The translations under genes were made by a program, and so were the position numbers. The notes beneath the pieces are model-generated. The model ran no database searches, was not told where the DNA came from, and saw only the letters and a program-made list of their open reading frames with translations. This document shows positions 1 through 64,000 of a stretch of DNA of 64,000 nucleotides, piece after piece (position 1 is the first letter of the stretch; the number at the start of each line of letters is the position of its first letter). This DNA is from Rebecca billardiae RCC1528 (Eukaryota > Protista > Haptophyta), in contig OZ251239.1 in the NCBI GenBank assembly GCA_965240325.2, positions 620,001 through 684,000 of the forward strand, read 5' to 3'.

Positions 1-1011
1 AGGAGCCCAGTCCCAGAGTGTGATCACGCCGGCTGCACCACGCGGCCTTCGTTCGGCATGCCGGGTGACGCGCGCGCCAGCCGGTGCGCCACGCACAAGC
101 TGGCCGGCATGGTCGACGTGAAGAACCTCGAGTGTGATCACGCCGGCTGCACCACGCGGCCTTCGTTCGGCATGCCGGGCGACGCGCGCGCCAGCCGGTG
201 CGCCACGCACAAGCTGGCCGGCATGGTCGACGTGGTGAACCGCAAGTGTGATCACGTCAGTTGCACCAAGGAGCCTTCGTTTGGCATGCCGGGCGACGCG
301 CGCGCCAGCCGGTGCGCTACGCACAAGCTGGCCGGCATGGTCGACGTGAGGAGCCCCAAGTGTGATCACGCTGGCTGCACCAAGCAGCCTTCATTCGGCA
401 TGCCGGGCGACGCGCGCGCCAGCCGGTGCGCTACGCACAAGCTGGCCGGCATGGTCGACGTGAGGAGCCCCAACTGTGATCACGCGGGCTGCACCAAGAA
501 GCCTTCATTCGGCATGCCGGGCGACGCGCGCGCCAGCCGGTGCGCTACGCACAAGCTGGCCGGCATGGTTGATAGTCGTCTCGCCGTCCCCAAGCGCAGG
601 CTGGAGCATGGCACGGATGGCACCGGCGACCAGGGCACGCGCGCCGCGAAGCGACGGCACAAACCCACCAGCTGCGTTGCCGCTGTTTCGGACGCCGCGC
701 CGCAGCTTTCACCACCGCCGCCGCTGGTCCCTGTCAGCATCGTCCGCTGGCGCTCGCCAGATGGCACGATCCATTCGGTTGACGACGGGGTGGTCAATAA
801 TGGTGTCTCAGTCTGGGCCCTGGACGAGCGGTATCAGCGTGGCAACGCAGGTGAGAACGCAATCCGGGCTGCCCATGCCGGCCATGGAATCACTACGACC
901 AGGGTCTACCAGCACGCATCAACACCACAGCGGTGCCAGCACTACCGCCGTCACCATCGATGGTGGTGGGAGCAGCACGCCGGCAGCAACAGCCGGACAT
1001 CCCTGTGGTGA
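1..1011 (+). CDS. EsV-1-7-type Cys-rich repeat protein, paralogue 1 (5 repeats; start just before the window; tail frameshifted)
   Basis: Frame is open from base 1 (RSPVPECDHAGC...). Five 38-aa C-X4-C-X16-C-X2-H-X12 repeats, then the DSRLAVPKRR tail. A 2-bp insertion near 891 (ggaatCActacg vs ggaatctacg in copy 4) shifts the frame, giving a stop at 1011 instead of the family stop at 1047-1049. Confidence 0.8.
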   Translation, partial: RSPVPECDHAGCTTRPSFGMPGDARASRCATHKLAGMVDVKNLECDHAGCTTRPSFGMPGDARASRCATHKLAGMVDVVNRKCDHVSCTKEPSFGMPGDARASRCATHKLAGMVDVRSPKCDHAGCTKQPSFGMPGDARASRCATHKLAGMVDVRSPNCDHAGCTKKPSFGMPGDARASRCATHKLAGMVDSRLAVPKRRLEHGTDGTGDQGTRAAKRRHKPTSCVAAVSDAAPQLSPPPPLVPVSIVRWRSPDGTIHSVDDGVVNNGVSVWALDERYQRGNAGENAIRAAHAGHGITTTRVYQHASTPQRCQHYRRHHRWWWEQHAGSNSRTSLW

Positions 1012-1272
1012 TGGCCAGGAGGGCCAGGGTCCGGGACGCTGCAGGCTGATGAAGTCGCGTGAAGCGTGGCTGCATACCCCCATACTGTATCGTTTTGGCC
1101 CTTTCAGAATTCAGGAAAATAAGGGTTTAGTGATCCCAACGTTGGCGGCTTGGCGCCATTTTGACGAATTTTCTCGCATCGCCACGAATATCCTTGATGG
1201 TTCGGCCTGCCCCAGGCCGGGCGACGCGCGCGCCAGGCCGCCAGCCGGTGCGCTACGCACAAGCTTGCCGGC

Positions 1273-2772
1273 ATGGTCGACGTGAGGAGCCCCACGTGTG
1301 ATCACGCCGGTTGCATCAAGATGCCTTCGTTCGGCATGCCAGGCGACGCGCGCGCCAGCCGGTGCGCCACGCACAAGCTGGCCGGCATGGTCGACTTGAA
1401 GCACCCCATGTGTGATCACGTCAGTTGCACCAAGGAGCCTTCGTTCGGCATGCCGGGCGACGCGCGCGCCAGCCGGTGCGCTACGCACAAGCTGGCCGGC
1501 ATGGTCGACGTGAAGAGACCCAGCTGTGATCACGCCGGCTGCACCAAGCGGCCTTCGTTCGGCATGCCGGGCGACGCGCGCGCCAGCCGGTGCGCTACGC
1601 ACAAGCTGGCCGGCATGGTCGACGTGAGGAGCCCCAAGTGTGATCACGCTGGCTGCACCAAGCAGTCTTCATTCGGCATGCCGGGCGACGCGCGCGCCAG
1701 CCGGTGCGCTACGCACAAGCTGGCCGGCATGGTCGACGTGAGGAGCCCCAAGTGTGATCACGCTGGCTGCACCAAGCAGCCTTCATTCGGCATGCCGGGC
1801 GACGCGCGCGCCAGCCGGTGCGCTACGCACAAGCTGGCCGGCATGGTCGACGTGAGGAACCGCAAGTGTGATCACACCGGCTGCACCAAGAAGCCTTCAT
1901 TCGGCATGCCGGGCGACGCGCGCGCCAGCCGGTGCGCTACGCACAAGCTGGCCGGCATGGTCGACGTGAGGAGCCCCAAGTGTGATCACGCTGGCTGCAC
2001 CAAGCAGTCTTCATTCGGCATGCCGGGCGACGCGCGCGCCAGCCGGTGCGCTACGCACAAGCTGGCCGGCATGGTCGACGTGAGGAACCGCAAGTGTGAT
2101 CACACCGGCTGCACCAAGAAGCCTTCATTCGGCATGCCGGGCGACGCGCGCGCCAGCCGGTGCGCTACGCACAAGCTGGCCGGCATGGTTGATAGTCGGC
2201 TCGCCGTCCCCAAGCGCAGGCTGGAGCATGGCACCGGCGACCAGGGCACGCGCGCCGCGAAGCGACGGCACAAACCCACGAGCTGCGTTGCCGCTGTTTC
2301 GGACGCCGCGCCGCAGCTTTCACCACCGCCGCCGCTGGTCCCTGTCAGCATCGTCCGCTGGCGCTTGCCAGATGGCACTATCCATTCGGTTGACGACGGG
2401 GTGGTCAATGATGGTGTCTGGGCCCTGGACGAGCGGTATCAGCGTGGCAACGCAGGTGAGAACGCAGTCCGGGCTGCCCATGCCGGCCATGGCATCTACG
2501 ACCAGGGTCTACCAGCACGCATCAACACCACAGCGGTGCCAGCACTACCGTCACCATCGATGGTGGTGGGAGCAGCACGCCGGCAGCAACCGGCAGCTTC
2601 AAGCTCGGCGGAGGCGATGACTGCTAGTCTGCGCACGCAAGCGTCGATGGCAGAGGACTCTCTCACGACTATGGGGATGGTGGCATGCTCAGAGGTGCGC
2701 TTGGTAGTGTGCTTCGGCACGCAGCCCGCCGCCCGCATCAGCTCCGTCCGGGCCTGCTGCGGGACGGTTTGA
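1273..2772 (+). CDS. EsV-1-7-type repeat protein, paralogue 2 (8 repeats; C-terminus replaced by an insertion)
   Basis: ATG at 1273, 8 x 114 bp to 2184, shared tail to 2592, then read-through into inserted DNA. The displaced native end of the tail lies at 3378-3440. Confidence 0.8.
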   Translation: MVDVRSPTCDHAGCIKMPSFGMPGDARASRCATHKLAGMVDLKHPMCDHVSCTKEPSFGMPGDARASRCATHKLAGMVDVKRPSCDHAGCTKRPSFGMPGDARASRCATHKLAGMVDVRSPKCDHAGCTKQSSFGMPGDARASRCATHKLAGMVDVRSPKCDHAGCTKQPSFGMPGDARASRCATHKLAGMVDVRNRKCDHTGCTKKPSFGMPGDARASRCATHKLAGMVDVRSPKCDHAGCTKQSSFGMPGDARASRCATHKLAGMVDVRNRKCDHTGCTKKPSFGMPGDARASRCATHKLAGMVDSRLAVPKRRLEHGTGDQGTRAAKRRHKPTSCVAAVSDAAPQLSPPPPLVPVSIVRWRLPDGTIHSVDDGVVNDGVWALDERYQRGNAGENAVRAAHAGHGIYDQGLPARINTTAVPALPSPSMVVGAARRQQPAASSSAEAMTASLRTQASMAEDSLTTMGMVACSEVRLVVCFGTQPAARISSVRACCGTV

Positions 2773-3377
2773 GCCTGGCATGAGCCCGCCGTCGGCTCCG
2801 CGCGGTGGCAGCGGCCTATTCGGATGACCCAGCACGAATAGTGAACAAGGTACCCCCATATTGACACCACCCTGAATATATATTTAAACCCCACCCGCAT
2901 TGTATAATAAACGTGTAGGTAAGCGCATCATATATGCGGGTACGAGTGTCTGAGTCTCTAATTAAGTGATGGGTAACAGTGCGCTCGATATCTTGCAGAG
3001 TAGTTTCATTTCACCGCCCTCCACGCGCACTCATCCGGTGCCTACTAAAATTTAGCAAGTCCACCTTATTAATTTTTTGGGGGCGGGTTGCAACGGTTAT
3101 GAATAAGTAAGTACGTCCGACGACATACCGTCATTTAGCCGCCATAACAAGTCGTTGACGTTTGGCTGAATCTGTATGTGACACAGTGGCGCAGCTGGCG
3201 TGCGCGCACGACCGCGCGACGGCACGCGGAGTCGAGTTTTGGGTGCTTCTGACGGCTGGGCTGGGTTCCAGGACATATTTGTGGGTGCCTCCGCAAGCGC
3301 CACGCTCGTCAGACACCTGAATCGCATGGTTGTCGAAAATCATCACAATTCAGTGGGCTGCTGTCATGGACCCCCTA
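2593..3377. mobile_element. 785-bp insertion of unknown class in the 3' end of paralogue 2
   Basis: Absent from the other five copies and flanked by a direct CAACCG (2587-2592 and 3378-3383). Lower GC. No matching TIRs seen, although the right end ...CCCCCTA resembles a hAT terminus. Confidence 0.65.
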
Positions 3378-3632
3378 CAACCGCAGGACATGCCTGTGGT
3401 GATGGCCAGGAGGGCCAGGGTCCGCGACGCTGCAGGCTGATGAAGTCGTGAAGCGTGGCTGCTTATCGTTTTGGCCCTTTCAGGAAAAGGGTAAAGTATC
3501 ATCGCCTTCCGTAATGGCCCTGTAACGGCCGGCGGGTCGCTCTACCCCTCGCACAGCGAGGGGTGCTCGACCGTTTAACGCCCGTAACGGGACGGATTGG
3601 ATGCACCTGGTAAAGTATGATGGTGCGCTGGC

Positions 3633-5252
3633 CAGGGCATGATCGTAGTTGGGGCTAAGTAGTGCTACTTTGGTTTACTCAACTAAGTAGCGTCAACTAC
3701 TTAGCTACCTCGGTCGGCTCCCGGGCAAAGTAGTCGCAACTACTTAGCTACCGCTAGCTTTCCGGCTCCAGCCACAGTCAGGGACGTCCACTGACCCTAT
3801 GGGGGGGGTGCATTTAGACGAACCCCTGGGAGCCAGGGAGCGATGAGGGTACCAATCGAAAGATCTCCGGGGCGGCGGACGAAGCCGCAGGTTCAAAACC
3901 GAAGCCGCAGACGATTTCGTATGTTTCCTTGTCCTTGAACGCGTCGTCACAGTCGAACACGGAGGACTCCATCCGCCATCGTGCTGAACTTTTTTTTGGG
4001 CTCCCGGACCGGTCTCTCGCACGATGGAGCGCCGCCGAGCGGGCGAGGAGACGAGACGTCTTGGAGGCCTTGATCCGGGCGCATCCGCTGGTTGGCCGCG
4101 GCACCCTGTCGCGCTCGCGCCCCGGGTGCACCTTCGTGCACTGAGAGTCACCGATGGGCGAGAAGCTGCTCGTCGACTCGAGCAAGCTGCGCGCTGTCCG
4201 CGTCGAGCTGCTCGCGCCGGCGCGGCCGCGCCTTGAGCTCGCGGCGGTGCGGGCGTGCGCATGAGCTTGTCGGCGTCGAGCTGCTCGCGCCCCGGGCCGC
4301 GCCCGCGCCGTCAGCTCGTAGTGGCACGGGCATGCGCACGAGCTCGTGCTTGGCTGCAGCTCCTCGGAGGACTGCCACAGCTGGCTGGCTCAGAGCCTTC
4401 GGTTCGCGAGTGCTGAGGTGCTTCGTGGCCTGCGCGGTGCGCCGCAGCGGTCAATGCGTTGCTCGATCCTGCACTGCGCTACGTCTTGACTCGCACGGGA
4501 GGCGCTGATATCGGGGCTGTGTGCAATGCGTCATGGCCGCCCGGCGCAGAGCCGACGCCGCACGACGCAGCCCTCAGCGCCAACACCGCGCAGCGAACAC
4601 TCGGTCTGCTATGCGAATTCTGGCGAGTTGGGGCCTTATTGAGGCGTATTTGGTCCTTCGATCGGCTGGGGGGAGCCCCCCCCAGACCCCCCCAAATGGT
4701 TAAATGCACCCCTGCTGGACGTCCCGGACAGTGACCAGAGCCTTCCGACTCGACCAGCTGAGTGAGTAGTCGTGGCTACTTCACTACGTAGAGTACTACG
4801 TAGTCGACTAGGTAGCTGAGCCGTGAGCGAGCACGGACCACCGCGCGGGCGCGAATCAGCGAGTCGCGACGAGACTCCCGTCATTCACCCGAGCCCGGCC
4901 GAGAATCGAGATCATCAGTTCATCAGAGCCCCGACTGCCGCCGCCAGAGGCATGGACCCGTCATGTCCTGTCACCTTTGCGCGCGCGCCGACTGCTATTC
5001 GGTCGCCGCCGCGCCGCCGCTGCACCGCCTGCACGCCGCCGCCCCCGGCCCGGCCAGCTAGGCACGGCGACTACGTAGGTGTACGTAGTGGCTACGTAGT
5101 CCAACTACTTAGCTACCTCAGTCGGCACCCCGGGCAAACAGTAGTCAGCGGCTACCCGTATGAGCTAATACCGCCAGTCCTGGAACCGAGTGAAGTAGTG
5201 ATGGCTACTTACGCAACTACTTAGTAAGTAAAGGTTTACCTACCATGCCCTG
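3633..5252. mobile_element. Non-autonomous hAT-like DNA transposon
   Basis: Termini CAGGGCATG...CATGCCCTG, perfect 8-bp TSD GCGCTGGC (3625-3632 and 5253-5260), and reiterated subterminal ACTACTTAGCTAC/GTAGT motifs near both ends. No transposase ORF recognised. Confidence 0.85.
3779..4727. mobile_element. Nested non-autonomous TIR element with 5-bp TSD (hAT5-like)
   Basis: Ends CAGGGACGTCCA...TGGACGTCCCGG with an inner GGGGTGCATTTA/TAAATGCACCCC inverted pair; direct ACAGT at 3774-3778 and 4728-4732. Confidence 0.75.
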
Positions 5253-5858
5253 GCGCTGGCGAGCGCTGGTCGCTGGACTCATTCTATGATTTAACGACAC
5301 AGGTAGGGGCGACGCGGGTCTCCTCCTTTCTCGGCGGCAGTGGCCCGTGGTGGTAGAGCATAGCCTGCACCGCGATCGTAAAGCTTGAGCGCGGCCTTGA
5401 GCTGCTGGAGCGCGATCCACCTGCGCTGCGCGGCTCGCATGGCCCTGCTGTGCCCCGAGCGAGGGCGATGGTGCAGGTCCGGATGTCAGCTGGCAGTCTC
5501 AGCCGCTGGTAGCAGCTGGTCGAGCCTGCCCCGTGCTCCCCGAGCGGTCGCGTACGCGCCTGCCGCTCGAGCCAGCTGGCTGGCTGGCGGCGGCTGGCGC
5601 TGCGGCATCGTCCAGGGTGCGCTTCGTCCGCTGCTGCGGCAGCTCCTCGTCGTCCAAGTCGTCGCCCGGGGGCGAGTCTCGGTCCTCGTGGAGCGGACTA
5701 CATCATGCATTCTTTGTAAACGTTGGCGCCATCATTTTCTCGCACCACGAATCCTTCGGGTTCGGCCCGCCCAACGACGGCAAGGGGAGTCCGCCCGCCC
5801 CGGCCGCCTGGGCGGCGCGCGCAAAGCCGGTGCGCCACGCACGCACAAGCTGTCCGGC

Positions 5859-7010
5859 ATGGTTGACGTGAAGCGCCGCAAGTGTGATCACGCCGGCTGC
5901 ACCAGGGTGCCTTCATTCGGCATGCCCGGCGACGCGCGCGCCAGCCGGTGCGCTACGCACACGCTGGCCGGCATGATCAACGTGAAGCACCCCAGCTGTG
6001 ATCACGCTGGCTGCACCAAGCAGCCTTCGTTCGGCATGCCGGGCGGCGCGCGCGCCAGCCGGTGCGCTACGCACAAGCTGGCCGGCATGGTCGACGTGAA
6101 GAGCCGCAAGTGTGATCACACCGGCTGCACCAAGGTGCCTTCATTCGGCATGCCGGGCGACGCGCGCGCCAGCCGGTGCGCTACGCACAAGCTGGCCGGC
6201 ATGGTCGACGTGGTGAGCCCCAGCTGTGATCACGCTGGCTGCACCAAGGTGCCTTCGTTCGGCATGCCGGGCGACGCGCGCGCCAGCCTGTGCGCTACGC
6301 ACAAGCTGGCCGGCATGGTTGACGTGAAGAGCCGCAAGTGTGATCACACCGGCTGCACCAAGGTGCCTCACTTCGGAATGCCGGGCGACGCGCGCGCCAG
6401 CCGGTGCGCTACGCACAAGCTGGCCAGCATGGTCGACGTGAGGAACCGCAAGTGTGATCACACCGGCTGCACCAAGAAGCCTTCATTCGGCATGCCGGGC
6501 GACGCGCGCGCCAGCCGGTGCGCTACGCACAAGCTGGCCGGCATGGTTGATAGTCGGCTCGCCGTCCCCAAGCGCAGGCTGGAGCATGGCACCGGCGACC
6601 AGGGCACGCGCGCCGCGAAGCGACGGCACAAACCCACCAGCTGCGTTGCCGCTGTTTCGGACGCCGCGCCGCAGCTTTCACCACCGCCGCCGCTGGTCCC
6701 TGTCAGCATCGTCCGCTGGCGCTCGCCAGATGGCACGATCCATTCGGTTGACGATGGGGTGGTCAATGATGGTGTCTGGGCCCCGGACGAGCGGTATCAG
6801 CGTGGCAACGCAGGTGAGAACGCAGTCCGGGCTGCCCATGCCGGCCATGGCATCTACGACCAGGGTCTACCAGCACGCATCAACACCACCGCGGTGCCAG
6901 CACTACCGCCGTCACCATCGATGGTGGTGGGAGCAGCACGCCGGCAGCAACCGCAGGACATACCTGTGGTGATGGCCAGGAGGGCCAGGGTCCGGGACGC
7001 TGCAGGCTGA
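5859..7010 (+). CDS. EsV-1-7-type repeat protein, paralogue 3 (6 repeats, intact tail)
   Basis: MVDV start at 5859, 6 x 114 bp to 6542, full tail ending RARVRDAAG-stop. Confidence 0.85.
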   Translation: MVDVKRRKCDHAGCTRVPSFGMPGDARASRCATHTLAGMINVKHPSCDHAGCTKQPSFGMPGGARASRCATHKLAGMVDVKSRKCDHTGCTKVPSFGMPGDARASRCATHKLAGMVDVVSPSCDHAGCTKVPSFGMPGDARASLCATHKLAGMVDVKSRKCDHTGCTKVPHFGMPGDARASRCATHKLASMVDVRNRKCDHTGCTKKPSFGMPGDARASRCATHKLAGMVDSRLAVPKRRLEHGTGDQGTRAAKRRHKPTSCVAAVSDAAPQLSPPPPLVPVSIVRWRSPDGTIHSVDDGVVNDGVWAPDERYQRGNAGENAVRAAHAGHGIYDQGLPARINTTAVPALPPSPSMVVGAARRQQPQDIPVVMARRARVRDAAG

Positions 7011-7078
7011 TGAAGTCGTGAAGCGTGGCTGCATAATCGTTTTGGCCCTTTCAGAATTCAGGAAAAGGGTTTAGTGAT

Positions 7079-8074
7079 AAGCCCATTTCACGTAACCAAC
7101 CTCCAATAGCTGGCGGGAGTCTGAACTACAAACAATTCTGTCCGAGCCGAGAGGAGTTTGGGGGGAGGGCCGGGGCGGTGAGCCGCGTTGCCAGCCGCTC
7201 GGTGGCGCCGCCGCCGAGGTCGTTTCCGCGTCACACATCGACGTGCGTCGGTGTGATGTGTCTTCATCGGGCGTGTGTGAGTACTTGCAGGGGCCCTGCA
7301 TTCCTTTAAGGCTCGGCATCGCACTCCTCCGAGTGTGCACGCTCGTCAACGCCGTGCCGTGCGACTGCCTGCGCGTGTGGGCTTACACGCCGGCAATGTA
7401 GGCGAGACGAGCGCGGCTGAGCGCCAAGAGATGGGCGCTTCCACGCGGGAGTAGTATGGTGCGAGGCCCCCGACCCCTTGCGCATCGGCTCGAAGCGCGC
7501 CTGAAGCACTGGGCACTCTCCTTCACAGTATTGTCTCCCCCATCCCAAGCTTAGCTAAAACACCGCAGAAGTCAGAACGACGTGTTTCTGCGATTTGGAC
7601 GATGGTGTGGTCATCGCGTGGGCAGCGGACAGACTCGCTACTTCAGCTCCAGGCGCGCTTCGAGCCGATGCGCGAGGGGTCGGGGGCCTCGCACCATACT
7701 ACTCCCGCGTGGAAGCGCCCATCTCTTGGCGCTCAGCCGCGCTCGTCTCGCCTACATTGCCGGCGTGTAAGCCCACACGCGCAGGCAGTCGCACGGCACG
7801 GCGTTGACGAGCGTGCACACTCGGAGGAGTGCGATGCCGAGCCTTAAAGGAATGCAGGGCCCCTGCAAGTACTCACACACGCCCGATGAAGACACATCAC
7901 ACCGACGCACGTCGATGTGTGACGCGGAAACGACCTCGGCGGCGGCGCCACCGAGCGGCTGGCAACGCGGCTCACCGCCCCGGCCCTCCCCCCAAACTCC
8001 TCTCGGCTCGGACAGAATTGTTTGTAGTTCAGACTCCCGCCAGCTATTGGAGGTTGGTTACGTGAAATGGGCTT
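7079..8074. mobile_element. Foldback element with ~425-bp terminal inverted repeats; probable AT TSD (ISL2EU-like)
   Basis: 7079-7503 is the near-perfect reverse complement of 7650-8074. The empty site GGTTTAGTGATCCCAAC is present in other spacers; here it reads GTG-AT-[AAGCCC...GGGCTT]-AT-CCC. The superfamily call is tentative. Confidence 0.85.
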
Positions 8075-8192
8075 ATCCCAACGTTGGCGGCTTGGCGCCA
8101 TTTTCTCGCATCGCCACGAATCCTTGGTTCGGCCTGCCGGGCGACGCGCGCGCCAGGCCGCCAGCCGGTGCGCCACGCACAAGCTGGCCGGC

Positions 8193-9362
8193 ATGGTCGA
8201 CGTGAGGAGCCCCACGTGTGATCACGCCGGCTGCACCACGTGGCCTTCGTACGGCACGCCGGGCGACGCGCGCCCCAGCCGGTGCGCCACGCACAAGCTG
8301 GCCGGCATGGTCGACTTGAAGCACCCCACGTGTGATCACGCTGGCTGCACCACGCGGCCTTCGTACGGCATGCCGGGCGACGCGCGCGCCAGCCGGTGCG
8401 CAACGCACAAACTGGTCGGCATGGCCAACGTGGTGAGCCCCAACTGTGATCACGCTGGCTGCACCACGTGGCCTTCGTACGGCATGCCGGGCGACGCGCG
8501 CGCCAGCCGGTGCGCTACGCACAAGCTGGCCGGCATGGTCGACGTGAAGAGCCGTAAGTGTGATCACGCTGGCTGCACCACGCGCCCTTTGTTCGGCATG
8601 CCGGGCGACGCGCGCGCCAGCCGGTGCGCTACGCACAAGCTGGCCGGCATGGTCGACATGGTGAGCCGCAAGTGTGATCACGCTGGCTGCACCAAGCAGC
8701 CTTCGTTCGGCATGCCGGGTGGCGCGCGCGCCAGCCGGTGCGCTACGCACAAGCTGGCCGGCATGGTTGACGTGAAGAGCCGCAAGTGTGATCACACCGG
8801 CTGCACCAAGAAGCCTTCATTCGGCATGCCGGGCGACGCGCGCGCCAGCCGGTGCGCTACGCACAAGCTGGCCGGCATGGTTGATAGTCGGCTCGCCGTC
8901 CCCAAGCGCAGGCTGGAGCATGGCACGGACGGCACCGGCGACCAGGGCACGCGCGCCGCGAATCGACGGCACAAACCCACCAGCTGCGTTGCCGCTGTTT
9001 CGGACGCCGCGCCGCAGCTTTCACCACCGCCGCCGCTGGTCCCTGTCAGCATCGTCCGCTGGCGCTCGCCAGATGGCACGATCCATTCGGTTGACGACGG
9101 GGTGGTCAATAATGGTGTCTCAGTCTGGGCCCTGGATGAGCGGTATCAGCGTGGCAACGCAGGTGAGAACGCAATCCGACGGGCTGCCCATGCCGGCCAT
9201 GGAATCTACGACCAGGGTCTACCAGCACGCATCAACACCACAGCGGTGCCAGCACTACCGCCGTCACCCTCGATGGTGGTGGGAGCAGCACGCCGGCAGC
9301 AACCGCAGGACATACCTGTGGTGATGGCCAGGAGGGCCAGGGTCCGGGACGCTGCAGGCTGA
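8193..9362 (+). CDS. EsV-1-7-type repeat protein, paralogue 4 (6 repeats, intact tail)
   Basis: MVDV start at 8193, 6 x 114 bp to 8876, full tail with in-frame 9-, 6- and 3-bp insertions. Confidence 0.85.
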   Translation: MVDVRSPTCDHAGCTTWPSYGTPGDARPSRCATHKLAGMVDLKHPTCDHAGCTTRPSYGMPGDARASRCATHKLVGMANVVSPNCDHAGCTTWPSYGMPGDARASRCATHKLAGMVDVKSRKCDHAGCTTRPLFGMPGDARASRCATHKLAGMVDMVSRKCDHAGCTKQPSFGMPGGARASRCATHKLAGMVDVKSRKCDHTGCTKKPSFGMPGDARASRCATHKLAGMVDSRLAVPKRRLEHGTDGTGDQGTRAANRRHKPTSCVAAVSDAAPQLSPPPPLVPVSIVRWRSPDGTIHSVDDGVVNNGVSVWALDERYQRGNAGENAIRRAAHAGHGIYDQGLPARINTTAVPALPPSPSMVVGAARRQQPQDIPVVMARRARVRDAAG

Positions 9363-10773
9363 TGAAGTCGTGAAGCGTGGCTGCATATCGTTTTGGCCCT
9401 TTCAGAAAACTCTGCCCTGGCGGGCGGGGGGGTCGGCGGGCAGTGCCAGTGCTGTCGCAATATTTCCCCAGCGGGTTCGCGCCTTTTTTTTAGCGTTTTG
9501 ACGGGCGCAGGATGACGAATAACAATGCTGCGACACACAGATGATGGTGAGCAGCTACCTGACTCACTGACGAATAATAACGCGACAGATGACTCTGGTG
9601 ATCTCACCGACAGTGTGATTGCGCGTGTATTCGTGCACCCACTGCGCTACTCGTCATCGTGCCGAGCCGTCGACTGCGCGCACGCACTGGCCAACTGATT
9701 GGCGTGCGACGGCGGCTTGCTTGTGACGCCTGACGGTGACGGTTCAATGTCATCGGAGCTAAACAGTGGTGGCGGAGTGTGATGTCATGTTTCATTTGTT
9801 TAGGTCGTCTGGAAGTGCGGTGCGCGCGCGCGCAGTGCGAGAGCGTGTGCCACTCGCGATCGAGGGTGGGCACGCGCTGCTCGAGCAGGCACAGGAAGCG
9901 TAGCGCATGCGTCACCGGCTTCACGACGTTGGCCTCGTCCCGCAGCGCCCGTGTCATGGACAAGGATGGCGCGGCGATCTTGCACGCGCGACGTTTCATC
10001 TCGGCGCAGATGCGCACCTGGGATTTGTGATAGCGCGCTGTCGCCTCAGTCGCCGACTCGCGAAGACGCGATTCCGGCCACGGCGGCAGAACCGGCAGGT
10101 GCGTGCGGTGCGCCTCGTACGCCGCTTCGCGCTGCGCCTCCGTCGCACTGGCCACCGTCGACGCCATGCAGGCTGGACGTGGGCCCTCAGGCGCCGAGCG
10201 GGCGCCGAGCGATCTTTGGTCGCGAGCTCGCGAGCGCGAAAGATGATCGCTCGCTCTGGAACACCACCGACCGTAGCAAACGGATTTGCATGCGCCCGAC
10301 CTTGCCAACCGGGGCACGCGACAGTCCGGTGTGTGGATTCCGGTATGGTGTTCAGAAGGCCGCGCCAAAGCTTGCGTCGCGTGCGATGGCGCTTCCCGCC
10401 CGCGAGACGCCTCGTGATGAATGCGTTTCCGCACCGAGCCCGACGCGCGACGGTGGATCGCGCGAAGCGGCCATCATGCGCAGCGCATGATGCTATGGCC
10501 CGTGCGAGCGTTCGACGTGCAAGTCGGGCGAGGACCGCCCCAGGTCGCACGATCGTGTCGACGCGCCGAGCGTACCGCATCAAACGGGTCGATTTGGGCC
10601 CCGTTCGACCTGCACGCGAGACGACGAGGGCAGCAATCGCGAATCGGGCGAAAACACCGTTCGGGAATCCTCGCGCGATGTCCGCGCCGGCGTTGGATTT
10701 GGCGCGCGCGGCCCATGCGCTCCGCGCCATGCGGAAGTTGTTTTCGGCCGAGCGTCCCCAGTGGGAGCTGTGA

Positions 10774-12088
10774 GCTTGTCAGACAAACCCACGCTGGGCG
10801 GCCCCGCGCGTGCACGGCGCGATGGCGGCCTCACGCGGCGCGCTCGGACGCGCACCCACGGCCGCTGCGGGTGCGCGCGCGAGGTCGGCGCGGCTCAGGA
10901 CACCTGTGGGCCTGAATCGCGCGCGCTCCCACCCGACCTCGCCGCCCTCGCCGCGCGCAGGGCCCTGTTACTTTCGACGGGACACGCCCACGAGGCGTGC
11001 CCGCCGCGCGAGCGCGCGCGCGCGCGTGTGCCAGAGGCCCAATTAAGACGAGCCACGGCCTCTGCCCGATGGGCCTAGGTGTTGGCGCGTCGGCGAGCCC
11101 CCGCGCGCGACGATCGCCGCGCATACTCAGCGGAGATGAGCGGTTTTGTTGCTTGTTGAGCATATTGTTCGAACAGCTCAAATGCACATGTTACCGCATG
11201 GCACGTTCTCGGGCACCTGCTGCGTAGACAGTGCGCTCGACATGTGAGCGATCATCTGCAGGCTCGTGCACATCCCCGCTGATGGCGTGGTGTGGTCTGA
11301 TGTGGAGCAGGAAGGTGTCCACTGCTGCACGAAGATGGCCCGGTCAGGCTCGGGGCCCGCCGCATCGGCTCCGCCGGCTGGGCGCGGTAGTCACAGAGAG
11401 GTCGAGACACAGTGAGCGACGAAGCAGACCGCAAGGTAACAGGAGACGCAACGGACGTGCTAGTTCAGAAGTTGATCGAAGCTCCGGATGCGTACACATC
11501 CCCGAACTGTGCGACGCGGCGTGCCGGCGGCGCCGACCGACACGCCAGGGCTGTAATGACTGAGCCGGTTGCTGGCTGTCACGCGCGTGCGTGCGGCCTG
11601 ACCGACACCAGCATGGCTCAAGGCGCAGTAGTGATGTTCATCACTCTCAGGCTCACTCAGAGAAGCGAAAAAACGACCGTTGAATACCTCCACGCCGGCC
11701 CCGGTCATTGCTTGTCGGCCAGGCCGCACTGGCTGAGGAGCCGCGCGTCCCAGTCAGCAGGTCTCTGCGCGCAAATCGGGCGGCGAGGGCGTGGGACAAG
11801 GCGGCGCGATTGCTGCCATCGGGTCTTCTCGCCACCACGAGGCGCCCGCGCACGCCTGTCAAGCTCGTATGCGGCCTTGGGCGCGTTGCGCAGGCGGGCC
11901 ATCGCCGCCTCGCGTCGCCAGTGAACGCCATCCGCCGTTTGCGGCTGGGCGTCCGGCGCCGCCCGCGCACGCGCCACGCCTATTCAGCTACTCCCGGAAC
12001 ACACACCTTCCTTAGGCAGGTGTGTGTTCCGGGAGCCGTCTGCGCCTTCCGGACTTTTGTGGCCCCAGCGTGGGTTTGTCTGACAAGC
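10774..12088. mobile_element. Non-autonomous TIR element family X, copy A
   Basis: 25-bp TIR GCTTGTCAGACAAACCCACGCTGGG; flanked by TGTGA (5-bp TSD, or GTG 3-bp if the TIR is one base longer). The empty site is visible in the 23.2-kb copy of the host element. Confidence 0.88.
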
Positions 12089-12201
12089 TGTGAGGGCGCC
12101 CGGTAGTGAGCGAAGCGATTTTCTTTTCTTGGCGAGGCGATTTTCTTTTTCTTTTTCATTTTCTTATCTTTTTCCCGGGCACTACAAGGGGCGGACCTAC
12201 G

Positions 12202-13499
12202 GCTTGTCAGACAAACCCACGGGGGACGGCCCCGCGCGCGCACGGCGCGATGGCGGCCTCACGCGGCGCGCTCGGACGCGCACCCACGGCCGCTGCGGGT
12301 GCGCGCGCGAGGTCGGCGCGGCTCAAGACACCTATGGGGCTCAATCGCGCGCGCTCCCGCCCGCCCTCGCCGCCCTCGCCGCGCGCAGGGCCCGGCTACT
12401 TTCCGCGCGACGCGTCCAGGAGGCGGCCCGCCGCGCGAGAGCGCGCGCGCGCGTGTGCCAGAGGCCCAATTAAGATGAGCCACGGCCTCTGCCCGATGGG
12501 CCTAGGTGTTGGCGCATCGACGAGCCCCGGCGCGCGACGATGCCCGCGCGTACTCAGCGGAGATGAGCGGTTTTGTTGCTTGTTGAGCATATTGTTCGAA
12601 CAGCTCAATGCACATGTTGCTGCAGAGTGCGTTCTCGGGCACCTGCTGGCCGTAGACAGTGCGCTCGACCTGTGAGCGATCGTCTGCAGGCTCGTGTGCG
12701 CCCACGCTGGTGGCGTGGTGTGGTCCGATCTGGAGCAGGAAGGTGTCCACTGCTGCACGAAGAAGGCCGGTCACGGCTGTGAGTCCCGAGCCGGTCGCCG
12801 CGCCGCCGCGCCGCCATTCGTACACGGTAGGGCGATCGAGGCATGAGCGACGAAGCAGACCGCAAGGTATCGGGAGAAGACGCAACCGATGTGCTAGCCT
12901 AGTTGTTGGTCGAGGCTATGCGTGTAGAAGCAGCACTGACTGAATTGGCGGCGCCGGGCCGCACGGTGTCTCGCTGGCCTGTCAGCTGTCACACATGCGT
13001 GCGGTCTCGGACTGATGCCAGCATGGCTCAAGGCGCAGCGGTGATGCTAGTACTCTCAGGCCCCTCGCACAGAAGCGAAAGAACCCGACCGTTGAGTACC
13101 TGAGGGGTGCACGCGTGCCGACCATCATGCTCATCGGGCCGTGAGGCCTTCCAATCCGTAGAGCCGCGCGTGCCAGTCAGCAGGTCTTTGCGCGCATAAA
13201 GGGTGACGAGAGCGTGGACAAGGCGGCGGAAATGCTGCCATCGGGTCTTCTCGCCACCACGAGGCGCCCGCGCACGGCCGTCAAGCTCGTATGCGGCCCT
13301 GGGCGCGTGGCGTAGACGGGCCCTCGCGTCGCCCAGTGAGCGCCATCCCGCCGTTGGGGCTGGCGTCCGCAGCCCGCGCACGCGCGACGCCTATTCGATG
13401 CGCACCGGACGACCCCCCTCCCTTAGGAAGGGGGGTCGTCCGGTTGCTGATCTGCGCTTCCCGGACATTCTGCCGCCACCGTGGGTTTGTCTGACAAGC
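12202..13499. mobile_element. Non-autonomous TIR element family X, copy B
   Basis: 21-bp TIR GCTTGTCAGACAAACCCACGG; flanked by CTACG (or TAC). Colinear with copy A but visibly diverged. Empty site GGACCTACGGCCC on the minus strand at ~23167-23179. Confidence 0.88.
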
Positions 13500-13534
13500 C
13501 TACGGCCCGCCATTCAGGAAAAGGCGGGTTTAGT

Positions 13535-14662
13535 CAAGGGCGGTAAGGGCTGTCAACTCCCAGTGGCGGCAGCGCCAGAGGTTGGTTCCCGCTTCGCTGC
13601 TGCGCGGCCTCGCTCCAGCGACTAACTCTCGTGGGCGCCCGCCCTGGAGGGCGAGTGGGGCGCGCACGGCGCGAGCTCCTGCGGCCGTGTACGCGCGCGC
13701 GGAGGCGGCGCGCGCGGCTGGGCAGGTGCTAGGGAGTGCATGTCGCCCTCCCACGCCGCGCGCCTTGCTCGCCGCCGCTGTCGCCGCGCCTCAGGCCAGC
13801 GCGCACGCGTGCGCCGCCTCCAGAGCCAGCCTCGGGCCCGCGGCAGCTGGCCGCGCGCGTGTGGTGCGCGGTCTGGTCGGCGCGAGTCGGTCGGGGCCAT
13901 CGGGCGAGGTTCGCATACTATAGACGCGCGCTCTGCCGCCGCGCGCCGCCGCGCATGGGCCCGGTACCATCCCGTGAAGCTGTTGAAGGAAGCTGATCGA
14001 TGAATGCACGACAAGCAGAAATGAGCTCGAACACGCGACAGTGAGCGCCCATGCGCGTGATAGGCGGCCGCATTGGGTGCGTGTACGGCGTCCAATGAGT
14101 GCATTGCCCCGCTCTCCATCGCCTGCGCTCGTCTGTTGTGCTCTTCAGCGTCTCCATGAGCGTCCAAACATGAGCATTTTCGCATTCGTGCTGCAGTTCG
14201 TGTCAGACCTAAGATGCTTGCGTGTCGACCCATGACAACCGTGCGCGGCGGCGCGCGGCGGCAGAGCGCGCGTCTATAGTATGCGAACCTCGCCCGATGG
14301 CCCCGACCGACTCGCGCCGACCAGACCGCGCACCACACGCGCGCGGCCAGCTGCCGCGGGCCCGAGGCTGGCTCTGGAGGCGGCGCACGCGTGCGCGCTG
14401 GCCTGAGGCGCGGCGACAGCGGCGGCGAGCAAGGCGCGCGGCGTGGGAGGGCGACATGCACTCCCTAGCACCTGCCCAGCCGCGCGCGCCGCCTCCGCGC
14501 GCGCGTACACGGCCGCAGGAGCTCGCGCCGTGCGCGCCCCACTCGCCCTCCAGGGCGGGCGCCCACGAGAGTTAGTCGCTGGAGCGAGGCCGCGCAGCAG
14601 CGAAGCGGGAACCAACCTCTGGCGCTGCCGCCACTGGGAGTTGACAGCCCTTACCGCCCTTG
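13535..14662. mobile_element. P-superfamily (Galileo-like) foldback element with 421-bp TIRs
   Basis: 13535-13955 is the reverse complement of 14242-14662. Termini CAAGGG...CCCTTG; 7-bp TSD GTTTAGT (13528-13534 and 14663-14669). CA..TG ends, long TIRs and a 7-bp TSD are Galileo/P hallmarks. Confidence 0.85.
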
Positions 14663-14802
14663 GTTTAGTGATCCCAACGTTGGCGGCTTGGCGCCATTTT
14701 CTCGCATCGCCACGAATATCCTTGGTTCGGCAGCCTCTGCCCCAGGCCGGGCGACGCGCGCGCCAGGCCGCCAGCCGGTGCGCCACGCACAAGCTTGCCG
14801 GC

Positions 14803-16635
14803 ATGGTCGACGTGAGGAGCCCAGAGTGTGATCACGCCGGCTGCACCACGTGGCCTTCGTACGGCATGCCGGGCGACGCGCGCGCCAGCCGGTGCGCCAC
14901 GCACAAGCTGGCCGGCATGGTCGACGTGAAGAACCTCGAGTGTGATCACGCCGGCTGCACCACGCGGCCTTCGTTCGGCATGCCGGGCGACGCGCGCGCC
15001 AGCCGGTGCGCCACGCACAAGCTGGCCGGCATGGTCGACGTGGTGAACCGCAAGTGTGATCACGTCAGTTGCACCAAGGAGCCTTCGTTTGGCATGCCGG
15101 GCGACGCGCGCGCCAGCCGGTGCGCTACGCACAAGCTGGCCGGCATGGTCGACTTGAAGCACCCCAAGTGTGATCACGTCAGTTGCACCAAGGAGCCTTC
15201 GTTCGGCATGCCGGGCGACGCGCGCGCCAGCCGGTGCGCTACGCACAAGCTGGCCGGCATGGTCGACGTGAAGAGCCGCAAGTGTGATCACACCGGCTGC
15301 ACCAAGGTGCCTTCATTCGGCATGCCGGGCGACGCGCGCGCCAGCCGGTGCGCTACGCACAAGCTGGCCGGCATGGTCGACGTGGTGAGCCCCAGCTGTG
15401 ATCACGCTGGCTGCACCAAGCAGCCTTCGTTCGGCATGCCGGGTGACGCGCGCGCCAGCCGGTGCGCTACGCACAAGCTGGCCGGCATGGTCGACGTGAT
15501 GAACCGCAAGTGTGATCACGCTGGCTGCACCAAGCGGCCTTTGTACGGCATGCCGGGTGGCGCGCGCGCCAGCCGGTGCGCTACGCACAAGCTGGCCGGC
15601 ATGGTCGACTTGAAGCACCCCAAGTGTGATCACGTCAGTTGCACCAAGGAGCCTTCGTTCGGCATGCCGGGCGACGCGCGCGCCAGCCGGTGCGCTACGC
15701 ACAAGCTGGCCGGCATGGTCGACGTGAAGAGCCGCAAGTGTGATCACACCGGCTGCACCAAGGTGCCTTCGTTCGGCATGCCGGGCGACGCGGGCGCCAG
15801 CCGGTGCGCTACGCACAAGCTGGCCAGCATGGTCGACGTGGTGAGCCGCAAGTGTGATCACGCTGGCTGCACCAAGCAGCCTTCGTTCGGCATGCCGGGC
15901 GGCGCGCGCGCCAGCCTGTGCGCTACGCACAAGCTGGCCGGCATGGTCGACTTCAAGCACCCCAAGTGTGATCACACCGGCTGCACCAAGGTGCCTTCAT
16001 TCGGCATGCCGGGCGACGCGCGCGCCAGCCGGTGCGCTACGCACAAGCTGGCCAGCATGGTCGACGTGAAGAACCGCAAGTGTGATCACACCGGCTGCAC
16101 CAAGAAGCCTTCATTCGGCATGCCGGGCGACGCGCGCGCCAGCCGGTGCGCTACGCACAAGCTGGCCGGCATGGTTGATAGTCGGCTCGCCGTCCCCAAG
16201 CGCAGGCTGGAGCATGGCACCGGCGACAAGGGCACGCGCGCCGCGAAGCGACGGCACAAACCCACCAGCTGCGTTGCCGCTGTTTCGGACGCCGCGCCGC
16301 AGCTTTCACCACCGCCGCCGCTGGTCGATGTCAGCATCGTCCGCTGGCGCTCGCCAGATGGCACGATCCATTCGGTTGACGACGGGGTGGTCAATGATGG
16401 TGTCTGGGCCCTGGACGAGCGGTATCAGCGTGGCAACGCAGGTGACAACGCAGTCTGGGCTGCCCATGCCGGCCATGGCATCTACGACCAGGGTCTACCA
16501 GCACGCATCAACACCACAGCTGCGCCAGCACTACCGTCACCATCGATGGTGGCGGGAGCAGCACGCCGGCAGCAACCGCAGGACATACCTGTGGTGATGG
16601 CCAGGAGGGCCAGGGTCCGCGACGCTGCAGGCTGA
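14803..16635 (+). CDS. EsV-1-7-type repeat protein, paralogue 5 (12 repeats, intact tail)
   Basis: MVDV start at 14803, 12 x 114 bp to 16170, full tail. Confidence 0.85.
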   Translation: MVDVRSPECDHAGCTTWPSYGMPGDARASRCATHKLAGMVDVKNLECDHAGCTTRPSFGMPGDARASRCATHKLAGMVDVVNRKCDHVSCTKEPSFGMPGDARASRCATHKLAGMVDLKHPKCDHVSCTKEPSFGMPGDARASRCATHKLAGMVDVKSRKCDHTGCTKVPSFGMPGDARASRCATHKLAGMVDVVSPSCDHAGCTKQPSFGMPGDARASRCATHKLAGMVDVMNRKCDHAGCTKRPLYGMPGGARASRCATHKLAGMVDLKHPKCDHVSCTKEPSFGMPGDARASRCATHKLAGMVDVKSRKCDHTGCTKVPSFGMPGDAGASRCATHKLASMVDVVSRKCDHAGCTKQPSFGMPGGARASLCATHKLAGMVDFKHPKCDHTGCTKVPSFGMPGDARASRCATHKLASMVDVKNRKCDHTGCTKKPSFGMPGDARASRCATHKLAGMVDSRLAVPKRRLEHGTGDKGTRAAKRRHKPTSCVAAVSDAAPQLSPPPPLVDVSIVRWRSPDGTIHSVDDGVVNDGVWALDERYQRGNAGDNAVWAAHAGHGIYDQGLPARINTTAAPALPSPSMVAGAARRQQPQDIPVVMARRARVRDAAG

Positions 16636-16755
16636 TGAAGTCGTGAAGCGTGGCTGCGCCTATCGTTTTGGCCCTTTCAGAATTCATCAGGAAATAGTAA
16701 TCCCAACCCTTGGCGGCTTGGCGCGCCATTTTCTCGCATCGCCACGCCGATAATC

Positions 16756-16800
16756 TCGCCTGCCTGAGCTGTGTGCGTCTCTTATTCTTAGTAAACTGTA
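16756..16800 (+). repeat. 45-bp direct repeat, second copy at 18227-18271; possible solo transposon end
   Basis: TCGCCTGCCTGAGCTGTGTGCGTCTCTTATTCTTAGTAAACTGTA occurs on both sides of paralogue 6 and ends in ...CTG|TA like a Tc1/mariner right end. Confidence 0.7.
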
Positions 16801-16889
16801 CAGGCTGCTATGTATCCTTGCTGGTTCGGCCTGCCGGGCGACGCGCGCGCCAGGCCGCCAGCCGGTGCGCCACGCACAAGCTGGCCGGC

Positions 16890-18155
16890 ATGGTCGACGT
16901 GAGGAGCCCCAAGTGTGATCACGCCGGCTGCACCACGCGGCCTTCGTACGGCATGCCGGGCGACGCGCGCGCCAGCCGGTGCGCCACGCACAAGCTGGCC
17001 GGCATGGTCGACTTGAAGCACCCCAAGTGTGATCACGCCGGCTGCACCACGCGGCCTTCGTTCGGCATGCCGGGCGACGCGCGCGCCAGCCGGTGCGCTA
17101 CGCACAAGCTGGCCGGCATGGTCGACATGGTGAGCCCCAGCTGTGATCACGCTGGCTGCACCAAGCGGCCTTCGTTCGGCATGCCGGGTGACGCGCGCGC
17201 CAGCCGGTGCGCTACGCACAAGCTGGCCGGCATGGTCGACGTGGTGAGCCCCAGCTGTGATCACGCTGGCTGCACCAAGCGGCGTTCGTTCGGCATGCCG
17301 GGTGACGCGCGCGCCAGCCGATGCGCTACGCACAAGCTGGCCGGCATGGTTGACGTGAAGAGCCGCAAGTGTGATCACACCGGCTGCACCAAGGTGCCTT
17401 CATTCGGCATGCTGGGCGACGCGCGCGCCAGCCGGTGCGCCACGCACAAGCTGGCCGGCATGGCCAACGTGGTGAGCCGCAAGTGTGATCACGCTGGCTG
17501 CACCAAGCAGCCTTCGTTCGGCATGCCGGGTGACGCGCGCGCCAGCCGGTGCGCCACGCACAAGCTGGCCGGCATGGTCGACGTGGTGAACCGCAAGTGT
17601 GATCACACCGGCTGCACCAAGGTGCCTTCGTACGGCATGCCGGGCGACGCGCGCGCCAGCCGGTGCGCTACTCACAAGCTGGCCGGCATGGTTGATAGTC
17701 GGCTCGCCGTCCCCAAGCGCAGGCTGGAGCATGGCACCGGCGACCAGGGCACGCGCGCCGCGAAGCGACGGCACAAACCCACCAGCTGCGTTGCCGCTGT
17801 TTCGGACGCCGCGCCGCAGCTTTCCCCACCGCCGCCGCTGGTCCCTGTCAGCATCGTCCGCTGGCGCTCGCCAGATGGCACGATCCATTCGTATGACGAC
17901 GGGGTGGTCAATGATGGTGTCTGGGCCCTGGACGAGCGGTATCAGCGTGGCAGCGCAGGTGATAACGCAGTCCGGGTTGCCCATGCCGGCCATGGCATCT
18001 ACGACCAGGGTCTACCAGCACGCATCAACACCACAGCGGTGCCAGCACTACCGCCGTCACCATCGATGGTGGTGGGAGCAGCACGCCGGCAGCAACCGCA
18101 GGACATACCTGTGGTGATGGCCAGGAGGGCCAGGGTCCGCGACGCTGCAGGCTGA
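16890..18155 (+). CDS. EsV-1-7-type repeat protein, paralogue 6 (7 repeats, intact tail)
   Basis: MVDV start at 16890, 7 x 114 bp to 17687, full tail. Confidence 0.85.
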   Translation: MVDVRSPKCDHAGCTTRPSYGMPGDARASRCATHKLAGMVDLKHPKCDHAGCTTRPSFGMPGDARASRCATHKLAGMVDMVSPSCDHAGCTKRPSFGMPGDARASRCATHKLAGMVDVVSPSCDHAGCTKRRSFGMPGDARASRCATHKLAGMVDVKSRKCDHTGCTKVPSFGMLGDARASRCATHKLAGMANVVSRKCDHAGCTKQPSFGMPGDARASRCATHKLAGMVDVVNRKCDHTGCTKVPSYGMPGDARASRCATHKLAGMVDSRLAVPKRRLEHGTGDQGTRAAKRRHKPTSCVAAVSDAAPQLSPPPPLVPVSIVRWRSPDGTIHSYDDGVVNDGVWALDERYQRGSAGDNAVRVAHAGHGIYDQGLPARINTTAVPALPPSPSMVVGAARRQQPQDIPVVMARRARVRDAAG

Positions 18156-18280
18156 TGAAGCAGTCGTGAAGCGTGGCTGCCTATTGTTTGGCCCTCTCTG
18201 CAGGAAAATATGATGGCCAAAAGGATTCGCCTGCCTGAGCTGTGTGCGTCTCTTATTCTTAGTAAACTGTATGGGGGTAT

Positions 18281-18885
18281 GGAGCGCTCGTTGGAACCGT
18301 TGACGCCGGTTTGGCGCCCGCGCGGCGAGGGCGACGACGGGCGTACACGGGGCCCGCGGCGGCGGGAAGCGCGCGGGCGCGGCCGAGAACGGCACGGTCC
18401 GGACGCCTCTAGCCAGCCGCGGACGCGCACCGCGCCTCCTCCTCGCACGCTGCTAACTTGATCCGGGTTGAACGGTGGTTTTGCTGCCGACCAGCTCAAG
18501 TTCCACGGCTGGTCAAGGTTCGGCTTGCGACCTCGCCGCTGGTGCTTGCAAGAAGGTACACGAGTTGGTCGAACTCCCACGCACCCGCTCTGCGCTCGTC
18601 GACGCCCTCTGAAGGTGACTCGGGGTGCATGCGGGGCAGTGGAATGCAGTGGTTCGGCGTTGCCTCTCAGTCGTCCAGCGCGTAGGCCATGTAGCGCGGG
18701 TGTGGTGCGCGCATGGCCCGGTAATTCGGTCGCGGCATGTCTGTCTGGGCTGCCCAAGGCCTGCCGCACCGCAAAGCGAGCGCTCAGGAGCGTGTGCCGA
18801 CCGTGCCAGCCCCGCCGAGATGGGGCACTTCGCTGGGAAATGCGGTGTCAAGTTCCACCCCCGCTCAAGTTCCAACGAGCGCTCC
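18281..18885. mobile_element. MITE-like element with short TIRs
   Basis: TATGGAGCGCTCGTTGGAAC (18278-18297) is the reverse complement of GTTCCAACGAGCGCTCCATA (18869-18888). TSD is AT or TA (ambiguous). Internal TCAAGTTCCA repeats. Confidence 0.75.
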
Positions 18886-18904
18886 ATAGTACCATCGTGC
18901 CTGG

Positions 18905-18952
18905 ACATTCTTTTTGTAAACGTGCGCCATTTTCTCGCACCCGGCACCACGA
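18905..18952 (+). promoter_or_regulatory. Putative promoter/leader motif shared with the repeat-gene leaders
   Basis: CATTCTTTTTGTAAACGTGCGCCATTTTCTCGCAC...CACCACGAAT matches 5708-5752 upstream of paralogue 3, and the GCGCCATTTTCTCGCA core found (with small insertions) upstream of paralogues 2-6. Confidence 0.45.
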
Positions 18953-19022
18953 ATTGCTGGGTCAGCCATCCTGGCTCCGGTGAGCACTGCTGCAGTTCAA
19001 ACGCCCGCTCGAGCGCCTCACG

Positions 19023-20522
19023 ATGAACGGCGACGCCGGACCCGCCGTCGAGCAGGCCGACCGCGACGACGCGTCGCTCGCGCGCGTGTCGCCCACGCCC
19101 GAGCTGCTCCTGCCGCCCGAGTTCGCCGAGTCCCACGTGGACAAGTTCTCCGTCTCGTTCTCGCGGGCGGTGTTTGACGGCTGGGCGGTGCAGCCCTCGC
19201 CGTGCTGCGCGGCCGCGTCGGTCGCGGGCGCGTGCAACGCGGCGCTCGGGCTGCGCACCGGCACGCCCGGCGCGCTTCGGCACGAGCACATCGCCGCGCT
19301 GCTCCACGGCCTCGTCGCCGACCAGGCCGCCCGCCGGCGCGCGAGCGTCGAGCGCCTGCTCGGTGGCCTCTCGATCGAGCCGGCGCTCGGCGCGCTGCGC
19401 GAGGCGCTCGCGGCGGAGGGGCGGAGCCTGGGCGGGCGGAAGGAGGCGGGGTGCAAGCCGAAGGAGGCGATGGCCCGTCTCAAGGCGCTCTGCCTCGAGC
19501 GCGCACCCGCCGCCGCCCCGCCCGGCGACGCAGCGCAGCCGCCGCCTGCCGACTCGCCGCCAGCCACAGCCGAGATGTGGGCAGCGCTTCGGGACGTGTT
19601 CTTCGGCGGCAGCGCGGACGCGGGCGAGGCGGAGGCGGAGGCGGAGGCGGAGGAGGCCGACGACGCGGACGACGCCGACGAGGCCCTCGTCGCCGAGCCG
19701 CTCAAGCCGTCCGGCGCGTCGGCGGCGGGCGCCCACAAGGGCGCGCGCGTCGCGCTACGGGGTGTGCTGTCCAAGCTCTCTGCGTGCGAGCAGCTCGGCC
19801 CGGCGCAGCCGCGGCTGGCGACGACGCACATCGGCAACTGGGGCATCACCGGTGCGGTGCGTGCGCTCCAGGACCGCCGCTTCCTCGGCTGGGCCGCCGC
19901 CGACGCGCGCCTCGGCGAGCTGGCCGCGGGCGCGCGCGCCGCCGAGGCCCTCGCCGGCCCGCGCGGCGACGAGGGCGGCGACGAGGGCTGGGGCGACGGC
20001 GGCGCCGCGGAGAATGCGCCGCCGTCGGCCGCGCTCGGCGCCGAGCATCGCGGCACGGCCCTCGCCTGCTCGACCGCCGACGGCGCCGCCTTCGCCCCCG
20101 TCGCCCGCCGCGCGTGCGCGCTGAGCGCGCGCACGCTTGCGTCGCTGCGGCTGCGCGGTCAGACGGCACCGCGGATCGTCGTGAGCAAGCGCGACGGCGA
20201 GGAGGAGAAGGAGGCGGCGTGGCGCGCGCTCAGCGCGGCGTTCGCGCGGCCGCGCTGCGCGCTGCTGATCCACGCGAAGAACCACTACGCGCTCATCTTC
20301 GCGCTGCGCGAGTGGTGGGCCATGCCCGCCGACGGCGGCGGCGCGGCGGGCGCCGCCGAGCCGGTGCGCGTGCGGCAGCTGCTGAGCGCGCGCAAGGGCC
20401 AGCGGCCGACCGCGTGGCTCGACTGGACGGAGGTGCACCGCACGCTCTCGGGCTGGGCCGGGTACGCGATCATCGAGATCGCCGAGCTGCCAGCCGCCGC
20501 GGCCGACGGCGAGTCGTGCTGA
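19023..20522 (+). CDS. BIVM-like / peptidase C39-like fold protein
   Basis: 499-aa ORF with motifs AVQPSPCCAAASVAGACN, IGNWGI, LLIHAKNHYALIF and a C-terminal WLDWTEV. These resemble the Q-x-C...NHY arrangement of BIVM/C39-like proteins. Confidence 0.6.
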   Translation: MNGDAGPAVEQADRDDASLARVSPTPELLLPPEFAESHVDKFSVSFSRAVFDGWAVQPSPCCAAASVAGACNAALGLRTGTPGALRHEHIAALLHGLVADQAARRRASVERLLGGLSIEPALGALREALAAEGRSLGGRKEAGCKPKEAMARLKALCLERAPAAAPPGDAAQPPPADSPPATAEMWAALRDVFFGGSADAGEAEAEAEAEEADDADDADEALVAEPLKPSGASAAGAHKGARVALRGVLSKLSACEQLGPAQPRLATTHIGNWGITGAVRALQDRRFLGWAAADARLGELAAGARAAEALAGPRGDEGGDEGWGDGGAAENAPPSAALGAEHRGTALACSTADGAAFAPVARRACALSARTLASLRLRGQTAPRIVVSKRDGEEEKEAAWRALSAAFARPRCALLIHAKNHYALIFALREWWAMPADGGGAAGAAEPVRVRQLLSARKGQRPTAWLDWTEVHRTLSGWAGYAIIEIAELPAAAADGESC

Positions 20523-20863
20523 CGCAGCCCTCTGGCTCTGCGCTGCCACTGCGCTCGGGCTGCGGGCTGCTTGCACTTTGCAGCTTGCCGCTTGGCACGT
20601 CTTGTTGGCAGAGCTGACGCAGCAAACGTGACGACTCGTGTCAGGCGTGACGCGATACTGAGACTTTTCGTGACTACTAACTTTTACCATACCCCTCAAT
20701 ACACTACTAAAGTAGGCTGTCCGACTCTACACTGCTGTGTAGCCAGCGGAGGGGGGCCGGACAGGCTATCAATACACGGGGTAAATTGTTGCGCATGTTA
20801 CCAGCCGGCAGATCGGGGGCGGCCGAGGGACGACCGGCGCCGACGGCCGTGCGGGCGCCAAAC

Positions 20864-22861
20864 ATGGGCACCCTCACGCGCACCGCGCTCGCCGTGGGGC
20901 TGGCGGCTCTGGCTGGCGTGGCGTTCTTTCTCACCTTCACCGCGTCGACGCCAGCCATCGGCCCGCGCGACGGCTCAGCGCCGGTCCCCGAGTCAGTCCT
21001 CGCGCCGACGACTGTGGGGCCGAACCACCGGTGGGGCACGGCCTGCGCGCACTGCATGCGCACGCGGTGCAACCACCGCATGCCGACGAGCTGTGCGGCC
21101 CGCAAGGGCTACCTCCACAGGCACGGCGACCAGACGAACGTGTGCATGTGCGGCTGCTGCCGCGGCCAGTGCCGCTTCCCCAAAAATTGCCAGGCGCACT
21201 CCAGCGCGTATGCGCCAGCGACGGGCGCTCCGACGGGCGGGTCCGGGCTGGGCGGCCTCCTAGGGGGCTCGTTCCTTGCGGCGCCGGGCAGCATCGTGCC
21301 CTGCCTCGGCAGCCCTCCGTGCATCGACCCGACCGACAAGTTCGCCCTCGTCGTGGAGTCGGCGATGCCGGAGCAGGGGAAGCTGATGGTCGAGTTCTTT
21401 AACAAGCCCGCGAACTGCTCGGGCAAGCTGTACTCGTTCCAGGGCGTGTACGCGGTGCTGCCCTCCGCCGACGGCACGTCGCTCGTGACCACGCCGCTCA
21501 ACGACCCATCGCTCGCGTGCACCACCACGCCGTGCACGCTCAACGCGAACACGCACACCGCCGTCCTTCCGATCTCGCACACGCAGCCGGTCATCCTGGT
21601 CGCGCCCATCGCCCAGAACCCGATCATGATGTCTGGCACGATCTGGTACTCGGAGCTCGGGGCGTACAACTGCAGGACGTCGATGAACGAGCAGAGCCCG
21701 AAGCCGCCCATCTCCATGTTCGAGATCTCCATGGACTGCAACCGCGCGGCGTTCCTTGACACGACGTACATGAACGGGCTGTCGAATACATTCAGGGTGG
21801 CGTCGACGCAGCCGTGGCAGCCCGACGGCAGCGGCAAGCCGCCGGGGCCGCTGTCGTGCATGCCGAAGGCGCCCGGCGCGGCGTTCCCCGACCTGGTCTG
21901 GGGGAAGGACCCTGCGACGCAGAACCTGGCCCTGCGCTCCCCGCTCTACCCGCCGAACCCGAGCTACGACTGCTCCAAGTTCTCCGGCAAGAACCTCTTC
22001 TCGTGTGCCAACCCGCCGTGCGACCCGGACTGCTTCGACAACGTGCAGGCCCTGCAGCAGTGCCCGTCCGAGCTGGCCAACAACGTGTGTGGGCAGCACA
22101 AGTGCAGGCTGGAGATGGCCAAGTACGTGGCGGACCCGACGAGCTACTGCTACTGGCTGAACACCGTGTCTGGCTGCCTCGGCTACTGCTGGGCGATGGC
22201 TGAGTTTGACTGCCTCGACCCGCAGTGTGGGTACACGCTCGACCGGACGGTGGCGGACAAGCCGCTGTGGCAGAACGACACGGTGTGCGGCCAGCTGGAC
22301 AGCCTGGCCAAAGCAGCCACGAGCGCGAAGCCGTGGAACAAGTACTCGTGCGGCACCGAGCAGATGGCCGCCCCGGGCAGCAACCGCTTCTGGTGGAGCA
22401 AGCCCGCGGACAGGGGCTGCGCGTCGAGCGCGATGAACCCCGGGCGCACGGCGAGTGTGAAGGCGAACGAGATGGTCAAGGTGACGGTCAGCAGGCCGAG
22501 TGGCGCCGGCTGGGTGGCGCAGCCGGTGTCGGACTACGGCATCTGCATGCACGATGGCGCCTCGTGCAGCCCAGCCACCTGCGGCTGCTGCGAGGTGAGC
22601 GTGGCCGGAGGCTTCGGACTGTACACCTGTGCCGGCGCAGCTGCGAGCTGCGAGTGCGGCGGCGCCAAGAACACGTCGTACGCGCGCCCCGGATGGACGA
22701 TGAAGTGCCCGTACCCCAATTCGGCGGGCGTCATTCCCAACTGCTCCCCGGGCCAGAACTGCCCGCCAGCGCCGAGCTCGCCGGGGACACCCGTGACATG
22801 CCCACCCGCACCCGGCAGCACGGGCGGTCTGCCCTGGCCGCCAAGCAGCGTGTGCCCCTGA
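20864..22861 (+). CDS. Secreted or signal-anchored Cys-rich protein with a thaumatin-like domain
   Basis: Hydrophobic N-terminus (ALAVGLAALAGVAFFLTF). PISMFEISM...FLDTTYMNG resembles thaumatin P.TLAEFT...YDVSLVDG, and GYCWAMAE resembles AYSYAYDD. Many Cys. Confidence 0.65.
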   Translation: MGTLTRTALAVGLAALAGVAFFLTFTASTPAIGPRDGSAPVPESVLAPTTVGPNHRWGTACAHCMRTRCNHRMPTSCAARKGYLHRHGDQTNVCMCGCCRGQCRFPKNCQAHSSAYAPATGAPTGGSGLGGLLGGSFLAAPGSIVPCLGSPPCIDPTDKFALVVESAMPEQGKLMVEFFNKPANCSGKLYSFQGVYAVLPSADGTSLVTTPLNDPSLACTTTPCTLNANTHTAVLPISHTQPVILVAPIAQNPIMMSGTIWYSELGAYNCRTSMNEQSPKPPISMFEISMDCNRAAFLDTTYMNGLSNTFRVASTQPWQPDGSGKPPGPLSCMPKAPGAAFPDLVWGKDPATQNLALRSPLYPPNPSYDCSKFSGKNLFSCANPPCDPDCFDNVQALQQCPSELANNVCGQHKCRLEMAKYVADPTSYCYWLNTVSGCLGYCWAMAEFDCLDPQCGYTLDRTVADKPLWQNDTVCGQLDSLAKAATSAKPWNKYSCGTEQMAAPGSNRFWWSKPADRGCASSAMNPGRTASVKANEMVKVTVSRPSGAGWVAQPVSDYGICMHDGASCSPATCGCCEVSVAGGFGLYTCAGAAASCECGGAKNTSYARPGWTMKCPYPNSAGVIPNCSPGQNCPPAPSSPGTPVTCPPAPGSTGGLPWPPSSVCP

Positions 22862-23163
22862 CCGGACCTGCGCGTCGACGGCTCCGCACCCGGCTTCACA
22901 GTGTCAACCCGCATCCGGCGCATCCGCCCGCTCCGTGTCACTCACACGTACTGTCCGAGTGCTCACTACAGAGCAAAGTTCGATGTACTCAGTCTGTCAG
23001 TCACTCGCGAATCCAGGCCTGTGACTGTAGTCTGTACAGTAAGTCAGTATCGTTCCAGGCGACGACGACTCAGTGATGTCTGATGACTCATGATCAATAA
23101 GAGTAAACTGCTTTAGATGTCGTTACAGTACTACTGTACCAGTGTACCTCGTCGTGACTGTAT

Positions 23164-24479
23164 GGCGGGCCGTAGGTCCGCCCCTTGTAGTGCCCGGGAA
23201 AAAGATAAGAAAAAGATAAGAAAAAGAAAATCCTCGCCAAGAAAAGAAAATCGCCTCGCTCACTACCGGGCGCCCTCGCAGCTCCCACTGGGGACGCTCG
23301 GCCGAAAACCATCTGGCGCCTGGCGCGGAGCGCGTGGGCGGCGCGCGCCGAATCCAACGCCAGCGCGGACATCGCGAGAGGACTCCCGAACGGTGTTTTC
23401 GCCCGATTCGCGATTGCTGCCCTCGTCGTCTCGCGTGCAGGTCGAACGAGGGCCAAAGTCGACGCGTTTGGAGGTACGCTCGGCGCGTCGACACGATCGT
23501 GCGACCTGGGGCGGTCCTCGCCCGACTTGCACGTCGAGCGCTCGCATGAGCCATAGCATCAAGCGCTGCGCACGATGGCCGCCTCGCTCGATTCACCGTC
23601 GCGCGTCGGGCTCGGTGCGGAAAGGCCCTCATCACGAGGTGTCTCGCGGGCGGGAAGCGCCATCCCACGCGACGCAAGATTTGGCGCGGCCTTCTGAACA
23701 CCATAACCGGAATCCACACACCGGACTATGTATCCAGGTGCCCCGGTTGGCAAGGTCGGGCGCATGCAAATCCGTTTGCTACGGTCGGTGGCGTTGTCCG
23801 GCCTGCATGGCGTCGACGGTGGCCAATGCGACGGAGGGGCAGCGCAAAGCGGCGTACGACGCGCACTGCACGCACCTGCTGGGTCTGCCGCCGTGGCAGG
23901 AATCGCGTCTTCGCGAGTCGGCGACTGAGGCGACAGCGCGCTATCACCGATCCCAGATGCGCACTGTCCGCGACGAGATGAAACGTCGCGCGTGCAGAAT
24001 CGCCGCCCCATCCTCCACCATGGCACGGGCGCTGCGGGACGAGGCCGACGTCGTGAAGCCGGTGACGCATGCGCTGCGCTTCCTGTGCCTGCTCGAGCAG
24101 CGCGTGCCCACCCTCGATCGCGAGTGGCACACGCTCTCGCACTGCGCGCGCGCGCACCACCAACAGCTCCTGATACCGCCGAACGTGCGAGTGCCGGACC
24201 TGTCGCACGGAGCGGCGAGCGCCGACGAACGCTTGGACCTGGACGCGCTGTTGCGCAGCGTGGCGGCCGTGCACGACGCCGACGCGACCTTCGCCGAACC
24301 TCGTGCCCGGAGCGGACATTGGCATCCTCGCGACACACGATCTCAGCTGGCGGCAGGAGGAGATGCTCTTTCGTCATCCTGCCCGTAAAAACGCTAAAAG
24401 GCGCGAACCCGCTGGGGAAATATTGCGACAGCACTGGCACGGCCCGCCGACCCCCCCGCCCGCCAGGGCACAGTTTTTT
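23164..24479 (+). mobile_element. Helentron-like non-autonomous element, second copy without the nested insertions
   Basis: Reverse-complement homologue of 9407-13511 lacking both family X elements. Starts T|GGCGGGCCGT, has subterminal ACGGCCCGCC at 24439-24448, and ends ...GGGCACAG followed by T7. No TSD. Confidence 0.75.
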
Positions 24480-24632
24480 TGGTCCTGCTCGGCTCCCCGC
24501 GAGCACGCGGGTTGCGGCGAGGCGCGCCTGGCGCGGAGGTGGCGACCGGTCGCCCCCGACGCGCGTCGGCTTCGCCAGCTGAGCGGCCGCCCGGCTGGTC
24601 ATCGTCCTTCATCGCGTCCAGCGAAAGCGGAC

Positions 24633-27449
24633 ATGGGCTCCGCGGAGGAGCCGGATGGCATCGGCGCGGCGTGCACGCCCTTCTTCCAGCAGGAGGCGCT
24701 CACGACGCGCATCGCCAACATCCTCGAGGAGTACCCGCCCGGACTCTCCACGCTGCGCGAGTTTGTGCAGAACGCGGACGACGCGCGCGCGAGCCAGCTG
24801 GTGCTCTGCCTGGACATGGCGGCGCACGGGGCGGAGGGCGCGCTCACGCCGGAGATGGCCGAGTACCTCGGCCCCGCCCTCGTCGTGTGGAACGACGCGC
24901 TCTTCTCCGAGGCCGACTTCGCCTCCATCGCCTCCCTCGGCCGCTCTCGGAAGCGCGAGGACGCGCAGACGATCGGCAAGTGGGGTCTCGGCTTCAACGT
25001 GTCGTACCACTTCACCGACGTGCCGCAGTTCGCGTCGGGGCGGAGCGTCGTCGCCTTCGACCCGCAGCGCCGCGCGCTGCCGCGCGCCGAGCTCGGCGTG
25101 CGCGCGGACATGACGCGGCCCGCGTTCGCGCGCGCGCACCCAGCGGCATGGCGGCCGCTGCTCGACATCGCCGCCGCGCTCGAGGGCGCGGCGGCGCCGG
25201 CGGACGTGCCCGCGCCGCTCGGATCGACGGTGTTTCGCCTGCCGCTGCGCACGCCCGCGCAGGCCGCGCGCTCGCTCCTCTCCGCCCGCCCGGTGCCCGC
25301 GGACGAGTGCGCCGCGCTGCTGCGCGCCGCGGCCGCGCCTTCCGAGCTCGGCCAATGGCTGCTGTTCACGCAGAGTCTACGGCGCGTGCGCGTGTGCGTG
25401 CGGGGCGAGGACGGCGCGGTGCGCGAGCTGGGCTGCGCGGAGGTCGCCGTGCCCGCCGACGCCGCCGCCGCCGTGCTGCTCGCCCGCGAGCGCCGGGCGA
25501 TGGCGGTGCTGGGCGCCGCGGCCGCGCCACTGCCTGAGGGCGGCGGCGGCGGCGGCAGCGGGGGCGTCGGCGGCGGCGGCGGCGGCGTCGGCGGCGCCGC
25601 GCAACCGCCCGAGGGCGGCGGCGGAGGCGGCGGCGGCGGCGGTGGCGAGGCGGACGCGGCGGTGGCGGCGGCGACGACGGAGGACCCGCTCACGTTCGAG
25701 CTCGAGCTGCGCGTGCACGCGGGCGGCGCCGCACACAGCACGCAGCGCTGGCTGCTGTGCGCAGGAGTGCACGCGGACGAGGCGGCGCGGCGGCTGAGCG
25801 GAGCGCTGGGCGCGGGCTCGGTGGCGTGGGCCGCTGTCGCGCTGCCGCTTGGCGTGGCGTCGGCGCCGCTCGGCGGCCGCGCGTTCTGCTTCCTGCCGCT
25901 GCCGGTGACCACGTGCCTCCCCGTCCACGTCAACGCCGCCTTCGCACTCTCCGCCTCGCGCACGCACCTCTGGGCGGACACCGAGGGCGGCGGCGGCGGT
26001 GGCGGCGGCGGTGGCAGTGGCGATGGCGGCGGCGGCGGCGGCGGCGGCGGCTCCGGCACGGTGGGCGGCGGCGCGGCGCGCGCGCGAGGCTCGGAGGGTG
26101 AGACGGCGGGCGGCGGCGGGCACGCCGGCTCGGCAAAGGCGGAGTGGAACCGCATGCTCGCAACCGAAGCGATCCCAAGGCTCTGGGCGGCTGCACTCGC
26201 GACAGTTGGGGCGCGCGCGCTCGCGGACGCGCGCGCCGGCTTCGCCGAGCGCGCGCGCGCGACGCTCGAAGCGTCGTTCCCCGGGCTGGCGGCGAGCGCG
26301 GCGCTGCCGCCGCTGTGGGCGGGCACGCACGCGCGGGCGGTGCAGCTGTGCCACGCGCGAGGGGTGCCGCTCGCGTGGGATCAGGCCGCGGCGCTGCCAG
26401 TGCCGCTCGCGCGCGCCGCGCTCTCTGGCGTGCGGCTCGCGACGCATCCGCAGCTGTGGGCACTGCGCGGCGCGCTCGGCGCGCGCGGCGTGTCGCTGTG
26501 GCGCGCGCCGCGCGGCGCGGCGCGCGCGCTCGGCGCGGCGGGCGTCGCGCTGCCGCGCGCCGGCCGCGCGCAGGTCTGCGACTGGCTGCGCCGCGCCGCG
26601 CCGCGCGCCGACGCGCCGCCGCCGTCGGCGCGCGCCGCCGCGGCCGCGGCCGCGGCTGAGCCGTGGACCGAGCGCGAGTGCGCGCGGCAGCTGCTGATGT
26701 GGCTTCTCTCCGACCTGGCGGGGGCGGAGCCGACGTCGCCGGCGGGGCGGGGCGTGCACCACTGTGGCGCGCCCGCGGCCGAGGCCGAGCGTGCCGCGAG
26801 CCACGACGACGACGACGACGACGACGACAGCGGCGGCGCGAGCGACTCTGCCGATTTGCGCTCCGCCGCGCGCGGCGGCAGCAGCAGCACGGATGGCGAT
26901 GGCGAGGCCGAGGCGTGCGCAGCTGCCTCGGACGCCGACACGGATGGCGGCGTGGCGCCGCGCGGCGCTGGAGGCAGGCGCGCCGCGCGGCGCGCGCGCG
27001 GCAGCGGCGCCGCCGACGCCGCCGACGGTAGCCGGCGGCGCGCGGCTCGGCGCGCGCCGAGTGGCATCGAGTTGCTAGCGGCGGTGCGGCCGGCGCTGCT
27101 GCTGCCTCTGGTGCCGCTGGCGCAGGGCGGGTTGGGAGTGCTGAGCGACGCGCGCGCGGCAGCGAAGGCCGCCGTGCTCGCCGGCGGCCGCGCGGCCGCG
27201 GAGGGCGGCGGTGCCGCGCCGTCGCGCGCGGGCGCGCGCGCGGAGGCGGAGGCGGAGGCGGAGGCGGAGGCGGAGGCGGAGGCGGAGGCGGAGGCGGAGG
27301 CGGAGGCGGAGGCGGAGGCGGGCGCGCCGACTCCCGGTGGCACCGGCGCAGGCGAGGCGGCGGGTGCTGAGAAGGGCGGACGCCGCCTGAACAAGCGCGA
27401 GCGCAGGGAAGCGAAGCGCACGACCAACCAAGCCAAGGCGGCGGCGGCA

Positions 27450-27493
<44 letters not shown>

Positions 27494-29686
27494 GGCAGCG
27501 GCGGCGGTGGCCGCGCGCGGCGGCGCGCGCGCGCAGCGCGCGTCGCCCGCGCGGCAAGCGGCAGCGTCGCCGCAGCAGCTGTCTGCGCAGCCGCGCGCGC
27601 TGCTGCTGTGCCGCGAGGCATGGCACGCGGCCGTGCTCGGCGCGGCGTGCGCGGACGTGGTCGACGGCGCGGCGCTCCGGCTGCCCGGCTGGCGCCGGCT
27701 GCGCGCGCTCGCCGACACCGCCGAGACAAACCTGCGGTGGCTCGACGCGCGCGCGCTGCTGGGCGCACCGTCGCTGATGCGCGCGCTGCTGCCACCGCGC
27801 TGGGAGGGGCGCGCGCGCGTGCGCGTCGCGCGGCGCGAGCTCGAGTGCGACGACGACGCTGCCGCCGCCGCCGCCGACGGCGGCGCGGCGGCCGGTGCGG
27901 CGCGCCTCGCGGCGGCCACCGCGCACCCTGCCTTGGGCGCGCGGCTGCGGCTCCTCTGGTCGCTTGTCGACAGCGCGCACGCGGCCGGCCAGCTGGGCGA
28001 TCGGGAGGTGCGGAGCCTGGCGCGCTGGCCGACGGTGCGGCTGTGGGCGCCGCCGCCACCGCCGCCGGCCGCGGCCGAGCGCAGCGGCGCCGACGGCGGC
28101 TGGGCGGAGCCGAGCGAGATGCAATCTCCCTCACCCGCCGGGGAGATGCAATCTCCCTCACCCACCGGGGAGATGCAATCTCCCTGGGTGGAGCTGATCT
28201 CGGTCGGCGCGGCGCTTGAGGTGCCGCTCCTGCGCCCGGAGGTGTTGCGGCGGATCCCGCCGCACGCGGCGGCGCCGTGTGTCGACGCCGCCGCCGCCGC
28301 CGCCGAGCGCTCAGTGCCGGGCGCGGCCGACGCGGCCGAGCGCGCGGCCGCCTGCGCCGCGCCCGCGCCCGACTCGGCCGCGCTGGGCTTGAGCGCGGCG
28401 CGGGAGCGCGGCGCGGCCGCGGACGCGCCGCCGGCGGAAGGCGCGCCGGCGGACGAGGCGGCGAGACTGCTCGCCCGCCTCGGCGTGGACACGTGCAGCG
28501 CGCGGCAGGGCAGCGCGTGGGTGCGCGCGCGGCTTTGCGTCGGCGCGGAGCGGGTGCCGCCGATTCTCGTCGCCGCGCTCGGCCGGCGGCGCGAGCGCGC
28601 GCAGCAGGCGGCGGGCGCGGGCGCGGGCTCGGCCGCGCCCGCCCGCGCCGCGCACACCGCCGGCGCGCGCACCGCGGAGGGCACACCGCCGCCGGGCGCG
28701 GAGGGCGGCGCTCTCGGCGCGTGCGCGGGCGCGGCTGAGTACGGCCTTGACGCGCCGGCGTGCGCCGCACTTCGCTCGCTGCTTCTCCGGTGGGAGGCGG
28801 GAAGCGCGCGGCGCGGCGAGGCGGGGCTGGGCGGCTTCGGCGCGGGCGCGGCGCGGCGCGGGCACTCGGCGCGCGCCGACGCCGTGCCCGACGCCGTGCC
28901 CGACGACGCGGATGCGGAGGGCGAGGGCTCGGCGGGCAGCGAGAGCGGAGATTCAATCTCCGAGAGCGGAGATTCAATCTCGCCAGCGACGGGCGGTGGC
29001 GGCGACGCGGGTGATGCTCCCTCGGACGCCCCCGCCGAGCCCGGCGCGCTCGAGCACGCCACGCGCGCGCGGCGCCGCCCGGGCCCCGCCGGCGCCGTCG
29101 ACGCGCCGCCGCCGCCGCTGCCGCCCTTTCCGCAGGCGAGCCTCCGCGCGCTGCCCGTCTTCTGCACGCTGGGCGGTGCGCTCGGCGGCCCGCGCTTTGC
29201 GCCGCTTGGGACGGCGGCGTGCTTGCTCATCGCCACGCCCGCCGATCCTGGCGCGGGGCCCTGGCAGCCATACTCCGGCTGGGATCGGGAGCTTGGCCCC
29301 GGACTGGGCGACGCAGCCCTGCTGTCGCTCCGCAGTCCGGACGAAGTCCGGATCCTGCGCGCGGCGGGCGTGCGGCGCGCGTCGGCGTCGGAGCTCGCGC
29401 GCGCCCTCTGCCCGTGGGTCGCGCGCCGCGCGCTGCCCGCGCGCGCGCTGCGCCTGCTCCTCGCCCACGCCGCGCACCGCGCGCGCCGCGCCTCCGCCAC
29501 CGAGCCGCCCGCCGCCGAGCGCGACGCCCTGCTGCGCACGCTCGCCGCCGAGCCCGTCGTCGTGTGCGACGACGGCAGCCGGCGGCGCTGCGCCGTCTTC
29601 GTCGACCCCGAGGACGCGGTGCTCGCCGAAGCACTCTCGCTCGGGCGCGCGGCGCCCGCCGACGCGCCCGCTGACGACGACGCCAA

Positions 29687-29727
<41 letters not shown>

Positions 29728-31688
29728 GCGAAGCGGAGGGCGGCGAAGCGGTGCGGGCGCTGCTCCCGCCTCGCTCGTACACTCAAGACCCGCGCGTGCT
29801 CGCCGGCATGCGTCTGGCTGGTCTCCGCTCCGTGGCCGACCCGGCGACGTTCGCGCACGCCGCCGAGGCGGTGGCGGCGCGCGCGGCGCGCGCGGGCGAG
29901 GCGGCGCGCGCCGAAGGCTGGTCGGGGATCGCCGTGGCTGAGTCACTCTGCGGCGCGCTGGTCGGCCGGCTGTCGCGGCTCGCGCCGGCGGAGGCGCAGC
30001 TCGCGAGGCTGCGCCGCGCCGCGTTCATCCCGTGCGTCGACGCGCGAGACTTGGCGCTGCCGCCGGCGCAGATCCGGCCAGCCGACCCGCGCGCCGCGCA
30101 CGGCGGCGGCGGCGGCGGCGGCGGCGCGGCGGCGCGCGGCCGCGCAACGCGCAAGGGCGGCGGCGCGGGCGGCGCGCGGGGCGGGCGCGCGGCACTGAGC
30201 TACCAGCTCTCAGATGCGCTCGAGGACGCCGCCGCTGAAGCGGAGGTCTCGGTGCGCTTCTGGTCCGCGGCGGAAGGCATCGCCACCGCCGGTTGCGCCG
30301 GCTCAGCGGGCGGCGGCAGCGTCGGCGGCGGCGTCGGCGGCATCGGCGTCGGCGGCAGCGGCGGCGTCGGCGGCGGCAGCGGCGGCATCGGCGGCGGCGG
30401 GCTTGCCGCGCAGCTGCTGGATGACGAGCCGCCGGAGCAGCTGGTGCGCGGCGCGCTCTCGCAGCTGCGCGCGCTGCTCCCGCCGCCTCCCGCGCCCTCG
30501 CCGCCGCTGCGCGTGCGCTGGTGTTCGCTCGCCGAATGCGCCGCGCTTGCACTTCGGTCGGACGCGCACCGCTGCTGGCGCGCGCAGTGGCTGCTGCCGC
30601 GCTGCTTCGACCACGGCGCAGCGGACGTGCTGCGCCGGCTGGGCGTGCGCGCGCCGCCCGCGCCGAGCGTGCTGGGCGCGCACCTCGCGAGCGCCTCGCG
30701 CGCGTGGGCGTCCGACCCTGAGCCACCGCCCGTCGCCGTGCGCGAGCGCCTCACGCTGCTGGCGCTTGCGACGGTGGCGGAGGCGGCGCGCGCGGAGGGC
30801 GGCGGGTGCGGCGGCGCCGACGGCGCGGGCGGCGGCGCGGCCGACGGCTCGGCGGGCGCGGCGCTGCGCGCGCTGCGCGGCGCGCCGTTCATCCCGACCG
30901 CCGACGGCTGCCAGGTGCGCGCGCGGCACGTCTGCATCGAGCTGGACGCAGACCTCGGTCCGAGCGCGCGCGCCGTGCCGAGCGCGCTCGCGGGCGTGCG
31001 CGGCCTCCTCCGGGCAGCCGGCTGCGTCACCGCGGCGCAAGTGGCGGCGCGCGTGGGCGCGCGCGTCGCCGTGCGCGCGCCCAACCCGTTCGACTCGCTG
31101 TGGCGCGGGATCCAGACGGCCGGCGCGGACGGGCGCTTCGCCGACTGCGTGCTCGTCGGCGAGGGCGGCGCCGAGGTCCGCGCCCACCGGCTCGTCCTCG
31201 GGCTTGCCTCGCCGACGCTGTCGGCACTGTTCGACTCGCCCGCTGCGGACGGGCGCGGCGCGGGGCTGGTGCGGCTGGACCTGCAGGCGGTGTGCTCAGA
31301 GGAGGCGCTGCGCGTGGTCGTGCGGTACTGCTACACCGGCGCGCTCAACGACGGCTCCGCTGAGTCCGACCGCGCCGCGCCGCCCCTCCGGCCGAGCGCG
31401 CGCGGCGTCGAGCTCGCGTGCGGCGTGCTGCGCGCGGCCGACTACTTCGGGCTGGAGCACCTGAAGCAGAGCCTGGAGGTGGTGCTCGTGCGCTGGGACG
31501 CGGTGTCGCTGCACAACTGCTGCGCGCTGCTCGAGCTGGCCAGGGCGTCCCAGTGCGCCCAGCTCCAGGGCGCCGTGGTCACGTTCATGCGCGAGATGCA
31601 CGACGTGATCTCGCTGCAGCCCGAGTACGCGCGGCTGCCGCCCGAGCTGCGCGCGGCGGTGGCGGACCTGGAGTGGACGCCCGGCTGA
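24633..31688 (+). CDS. Sacsin-like (SR1 Hsp90-type ATPase) N-terminal domain protein with C-terminal BTB/POZ domain
   Basis: FFQQEALTTRIANILEEYPPG..LREFVQNADDA, WNDALFSEADF, TIGKWGLGFNVSYHFTDVP, FRLPLRT and FCFLPLP..TCLPVHVNAAF are sacsin motifs. FADCVLV..EVRAHRLVL..SPTLSALF..YCYTG..AADYFGLEHLK is BTB. Introns within the low-complexity middle cannot be excluded. Confidence 0.9.
27240..27320 (+). repeat. (GCGGAG)n coding microsatellite encoding (AE)n
   Basis: About 13 perfect hexamer units. Confidence 0.9.
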
Positions 31689-32099
31689 GCGGGGGCGAGG
31701 GGCGGGCGGCGCGGCCGCTCGGCGCGGCGCGCGCGGACGCGTGCGAGCATGGGGCGGCGGCGTTTGGGGAGGGACTGTCGGGATGGTTTGTGGACGGGCG
31801 CCATCGTGGGCCGAAAGCCCGAAACATCCGCCGCCGTGGCCACCGTCCGCTCCCTTTCTTGGGAGGGCTGTTCCGCATATGAACGAAGTTTGGTCTTCGC
31901 GCCGGTTGGATCTGAAACGACGTACTTCCTCCGCTGCCAGCTGGCCTTTGACGCGCGCCATAAGCCGTTATGTGCGCGCATTTCAGACTATCCAGCCGAC
32001 AGTCTTCCCGCGCGCGTATTTTGCTCGTTTCGGGCGCGCGCGCACGCTACAAAGCTTGACGAACGACGCAGGCTCGACGCGTCCGCACCCTCCCGCCGC

Positions 32100-33659
32100 A
32101 TGGCTGGACGCGCTGTGCCGGCGGACGCCGGCGTGCAACGATCGGCAACGCGCGCGCGGGGCGAGCCGGCGCTCACGCTCGGCACGCTGCCGCTCGAAGT
32201 GATCGAGCACGTCCTCGAGCACCTCGGCGCGCGCGACATTGCGCGAGTCAACGCCGCCTCGCGCGCGCTCCGCGGCGCGTCCGCGGGGCGCGGCACGGCG
32301 GCCGAGCGCGTGCTGCGCGCGCGCGCGCGCGAGCGCGGGCACGAGCTGCCGCGCGCGCTGCCGTGCGGCGCGCGCACGTGGACAGATGAGCTGCTTTGCC
32401 GCGAGCTCGTCTGGGAGGGCGCGCAGGCGCACGCGCTCCTCGCCGACGCGAGCAACAGCGGCACGCGCGAGCCGTTCAGCGCGTTCGTGGATGTGCGCGA
32501 GCGCGCGCTCTACACGTGCGGCGAGACGGGCGGCTTCACGGCTGAGGCGCCCGCCGCGCCGATGGCGAGCGCGCACGCCGGTCCCGCCGTCCTCACGCCC
32601 ACGCTCGTCGGCTCGCTCTCCGCCGTCCGCCTCAGCGCCGTCGCGGCCGGCGCGAGCCACCTGCTCGCTCTGAGCGAGCGCGGCGCCGTGTACGTGTGCG
32701 GCGGCCAGCCGGACTTGCAGGGCGCGCTGGGGCTGGGTCCGGACGTGCTCGTGGTCGACTCGCCGACGGTGATCCCCGCCCTCGCCGCCGAGCACGTCGT
32801 CGCCATCGCCGCCGGCGCCGTGCACAGCCTCGCGCTCACGGCCGCGGGCGTCGCGTACTCGTGGGGTGAGAACCAACACTGGGGGCAGCTCGGCGTCGGC
32901 GACTTCCGGCTGCACTGGGAGCCGCGCCGGCTGGAGGCGCCCGGCGGGTCGCGGGTCGCGGGGATCGCGGCGGGCGCGGTGCACACGCTCCTGCTCTCCG
33001 CCGAGGGCCACGTCTACGCCTCCGGCTGCGCGCGCTTCGGCCGCCTCGGACTCGGGCCTGCTTGGGAATTGTCTGTGCTCGCGGCCGAGCCGAGCCCTGT
33101 GCGCGTCGAGGCGCTCGCGGGCGTGCGCGCGGTGCACGTGAGCGCGGGCGCGTACCACAGCCTGGTGGTGGACGAGGCGGGCGGCGTGTACTCGTTCGGG
33201 CTGGGCTCCGCAGCCCTCGGCCACGGCGACCTGGCCTGCCAGCACGTGCCCAAGCGCATCGACGCGCTGCGCGGCGTGCGCGCGCGCAGCGCGAGCGCCG
33301 GCTTTCAGACTTCGATCGTGCTCGACGAGCGCGGCGGCGTGCACGCGTTCGGCCAGGGCGTGCGCGGCGTGCTCGGGCACGCGGAGGCGGCCGAGCGGGA
33401 CGTGCCGGCGCGCGTCGAGGCGCTCGCCGGCCGGCGCATCGTCAGCTGCTCGCAGGGCGGCGCGCACTCGCTGTTTGTCGACGCCGACGGCACCGTGCTG
33501 TCGTGCGGCCGCGCGTCGGCCGCCCTCGGCCGCGGCATGAGCCGCACGCACGTCGGCGGCCGCGCGACGGCGCCCGGGTGGCAGTCGACGTGCCCCACGC
33601 CCGCGCCCGTGCCTGACGTCGTGTGCCGCCGACGAGACGGCCCCGCCCACCTCACGTGA
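32100..33659 (+). CDS. F-box + RCC1-repeat protein
   Basis: LGTLPLEVIEHVLEHLGARDIARV..ASRALR (F-box), followed by about 6 RCC1 repeats (AVAAGASHLLAL, AIAAGAVHSLAL..YSWGEN..GQLG, HVSAGAYHSLVV). Confidence 0.88.
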   Translation: MAGRAVPADAGVQRSATRARGEPALTLGTLPLEVIEHVLEHLGARDIARVNAASRALRGASAGRGTAAERVLRARARERGHELPRALPCGARTWTDELLCRELVWEGAQAHALLADASNSGTREPFSAFVDVRERALYTCGETGGFTAEAPAAPMASAHAGPAVLTPTLVGSLSAVRLSAVAAGASHLLALSERGAVYVCGGQPDLQGALGLGPDVLVVDSPTVIPALAAEHVVAIAAGAVHSLALTAAGVAYSWGENQHWGQLGVGDFRLHWEPRRLEAPGGSRVAGIAAGAVHTLLLSAEGHVYASGCARFGRLGLGPAWELSVLAAEPSPVRVEALAGVRAVHVSAGAYHSLVVDEAGGVYSFGLGSAALGHGDLACQHVPKRIDALRGVRARSASAGFQTSIVLDERGGVHAFGQGVRGVLGHAEAAERDVPARVEALAGRRIVSCSQGGAHSLFVDADGTVLSCGRASAALGRGMSRTHVGGRATAPGWQSTCPTPAPVPDVVCRRRDGPAHLT

Positions 33660-34479
33660 GGCGGACGCGTGCAGGCACGCGGCGGCCGGCAAGGTGCCGA
33701 GGAATTCGACAAACGATCATCGGATCATCGTTTATTCGTTTCCGTCCAATCTGATGATTCGAAATAGAATCCCGATCACATCAACCCTCAATCTCGCTCG
33801 GAGATTTCGCGAGCGATTATTGCGCATCGAGAATCCGAACGTCGTGATCCGTACGGGCCAACCGGCCTTCCCGCCCGCGGCGAATCTGGCTCTCACAATC
33901 ATCCGAGCCAGAGCCACGGCCGTGAACTCAATTCATCTAGAGCTGAGCGGAACGGCTCGGGCATGATTCGGCCACGGTGACGCCTCGAGCGGCGGCACGG
34001 GCCAAGCGTGAGCAGACAAGTGCGTGACCGCACGGACGGAGGTGGTCCGACTGCGGCAGACGACGAGAGCGCATGCTGTGCTCTGTGCGACACTCGCGGG
34101 ACGGTCGGCCAGGGAAGGCCCCGGTCGGGGCGGCGCGGACTGACGCCGGCCTTGCGGCGTGGGTGTGCTTGACTGCGCGGAGGGCGTGGACACGACGACG
34201 GATGTGCGACGTGCGGCGACGAGACACGGAGCCTCGCGGCGAGAGCGCTCGGGCAGAGCACCCGGCTCCCTCGACCGCGGGCCAGCCCAGACACGTGCGA
34301 GCGTGAGGGCGCACAGCGGGCGGCGCCGGAGCGGCCGCCTGCGGCGCGCGGGAGCAGGTGTGGTGTACAGCGTACATGCGTACGCGGGGTGTACGGCTCG
34401 GGTGTACACATCGGCAGGGCGACGAGTGGACGAGGGCATTGACTTGGACGAGACGAGTGAGGGCGCGGCGGAGCGTGCG

Positions 34480-35268
34480 TCACGCGTGGACGGCGTGTGA
34501 GGGCCCGTGCCGAGCCGCCGGCGGCGCCATCGGCACCGTCACCAGCATCGGCACGACGTGCGCCGCCATCACGGGCGCGTAGTGCGGCGGCAGCCCGTGG
34601 TGGTGCGGCGCGGGCGAGGTGCGCGGCTTGCTCGCGGGCGGCGGCGGGCCCGGCGGCGGCGGCGGCGACGACGCGTTGCCCTGCCGAGGCGGTGGGCCCG
34701 GCGGCGGCCGCGGCGGCGGCGGCGCCGCGCCGATCGGCACAGCAAACGTCGTGATCGGCGCGTGCTGCGGGATCGGGGCGGCCCAGCTGTGCGGGCCGTT
34801 CGGGGCGGGGGGCGAGGTGTGGCGCGGAGGCGGCGCGGTCGGCGGCGGCGGCGGCGAGCGGCCCGGCGGCGGCGGCGGCGGCGGCGAGCCCGTGTGCCGC
34901 CGCGGCTGCTGGTGCTGCGGCATCGGCCGCGGCGCCGCCATCGGCCGTGGGTGTTCAAGTGCAGGTGCGGCGGCCGGAGCGGCGACTGGCATCGCCTCCG
35001 ACGTCCGTGTGTACGACGGGTTCAGCCTCGAGCGCGCTGCCGGCCGATTCGACCACGTCACTGGGTCTGTGCGCACACGCGGCCGGACGATGGCCGACGC
35101 AACTGCCAGCCCGCCGTCGACGTCGGCGTCATCGTCGCTGCCATCGAGTGTGTCGAGCAGGCCGAGCTCGGAGAGTGACCTGCGCAGAATCTGCTGCTGG
35201 TGGTCGTCCAGCCCGGTGAGTTGTCCCGAGGCAACCGCGTCCACAGCGGACGCGTCGCCAAAGGACAT
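34480..35268 (-). CDS. Hypothetical proline-rich protein (3' end may be spliced)
   Basis: ORF with a plausible N-terminus and PPPGPPP tracts, preceded by a lower-GC promoter-like region. No domain recognised. Confidence 0.45.
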   Translation of the reverse strand: MSFGDASAVDAVASGQLTGLDDHQQQILRRSLSELGLLDTLDGSDDDADVDGGLAVASAIVRPRVRTDPVTWSNRPAARSRLNPSYTRTSEAMPVAAPAAAPALEHPRPMAAPRPMPQHQQPRRHTGSPPPPPPPGRSPPPPPTAPPPRHTSPPAPNGPHSWAAPIPQHAPITTFAVPIGAAPPPPRPPPGPPPRQGNASSPPPPPGPPPPASKPRTSPAPHHHGLPPHYAPVMAAHVVPMLVTVPMAPPAARHGPSHAVHA

Positions 35269-36089
35269 GGTGCGGTGCCGCTTGGCGGGCCGGCTTGGGG
35301 AGGAGGACGTGGTAGGATGGTCAGTGCTCGCTGGTTCTGATACTTATTGACGGAAGATTTAGCGTGACTCTTCAGGCTCTGGAGTATGCCTCCTCGCAGA
35401 GTCCGAGCCGTCCCAAGATTCGCACGTTCTCGTCGTGCTGCACAAGCGCGCGCGACTGTTGAACGCGCAAGTTGCATAGGGATGGACTGGATGGAGCAGT
35501 CTGAATCATGATACAAGCGGGTATTATGGCTTCATCCGACTGGCTTCAGACGTGCCCGCCTGGATGCGCGTGGTCAGAACGCTGCTAGGTGAACAGTCGT
35601 CCGCGTGAAGAATCACACTACCACGCCGTACCCGCACTTTCCTGGAGAGTGGAAATGTGAGGGATCCGTCGGAAGCTTTTCCGAGACCGAGATCAGGGCT
35701 TCCGCTTCATAGGTTGCTCCGTCAAGCCTCATATGTTTCATACATCATGCTGATCATCACCGTGACCAAAGGTGGGTATGAGTGAGGTAGGCGCGCCCGT
35801 CGATAATGTACCACACGTCCCACACTTGTTATTGAGACGCGACGATCCTCTTGCATATCAATATGGTCTCGTCAAATATGCGTGCTCATTCTTGGAAGGA
35901 TCGTGAGGCTACCCCTGCGCAGCCCCCTCGGCCCAGACCAACGGTCGTCCTCCGATTTCGAGCACTTCGGCAGTTCGCTGCTGCGGGTGCTCGAGTCATA
36001 GCTCGTCCGACGTCTCGTCCTCAACCCGAGACCGGGCGGCGGGCACGCGTCCCTGGGCGGGGGTCGCGCGCGGAGCACCCGCATCCGCG

Positions 36090-38020
36090 CTAAGGCGTCC
36101 AGTCTGCCCACTCGCCCAGTGGGTCGCCCTCGTGCTCGCTGTCGCTGCCGAGCGCGCCCACGCCGTCCGGCGGCGAGTCGGCGTCCGCCCCGCCTCCATC
36201 GGCATCTGAGCTCGGCTCCGGATCGTCCGGACCGTTGCCCTCCGCCAGCGCACCGTCGGCAGCGCCGGCGGGGAGCTGGGCGGTGTGCGCGCCGGCGCCT
36301 CCCGCCCCCCCGACCCCGCCCTCCCCGCCCTCCTCCGCGCTCTCCACGCGGCGCATCAGCTGCGCGTTCTGAGGACTGAGGGAGAGGTCCACAGTGAGCC
36401 CGACGCCGCCGAGCCGCCAGCATGCGTGCGCGCACTCCTGCGCGCGCGGCGAGAGAGGGGCGCGGCGTGCGGCGCGCGCGCGGGCAGGCGGGCGCGGGGA
36501 TGAGCGCGGCACGCGCGCGCGCCACGCACACCGCGCGCCTCGCGATCCCTCGCGGCGCCGCGCGCGCCGACGCGCGCACCGGCATGGCCGCCGGCTGCGC
36601 GCGTCTATCCCGGAAGCAGCGGACAAGCGCAGCGCACTCCGCGGGGTCCGTCGTGTCGTTGCGCCGCACGTCGACGCGGTGGAGCGCGGAGGCGCGATGG
36701 CACGCGTCGGCGAGCGGGATGAGCCACTCCGCCTGCAGCCCGTTCCCCGACAGGTCCACCTCCTCCAGCAAGCTGCGCGGAGCGCAGGAGGCGCGCGGCG
36801 CGGCGCGGCGGCAAGCCAGTCAGCAGGGCGCGCGGCGCGGCGGCGCGCCGCGCGGCGCAGCGGGCGCGGAGGAGGCGGTGTGGGCAGGGCGCACGCAGGC
36901 TTGCACCGGCGCACGCGCCCGCGCGCGAGCACGCGGCCGGACGCCCCGCGCACGCCCTCCACGCGCTGGCGGCGGCGGCGCGCTCGCGCGCGCGCGCTCA
37001 CCGGCACGCGGGCAACGCGGCCGCGAGGTGCTGCAGCCCCCTCCTGCCGATGTTGTTGAGCGGGAGGAAGAGCGCGCGCAGCGCGGGCCAGGCGGGCAGG
37101 AAGGTGGCGAGGTGGAGCGCGCCGCCGGGGCCGATCCCGTTCGCCGCGAGGTTGCAGCACGCCAGCACCGGGCAGCGCGACAGCGCGTGCGCGAGTGCCG
37201 AAACGCCGCCGTCCGTCAGCGAGTTGGACGCGAGGTTGAGCGAAGCGAGGGATCGGCAGCGCGGGAGGCTCACCCGGAGGAGCTCAGCGCCGGTGGCGCC
37301 GAGGCCGTTGAGCGAGAGGTCGAGGTCGGCGAGGCGCTCGAACGAGCCGAGCAGCGGGAGCAGCGCGTGCTGCGACGCGTACGCCGACGCCATGCTCATC
37401 CCCAGCGCCTCGAGGCGAGCGCACCGGCTGAGGCCTCCGTGCAGCACGGCCGCCGCGTCGGCCGGCAGCACGGCCTGGTCGAGGATGAGCTCGTCGAGGG
37501 CGGGCGCGCGCGGGAGCGCGGCGGCGAGGAGGGCGACGCCGGCCGGGCACGGCCGCGCGCGCGAGAGGTCGAGCGTGCTCAGGTGCGCGCAGCGCGGCAG
37601 CGCCGCGCACAGCTGCGACACGCATGCGTGCTCGCGCGGCGCGCCCTCGGCGGCCGCGACGCGCAGGCTGGGCGTGCAGTGCAAGCCGGAGAGCGTGAGC
37701 CGCGCGGCCTGGTCGAAGCGGGCGAGGAGGCGCTCGATCGGCGCGGCGGGCGAGACCACCACCTCGCGCACCGCCGACGAGAGCACGCGCAGGAACTCCT
37801 TGCACACGAGCATGTGCGCCAGCATCGTGCAGTCGTCGCCCATCAGCTGGTAGATGTGCTTGAGCAGGTCGGGCGTGCCGAGGAGCGCGTGGCGCGCGGC
37901 GGAGACGGTGGCGTGCGCAGCGCTCGCGCCCGCCGTGGCGGACGCGCCGACGCCGCGCGCGCCCAGCTGCTGCGGCGCCGGCTCGGCGAGGTGCACCCGC
38001 TTGCTCCACGGGGCGGCCAT
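36090..38020 (-). CDS. RI-like leucine-rich repeat protein, 3 exons (38020-37002, 36772-36580, 36437-36090)
   Basis: LRR motifs LADLDLSLNGLG, LASLNLASNSLT and LEEVDLSGNGL. GT-AG introns at 37001-36773 and 36579-36438 join the ORF fragments in frame. Confidence 0.8.
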
Positions 38021-38237
38021 TTGCGCGCTCGAGATGATTGCGCCCGCAACCCGCTCACAATTGATTAGAATCGAGGTGACGCAGCCCGGTATTCATCGAC
38101 CAGATTTCAGGGTGAGAATAGCGAGATTGCTCCCAAGATCTCAATTATCATACTGATGTAGGCCCACGGGGGTCGGGGGTACCAGTCTCTTCTATCATCA
38201 TCCGGACGGGATGGCGGCCAGCCGCTCAAGAGGGCGC

Positions 38238-38319
38238 GCCAGGCGGGTGGCCATGCCAAGCAGAGGAGCACCCTCTCAAGCTCTCGTGCTCCTCTGCTTG
38301 GCATGGCCACCCGCCTGGC
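38238..38319. repeat. Perfect 34-bp inverted repeat with 14-nt loop
   Basis: GCCAGGCGGGTGGCCATGCCAAGCAGAGGAGCAC (38238-38271) is the exact reverse complement of 38286-38319. Confidence 0.92.
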
Positions 38320-39329
38320 ACCCCAGCGCCCCGCTCGCCGAGGCCGCGCTCCCTCGCCACGCGTGCGCGTGCTCGCGCGTGTGCACGCCCTCGACGGCCA
38401 ACGCGACCGAGCGCTGCTTTGACCCGATCCCGCGCTGCGCGAGCGCCGTCCAGTTCCTGCGCACGCCCGAGTACCGGCTCGCCGCGCTCGAGTGGAACAC
38501 TGTGTACCGCGCGTCGGACATCACGCGGACGTACGGCTCGCGCTGGCGCCTCGACTCGATGAGCGTGCTCTGCGAGCCCCGCTACCGCGGCACGCTGCTG
38601 CGCGAGGCGCTGCGGCGCTCGTCCACAATCGACGGGCGGCCGCTCGCCAACGTGAGCGACGACGCGCTCGAGGCGCTGATCGCCAGCCGGACGGAGGGCG
38701 GCGCGTCCGAGCCGGGGCACGCGCTGCGGATGGGCTGGAAGGGGCCGAACGGCGTGCACCTCGGCCGCGGCGTCGGCCACTTCGCGCTCGCGCTCCTCAA
38801 CCGCTGGCGCGCGCGGCAGTGCGCGGGCGCGCCCGCCGACACCCTCGTCGTGATGCTGCGGCTGGGCGACGGCGTGGGCAACAACAACGCCACGGAGGTG
38901 GAGGCGCGGATCGACGGCATGCTCGCCGAGCTCGCGGCGAACGGCACGCGGCTCGCGCGCGCCGTCGTCTCGGGCGTCCTCAACTACGCGACCAACCCCA
39001 TGATCAAACTGGGCAGCAGGGCGAAGGTGCATCACCCGTACGAGCGCCAAGCGGCGTACGACGAGCGCTCCGTGCAGCTGGTCGACCGGATCGTCGCGCA
39101 CGCGCGCGCGCGCGGGCTCGAGACGACGGTGCGCTCGGTCGCGGACGCCGACCTCGACATCTGCTACTACGTCTTCTCGCCGCACGTCGCGCTCAGCGGC
39201 GAGCTCAGGCCCCGCGGCTTTGGCTCATTCGTGCGCATGCTGCGCGAGCGCGTCGCCGCCATCGAGCGCGGCGAGCCCAACGCGCTCGTGGGCGGGCAGT
39301 ACTGGCGCCGGCGGCGCGCGCGCGCCTGA
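38253..39329 (+). CDS. Signal-peptide protein, possible fucosyltransferase-like (GT-B) enzyme
   Basis: N-terminal ALVLLCLAW. TLVVMLRLGD resembles the GT11/GT23 HxRRGD motif, and DADLDICYYVFSPH...GFG resembles the C-terminal motifs. The function call is weak. Confidence 0.6.
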   Translation: MPSRGAPSQALVLLCLAWPPAWHPSAPLAEAALPRHACACSRVCTPSTANATERCFDPIPRCASAVQFLRTPEYRLAALEWNTVYRASDITRTYGSRWRLDSMSVLCEPRYRGTLLREALRRSSTIDGRPLANVSDDALEALIASRTEGGASEPGHALRMGWKGPNGVHLGRGVGHFALALLNRWRARQCAGAPADTLVVMLRLGDGVGNNNATEVEARIDGMLAELAANGTRLARAVVSGVLNYATNPMIKLGSRAKVHHPYERQAAYDERSVQLVDRIVAHARARGLETTVRSVADADLDICYYVFSPHVALSGELRPRGFGSFVRMLRERVAAIERGEPNALVGGQYWRRRRARA

Positions 39330-40593
39330 CGGCCGCGTGCTCGTGGGCCGTCCGCACGCCCGGATCGGTGTGGCCGCATGGGCAGCATTGCCGCCGCCGA
39401 TGAATTACCGTCGCGACGCCACCGTGACCGCGTCATGATGATGACTCATGTGATGTGTCGTCCGTCACGGACGGTGCGACCGTACTAGGCGAGTCGGCGA
39501 CCGTTTAGGCGTTGGACGCAGTACCCGTGCCTGCCGCCGGCGCCGGGCTCCGAGTCCGAGAGGGCCGTGCTGCCGGCGCGCCGTGAGTCCGCCGAGACTA
39601 GCAGTAGCAGTGATCGAGTCACGGCAGAGACCGCCCGCACGGAGTAGTCTGCCCGAGACAGTCTGGTGTGGTAGCGATCAGTATACTCCGAGTCAGTGGG
39701 ACCGTCCTGCGCACGGCCGGTGCCACTCAGTCGTAGTATACTGCTGCTGCCGTAGCCCGAGTACGACCGCTGATTACGCGTCACTACTCTCGGAAGTACG
39801 GCCGAGCAGTACTGCTGTAGTCATCCGAGCCGACAGCCTGACAGTAGTCTGCTTATGCATGAGACATTCATCATGATGAGTCGGTACAGTACTGTCGTCT
39901 ACTGATAACTCGTGCTGTCTCCGCGGACTGTCTCATCTCATGTCTTCACGCCTCCGATGGCGATGAGTCATGAGCAGCCGCGGATGAGCTCCGCCGTGAG
40001 CTCCGTGGCGGGACGGTCACGAGACACGAGTCAGCCGAAGAATCATGAGCGCCGACGAGCGGAAACGGAAAGCAGGGCGGGCAACCGTTGCCGGTTGCCG
40101 CCAAACGGGTGCTGATGCAGATGATGGTTCCAATGCACGAGCAGGTGCGGGTGTGCTGCATGTACACGGCGGCGGGCGCACTGCATGCGGGCGGGGAGCG
40201 TGCATCGCGATGGCCTGGGAGCCGAGACGCCTTCCTCGGAGCGCCTGCGGATGACCATGGCGGCACGATGATGATGATGGTAGCATGCGGCTGGCGTCTC
40301 CTGGCTCGGAGACGCCGGAGCGACAGTCAGCATGCGCTGTCATGTCATGGATGTGAGGACGAGTGCATGCTGGCTTGCAAAGTGCACACTGGCGGTGGGC
40401 CACTGGTGGTTCGGGGAGCTGGGGCGCGCGAGACGTGCGTGCGATGCGTGGGCAGGACACGTGGAGGCGCGCGACGGGGGTTGCCCGCCGCGCGCGAGCG
40501 CTGGCGGTCAGAGCGGCGGCCGCGGCCGTCGCCCAGTCCCGCCGCCGATCGGTGCGCCGCGGCGCCGCGGCGCCGAGGCGCCGGCCCGCAGCC

Positions 40594-41949
40594 TCACTGC
40601 TGCGGCGGCGCAGGCAGGTGGTCGTCCTCCGGGGCGGCGTCCGACGTGTCCGAGGCGAGCTGGTTGTACACGCACGCCGAGATGATCAGCAGCCCGCCCA
40701 CCATCTCCTTGGGCGTGAGCTGCTCGCCGACCATCTGCCACGCGACCAGCGCCGCCCACAGAGGCTCGCTCGCCAGAATCACCGCGGCGTCGGTGGCGGG
40801 CACGTACTTGAAGGCGAAGGACTCGACGACGATGGCGCCGGCGGTGGTGACGAGGCCGGTGTACAGCAGCGCGGGCCAGGGCAGCGGCGCGGCGGTGAGC
40901 TCGTGCAGCAGGTGCTCGCCCGCGCCGCCGCTCATCAGGCCGCGCACGACGCTCCAGCCGACCGCCACGAGCCCGACCACGCCCACCTTGAGCGCGGAGA
41001 CGGTGACTGCGTCTTCCGGGTGGTCCTCCATGAGCTCCTCGAGCTTGATGTAGCCCATGCCGAAGCAGACGGGCATGCCGAGGCACCACAGGTCGGAGAG
41101 CTCGGGCTGCGCCGAGCCCGCCAGCTCGAGCAGCCCCACGCCGCCGAGCGCGAGCAGCGCCGAGACCCACGTCTTCGCCTCGAACGTGCGCTTGGAGACG
41201 GAGGACACGAGCGCTACAAACACCACCTGGCACGCGCAAATGAAGGCGCCCTTGTTGGCGGAGGCGGTGGTGAGCGCGATCGCCTGCGTCATGTACCCCG
41301 TCGCCACCCACGCGCCGCACTGCGCGCCGCCCTTCACCAGCACCGGGTCGTCCCAGCGCGCGAGCGGCAGCAGCGCGAGCGCCGCGACCGAGAAGCGAAT
41401 CAGCGCGTACTCGGGCGGCTCGAGGCCCGAGTCGAAGATCGTCTTGATCACGGGGAAGTTGGTGGCCCAGACGAGGGTGAGGAGCAGCACCGAGGCGCGC
41501 GCGAGGTTGGTGCGCAGCTCCGGCTCCATCGTCTCGAGGAAGCCCAGGCTCAGGCCGCGGTCGGTCGAGCCCGCCGGCTCCGACACGCTGTGCGCCGTGC
41601 GCTCGCGCGCGCTGTCCATGGGGACGCCCGTGCGCCGCTTCATCTCCGCGAGCGCATCACTCACGCGGAGCGGACGCCTCGACGGAACGCCATTCGCGGC
41701 GCCGTCCGACCTCGGCTTGCGCACCACGGGGTCGCGCGTGCGCGGCGCCGACTGCGCGCGCACGGATGCGCGCGCGCCGCGCGCTGCTCGAGCCGGGCCG
41801 AGCACGGCGGCGCTCCGCGGCGCGAGCGACGGCCTGCTGGCAGCCGCGGGCGCGCAAAGCACGCCGAGCGCCAGCAGCGCCGCCGCCACCGCCGTGCGCC
41901 GCGGCGCCGCCGCCGCGTTGTGCGCGCGCGCGTGTTCTCTCCTCGCCAT
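40594..41949 (-). CDS. EamA/DMT-family transporter with N-terminal targeting presequence
   Basis: LLLTLVWATNFPVIK, IRFSVAALALLP, TTASANKGAFI, LLYTGLVTT and AAVILASEPLWAAL..GEQL; about 10 TM segments. Confidence 0.9.
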   Translation of the reverse strand: MARREHARAHNAAAAPRRTAVAAALLALGVLCAPAAASRPSLAPRSAAVLGPARAARGARASVRAQSAPRTRDPVVRKPRSDGAANGVPSRRPLRVSDALAEMKRRTGVPMDSARERTAHSVSEPAGSTDRGLSLGFLETMEPELRTNLARASVLLLTLVWATNFPVIKTIFDSGLEPPEYALIRFSVAALALLPLARWDDPVLVKGGAQCGAWVATGYMTQAIALTTASANKGAFICACQVVFVALVSSVSKRTFEAKTWVSALLALGGVGLLELAGSAQPELSDLWCLGMPVCFGMGYIKLEELMEDHPEDAVTVSALKVGVVGLVAVGWSVVRGLMSGGAGEHLLHELTAAPLPWPALLYTGLVTTAGAIVVESFAFKYVPATDAAVILASEPLWAALVAWQMVGEQLTPKEMVGGLLIISACVYNQLASDTSDAAPEDDHLPAPPQQ

Positions 41950-42557
41950 CACCACGACCGTCCTCGAGCCTGTTTTGCGTCAACAGGGCAAGCGCACGGT
42001 AGAGAAGGCGCCTGAACACACGGCCGGCTCTGTGGAGCGGTAGTCCAATAGGAAGGCAGCTGAGCAGGTGAGGCTGTCTGGCGCCAAGCATCAATGCGCG
42101 CTGGCCAAGATGCTTCCAAGATGCGTCCGCAGCAAGCCTGATGAAGACAGTGAGATGAATTTCCCGAGTAGAATTGCAGTACTCCAGCTACCAAAAAAGC
42201 GCCCGCCGCTCCCGCCGATCTCGCGATTTTCTACCCAGCTGGTTCACGCCGAACTGCTTCAATCTGGCGAGCTTTTAGTCAGATTGCATGGAACCTTGAA
42301 GTCGAGCGCAGCAAACCTGGCCAGACTATGAACATGGGATTTCGTCGAGTCACTTGATACCCTGTGCGCGCCCCCCAGCGGGCAAATTCCTGACGCGTTC
42401 GCGCGCATTTTACGAGCTCGTGCAGTGCGCGAGCACGCGAGAAGCCTCGACAATCAGTCAATCACGCCATCATCCATCCGTCACTGGCCGTCGCTTGCCG
42501 GCACGCGTTCAAGGGCACGGCACCGCGGAGCTTGGCGCACGCGACCAGCGGGACCAT

Positions 42558-43610
42558 ATGACGACAGCGTCGGCAGCGAGCAGGGGGGCGAGCGGGCGAG
42601 GCGGCGCGAGAATAGCGAGGTGTACCGGGCGCCCCGCGCTCCTCCTCGCAGCTCTGGCCCTCTCCACCCTCGCCCCGGCCACCGCGTTCGTCGGCGTGGC
42701 GCACGGGGCGGCCCGCGCGCCGCCGGCACAGCTTGCCGCACGGCACGCGGTGAGGCGCGCGGCTGGCGCGCGCGTCTCGGCCCGGGTCGGGCCGAGCATG
42801 TCCAGCACGCTCCGCCCGAACCAGCGCCCGCGGCCGCTCCCGCAGCTCCGCGCCACCACGACCGCCAAGTCGGCGGCCGACACGAGCGATGGCCTCAGGC
42901 CCCTTGTGCCGCGCAACTGGGAGCCGCGGCTGGACCAGCTGAGCAAGGCGGCGTCGGTCGCGATCGTGTTCGGCTTCGCCATCCACCAGTTCCTCTCCGT
43001 CGACGCCAGCGTCTCGCGCGGCTGGACCACCTTCGAGATTGTATCTCGGCTGCTACCGGACAACTGGAACGAATACGAGGTCGCGCTGCAGCAGGCGCCC
43101 GTCGTGACGAAGACGGCGATCAACGCGTGCATCTACGTGCTCGCGGACTGGCTCGCGCAGATCCTGGAGGGGCGGAAGCCGCTCGACTTCGACGCGAAGC
43201 GGCTGCTCCGCTCGGGCACCATCGGCCTCATCTTCGGGCCCATCACCTGCGCATACTACGAGTTTTCTGATTCGATTCTCGACCCTGCGCTGATTGCGAC
43301 GCGGCCGCTCAAGATCCTGCTCGACCAGACGGCGTACGCGGCGTGCAAGTACACGATGTTCGTCGGGCTGCGCGAGGTGCTCAGCGGCACGCCGTGGGAC
43401 GAGGCCGCGAGCGAGGCCACCTCGTCCACCTGGCCGCTGCTGCAGCGCGGCTGGCGATTCTGGCCCGCGGTGCACGTGATCACGTACTCGGTGATTCCGC
43501 CTCGGCACCGCGTACTCTGGGTGAACAGCGCCGACCTGGTGTGGGTGACGATCCTCTCGCTGTTCAAGGCGGGCGAGGCGGAGGAGGAGGCCGAGGCCGC
43601 CGACGAGTAG
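42558..43610 (+). CDS. Mpv17/PMP22 family protein, probably plastid-targeted
   Basis: PVVTKTAI..LADWLAQ, KILLDQT and GWRFWPAVHVITYSVIPPRHRVLWVN. Signal peptide ending ATA-F followed by a transit-like region. Confidence 0.9.
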   Translation: MTTASAASRGASGRGGARIARCTGRPALLLAALALSTLAPATAFVGVAHGAARAPPAQLAARHAVRRAAGARVSARVGPSMSSTLRPNQRPRPLPQLRATTTAKSAADTSDGLRPLVPRNWEPRLDQLSKAASVAIVFGFAIHQFLSVDASVSRGWTTFEIVSRLLPDNWNEYEVALQQAPVVTKTAINACIYVLADWLAQILEGRKPLDFDAKRLLRSGTIGLIFGPITCAYYEFSDSILDPALIATRPLKILLDQTAYAACKYTMFVGLREVLSGTPWDEAASEATSSTWPLLQRGWRFWPAVHVITYSVIPPRHRVLWVNSADLVWVTILSLFKAGEAEEEAEAADE

Positions 43611-44049
43611 GCCTCCGTGCGGCCCCGCTCGCTCGACCGCTCGACGCCGACCGCCAGCACGCCCTGCCACGCCACACCCGACACCCTTGTCTTTGCCGGC
43701 TCTCGTCGCTGCTTTGTAAGCTTTGTTTCTGTCCGCAAGCCCCTCGCCGCATCCAGCCCAACGGTGCCCGAGTGCACGCGCTGCCCCGTGCCCCGGCATG
43801 GCAGCCGGCACGCGGCCCACGGCACGCTCCTGTCTGTGTTGCACGCAGTGCTGCCACGATCACTCCCAGCCGTCTCAGTGCACGCCCTCGCCGACACCGT
43901 CGGCGTCATGCTCGCGCTGATCAAACATTGCGCGCGCCGCGGCACGCGCGCAGCCCGACTGTGCATGCCAGTCGCTGTCGGCAGTGGCCGCACGGCCCGC
44001 TAAGTCGTCAGATCGACTTCGTGTTGAGGCTCGAGCGGCGTGGCCCCGT

Positions 44050-44220
44050 ATATATATACTATATCATTGATTATTGCACGCAAATGCGCGTCAATTGTAT
44101 CGTCGTTATTATTTAATAATAATAAATGTATTATTCGCGTATTATTTTAAAATTATAATGTTTAAAAATAATATTTTAATAATATATATAATTAATATGG
44201 CGGTAATTAAAAATATCTTC
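44050..44220. other. AT-rich island between convergent genes
   Basis: About 170 bp of mostly A/T sequence within very GC-rich surroundings. Confidence 0.85.
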
Positions 44221-44392
44221 GCGCACTCGCGCAGCGCGCGCAGATCGGAGACGCGGGCGGACGGGCGCCCGAGCTCCGGGCTGGCGGCGGCAGCTCCGGG
44301 CCACGGTCACTGCGGAGGGTCGGAGGCGCGGACGATGCACCGTCGGCGCGGACGGGCGGCGGTCTCGGGTCTACCTGACGAGGCGCAATGAT

Positions 44393-45670
44393 TCAAGCGC
44401 CCATGAGCGCGCTCGTTGCCTCGAAGCGCATCTCGAGGTGGCGGAGGTAGTCCTCGGCCGACGGGTTGTGCGGGTCGAAGCGCTCGCCTTCGAGCAACTC
44501 GGTCGGCACCGCCAGCTCGCCAAGCCCGAGGGCGTCTTCGGCCCGCGGCGGCGCGCTCTGCCGATGGGCGCCGCCCTCGGGAGGGTTGGCGTCGTCGAGC
44601 GCGCCGGGCGGCGGGACGCTCGCGTCGTGCGCGTCGTCGGCTTCGTACGCGGGCGTACCCCCGCCGCTGCTCGCCGCACCCAGCCCGGGGCGCGCCCAGG
44701 CCTCGTCAAACAACGCCCCATCGCCCTGGCCGTCGACGCGCGACCAGCGCGCGCGCCCGCCTAAGGGGCCAGCCGGCGCGAGCGGCGCGCGGGGCTTGGG
44801 CTCGTCCAGGGCGGCGGCGGTGGGTGCGTGGTCGTGCGCGGGGTGCTCGAGCCGCGCGACGCGCCCCTCGAGAAGCCCCAGCCGCGCGTCGAGCTGCTCG
44901 AGCGCGCCGAGCACGCGCGACTCGGAGGCGGCAAGCAGCGCAGCAAAAGTCGCCTCAATGTCGCCTCCGGCGGCAGGCGGCCCAACAGAGCGCGCCGGCG
45001 GCGCCCGCGCGCCCGCGTCCGCGGCGGCGTGTGGCGGGCGCGAGGGCTCGTCGGCCGGCGCGGGGCGAGCGGTGCCACCGCCCGGCGGTGCCGCCTTCTT
45101 CGCCGACGCCTGCCCACGCGGCGTGGGCGAGCGGTTGCTCGCCCGCTCCACCAGGACGCGGCTGGGCGGCGAGCGTGGCGAGCCCGCAGCGTCGACGCGC
45201 GCGCGCGTGGCCGGGCGCGGCGCGGAGTGCACGGCGGCGCCGAGCTCGCGGCGGTGCGTGGCGCCAGGCGCGGCGGTACTCGCGCTGCGCGCGGGCGCGA
45301 GCTCGTCGTGCTTCGCGCGGCACGCGCAGAGCATATCAATCGCGAACAGCATCTTGCGCTCCGCAAAGCCGGTCGTCGTGAGGAACTGCTGGACGGTGAG
45401 CGCGTGGCGGTACGAGAGCTCCTCGCGCGCGCAGCGGTGGATCAGCTCGACGAAGCGCAGGTCGCTCTTCGCGTACAGGTCGTACCCGCGCGCCGACAGC
45501 CAGCGCGACACGTGCGGCGAGAAGCCGAGGAAGCCGTGGTGGAGGAGGGGTAGGAGCGCGGCGGGCTCGCCGGCGGTGAGGGCGGGCTCGTCGAGGGCGC
45601 CGTCGTACCGGACGGCGCGGAGCTCGCGACGGAGCCGCTCCACGCAGTTGTGCAGGTCGCCTGTCGTCAT
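44393..45670 (-). CDS. CEP44: Centrosomal protein CEP44 homologue
   Basis: MTTGDLHNCVERLRRELRAVRY..GEPAALLPLLH..YDLYAKSDLRFVE..LTVQQFL..GFAERK matches the CEP44 N-terminal domain; coiled coil further downstream. Confidence 0.88.
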   Translation of the reverse strand: MTTGDLHNCVERLRRELRAVRYDGALDEPALTAGEPAALLPLLHHGFLGFSPHVSRWLSARGYDLYAKSDLRFVELIHRCAREELSYRHALTVQQFLTTTGFAERKMLFAIDMLCACRAKHDELAPARSASTAAPGATHRRELGAAVHSAPRPATRARVDAAGSPRSPPSRVLVERASNRSPTPRGQASAKKAAPPGGGTARPAPADEPSRPPHAAADAGARAPPARSVGPPAAGGDIEATFAALLAASESRVLGALEQLDARLGLLEGRVARLEHPAHDHAPTAAALDEPKPRAPLAPAGPLGGRARWSRVDGQGDGALFDEAWARPGLGAASSGGGTPAYEADDAHDASVPPPGALDDANPPEGGAHRQSAPPRAEDALGLGELAVPTELLEGERFDPHNPSAEDYLRHLEMRFEATSALMGA

Positions 45671-45873
45671 CCTGCACCCCGGGCCCGCGCGCGCCGAGGC
45701 GCTCGCTCCCCGCCTGGCGCCTGCTCCGCTCGAAAATGCTCACGACGAAGGCCGTTGGGCACTTGGGCCGGTCCTCGGGAGCGCGTCCTGCTGGTCCGTC
45801 CCCGTCCGGGCGCTTTAGGAACTCAGGAAGATCGTTCAAACGAACGCGCGGTCCGCCATCATTGTGCCGCGAT

Positions 45874-46599
45874 ATGCCCGTCGTGCCAGCCGGCCGGCAG
45901 GCGCTGTCGTACGTGGACTCCTTCATGGGCGACGAGGAGGCGGAGGTGCTGAGCGTGAGCCTCGCACGCAACACCGTCGCCACCAGCCTCGACCTGCGCG
46001 GCTGCAACCTCGGCGCCGAGGGCGTGCGGCACATTGCGCGGATGCTGCGCACGAACGGCTGCCTGCGCGCGCTCTCGCTCGAGTGGAACCACGCGGGCGA
46101 CGACGGCACGGCGAGCCTCGCGTCTGCGCTGTCGGCCAACGCGACGCTCACCGCGCTCGACCTGCGCAACAACAAGGTCGGGCCCGCCGGCGCGCTCGCG
46201 CTCGCACAGGCGCTCAGCTCGGGGCCGTCGGCGCTCGCGCAATTAGATTTGCGCTGGAACGGCGTGGGCGAGGAGGGCGGGCGCGCGCTCGCGGAGATGC
46301 TGCGCGGGAACGTGCGGATCGTCTCGCTCGCGCTCAACGGCAACCGCGTGCCTGACGCCGTGCTCGGGCAGGTCGACGCGGCCGCGCTGCGCAACGCGCG
46401 CGCTCGCGCCGACTCGGACGGAACGGCCGCGGCCGCAGAGAGGGGCGGCGGCGCGCTGACGATCGGCGAGGGCGCGCGCGGCAGCCGCGCGTCGACGCCG
46501 GGCGCGTCGCGCGCGCTGCGCGCGTCGGCGTCCGCCTCGCTCCTCCCGCCCGCCGCGGCGACGCGCTCCCTCGTCGTGAGCGCAGTCGACGCCCTGGCG

Positions 46600-46632
<33 letters not shown>

Positions 46633-48132
46633 CGAGCGGGCGGCGCGCGCGGTGGCGGGAGCGCCGGCGACCAGCCGCGCGTGTCCGCGCTGCAGCGCGC
46701 GCTGGAGGAGCAGGCGGCCGCGTCGGAGCGCGGCGCGGAGGAGTCGCGCGCGCGCGGCGCGCAGCTCGAGCGCGCCCTCGAGCTCGAGCGCGACGCGCAC
46801 GCGGCCACGGGCGCCGAGCTGAGCGCGGCGCGCTCGCAGCTCCGCGACGCGCGCGCGCGCCTTGACGAGCTCGAGGCGGTGGTGGCGGCGGAGCGCGAGC
46901 GCGCGGACTCGACGCGCGACGCGCTGGGCGTGCGCGCGTCCGAGGTCGCCGCCGAGTCCGCCGAGCGCCTCGCGCGCGCCGAGGCCGCCGAGGCGCGCGA
47001 GCGCGCCGCGCGCGAGCGCGCGGACGACGCGGCCGCGCTGGTCGAAGCAGAGAGAAGGCGACACGCAGACGGACTGTCGGATGCGCGCTCGGCGCTGGCG
47101 GAGGCGCAGGCGGCGGCGGAGCGCGCGGAGCGCGAGGCGCGCGCGCGCGCGGCTGAGCTCGACGACGCGCGCGCGCGCGCGCGCGCCGCCGCCGCCGAGC
47201 GCAGCACCGCCGCCGCCGAGCTCAGCGCTCAGCTCGAGGAGGCGAAGGCGGCTCGGAGCGCGGACGGCGCGCGGCACGCGGCGGCGGCGGACGCGCTCGC
47301 GGCCGAGCGCGACGCGGCGGTGGCGGAGGCGGAGCGCGCGCGGCGCGAGGCTGAGGCGGCGCGCGCGGAGCTCGAGGCGGAGTCGCGCGACGCCTCCGCG
47401 CGCCTCCACGCCGCGCTCGCCGAGGCGGACGCGCGCGCCTCCGCCGAGCGCCAGGCATGGAAGGAGGCGGAGGCGGCGCGGCGCGCGGACGCGGACGCGC
47501 GCGCGCGCGATGGGCAGCGCGCGCTGCAGGCGGCGCAGGCGCGCGTGCGCGAGCTGGAGGGCGAGCTGCTGCGCGAGCGCACGGCGCACGCCGACGCGCG
47601 GCTGCGCGCCGAGGCGGCGGAGGAGGCGGCGGAGGCCGCGCGCGCCGCGGTCGAGCAGACGCGCGCGGCCGGCGAGCGCGCGCTGCGCGAGGCGGCAGAG
47701 GCGCGCGCCGCGGACCGGCGCGCGCACGCCGAGTCGCTGGGCGAGCGCGCGGCCGCGGCGCGCGGGATGGAGCGGGAGCTCGAGGCGGCGCGCGCGGCGA
47801 GGGGGCGCTCGCGCGAGCGCGCGGTCTCGCTCGCGCTGAGCGCGCACGCGGTGACGGACGAGGCGCTGAAGCGCGCCTTCTCGCAGATGCTCGCCGCGCT
47901 CGAGAGCGGGGAGGGCGCGGAGGAGGAGGCGGCCGCGCTCGGGCTCGGTCTGCCCGTGGGGGGCGCGGATGCGGCGGCAGACGCGCGCCGCGCCAGCAGC
48001 GCGACGGCGGCTGGCGTGGCGCCAGGCGGCGGCGGCGGCGGCGGCCTCGCCGCCGCGGCGCACAGCGGCTCGCCTGCACGGCTCCGCTCGAGCCTGGGGG
48101 GCGTGGCAACCGTGACGGACCGTCGGCTGTGA
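45874..48132 (+). CDS. LRR + long coiled-coil protein, LRRC45-like
   Basis: LDLRGCNLG, LSLEWNHAG, LDLRNNKVG, LDLRWNGVG and LALNGNRVP follow the LRRC45 repeat order, then an extended A/E/R coiled coil. Confidence 0.8.
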
Positions 48133-48592
48133 GTCCGAGCCAGCGTCCTCGCCGCCGGCCGGCATTGCGATGACGCGCGGCAGGCGCCCGTGGCCGTGGC
48201 CGTGGGCCGCGAGCATTCGGGACCGCCACCGTTAGCGGCAAGGCGCCATTCTGGTGTGCCGTCGTGGGCGACCGTTGGTCGTCGTGCGCTCGTTTACCCG
48301 GCTAAGTGGGTACGGTACTTTAGGGCGCCAGATAGGCAGATACGAAAGTTCCGCAGCGCAGGCTGCGCAGCTCTCTAGTCTCTACTACTAGTTACTACTC
48401 AGTACATTTGTCTACAGTCGTTCTTCAGCCCGGTTGGCTGGGCTTAGGATTTGAAAGGGCTACATCGACCAATCAGAGCGCGCGCGCCAACCGGGCCGCT
48501 ACGGGGCGCAACTGCGAAACCGGGCTGCGCCGTTGCGTTGGCCCAAGGACGTGGACGCGCGCTCTGCGCACGCACCAACCGACTCGCACAGC

Positions 48593-50302
48593 ATGGGGAA
48601 GCAGGCAAAGGGCACGAGCTCGGCGCAGGCCGCTCCAACGAAAGCTACCAAGGCGGCAGCCGCCGCCACGACGTCCGCGCCGTCGAAGGTCGCGCTACGC
48701 GCCGCGTTTGTCGCGCTGCTCGCCGCCGGCGCTGCGCACTTCTTCTTTGGCGACTCGCGCGCAGCGGCGAACGTGGCGATGGACGCGCTGCGCGCGGTGT
48801 CCGGCTCGCGCGGCTCGCCGCCCATCTCGCCGCCGCGCAACCTCGCCGCCGTGAGCGACCAGCTCAACGTCAGCACCTCGCACGACGGCGCGCACAAGCC
48901 GTGCGTCGATCACTCGGAGCACTGCGCGCTGTGGGCCGAGTCGGGCGAGTGCGGCAAGAACCCGCGGTTCATGACGATCAGCTGCCCGCGCTCGTGCGAC
49001 ACGTGCGCCTCCACCGCGAGCGCGCCGCCGCTGCCGCCGCTCCCCGCGAAGAAGGTCTCGCCGTCCGCGAGCGCGTCCGAGCAGCAGCCGGAGCACCGCG
49101 TGACCGTCGACGAGCCGGACGACCTGGACTGCGTGGACGAGAGCCCGTCGTGCGCGCACTGGGCGGCGACGGGCGAGTGCAGCAAGAACAAGGTGTACAT
49201 GCACACCAGCTGCGCCAAGGCGTGCGGCACGTGCAAGGAGCTCAAGCGCGCGTGCGAGCGGATCGAGGGCTCTCAGGCGTTCGAGGATAAGGCGGGCTCG
49301 CTCAACGCGATGTTCGAGCGCGCGCTGGTAGAGTTCAAGCAGTACAACCCGACGGTGCTCTCGCGCGAGCCGTGGGTGATCAGCTTCGACGACTTCATCA
49401 CGGAGGCGGAGGGCGAGGCCTTCCTCGAGCACGCCAACGCCTCGTTCGCGCGCTCGCTCGCCGGCGACCAGGTGTCAGAGGTGCGCACGTCCACACAGTT
49501 CTGGTGCTCGACGGCCGAGTGCCTGGGCGACGCGCGGATCACGGGCGTGGTGGAGCGCGTGTCCGACATCACCACGATCCCGCCGAACAAGTGCGCGCGC
49601 GCGCCGCGCCGCGCCGCGCCGCGCCGCGCGCACCCGGACGCGCGCGCCGCCAGGGCGCGCAACCGGCGCTCGCCCCTGTGGTTGTGTTGGGCCGCGCGCG
49701 CCACGCGCCCACCGCGGCCTCGCGGCCTCGCCCCCTCCCCCGGCCCCGCCCGCAGCTTTGAGTACTTCCAGGTGCTCAAGTACGAGCCTGGCCAGTTCTG
49801 TACGTGCCCAGCGCGCGTCCCGCGCGCGCGCGGCGCGCACCCGACGACACACACAACTCCGCTGGCTCACGCGATCGCGCGCGCGCCCCCGCGCCACGCC
49901 TGGCACCACCGTCTGCTCCCGATCGCGCGCCCCCTCCCCGTATGGCCTCTGTCCCGCCCGCCCCCCGCAGACAAGTCGCACCACGACCAGAACTGCGCGC
50001 CGTGGACGCCGCAGGGCGTGCGCGTGCTCACCTTCTACATCTACCTCAACGACGTCGCCGAGGGTGGCGGCACCAAATTCACAGACATCGGCATCACCAT
50101 GCAGCCGAAGCGCGGGCGCGCGGTGATGTGGCCGAGTGTGCTCGACTCCGACCTGACGCAGATCGAGCCGATGACGCACCACGAGGCGATCGCGCCCGTG
50201 ACCGGCACCAAGTTCGGCGCCAACCTGTGGGGGCACCAGTTCGACTTCAAGACGCCCAGCTCGAAGGGGTGCAAGTGGACGGGGCGCAACACGTACCACT
50301 GA
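48593..50302 (+). CDS. P4H: Prolyl 4-hydroxylase with two ShK domains; introns 49591-49755 and 49800-49970
   Basis: Signal anchor, two CVD..C..WA..GEC.KN..M...C..C..C ShK motifs, and LSREPWVISFDDFITEAE. After splicing: NFEYFQVLKYEPGQFYKSHHD, RVLTFYIYLNDVAEGGGTKF and THHEAIAPVTGTKFGANLW. Confidence 0.92.
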   Translation: MGKQAKGTSSAQAAPTKATKAAAAATTSAPSKVALRAAFVALLAAGAAHFFFGDSRAAANVAMDALRAVSGSRGSPPISPPRNLAAVSDQLNVSTSHDGAHKPCVDHSEHCALWAESGECGKNPRFMTISCPRSCDTCASTASAPPLPPLPAKKVSPSASASEQQPEHRVTVDEPDDLDCVDESPSCAHWAATGECSKNKVYMHTSCAKACGTCKELKRACERIEGSQAFEDKAGSLNAMFERALVEFKQYNPTVLSREPWVISFDDFITEAEGEAFLEHANASFARSLAGDQVSEVRTSTQFWCSTAECLGDARITGVVERVSDITTIPPNKCARAPRRAAPRRAHPDARAARARNRRSPLWLCWAARATRPPRPRGLAPSPGPARSFEYFQVLKYEPGQFCTCPARVPRARGAHPTTHTTPLAHAIARAPPRHAWHHRLLPIARPLPVWPLSRPPPADKSHHDQNCAPWTPQGVRVLTFYIYLNDVAEGGGTKFTDIGITMQPKRGRAVMWPSVLDSDLTQIEPMTHHEAIAPVTGTKFGANLWGHQFDFKTPSSKGCKWTGRNTYH

Positions 50303-50767
50303 GCCGCGCTGCGCAGCGCTGCGCTGCGCTACGGCGGCCGGCAATTGCGCACGGCCACGGGGAATGCGGCTGCCACCGCGTGGCGCGGCGGCGGGAATTG
50401 ACTCGCCGGCGGCCCGCGGCACTCTCCAGCTGGGCTGATCCGCATCTCACGCGTGCCGTGTCGCGGTGGCGAGGCTGCTCACCTCGGCCCATCAGTGCAC
50501 CCCCCGCTCTCTGACTCACGTGGTCCATGACCGCACGATCAGCGAGTCGCCGGCCGGCCGGGGCCAAGCCGGCTGACGCTGCGAGTTCCATCCGCGCGCA
50601 TGCCCATGGCCATCGGCGATTCTCAGGTTTTAGCAGCAGCAGTAGTATTTTGTCCGCGCCCATCGGATTATTATTGTTTTCGGCGTCAAGCGCGGTCTTT
50701 CGTATTCGCATTTCGGATATTCGACGAGCTGGATCGCGCGCGCCCGCGCTGATGCGACGGACGCCGC

Positions 50768-52372
50768 ATGCCAGCGCCGCGCTGGTCGGTGCCGCGGCTC
50801 GTGGCGCTGCTGTCGCTCGCGAGCGCGATGGCTGGCGGCGACGAGCGCGTCGCCATCTGCATCGTCGGCCAGATGCGCTCGACCCCGTTCGTGCTGTCCA
50901 ACTGGCGGCGCGGGCCGATCGGCGAGCTGCTCGTGCAAGACCGGCCTGTCGACTTCTTCGTCGTGACGTCGCTGTCCAACAGCTGGCACGCCTGGTCCGC
51001 GTGGACGGAGACGGTGCTCAGGCCCGTCGCGATGACGGTGGTGCGCTCGTACACGTTCAACAACTCGTCCGCCCCGACGCACGGCGTCAGTGGCCGCGCG
51101 GCCGCAGATAGCCGCGCGGCCGGGACTATAGCCGGCCACTTGCTCGTCAACGTGACCATCAGCCTCGCGCAGCTCAGGGCGGTGCCGCGGGAGAAAGCGG
51201 AGTCCACGCTGGTGCAGGCCTGGCAGAGCGCCGAGTGCCGCGCGCTCATCAGCCGGCACGAGGCCCGCCGCGCCGTGCGGTACGCAGCGGTCGGCCGGCT
51301 GCGCTCTGACCTCGTGCTCGGCACACACCTCTGGCCGACCAAATACAATGAGGCGGACCACATGGGCGGCTTCCGCCCCGTGGGGCGGAAGGTGCCGTGC
51401 TGCCTGCGCGCGGACGCCAGCTCGAGCCGCCGCTGCTGCGCGTCGAGGCTGTGCGTCGCGCCGGACAGTCCGGTCGATCCGTCGTGCGTGGAGCGCGTCG
51501 GCTTGGCGCACAGGCGGCGGTGCGCGCTCGAGCTCGCGAGCGGCCAGCCGTGGTTCGCGGGGGGCGAGAGCTTCGCGGTCGGCTCGAGGGAGCTGCTGAT
51601 GGGCTGGGCGCTCCCCGGCCCGCTCGCCGCGATGGGCTACGGCGAGCCCGCCAGCAACCCGCTCACGCACGCACTGAAGGTGTACGAGCATGTCATGTGC
51701 CGGGGCGAGGCGCCGTGCCTGCACGCGCGGCTCGGCCGCGCGGCGCAGCCGAGCGCGCCGTGCGGGGACGTGTGCCGCACGCCGCATCCGCCGTCGAACG
51801 GTAGCGCGGCGGCGGCGGAGCCGTTCCACCTCTGGGCGTGGGACGGCAGGTGCGACGTCCTGGCGAGCTCGCGCGCGCTGCGCACGTGCTTTGGCACGTA
51901 TGACTTCCTCCGCGCGCACGGCCCCCCGCTCTCCCTGTGGTACCTCGAGCAGGCGCCGAAGTCGTGCCGGTACAAAGTCCGGTTCGGCACGGCGTGCATG
52001 GCGCACGCGCACCGGCTCCTCTCCGTGGGGCAGCCGGGCGCGGCGCGGCGAGAGGGGTGCCCTGTGAATTTCACCGCCGTGCCGCACGCCGACTTTGTTC
52101 GGCAGGCGGGCGGCAGCCTCGTCGGAGACTTCCCGAGGAACAAGGGCGCCGGGTACGCGCAGCCGTCCTACAACGACGGGTTTGCGACGGCTGCGCCCAT
52201 CCCCGAGTGCGCGTACCCTTCACGGAATGCGTCGATGGCGGCGGGCGGGCCCGTACGCGTCTCGCAGCGCGAGGCGTTGAAGGGCACGCGCTACACTAGG
52301 CTACGGCGTGGACTGCGGGTCGCCCGCGGCGAGCCGATCCCTGGCTCTGGGGCGACAGGAAAAATGTTTTGA
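50768..52372 (+). CDS. Secreted glycosyltransferase-like protein
   Basis: Signal peptide; RVAICIVGQMRS, VDFFVV and Q...ECRALI..HE...RYAAVGRLRSDL, a motif set typical of algal/viral GT-like proteins. Function is inferred. Confidence 0.65.
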   Translation: MPAPRWSVPRLVALLSLASAMAGGDERVAICIVGQMRSTPFVLSNWRRGPIGELLVQDRPVDFFVVTSLSNSWHAWSAWTETVLRPVAMTVVRSYTFNNSSAPTHGVSGRAAADSRAAGTIAGHLLVNVTISLAQLRAVPREKAESTLVQAWQSAECRALISRHEARRAVRYAAVGRLRSDLVLGTHLWPTKYNEADHMGGFRPVGRKVPCCLRADASSSRRCCASRLCVAPDSPVDPSCVERVGLAHRRRCALELASGQPWFAGGESFAVGSRELLMGWALPGPLAAMGYGEPASNPLTHALKVYEHVMCRGEAPCLHARLGRAAQPSAPCGDVCRTPHPPSNGSAAAAEPFHLWAWDGRCDVLASSRALRTCFGTYDFLRAHGPPLSLWYLEQAPKSCRYKVRFGTACMAHAHRLLSVGQPGAARREGCPVNFTAVPHADFVRQAGGSLVGDFPRNKGAGYAQPSYNDGFATAAPIPECAYPSRNASMAAGGPVRVSQREALKGTRYTRLRRGLRVARGEPIPGSGATGKMF

Positions 52373-52584
52373 CGCGCGCTCGGCCGCTCGCGGGCGATTT
52401 TGATCGCGGGATATTTCCGCGGGCGGCGCGGAAATACAAAAGATGGCAGCGCGCGAAAAGACACGTCCCGCCGTTACGCTTCGGGGGACTGCGTGCGCCT
52501 ACTCGGCCGGTGCAGCGTTCCGGGTGCGCGGAGTGAAGCGGCGGGTGCGACCGGTTATTAGAAGAGCAGCGGCGCAGCACCACC

Positions 52585-55500
52585 ATGCCGCGCTGCAGCT
52601 GCGCGCAGTTTGCGCTGCGGGCAGCGGTGCTCGGCGCGCTGCTGGCGTGCGCGTCGGCGACAGAGCCGCCGCCCTTCCCGCCCCCGCCGCCGGCGCCGCC
52701 GCCGCCGCCCTCGCCCTCGCCACCCCCGAGTCCGCCGCCGCCGCCGCCATCGCCCCACCCGCCGCCACCACCGCCGTCGCCGCCGCCGTCGCCGCCCTCC
52801 CCACCATCTCCTCCTCCGATCCCGCCGGCGCCACCGAGCCCGCCGCCATCGCCGCCTTACCCGCCATCGCCGCCCAAGCCGCCGCCCACGCCGCCGCCCA
52901 CGCCGCCGCCCACGCCGCCGCCGTCGCCGCCGCCACCTCCGACGCCGCCGCCGCCGCCAAGCTCGCCACCGCCGCCCTCGCCCTCGCCGCCGCCGAGCCC
53001 GCCGCCGCCGCCAACGCCGCCCCCGCCACCCACGCCGCCATCGCCGCCGCCCTCCCCCTCTCCGCCACCCGCGCCCCCGTCGGCCCCACCCGCGCCGCCC
53101 AGCCCGCCATCGCCGCCATCGCCGCCGTCGCCGCCGCCGTCGCCGCCGCCGCCGCTTCCATTCGCACCGCCGCCGCCGTCGCCGCCCTTCTCGCCGCCGC
53201 CGCCGTCGCCGTCGCCGCCGCCGCCGTTCCCGCCGCCGCCTTCGTCGCCGCCCTCGCCGCCCTCGCCGCCCTCCCCGCCGCCCGCGCCGCCCTCGCCCGA
53301 GCCGCCCACGCCGCCATCGCCGCCGCCCTCGCCGCCCTCGCCGCCCAGCCCGCCCAGCCCGCCTGCGCCGCCGCCCGTGCCGCCCAACCCGCCGCCGTTC
53401 CCGCCGTTCCCGCCGCGACCGCCGCCGCCGTCGCCCTCGCCGCCGCCGCCCGCGCCGCCGCCCTCGCCGCCGCCGCCGCCGAGCCCGCCGCCGCCACCGC
53501 CGAGCCCTCCGTCGCCGCCACCCTCGCCGCCCAAGCCGCCGCCGATGCCACCCCGCCCGCCGCCGCCCTCGCCGCCGCCGCCCTCGCCCTCGCCGCCGCC
53601 AAACCCGCCGCCGCCGAGCCCGCCGCCGCCCTCGCCCTCGCCGCCGCCGCCGAGCCCGCCGCCACCGCGCCCACCGCCCTCGCCCGAGCCGCCGCCGCCG
53701 CCCTCGCCGCCGCCGCCATCGGAGCCGCCGCTGCCGCCGCCGAGCCCGCCTCCAGGCCCGCCGCCCTCGCCGCCGCCGAGCCCGCCGCCGAGCCCGCCGC
53801 CGCCGCCGCTGCCGCCACCCTCGCCGCCACCCGCACCACCGCCGCGCCCGCCGCCGAGCCCGCCGCCGAGCCCGCCGCCGGGTCCGCCGCCGAGCCCGCC
53901 GCCGAGCCCGCCGCCGAGCCCGCCGCCGGCCCCCCCGCCGAGCCCGCCGCCGAGCCCGCCGCCCGGCCCGCCGCCCGCGCCGCCGCCGAGCCCGCCGCCG
54001 AGCCCGCCGCCCGGCCCGCCGCCCGCGCCGCCGCCGAGCCCGCCGCCGAGCCCGCCGCCCGGCCCGCCGCCCGCGCCGCCGCCGAGCCCGCCGCCGCCCA
54101 CCTTCGACCCGAAGCCGCCACCCACGCCGCCCAGCCCGCCGCCGAGCCCGCCGCCGAGCCCGCCGCCCGTCTCGCCGCCGAGCCCGCCGCCGAGCCCGCC
54201 GCCCGGCCCGCCGCCCGCGCCGCCGCCCGGGCCCACGCCTCCGCCGCCCGCGCCGCCGCCGTCGCCGCCGCCATCGCCGCCGCCGCCGCTCTCGCCGCCC
54301 AGCCCGCCGCCGTCGCCGCCCGCGCCCGACCTCACCTCCCTCGTCGAGGACGCGCGCGCCCACCTGTACCTCACCTCGACCTCGCCCGGCCGCCCGGTGC
54401 CCGACTCGGCGACGGCGACGGGAGTGGAGCGCGGGGAGAGCTTTGGCTTCTTCCACGGCGGCACGCCCGGCTCAGGCGGCACGGTGGGCGGCGTTCTCGA
54501 GGGGTTCAGCGGCGCGGACGCGCGGCTCGCGCCGTCGGGCGGGGGCTCCACGTTCGCCCTCGGCCGCGAGCGCGCGGCGAGCGTGCGCGCGTGGGTGCGC
54601 ACCGCCACGCTCTACGCCGACCGCAGCGCCGCGCGCGTCGTGTACCAGCTTCGTGACGCGCAAGGCCGAACTAACTTGGACCGCAGCTCGCTGAGCGTGA
54701 GCCTCACGCTCGAGTCGTCCGCCGGCGACTCGAGCACGCTGAGCTGCGGCACGCCGGACCAGACGAGCGGCATCGGCGAGTGCTCGACCGCCGTCGCGTC
54801 CGACTGGTTCTCAGAGTCCGGGAGTCCGGTGCTGGACGTGACGGTGGACGCGCGATATGGCTCGGTGGCCGTGGCGAGCGCGGCGCTGCCGGCGGGCATC
54901 GCGCTCGCGCAGAGTCCGGCGCATTCCGCGCTCGCGCAGGCGGGCGTGCGCGTGGACTTCGCGCACTCGCCGCGCTTCCCGACGGACACGATCGTCGCGA
55001 GCGTCTCCGCGCACACCGGCGGCTTCGCTCTCAAGTCCTTCTCACTCAGCTTCGCCTACGACAGTGCCGTGCTGAGCCTGGCGGACGTCTCCGAGTCCTC
55101 GCTCTATCAGACGCCTGTCACGAGCTCGGACGCGGGCGCGGGCACGCTGGGCGTGCTGGTGTCCGCGGTCTCGGGCGGGACGAGCGACGGCGCGGTGACC
55201 GGTACCGACGTGCCGCTGCTCAGCATCACATTCACCGTCGACGGCTCGGCGGCGCCGGGCACGTACGACGCAGCGCTCAGCGCCGTTGCGAACCAGCTCG
55301 CCAACTCCGTCGGTTTTGAGTTTATCGTCGATCGACCGGCGCAGCTCGACGACGACCGCGGCGGCGCGCAGCCGAGCGCGCGGCTGGTCGTGGAGGCGAG
55401 CGCGCCCGTCGGGCTGATCGGGTACATCGGCGGCACGGGCGACGCCGTCCGCGTCAACCTCGCGCCGCTCTCCGGCGTCGACGACGAGGCGAGCGTCGGC

Positions 55501-58500
55501 GCGACGGTGCTCTACTCTCGCGCGGCCGACGCCCTGGCCGCCGCCTCGGCCGGGTCGGCATACAGCTGCGCGCTCGCGGACGGCGGCGCGGACGGCGGCG
55601 TGCTCAGCGTGAGCGCGGCGTGCGCGCTCACGGTCGGCGCGGCGCACACGCAGGGCGCGGCGGAGGCCCGCGTCGCGCTCACGCTCGCGGCCGACTCGGC
55701 CGTCACCGACACCGTGCCCGTGCGCGTGTGGTACCCGAGATCGGCGCGCGTCGACCTCGGCGCGTCGACGCTGCCGCCGATCGCCGGCGTCCGCCGCTCG
55801 GGCGCGTCCGAGTGCGCCGGCAGCGCCGCGGACGAGGCGATCGGGGACCTGGGCGCCGCGCACCGCCGCGCGCGCGCGCGCGTGCTCGCGGCCTTCAGCT
55901 ACGACAACACCGACGACGGCGCGGGCTCGAGCGCGGCGCTCGGGTTTGCTGACGGCCTGGTGGACGTGACGCGGCGCGTGAGCCTCGGCGTGGCCGACGG
56001 CGCCGTCGCCACGGTGAGCCAGGACGGCACGACCGGCGTGGCGTACGTGGCGGGCGCGATCGGCGCGGCGCCGGGCGCCGAGACGACCGTGCTCGTGAGC
56101 TCCGCGCCACAGCCGTCCTTCGCCACGCCCGCCACCGTCTCGGTGGGCGACGGCACCGCGCTGGCGGTCGTCTCGCTCGTCGGCGTCGCGCTCACCGGCG
56201 CTTCGTGGGTGACGGCGCCGCCCTCGAGCGTCGCGTACGCGGACACGGTGCAGAGCACGCTCGCGCTCGCGCAGCTGCTCGACGCGGAGGGCGACGCCGC
56301 CGCCGTCTTCGTCTGGGCGCGGCTCTCCGACGGCTCCTTCGAGCCCGTGCCGCATGCGGAGCTCGAGCTCGCGTCGACGACGACGTCTCTCGACGTGTCG
56401 CGCGGTGCGGGCGCGGACGACGCGTGGCACGCCACCGTCGCGATCAACGCCGTGGCGCAGTCGGGCGACGTGCTCACGACGGCGTGGCGCGCGTGCGGCG
56501 CGGGCGTCGCGGCGAACGGCACCGTGCCCATCGTGATCGACGTGCCCTCGCCCTCCGCCATCTCGCTCAGCTCGTCGCGCACGCGGCTCGCCGACCCGGC
56601 CGACGGTGCGTCGCAGCCGCCCGTCTCGATCGGCACGAGCGCGACGCTGAGCGTCTCGGTCGACTTCGACGACGGCACCAGCGTCGACTTCTCGGCGGAC
56701 GCGCGCGTGAACTACACGCTCGCGAGCGCCGACGGCTCGGCGGCGTGCGCGCAGATCTCCGGCCGCACGCTCTCGGTGCGCTCGGGCGCGGCGGCGGACG
56801 CCGGGTGCCCCGCCGAGCTGAGCGTGACGGCGAGCATTGCGGTCTACGGTATCTCGGACACGATCTCGATCCCGCTCGTCTCGGTGTCGGGCGTGGAGAT
56901 CGCGATCTCGCCGTACCCGGCGTACGCGGGCTCGGACGCGGTGGCCGTCACCGAGCTCAACCTCGTCGGCTGCACGTCCCACTACCAGCGCGCGGCGCTC
57001 AAGGCGACCGCGACGCTGAGCGATGCGAGCGTGGCCGTCGTGACCGCGCAGGCCTCGTTCGGCTCCTCGCTCACGGCGGTGGCGGCCACGTCGGGCGCGC
57101 AGCTGCGCCCGGCGTCCGCCGGCACGACCGACGTGAGCGCGACGTGGGAGGGCGTCAGCTCCGCGTCCGTCTCGGTGAGCGTCTCCGACGCGCCCGTGCA
57201 GCCGACCTCCCTCCAGCTTGAGCGCGCATCGGATGGCGCGACCGATTTTGGCCTGCTGGGCCTCGCCGGCTCCAGCGCGCAGCTCGGCGTGGACGTGAGC
57301 TTCGACGACGGCACGCGCTGGGCGGACGGCGCGGCGCTCGACTGGATCGGCGCCTCCGAGCTCTTCACCTTCGCCTCGGACGACCCGGCCGCGGTCGGCG
57401 TCGACGCATCCGGCTTGCTCACACTCGCCGACAACGCGCCCGAGGCTGCGAGCGTGAGCGCGTCTTGGCAGTGCGACCCAGGGCTGGTGCCCGTCTCCAC
57501 GGTGGCGGTCTCGCCGAACTTGCTGCCCGCGTTCCACGACGTCGACCTCGGCCGCACCTCCGGCCTGCAGTTCGTGCAGTCCGGCACAGAGCTCTCGATG
57601 GGCGTGCGCGTGAACGTTGGCTCCGAGCGTCTTGTCAACTTTCAGATTGAGATCTCGCTCGACGCCAGCCTGCTGCAGGCGAGCGCGTGCGCGCTGGCCG
57701 TGGACTGGGCGACGTGCACGATCAACGACCCGGTCACGCGCGTGCTGCTCGTCGGCGACAACACGGAGGCCACCGACTCCGGCTCGCAGCTCGCCATCGC
57801 CACCGTCACCTTCACCGTGCTCGGCGCCGGCGACGCTGGGTTTGCCGGCACCATCGTCGAGCTGCTGACTGTTGACGGCTCGGACGAGACGCGCACGCAG
57901 TCGGCCCCGATCGCGGCGGGCGCGGGCGTGGCGCGCGTGAGCGTCGCGCGCCGCGGCCTCGCCGCCGCCGCCGAGGGCGCCGCCGAGGGCGCGGCCTCGG
58001 CGGCGTGGCTGCGCGCGCGCGCGCGGCACGCGCTCGCCGCCGCGGAGGCGCGCGCGCGCGCGGCGCGCGACGCGCTGGCCGCGCGGCGGCGCGGCGCGCA
58101 CGCCGCGGCAGGCCGCGCGCTCCTCACAGGGCGCGCGCTCGCCGAGTGCGAGTGCCCCGAGGGCGTGTACGGTGACCTGAACGGCGACTGCGCCCTCACC
58201 TCCTTCGACATCCGCATCCTCTCCCTCGTCATCCTCGGCTCGGCCGCCGCGGACGCGGACACGAGCGGCTGGTGTGCGTGGCGGCTCGCTCAGCTCAACC
58301 CGACACTCGACGGCTCAGTGTCGGTGAACGACGCGGCGTATCTGCAGCTGGCGGTGGCGGGCAAGCGGCGCTTCGTCGGCAACTACTCGCTCGCGCCGGA
58401 GCCGCTCGACGGCGCGGTGGCGGGCGCGGAGCTCACGCTGCGCGTGGCCGTGTTCGACGAGGCCTCCGAGCCGGTCGACGGCGCCAAGACGGCCGTGCGC

Positions 58501-59862
58501 GCGGAGGTGGAGTATGTCGCGGCGGCGGGCTCGGGTCTCGAGCCCCTCGTCTCGCGCGGCGGGGTCGCGGCGGGCTCGCCCACGTCGGAGGGCAACTGGC
58601 TGCTCGCGGCGAGCGCGGAGAACGCGAGCAGCGCGGGCGAGTTCGGCGTGGCCTTCCGACCGGACACGCCCGACCGCCGCTGGCCCAACGCCTCCGCGGT
58701 GCGCGCCGCATTCATGATCGAGACGACAGACGCGCTGGGCGCGTCGGATACGGACCGGCAGTTCCCGTTCAAGGGCTCGACCGCGTCGCCGTACGGCGAG
58801 GGCGGCTTCAGCTTCGACGCGATCGTGCAGGCGGTCGTCACGCTGGGCGGCGAGGGGCTCAGCCCGCCGCGCCCGCCGCCGCCCGCGCCGCCGCCGCCGC
58901 CCACGCCGCCGCCGCCGCCGCCGCCCTTTGCCGGCACCCGCGTGCGCGCGGAGATCACGCTGCCTGCGAGCGCGCGCGGGCTGGCAGCCGAGGACGCCAA
59001 CGCGGACGCGATGCGCGCCACGTTCAGCGAGACCGTCGCGGGCGAGATCGGGATCGAGAGCCGGCTGGTCGGCGTCGACGAGGTGTGGCAGCGCGGCCGC
59101 GACGGCGACGTGGTCGCGAGCTGGGCGCCTACCGACGGGCGGCGCGCACTCGCCGAGGAGCGCCTCGTCCTCGGCTCCGTGGCTGTGGTGTTCACGGTCA
59201 CGCAGGAGCCCGCGTACAGCGGCACGGACATCGCGGTGCTGCTGAGCGACCCGGAGTTCCTCGAGCGGCTGATCGCCGCGCTGCAGGCGGCGCTCGGCCT
59301 CGACCTGTCCATCCCGGTCGCCATCGAGGAGCTGGTGGACGGTGTGCTCACCAACGTGACGGCCAACATCACCATCAACGTGACAGGCGTGAACACAGCG
59401 TCGGTTGCTGTTGGGGACGACGACGACGACAGCGGCGGCGGGGGCGGGGGCGGCGGCGGGGGCGGCGGCGGCGGTGGGAGCAGCGGCGGCGGGGGCGGCG
59501 GCGCCACGGACCCGCCCGCAGACGAGGGGCCGGTGATCCCGCTCCTGCTCATCATCATCATCATCGCCGTTGTCGGTGGTCTCTGCCTGCTGATTGCTCT
59601 CGTGTGCGTCGTGATGCGCTTCGTGGGGCGCAAGGGGCGGGCACAGGTGGGCGTGGAGGGCGGCGGCGCGGCGGGCGGCGAGGGCGGGGGCGGCGCCGAG
59701 CCGCCGCCCGTGCCGCCCGCCGGATCGCAGGGAGACGGAGGCGGCGCCGCTGCCGATGCGCAAGGGGGCGGCGACCCGACCGGCGCCGTCCAGGCGGGCG
59801 CCGGCGGCGTGTATGGCGGCGCGCCGCCGCCGCCGCCGCCGAGGCCGGAAGGCGGCGGCCCG

Positions 59863-59894
<32 letters not shown>

Positions 59895-60126
59895 GCAGGA
59901 GCCGGTGGCGGGCGAGCCCATCGCGCCGCGGCAGGATTTCCCACCCGGCCGGCAGCCGCGCACGCTCGCACCGCTCGCGCCGCTTGGTGCCTCGCCGTCG
60001 GCGCCGCCGCCGCCTCCCGGCGGTCCAGGCAGCCCGCCGCCGCCGGGCAGCCAGTCGCCGCTGCGGCCGATCGGCGCGGGCGTCGGCGGGACGGCGGCGC
60101 CACTGCCGCCGATCAATCACCCATAG
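52585..60126 (+). CDS. Giant type-I membrane protein: (SPPP)n extensin-like stalk, TMEM132-like cohesin/Ig region, second cohesin-like and dockerin-like modules, TM, Pro-rich tail
   Basis: Signal peptide; Pro/Ser tract at ~52665-54330. VNLAPLSG, VRVWYP..RVDLGASTLPPIAG, RARARVLAAF..DVT and FVWARLSDGS resemble TMEM132. YGDLNGDCALTSFD...NPTLDGSVSVNDAAYL is a dockerin-like pair. TM LLLIIIIIAVVGGLCLLIALVCVVM at ~59540-59615. Confidence 0.85.
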
Positions 60127-60701
60127 CCCGGGGACGCCATGGGCAGCGCCCGTGCTCTGTCAGCCAACCAGGCGGCTGCCCACAGCCGAGCCGGCCCGTT
60201 GGCAGCGCCGTCGGAGTGAGTCGGACTCGGGACTGTCATGCATGCGCGCGCAGGGCGCACACCCGAGGACACGGGCCCCAGTGGCAGTGCCCAACCAGTG
60301 CGGCAGTAGTGAGTGCGCACAGTCGGCTCAGCTGCTCGTCAGCACTTCATATCAGCAGCATCAGTCGTCGGTATTGTCCGCGGTCAGGATGGCGGCACAG
60401 GATGCGGAAGTGAGTGGCCCATATAACTCCGCGCCCGACCCGCCGCCGAGCCTCAGCCGCAGGCGCAGTGGCCCGGCGGGCCCGCCGGCCCGGGCACCGG
60501 CCACCGGGCAATAAGCCGCCCGGCAACATGCGCGCGCGCGGTCATATCTGATGACTGACGTACGGCCACGGTCCGCACGAGCCGACGGTCGGGAGTCCGA
60601 GCCGACAGTCCGTCCGCCAAAGTTACTGTCGCTACTGCATATCCATATCCACGATGGCGGACGACGCGACGAGCGATCGTGGGCAGCTGTAGAGTCGGCT
60701 C

Positions 60702-62174
60702 ATGGCGGGCGCGGCGCTGCTGCCGCTGCTTCTCGCGCCCCTCCCGTCGGCGCACGCGCCCGCGCTGCGCGGCGTGGACGCTTCCATCCACCCGGAGCTG
60801 CGGATTTACGTCTACGAGCCGTTTGGCAATTACACGGACATGATGGCGCTCGCGCGGCGGCACGCGCCGTGCCGCGAGTCGATGTTCGCGGCGGACTACC
60901 AGATCGTGCGCCGGCTGCTCGGCTCGCCGTACCGCACGCGCGTGGCGCCGCGCGCGCACTTCTTCGTCGTGCCGCTGCCGTACAAGTGCGTGCTCAGCCA
61001 GGAGATGGGCGGAGACATGCGCGGCGCGCTGGCCGTGCTGCGCGCCGCGCTCGCGCAGCTCGAGCGGCGGCGCGCGTGGCGCGAGGCGCCCGAGCGGCAC
61101 CTCTTCTTCTTCATGAGCGCGTCGGGCCCGACGCTCATCCCCGACCCGCCCGGCTGGCGCGGCCTCGGCGCGGGCTTTGCGCGCGCGATCAAGGTGAGCT
61201 GCGAGGGCGACCGCGAGGCACCCTACTTCCGGTACGGCCACGACATCACGGTGCCCGCGCACGTGCGCGAGGGCGCGGCGCGCGGCGGCGGTGCGGCGAG
61301 GGCAGCCGAGCCGGCGCGCGAGCGGCTGCTCGTCTTCCGCGGCAAGCTGCACCACAGCCTGAAGGACGCGTCCGGCCGCGCGGTGCGCGTGCGCAACGAG
61401 CTGCGCTCCGCGCTCCGGGCCGAGATGCAATCTGAACCGGATGTACTCATCTCGGAGCAGCGGCTCCTGGGCAAGGAGGCGGCCGGCTTCTTCTCCGAGC
61501 TGCGCACCGCGCACTTCTGCCTCGCGCCGCGCGGCAACGGGCCCTTCACCGGCCGGCTCTTCGACGCGCTCGCGCACGGGTGCGTGCCCGTCATTGTCGA
61601 CGACCCGATCCAACTGCCGTACGAGCGATTTGTTAATTGGGGGAATTTCTCGTTCAAGGTGGCGGAGCGGCGCGCGGTGGCGGGACTGGCTGGCGCGCTG
61701 CGCGACGTCGGCGGCGCGTCGCGGCGCGCGCTGCGCGCCGGCGTGCGGCGCTGGCGCGGCGCGTTCTCGTGGGCGCGCGGCGGCGGCGCGTTTGAGCTCT
61801 TCCTAATCGAGCTCAGTCTTCGGCTCAACTGCTCGCTCGGCGTGCCCGCGCGGCCCGCGCGGCCGGCGACGCTCAACTCGCCGCACCACTTCTGGCCGCC
61901 GCCGCGCGGCGCGCTCGTGTACGACCCGGGCGCGACCAAGCTCGGACCCACGTGGGAGGGCGGCTTGGCCACGCACCGCACCGCGCGCCGCCGCCTACTC
62001 GCACGACGAGACCGAGACCGAGTCGTCGCAGACGACATCGTCATCAGCAGCTCTGCTGCTGGTCGCAGCGTCGGCGGACGATTTTCGTCATCCGTGGCCC
62101 GCCTAGCAGGCAGAGAAATCACCGGCATGGATGATGAGGCGGCCGCCATCATGTGCCCACCGCCGCCTGAGTGA
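60702..62174 (+). CDS. Exostosin-family glycosyltransferase (GT47)
   Basis: LRIYVYE, AHFFVVP, RHLFFF, DITVP, LLVFRG, HFCLAPRG..TGRLFDALAHGCVPVIV and LPYERFVNW. Confidence 0.92.
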   Translation: MAGAALLPLLLAPLPSAHAPALRGVDASIHPELRIYVYEPFGNYTDMMALARRHAPCRESMFAADYQIVRRLLGSPYRTRVAPRAHFFVVPLPYKCVLSQEMGGDMRGALAVLRAALAQLERRRAWREAPERHLFFFMSASGPTLIPDPPGWRGLGAGFARAIKVSCEGDREAPYFRYGHDITVPAHVREGAARGGGAARAAEPARERLLVFRGKLHHSLKDASGRAVRVRNELRSALRAEMQSEPDVLISEQRLLGKEAAGFFSELRTAHFCLAPRGNGPFTGRLFDALAHGCVPVIVDDPIQLPYERFVNWGNFSFKVAERRAVAGLAGALRDVGGASRRALRAGVRRWRGAFSWARGGGAFELFLIELSLRLNCSLGVPARPARPATLNSPHHFWPPPRGALVYDPGATKLGPTWEGGLATHRTARRRLLARRDRDRVVADDIVISSSAAGRSVGGRFSSSVARLAGREITGMDDEAAAIMCPPPPE

Positions 62175-62223
62175 TCCCGGACCACTTACCGGTACAGTAC
62201 TCCGGCTTGTCATCCGGGCGACT

Positions 62224-62802
62224 CAGAGCGTTGCGCCAGCTGGACAAACGCGAAGGGACCCACCGTCCAGGATCCTTGGACTTGTGGAGGGCCCCGGCGA
62301 GACCTGCACTCGGATCGGGGCCCTCTCCCGCTGTGCCGCTTGCGGCGCACGCCTGACCGGTGCGGCGGGCGACGTGTGCGCACGCCGTGCAGCTCGCGGC
62401 GCGTGCGCGTTGGCTAGATGGCACACGTCTCCCGACGCACAAGTCGAATGACCGCAGCTGGGATGCCCTTTCGCGCCGCAAGGACGCTTGCGAGGCCGGT
62501 CGCGCGGCCGAGCGGCGTGGCCGTGCCGCCTGCACGCAGTGCGCCCATGGACTTGGCTTCGCCGCGCGCGCTGAGGCTGGCGAGCGTCACGGCCGAATTC
62601 TACGACGCGCGCGACGCGCCATCTGCCTGCTTCCTTGCCTCCGACGCACGTTTTCTGCGGGCAGCGGCGACTCGCCCGCCCATGCGGCGGCGAGCCGCCA
62701 TCCACCGCGCTTCGCCCTAAACAGAGCGCGGAACATTTCGTTTTGAAAAGCGCAGATCTGAAAAGACCGGAGGGCGTTTGTCCAGCTGGCGCAACGCCCC
62801 TG
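62224..62802. mobile_element. MITE-like element (24-bp inverted repeat core)
   Basis: GCGTTGCGCCAGCTGGACAAACGC (62228-62251) is the reverse complement of 62774-62797. No clear TSD. Confidence 0.55.
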
Positions 62803-62864
62803 ATCGCTCGGTGTCGCGGTGTTCATGAATTACTGTGAACGAGTAAATGAGTAAATCGGTTCAA

Positions 62865-64000
62865 ATGGCGCCAGCCGGCCCAATACCGCCCTTGGCCCAA
62901 CGGTCATCAGCGTGCGCGATGCGCCCCGACGGCGTGGACGAGGCCCTCTACGAGCGCGCCAGCCATGGCGAGGCGCGTGCGCAGTGCGAGCTGGGCGAGG
63001 CGCTGATCGCGCTCGACGCCGCGCATGCTGACGAGGCCGTGCGCTGGTTCCGCGCCGGCGCGGAGTCCGGGCACGGCCGCGCGGCCTTTCGCCTCTCGCA
63101 CGCGCTCGCGAGCGGCACGGGTGTGGCGCGCGACGCGAAGCGCGCGCGCAAGTATCTGCTCCTCGCGGCTGAGGCGGAGGACCCCGAGGCACTGTTCGAG
63201 CTGAGCGGGCTGCGTGGGATCGACGTGGGCGCCGAACCCGCGCATTCCGAGCACACGCCCGCGCACGCGTTCGACTTGGCGCTCCGCTCGGCTAAGCTCG
63301 GCCACGGCCCAGCGATGAGCGCGGTCGCCGTGTGCTACGGCTCGGGGCGGGGCGTGCCGCAGCAGTCGGACCGGCTGGCGGCGGTGTGGTGCGCCAAGGC
63401 GGCCGAGCTCGGCCTCGCCTCCGCGCAGTACAACCTCGGCGCGGCGTACCATTTCGGCCACGGCGTGAGCGCGAATGCGGCGACAGCGCTGCACTGGTTC
63501 CGCAAGTCGGCGGCGCAGGGCAACGCCATGGCGATGCACTCTGTGGCCACCGCGCTGACGAAGGGGCTGGGCGTGGAGGCCGACCCCGCCGAGGGCGCGC
63601 GCTGGCTGCGCAAGGCCTCCCGCCTCGGCGACGCCAAGGCCACCTTCGGGCTCGCCGACCTGCTCAGCAAGGGAGCGCCGGGCGTGCCCGCGGACCCGGA
63701 GGAGGCGGCGCGGCTGTACCGCCTCCTCGGCGAGCAGGGCGCGGAGGGCGCGGCCGTGAGCGCGTTGCTCAACGTCGTCGGCACCCCCTTGCACGGCTGG
63801 GGCCCCGCGCGCGTCAACTCGCGCCCGCCCAAGCGCGGCGGCAGCGGCGGCGAAGGTTCCGAGAATGTTCCGCCGCCCACTGCCAGCGCCGGCGGTGCGC
63901 CGCCGGTGGCCTGCTGCTGTCTGCACTGCGGCGCCGCCGGCTCGGATGAGGCGCCGCTCATGGTGTGTTCGCGGTGCCACGCGGCGCGCTTCTGCGGTCG
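62865..64000 (+). CDS. Sel1-like repeat protein with MYND zinc finger (runs off the window; alternative start 62919)
   Basis: Not in the ORF track because there is no stop. Manual translation gives AQYNLGAAYHFGHGV..ALHWFRKSAAQGNAMA, GVEADPAEGARWLRKASRLGDAKA and CLHCGA..LMVCSRCHAARFCG. Confidence 0.88.
   Translation, partial: MAPAGPIPPLAQRSSACAMRPDGVDEALYERASHGEARAQCELGEALIALDAAHADEAVRWFRAGAESGHGRAAFRLSHALASGTGVARDAKRARKYLLLAAEAEDPEALFELSGLRGIDVGAEPAHSEHTPAHAFDLALRSAKLGHGPAMSAVAVCYGSGRGVPQQSDRLAAVWCAKAAELGLASAQYNLGAAYHFGHGVSANAATALHWFRKSAAQGNAMAMHSVATALTKGLGVEADPAEGARWLRKASRLGDAKATFGLADLLSKGAPGVPADPEEAARLYRLLGEQGAEGAAVSALLNVVGTPLHGWGPARVNSRPPKRGGSGGEGSENVPPPTASAGGAPPVACCCLHCGAAGSDEAPLMVCSRCHAARFCG

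Follow-up and report, generated by a model that had tools for sequence, protein, structure and literature searches.

A cluster of EsV-1-7 array genes in the haptophyte Rebecca billardiae and its putative kinship with nuclease-fused proteins of giant viruses

A cluster of tandem array genes

Among the largest gene families of brown algae is that of the EsV-1-7 domain, to which the developmental regulator IMM belongs; the domain is also widespread in giant viruses. No ligand of the domain is named in the literature that we found. Here, we describe a cluster that adds to this already known family, at the start of a 64,000-nt stretch (the window) of the Rebecca billardiae genome. A regular-expression scan of the six reading frames recovers 44 C-x4-C-x16-C-x2-H units between nt 19 and 17,675, all on the + strand and held by six + strand genes with 5-12 head-to-tail modules each. 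Within every array the units, of 38 amino acids (aa), follow each other at exactly 114 nt, and TRF reports 114-nt arrays with 89-93% matches. The count of 44 repeats of 38 aa in the original prediction is therefore exact. Its six-gene cluster is also seen, as six arrays; copy 1 is truncated by the window edge, and six is a lower bound.

Copy 1 (1..1011, +) has five EsV-1-7 modules, ending at nt 564, and a tail (565-1011) in which a +2-nt frameshift near nt 890 alters the last ~40 residues. Copy 2 (1273..2772, +) is preceded by a conserved leader (1136..1272, +), made of a spacer motif and a degenerate half-module with an 8-nt insertion. Its eight modules (1273-2184) are followed by a tail that leaves the family sequence after about nt 2590 and so ends in a different C-terminus. 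The tail is intact in copy 3 (5859..7010, +; six modules, 5859-6542), where it measures 155 aa, in copy 4 (8193..9362, +; six modules, 8193-8876), where it carries three in-frame indels (+9, +6 and +3 nt), in copy 5 (14803..16635, +; 12 modules, 14803-16170) and in copy 6 (16890..18155, +; seven modules, 16890-17687). Conserved leaders precede copy 4 (8078..8192, +) and copy 5 (14674..14802, +), the leader of copy 3 has diverged, and that of copy 6, which directly adjoins copy 5, contains a ~64-nt insertion. The first in-frame ATG conserved across all copies encodes the Met of the first module. A long open reading frame from nt 5385, upstream of copy 3, is probably spurious. The spacers between copies are strewn with repeat insertions and foldbacks.

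The tail, C-terminal to the array, is basic, about 155 residues long, lineage-specific and endowed with an NLS-like motif; a database search found no homologue of it. Four of its five indels are multiples of 3, and its pN/pS is 0.64 at a pS of 0.03-0.04. All genes had been said to end in a common NLS-like tail: the basic tail is present, but copy 4 reads NRRHK instead of KRRHK and the tails of copies 1 and 2 are damaged.

A constant scaffold with three variable blocks

All six products are recognised by the Pfam model PF19114 (EsV_1_7_cys), at E-values between 6e-66 and 9e-173 and scores of 218-560 bits (gathering threshold, 25 bits), which bears out the assignment to the EsV-1-7 family. Column statistics were computed on the 43 complete units; the first unit, for which the original prediction gives a 2-aa insertion, is truncated at the window edge. 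C9, D10, H11, C14, C31 and H34 are invariant and use a single codon each; C9, C14, C31 and H34 presumably hold one zinc per module. Nine codons vary, in three blocks (residues 4-8, 12-13 and 16-17), and the others are nearly invariant. Entropy peaks at residue 17 (2.59 bits), followed by residues 8, 5, 6, 12 and 7. Residues 21-38 show rare variants and a few synonymous polymorphisms, at codons 24 and 32. Both the concentration of variation in the three blocks and the near-invariance of residues 21-38 down to the DNA level had been predicted, and the column statistics agree. Correct as well were the residue-17 strings, R-R-E-Q-K, M-E-R-Q-Q-K-Q-K and V-Q-V-V-V-K in copies 1-3, and W-R-W-R-Q-K, W-R-E-E-V-Q-R-E-V-Q-V-K and R-R-R-R-V-Q-V in copies 4-6, so that the picture of an unchanging Cys/His framework, few hypervariable residues and arrays that differ in module number is supported. 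The set at residue 17 includes V, W and M, which are atypical as base readers. Net charge amounts to +2.6 to +3.5 per module, and the arrays have a pI of 9.3-9.6.

The three blocks are strongly linked (mutual-information permutation p <= 2e-4) and form 31 signatures among the 43 units: VS is paired with KE, TG with KV or KK, and T16 with R or W at residue 17. An AlphaFold2 (AF2) model of the array, of moderate confidence (pLDDT 72.6, pTM 0.35), predicts small beta/loop zinc knuckles and not the helices of TALE or PPR repeats. In its DSSP register residues 2-3 pair with 20-21, which would make residues 5-8 and 16-17 face each other across a single hairpin at the knuckle. A search for solved structural relatives of the array returned only weak matches to LIM, PHD and GATA-type fingers (E > 1). 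The C2H2 finger model PF00096 has no Pfam match in the products, and the model contains no recognition helix.

Exchange and selection in the arrays

The evolution of the arrays is that of coding minisatellites, with 114 nt as the unit. Identical units recur across genes (by copy and module, 1.2=5.2, 1.3=5.3, 1.4=2.5, 2.6=2.8=3.6 and 3.3=5.5), and module diversity within a gene equals that between genes. The first and last module types nevertheless keep fixed places, which suggests context dependence. Unequal exchange or gene conversion moves modules of a common pool, both inside a gene and from one gene to another, and leaves the end modules in place. All changes in array length are whole 114-nt units, and no frameshift or stop was found within the 44 modules.

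Amino-acid change is concentrated in 14 residues that surround the first zinc knuckle. The nine variable codons have a pairwise dN/dS of 2.2, against 0.29 for the remaining 29, and omega from events counted along a minimum spanning tree is 1.95 and 0.35, respectively (Fisher p 1e-5); since the variable codons were picked after inspection of the data and recombination inflates event counts, an omega above 1 is suggestive rather than proof. CpG mutation bias is not the explanation, because CGG hardly varies at R30 and does vary at residue 17. The module outside the variable codons is under purifying selection, and the nonsynonymous excess within them is compatible with functional diversification. 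The dN/dS check proposed with the original prediction, applied to the repeats of this cluster, thus returns about 2 at the variable codons and about 0.3 elsewhere, with sites chosen post hoc.

Nuclease-fused relatives in giant viruses

Among the 120 best database relatives, 103 have their EsV-1-7 arrays fused to a common C-terminal domain, in which D, E-x-D-E-x-x-H, R and R-x-N-P are invariant. The AF2 model of this domain has a pLDDT of 88, and its top 50 Foldseek matches in the PDB are all PD-(D/E)xK nucleases, led by I-Bth0305I (Z 8.2) and Vsr (Z 7.1); as modelled, the domain folds like Vsr/EDxHD homing endonucleases. Matches in BFVD, down to E 3e-20, are giant-virus proteins annotated as endonuclease, DUF559, group I intron endonuclease or C2H2-type domain proteins. 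The nuclease family comprises 7,856 cluster representatives, and 135 of its 145 top new matches carry EsV-1-7 motifs, a few having C2H2/C2HC fingers instead. Nuclease-fused relatives hold 1 to 13 modules (5 to 12 in the window genes), and the positions that vary most within arrays of distant relatives are 17, 6, 19 and 5 (17, 5 and 6 in the window).

No such domain was detected here: comparison of the tail with the profile of the nuclease gives a probability of 0.9%, and the best six-frame match in the whole window has E 0.28. Because the window genes lack the nuclease, any function is transferred from fused relatives whose arrays are at most 59% identical.

Possible function of the cluster

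We give a probability of roughly 0.5 to the reading that the cluster consists of EsV-1-7 array genes for nuclear nucleic-acid binders, the nuclease-less kin of giant-virus fusions. Since EsV-1-7 modules precede a DNA-cutting domain in giant viruses, those of the window probably read DNA. Each module would add contacts through its variable patch, so that different strings of modules could read different sequences. The window genes would then be cellular relatives, without nuclease, of giant-virus proteins, a very large family whose arrays appear to aim a Vsr/EDxHD-type endonuclease. The original prediction had proposed sequence-specific nucleic-acid readers of TALE/PPR-like design, possibly directed against viruses or transposons. 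The first part gains from relatives in which arrays are fused to a Vsr/EDxHD-type nuclease that otherwise sits on C2H2 fingers. A TALE-like code gains no support, given the linked blocks and the fixed end modules, and the predicted beta/loop fold departs from TALE and PPR helices. The window shows no sign of a role against viruses or transposons.

A strict TALE-like code, with one or two residues per module that would read a single base or a fixed short word whatever the neighbouring modules, so that arrays could be rewired freely, nevertheless has several features in its favour. The modules are near-identical and vary most at residue 17 (2.59 bits), as they also do in the arrays of distant relatives, arrays differ in module number (5 to 12 in the window genes, 1 to 13 in relatives fused to the nuclease), and an NLS-like tail is present. 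Such a code is unlikely, as nine positions vary in three significantly linked blocks, the fixed end module types indicate context dependence and the AF2 model has no helical repeat fold. The arrays might instead read single-stranded RNA, like RanBP2-type or CCHC knuckles, with a viral partner that acts on RNA. Their modules are indeed basic zinc knuckles, and Vsr-like folds are reported for RNA-binding RAP/FASTK proteins (PMC11879112). We consider this very improbable: the best structural matches of the viral domain, I-Bth0305I and Vsr, are DNA enzymes, its viral homologues are annotated as endonuclease, DUF559 or intron endonuclease or carry C2H2 fingers, and the tail resembles an NLS and not an organellar targeting signal.

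Modules of this kind could also form a scaffold for proteins or other non-nucleic-acid partners, as in LIM, RING or PHD domains, with the patch diversifying partner choice. No biochemical function is described for any EsV-1-7 protein in the literature that we found, brown-algal members act in development with no DNA target described, and the weak fold matches of the array are LIM, PHD and GATA-type fingers (E > 1). The strong positive charge of the arrays, and the fact that in most relatives they occupy the slot of DNA-binding C2H2 fingers in the same nuclease family, make this improbable. Finally, the genes may be functionless or selfish relics, recently amplified remnants of viral endonucleases without the nuclease, in which minisatellite instability and relaxed constraint mimic hypervariability. 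The tail is damaged in two copies of six (1 and 2), it lacks a detected homologue and its pN/pS of 0.64 indicates weak constraint, and the spacers contain repeat insertions and foldbacks. Yet the constant codons have a dN/dS of about 0.3, all 44 modules are free of frameshift or stop, array length shifts by full 114-nt modules and most tail indels keep the frame. Relaxed constraint moreover predicts an omega of ~1, not ~2, and no sparing of 29 of the 38 codons, so that relics appear highly unlikely.

Returning to nucleic-acid binders, a bolder and rather doubtful version would place EsV-1-7 arrays beside C2H2 fingers and TALEs, as the third class of modular DNA readers in nature whose units can be re-ordered. 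Modules would specify short DNA words via residues 5-8 and 16-17, giant viruses would use them to aim homing-type nucleases, and nuclease-less copies would have been domesticated in algae, to serve as nuclear regulators or genome-surveillance factors that evolve fast. If so, the shuffled paralogues and the viral array-nuclease proteins would suffice to work out the code. The cluster constitutes a natural experiment: scaffold and tail are common to the paralogues, and nearly all differences concern how many modules there are, how they are ordered and which residues occupy the few variable positions. The link to viral Vsr-type nucleases turns DNA targeting into a testable hypothesis and offers a route to array-target pairs. 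Modular DNA reading would explain this large family of algae and giant viruses and add a scaffold for programmable DNA binding; otherwise, the cluster is an ordinary, fast-evolving tandem gene family.

Comparison with known systems

The window genes have the C-x4-C-x16-C-x2-H-x12 head-to-tail motif of the EsV-1-7 family (EsV-1-7 of the Ectocarpus virus, Ectocarpus IMMEDIATE UPRIGHT and the expanded brown-algal family), together with its tandem gene clusters and absence of any other Pfam domain. They differ from it in their host, a very GC-rich haptophyte and not a brown alga, in modules that are near-identical at the DNA level, vary at ~9 codons and are common to paralogues, and in the orphan C-terminal tail with its NLS-like motif. 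Viral proteins that combine an array with a Vsr-like nuclease (chlorovirus MT325 M427R, metagenomic P0019/P0008) have the same scaffold and residue 17 as the most variable position, but their arrays are <=59% identical to those of the window, they carry a ~190-aa C-terminal PD-(D/E)xK domain that the window genes lack, and they sit in compact, virus-like gene contexts. The conserved E/D/H residues of I-Bth0305I/EDxHD enzymes and Vsr correspond to those of the viral domain, and I-Bth0305I has the same layout of an N-terminal DNA-binding region and a C-terminal nuclease, built with NUMOD/HTH elements where the viral relatives use zinc-finger arrays.

TALE effectors likewise consist of near-identical tandem repeats with few hypervariable residues, a variable repeat number and an NLS-like element C-terminal to the array. 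However, the TALE repeat is a 34-aa (33-35 aa) helical unit and varies at one di-residue, whereas the window unit is a 38-aa zinc knuckle of predicted beta/loop fold, with nine linked variable positions and a polar module order. The C2H2 arrays of PRDM9 and KRAB proteins are also coding minisatellites of near-identical zinc modules subject to unequal exchange, with paralogues or alleles that differ in module number and order, and with few changing positions per module at which dN exceeds dS (the window sites having been chosen post hoc). The window modules are C2-C-H with a 16-residue loop and, as predicted, no beta-beta-alpha helix, and the genes have no KRAB or SET partner domain and no PF00096 match. 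With its linked variable blocks and polar arrays, the design looks closer to PRDM9 arrays than to TALEs, and the recognition rule, judged on these data, seems nearer to that of PRDM9/KRAB arrays, in which several linked residues of a module set specificity, than to the di-residue code of TALEs.

EsV-1-7 arrays and family membership

The cysteine-rich EsV-1-7 motif has been described as perhaps a novel zinc-finger class. In brown algae it is strongly expanded, occurring in tandem clusters, and it includes IMM; its origin is probably viral. The literature describing the motif gives no biochemical function for it, and no tie to a nuclease or to haptophytes emerged from our literature search, outside which the original 2017 paper (Macaisne et al.) lies. 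The window genes are bona fide members of this family, as the original prediction had proposed: all six products match the Pfam model PF19114 (EsV_1_7_cys) with scores of 218–560 bits, far above its 25-bit threshold. A six-frame regular-expression search of the 64-kb window found exactly 44 C-x4-C-x16-C-x2-H units, all on the forward strand and located between nt 19 and ~17,700. Within each of the six arrays the units are spaced by exactly 114 nt; copies 1–6 hold 5 (the window edge truncates this array), 8, 6, 6, 12 and 7 units, respectively, and Tandem Repeats Finder also recovered the 114-nt arrays, at 89–93% identity. Open reading frames are weak proof of coding here, as other frames of this GC-rich repeat are open as well; the coding status of arrays and tails is instead judged from dN/dS, indel phase and the Pfam match.

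Each unit of the cluster is made of three parts, a leader, an array and a tail, and copies 1 and 2, like copies 5 and 6, abut directly. The conserved leader (~115–135 nt) combines a spacer motif, located at 1136, 8078 and 14674, with a degenerate half-module that an 8-nt insertion has thrown out of frame. Only one in-frame ATG is kept in all copies, namely the first-module Met. The tail (~155 residues) carries the basic, NLS-like PKRR...KRRHK motif and is followed by a short conserved 3' stretch. Tails are intact in copies 3–6; in copy 1 the tail is frameshifted by +2 nt near nt 890, and in copy 2 it leaves the family sequence after ~nt 2590. Of five indels in the tails, four have a length divisible by three, and tails differ between copies with pS 0.03–0.04 and pN/pS 0.64, which argues that the tail is translated in the PKRR...KRRHK frame yet weakly constrained. 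It belongs to no family in Pfam or PHROGs, and a region-restricted database search with the tail returned no homologue at E ≤ 1e-3. A sequence of ~45 nt (GCCTGCCTGAGCTGTGTGCG...AAACTGTA) lies at 16760–16830 in the copy 6 leader and again at 18210–18260, just past the stop codon, so that direct repeats bracket this copy.

Spacers and genomic neighbourhood

Two perfect foldbacks interrupt the cluster. That between copies 3 and 4 (7076–8077) has 432-nt arms (7076–7507 and 7646–8077) that are 100% complementary around a 138-nt loop, and its right arm stops exactly where the copy 4 leader motif starts (8078); candidate explanations are a foldback element, a break-formed palindrome or an assembly artefact. 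The other (13535–14662), unrelated to it in sequence, has 424-nt arms (13535–13958 and 14239–14662; 100%) and a 280-nt loop, and ends 12 nt upstream of the copy 5 leader motif. Copies of a GGTTTAGT-like spacer motif are present on both of its flanks, and the same spacer motif is found at both unrelated foldbacks. A ~1.43-kb tandem duplication (10774–13630), whose two copies are 74–96% identical in blocks, also occupies part of the long spacer that separates copies 4 and 5. No Pfam family matches the ORFs of this duplication or any of eight ORFs examined in the spacers (nt 2496–14461).

The genes neighbouring the cluster look cellular: they encode an RCC1-repeat protein (31749–33659), a prolyl-hydroxylase-like ShK-domain 2OG-Fe(II) oxygenase (48533–50302) and a GT47 exostosin-type glycosyltransferase (60702–62174). 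No giant-virus hallmark gene was found among the window ORFs tested. GC content reaches 75–82% at 24000–31700 and 52400–60200, and two long high-GC ORFs on the forward strand, of ~2,460 codons (24303–31688) and ~2,510 codons (52585–60126), may encode low-complexity proteins or be spurious.

Variable positions and array evolution

Column statistics over the 43 complete units upheld the picture of a constant scaffold bearing a few variable residues that was drawn in the original prediction, whose residue-17 strings all proved correct. C9, D10, H11, C14, C31 and H34 are invariant and use one codon each, and variation in residues 21–38 is limited to rare singletons and a few synonymous polymorphisms. 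Entropy is highest at residue 17 (2.59 bits), followed by residues 8, 5, 6, 12 and 7. The arrays are strongly basic, with a net charge of +2.6 to +3.5 per module and a pI of 9.3–9.6. The modular, shuffled and hypervariable design of the genes is unusually clean.

Selection was assessed on the window units. Pairwise Nei-Gojobori estimates of dN/dS were 2.2 at the nine variable codons (3.7 against the constant-site dS) and 0.29 at the remaining 29. Changes counted on a minimum spanning tree that joined the 35 distinct units gave an omega of 1.95 for variable codons (binomial p 0.007) and 0.35 for constant codons (p 7e-5), a contrast with a Fisher p of 1e-5. This nonsynonymous excess is a suggestive signal of diversification rather than proof of it, because the class of variable codons was set after the data had been seen and recombination renders the events non-independent. 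A mutational explanation of the hypervariability is unlikely. CpG bias is rejected as its source, because the constant half is just as CpG-rich and stable: CGG at R30 is altered in 3 of 43 units, whereas at residue 17 this codon is altered in 34 of 43. There is also linkage among the three variable blocks, their mutual information lying above nearly all of 5,000 permutations (p ≤ 2e-4); VS is paired with KE, TG with either KV or KK, and T16 with R17 or W17. This linkage argues against a simple one-residue code.

The 43 units represent 35 distinct types at the DNA level and, at the variable positions, 31 signatures. Identical 114-nt units are shared between genes (with 1.2 denoting the second module of copy 1: 1.2=5.2, 1.3=5.3, 1.4=2.5, 2.6=2.8=3.6 and 3.3=5.5) and, in two cases, recur inside one gene (2.4=2.7 and 5.4=5.8). 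The mean nucleotide difference is equal within and between genes (10.3 versus 10.8). First modules are nearest to other first modules (T16 with W or R17, Y20), and the last module has K16-K17 in five of six arrays, four of these with TG-KK; that of copy 6 is TG-KV. Synonymous divergence among modules (~0.08–0.10) is two to three times that of the gene tails, so the module types are older than the gene duplications. On these comparisons the arrays behave as a coding minisatellite that keeps a positional polarity while unequal exchange and conversion reshape it.

Predicted structure and nuclease-fused relatives

For the copy 4 array of six modules, AlphaFold2 gave a model of moderate confidence (pLDDT 72.6, pTM 0.35) that predicts small beta/loop knuckles arranged as beads on a string, with a one-turn helix at C-x2-H. 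Because its DSSP register pairs residues 2–3 with 20–21, residues 5–8 would face residues 16–17 across the hairpin arms, with the first knuckle at the tip. Every PDB match to the array model in Foldseek had E > 1, and neither the array nor the C-terminal domain of its viral relatives has a sequence match among solved structures.

The best 120 database matches to copy 4 cover the array only, at ≤ 59% identity, and 103 of them have in common a C-terminal domain of ~190 residues. Pfam recognises no family in this domain (a NERD match is sub-threshold), in which D76, E89, D91, E92, H95, R106, R123, N125 and P126 are invariant among 38 diverse sequences. Its AlphaFold2 model is confident (pLDDT 87.9), and all 50 top Foldseek matches in the PDB are PD-(D/E)xK nucleases. 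The best structures on re-alignment were the homing endonuclease I-Bth0305I (3r3p, Z 8.2) and Vsr (1vsr, Z 7.1); the I-Bth0305I paper defined the Vsr-like EDxHD family with its catalytic E/D/H residues. On modelled structure and conserved residues, we assign the viral domain as a putative nuclease. Among predicted viral structures, giant-virus proteins match the model down to E 3e-20 and are annotated as endonuclease, DUF559 or group I intron endonuclease; the matches include EsV-1-115 and several C2H2-type zinc-finger proteins of mimivirus-, pithovirus-, marseillevirus- and raphidovirus-like viruses.

Searching 1.84 billion representatives with a profile of the domain found it in 7,856 clusters. 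One to thirteen EsV-1-7-like motifs were detected by regular expression in 133 of 145 new top matches, and by Pfam in two more; a few top matches carry C2H2/C2HC fingers instead (e.g. P0163, with PF22992 at E 1e-9). Within this nuclease family the array thus sits in the slot of classical DNA-binding fingers. In distant relatives the most variable array positions are 17, 6, 19 and 5, overlapping with 17, 5 and 6 of the window, and variability is correlated over all positions (Spearman rho 0.36, p 0.03).

Both genomic contexts of relatives that were inspected are compact and virus-like, one with DUF5767, a photolyase and a 5'-3' exonuclease and the other with a ribonucleotide reductase small subunit. 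P0019, the nearest nuclease-fused relative (59% identical array), comes from a compact contig of virus-like appearance (L002:1-11063), where its neighbour is a gene for the small subunit of ribonucleotide reductase. The GC content of this contig, 64–67%, is close to that of the window and unusually high by giant-virus standards. In five other relatives (P0011, P0014, P0030, P0033 and P0110), EsV-1-7 modules overlap matches to Pfam PF24906 (Zf_WRKY19), some above threshold, and atlas clusters named WRYK19 zinc finger are present in Nucleocytoviricota and diatoms. PF19114 and PF24906 may be homologous, which, if true, would matter for the claimed absence of EsV-1-7 from land plants.

Proposed recognition by array-plus-tail proteins

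A degenerate nuclease in the window is ruled out, as the tail matches the nuclease profile with a probability of 0.9% and no segment of the six-frame window scores better than E 0.28. The window genes are predicted to encode array-plus-tail proteins devoid of the nuclease domain. The same architecture is seen in P0045, a metagenomic protein (59% identical) with a basic motif and a proline-rich tail, and in a Coccomyxa protein with a Q/A-rich tail.

The exchange of EsV-1-7 arrays for classical fingers is the strongest argument that the array probably targets nucleic acid, most plausibly DNA. We give a probability of about 0.5 to the reading that the window proteins serve in nuclear recognition of nucleic acid, probably DNA, with specificity set around the first zinc knuckle. 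A strict programmable code is improbable. Under the nuclear-recognition reading, nucleic-acid recognition would be closer to that of PRDM9-type arrays than to that of TALEs.
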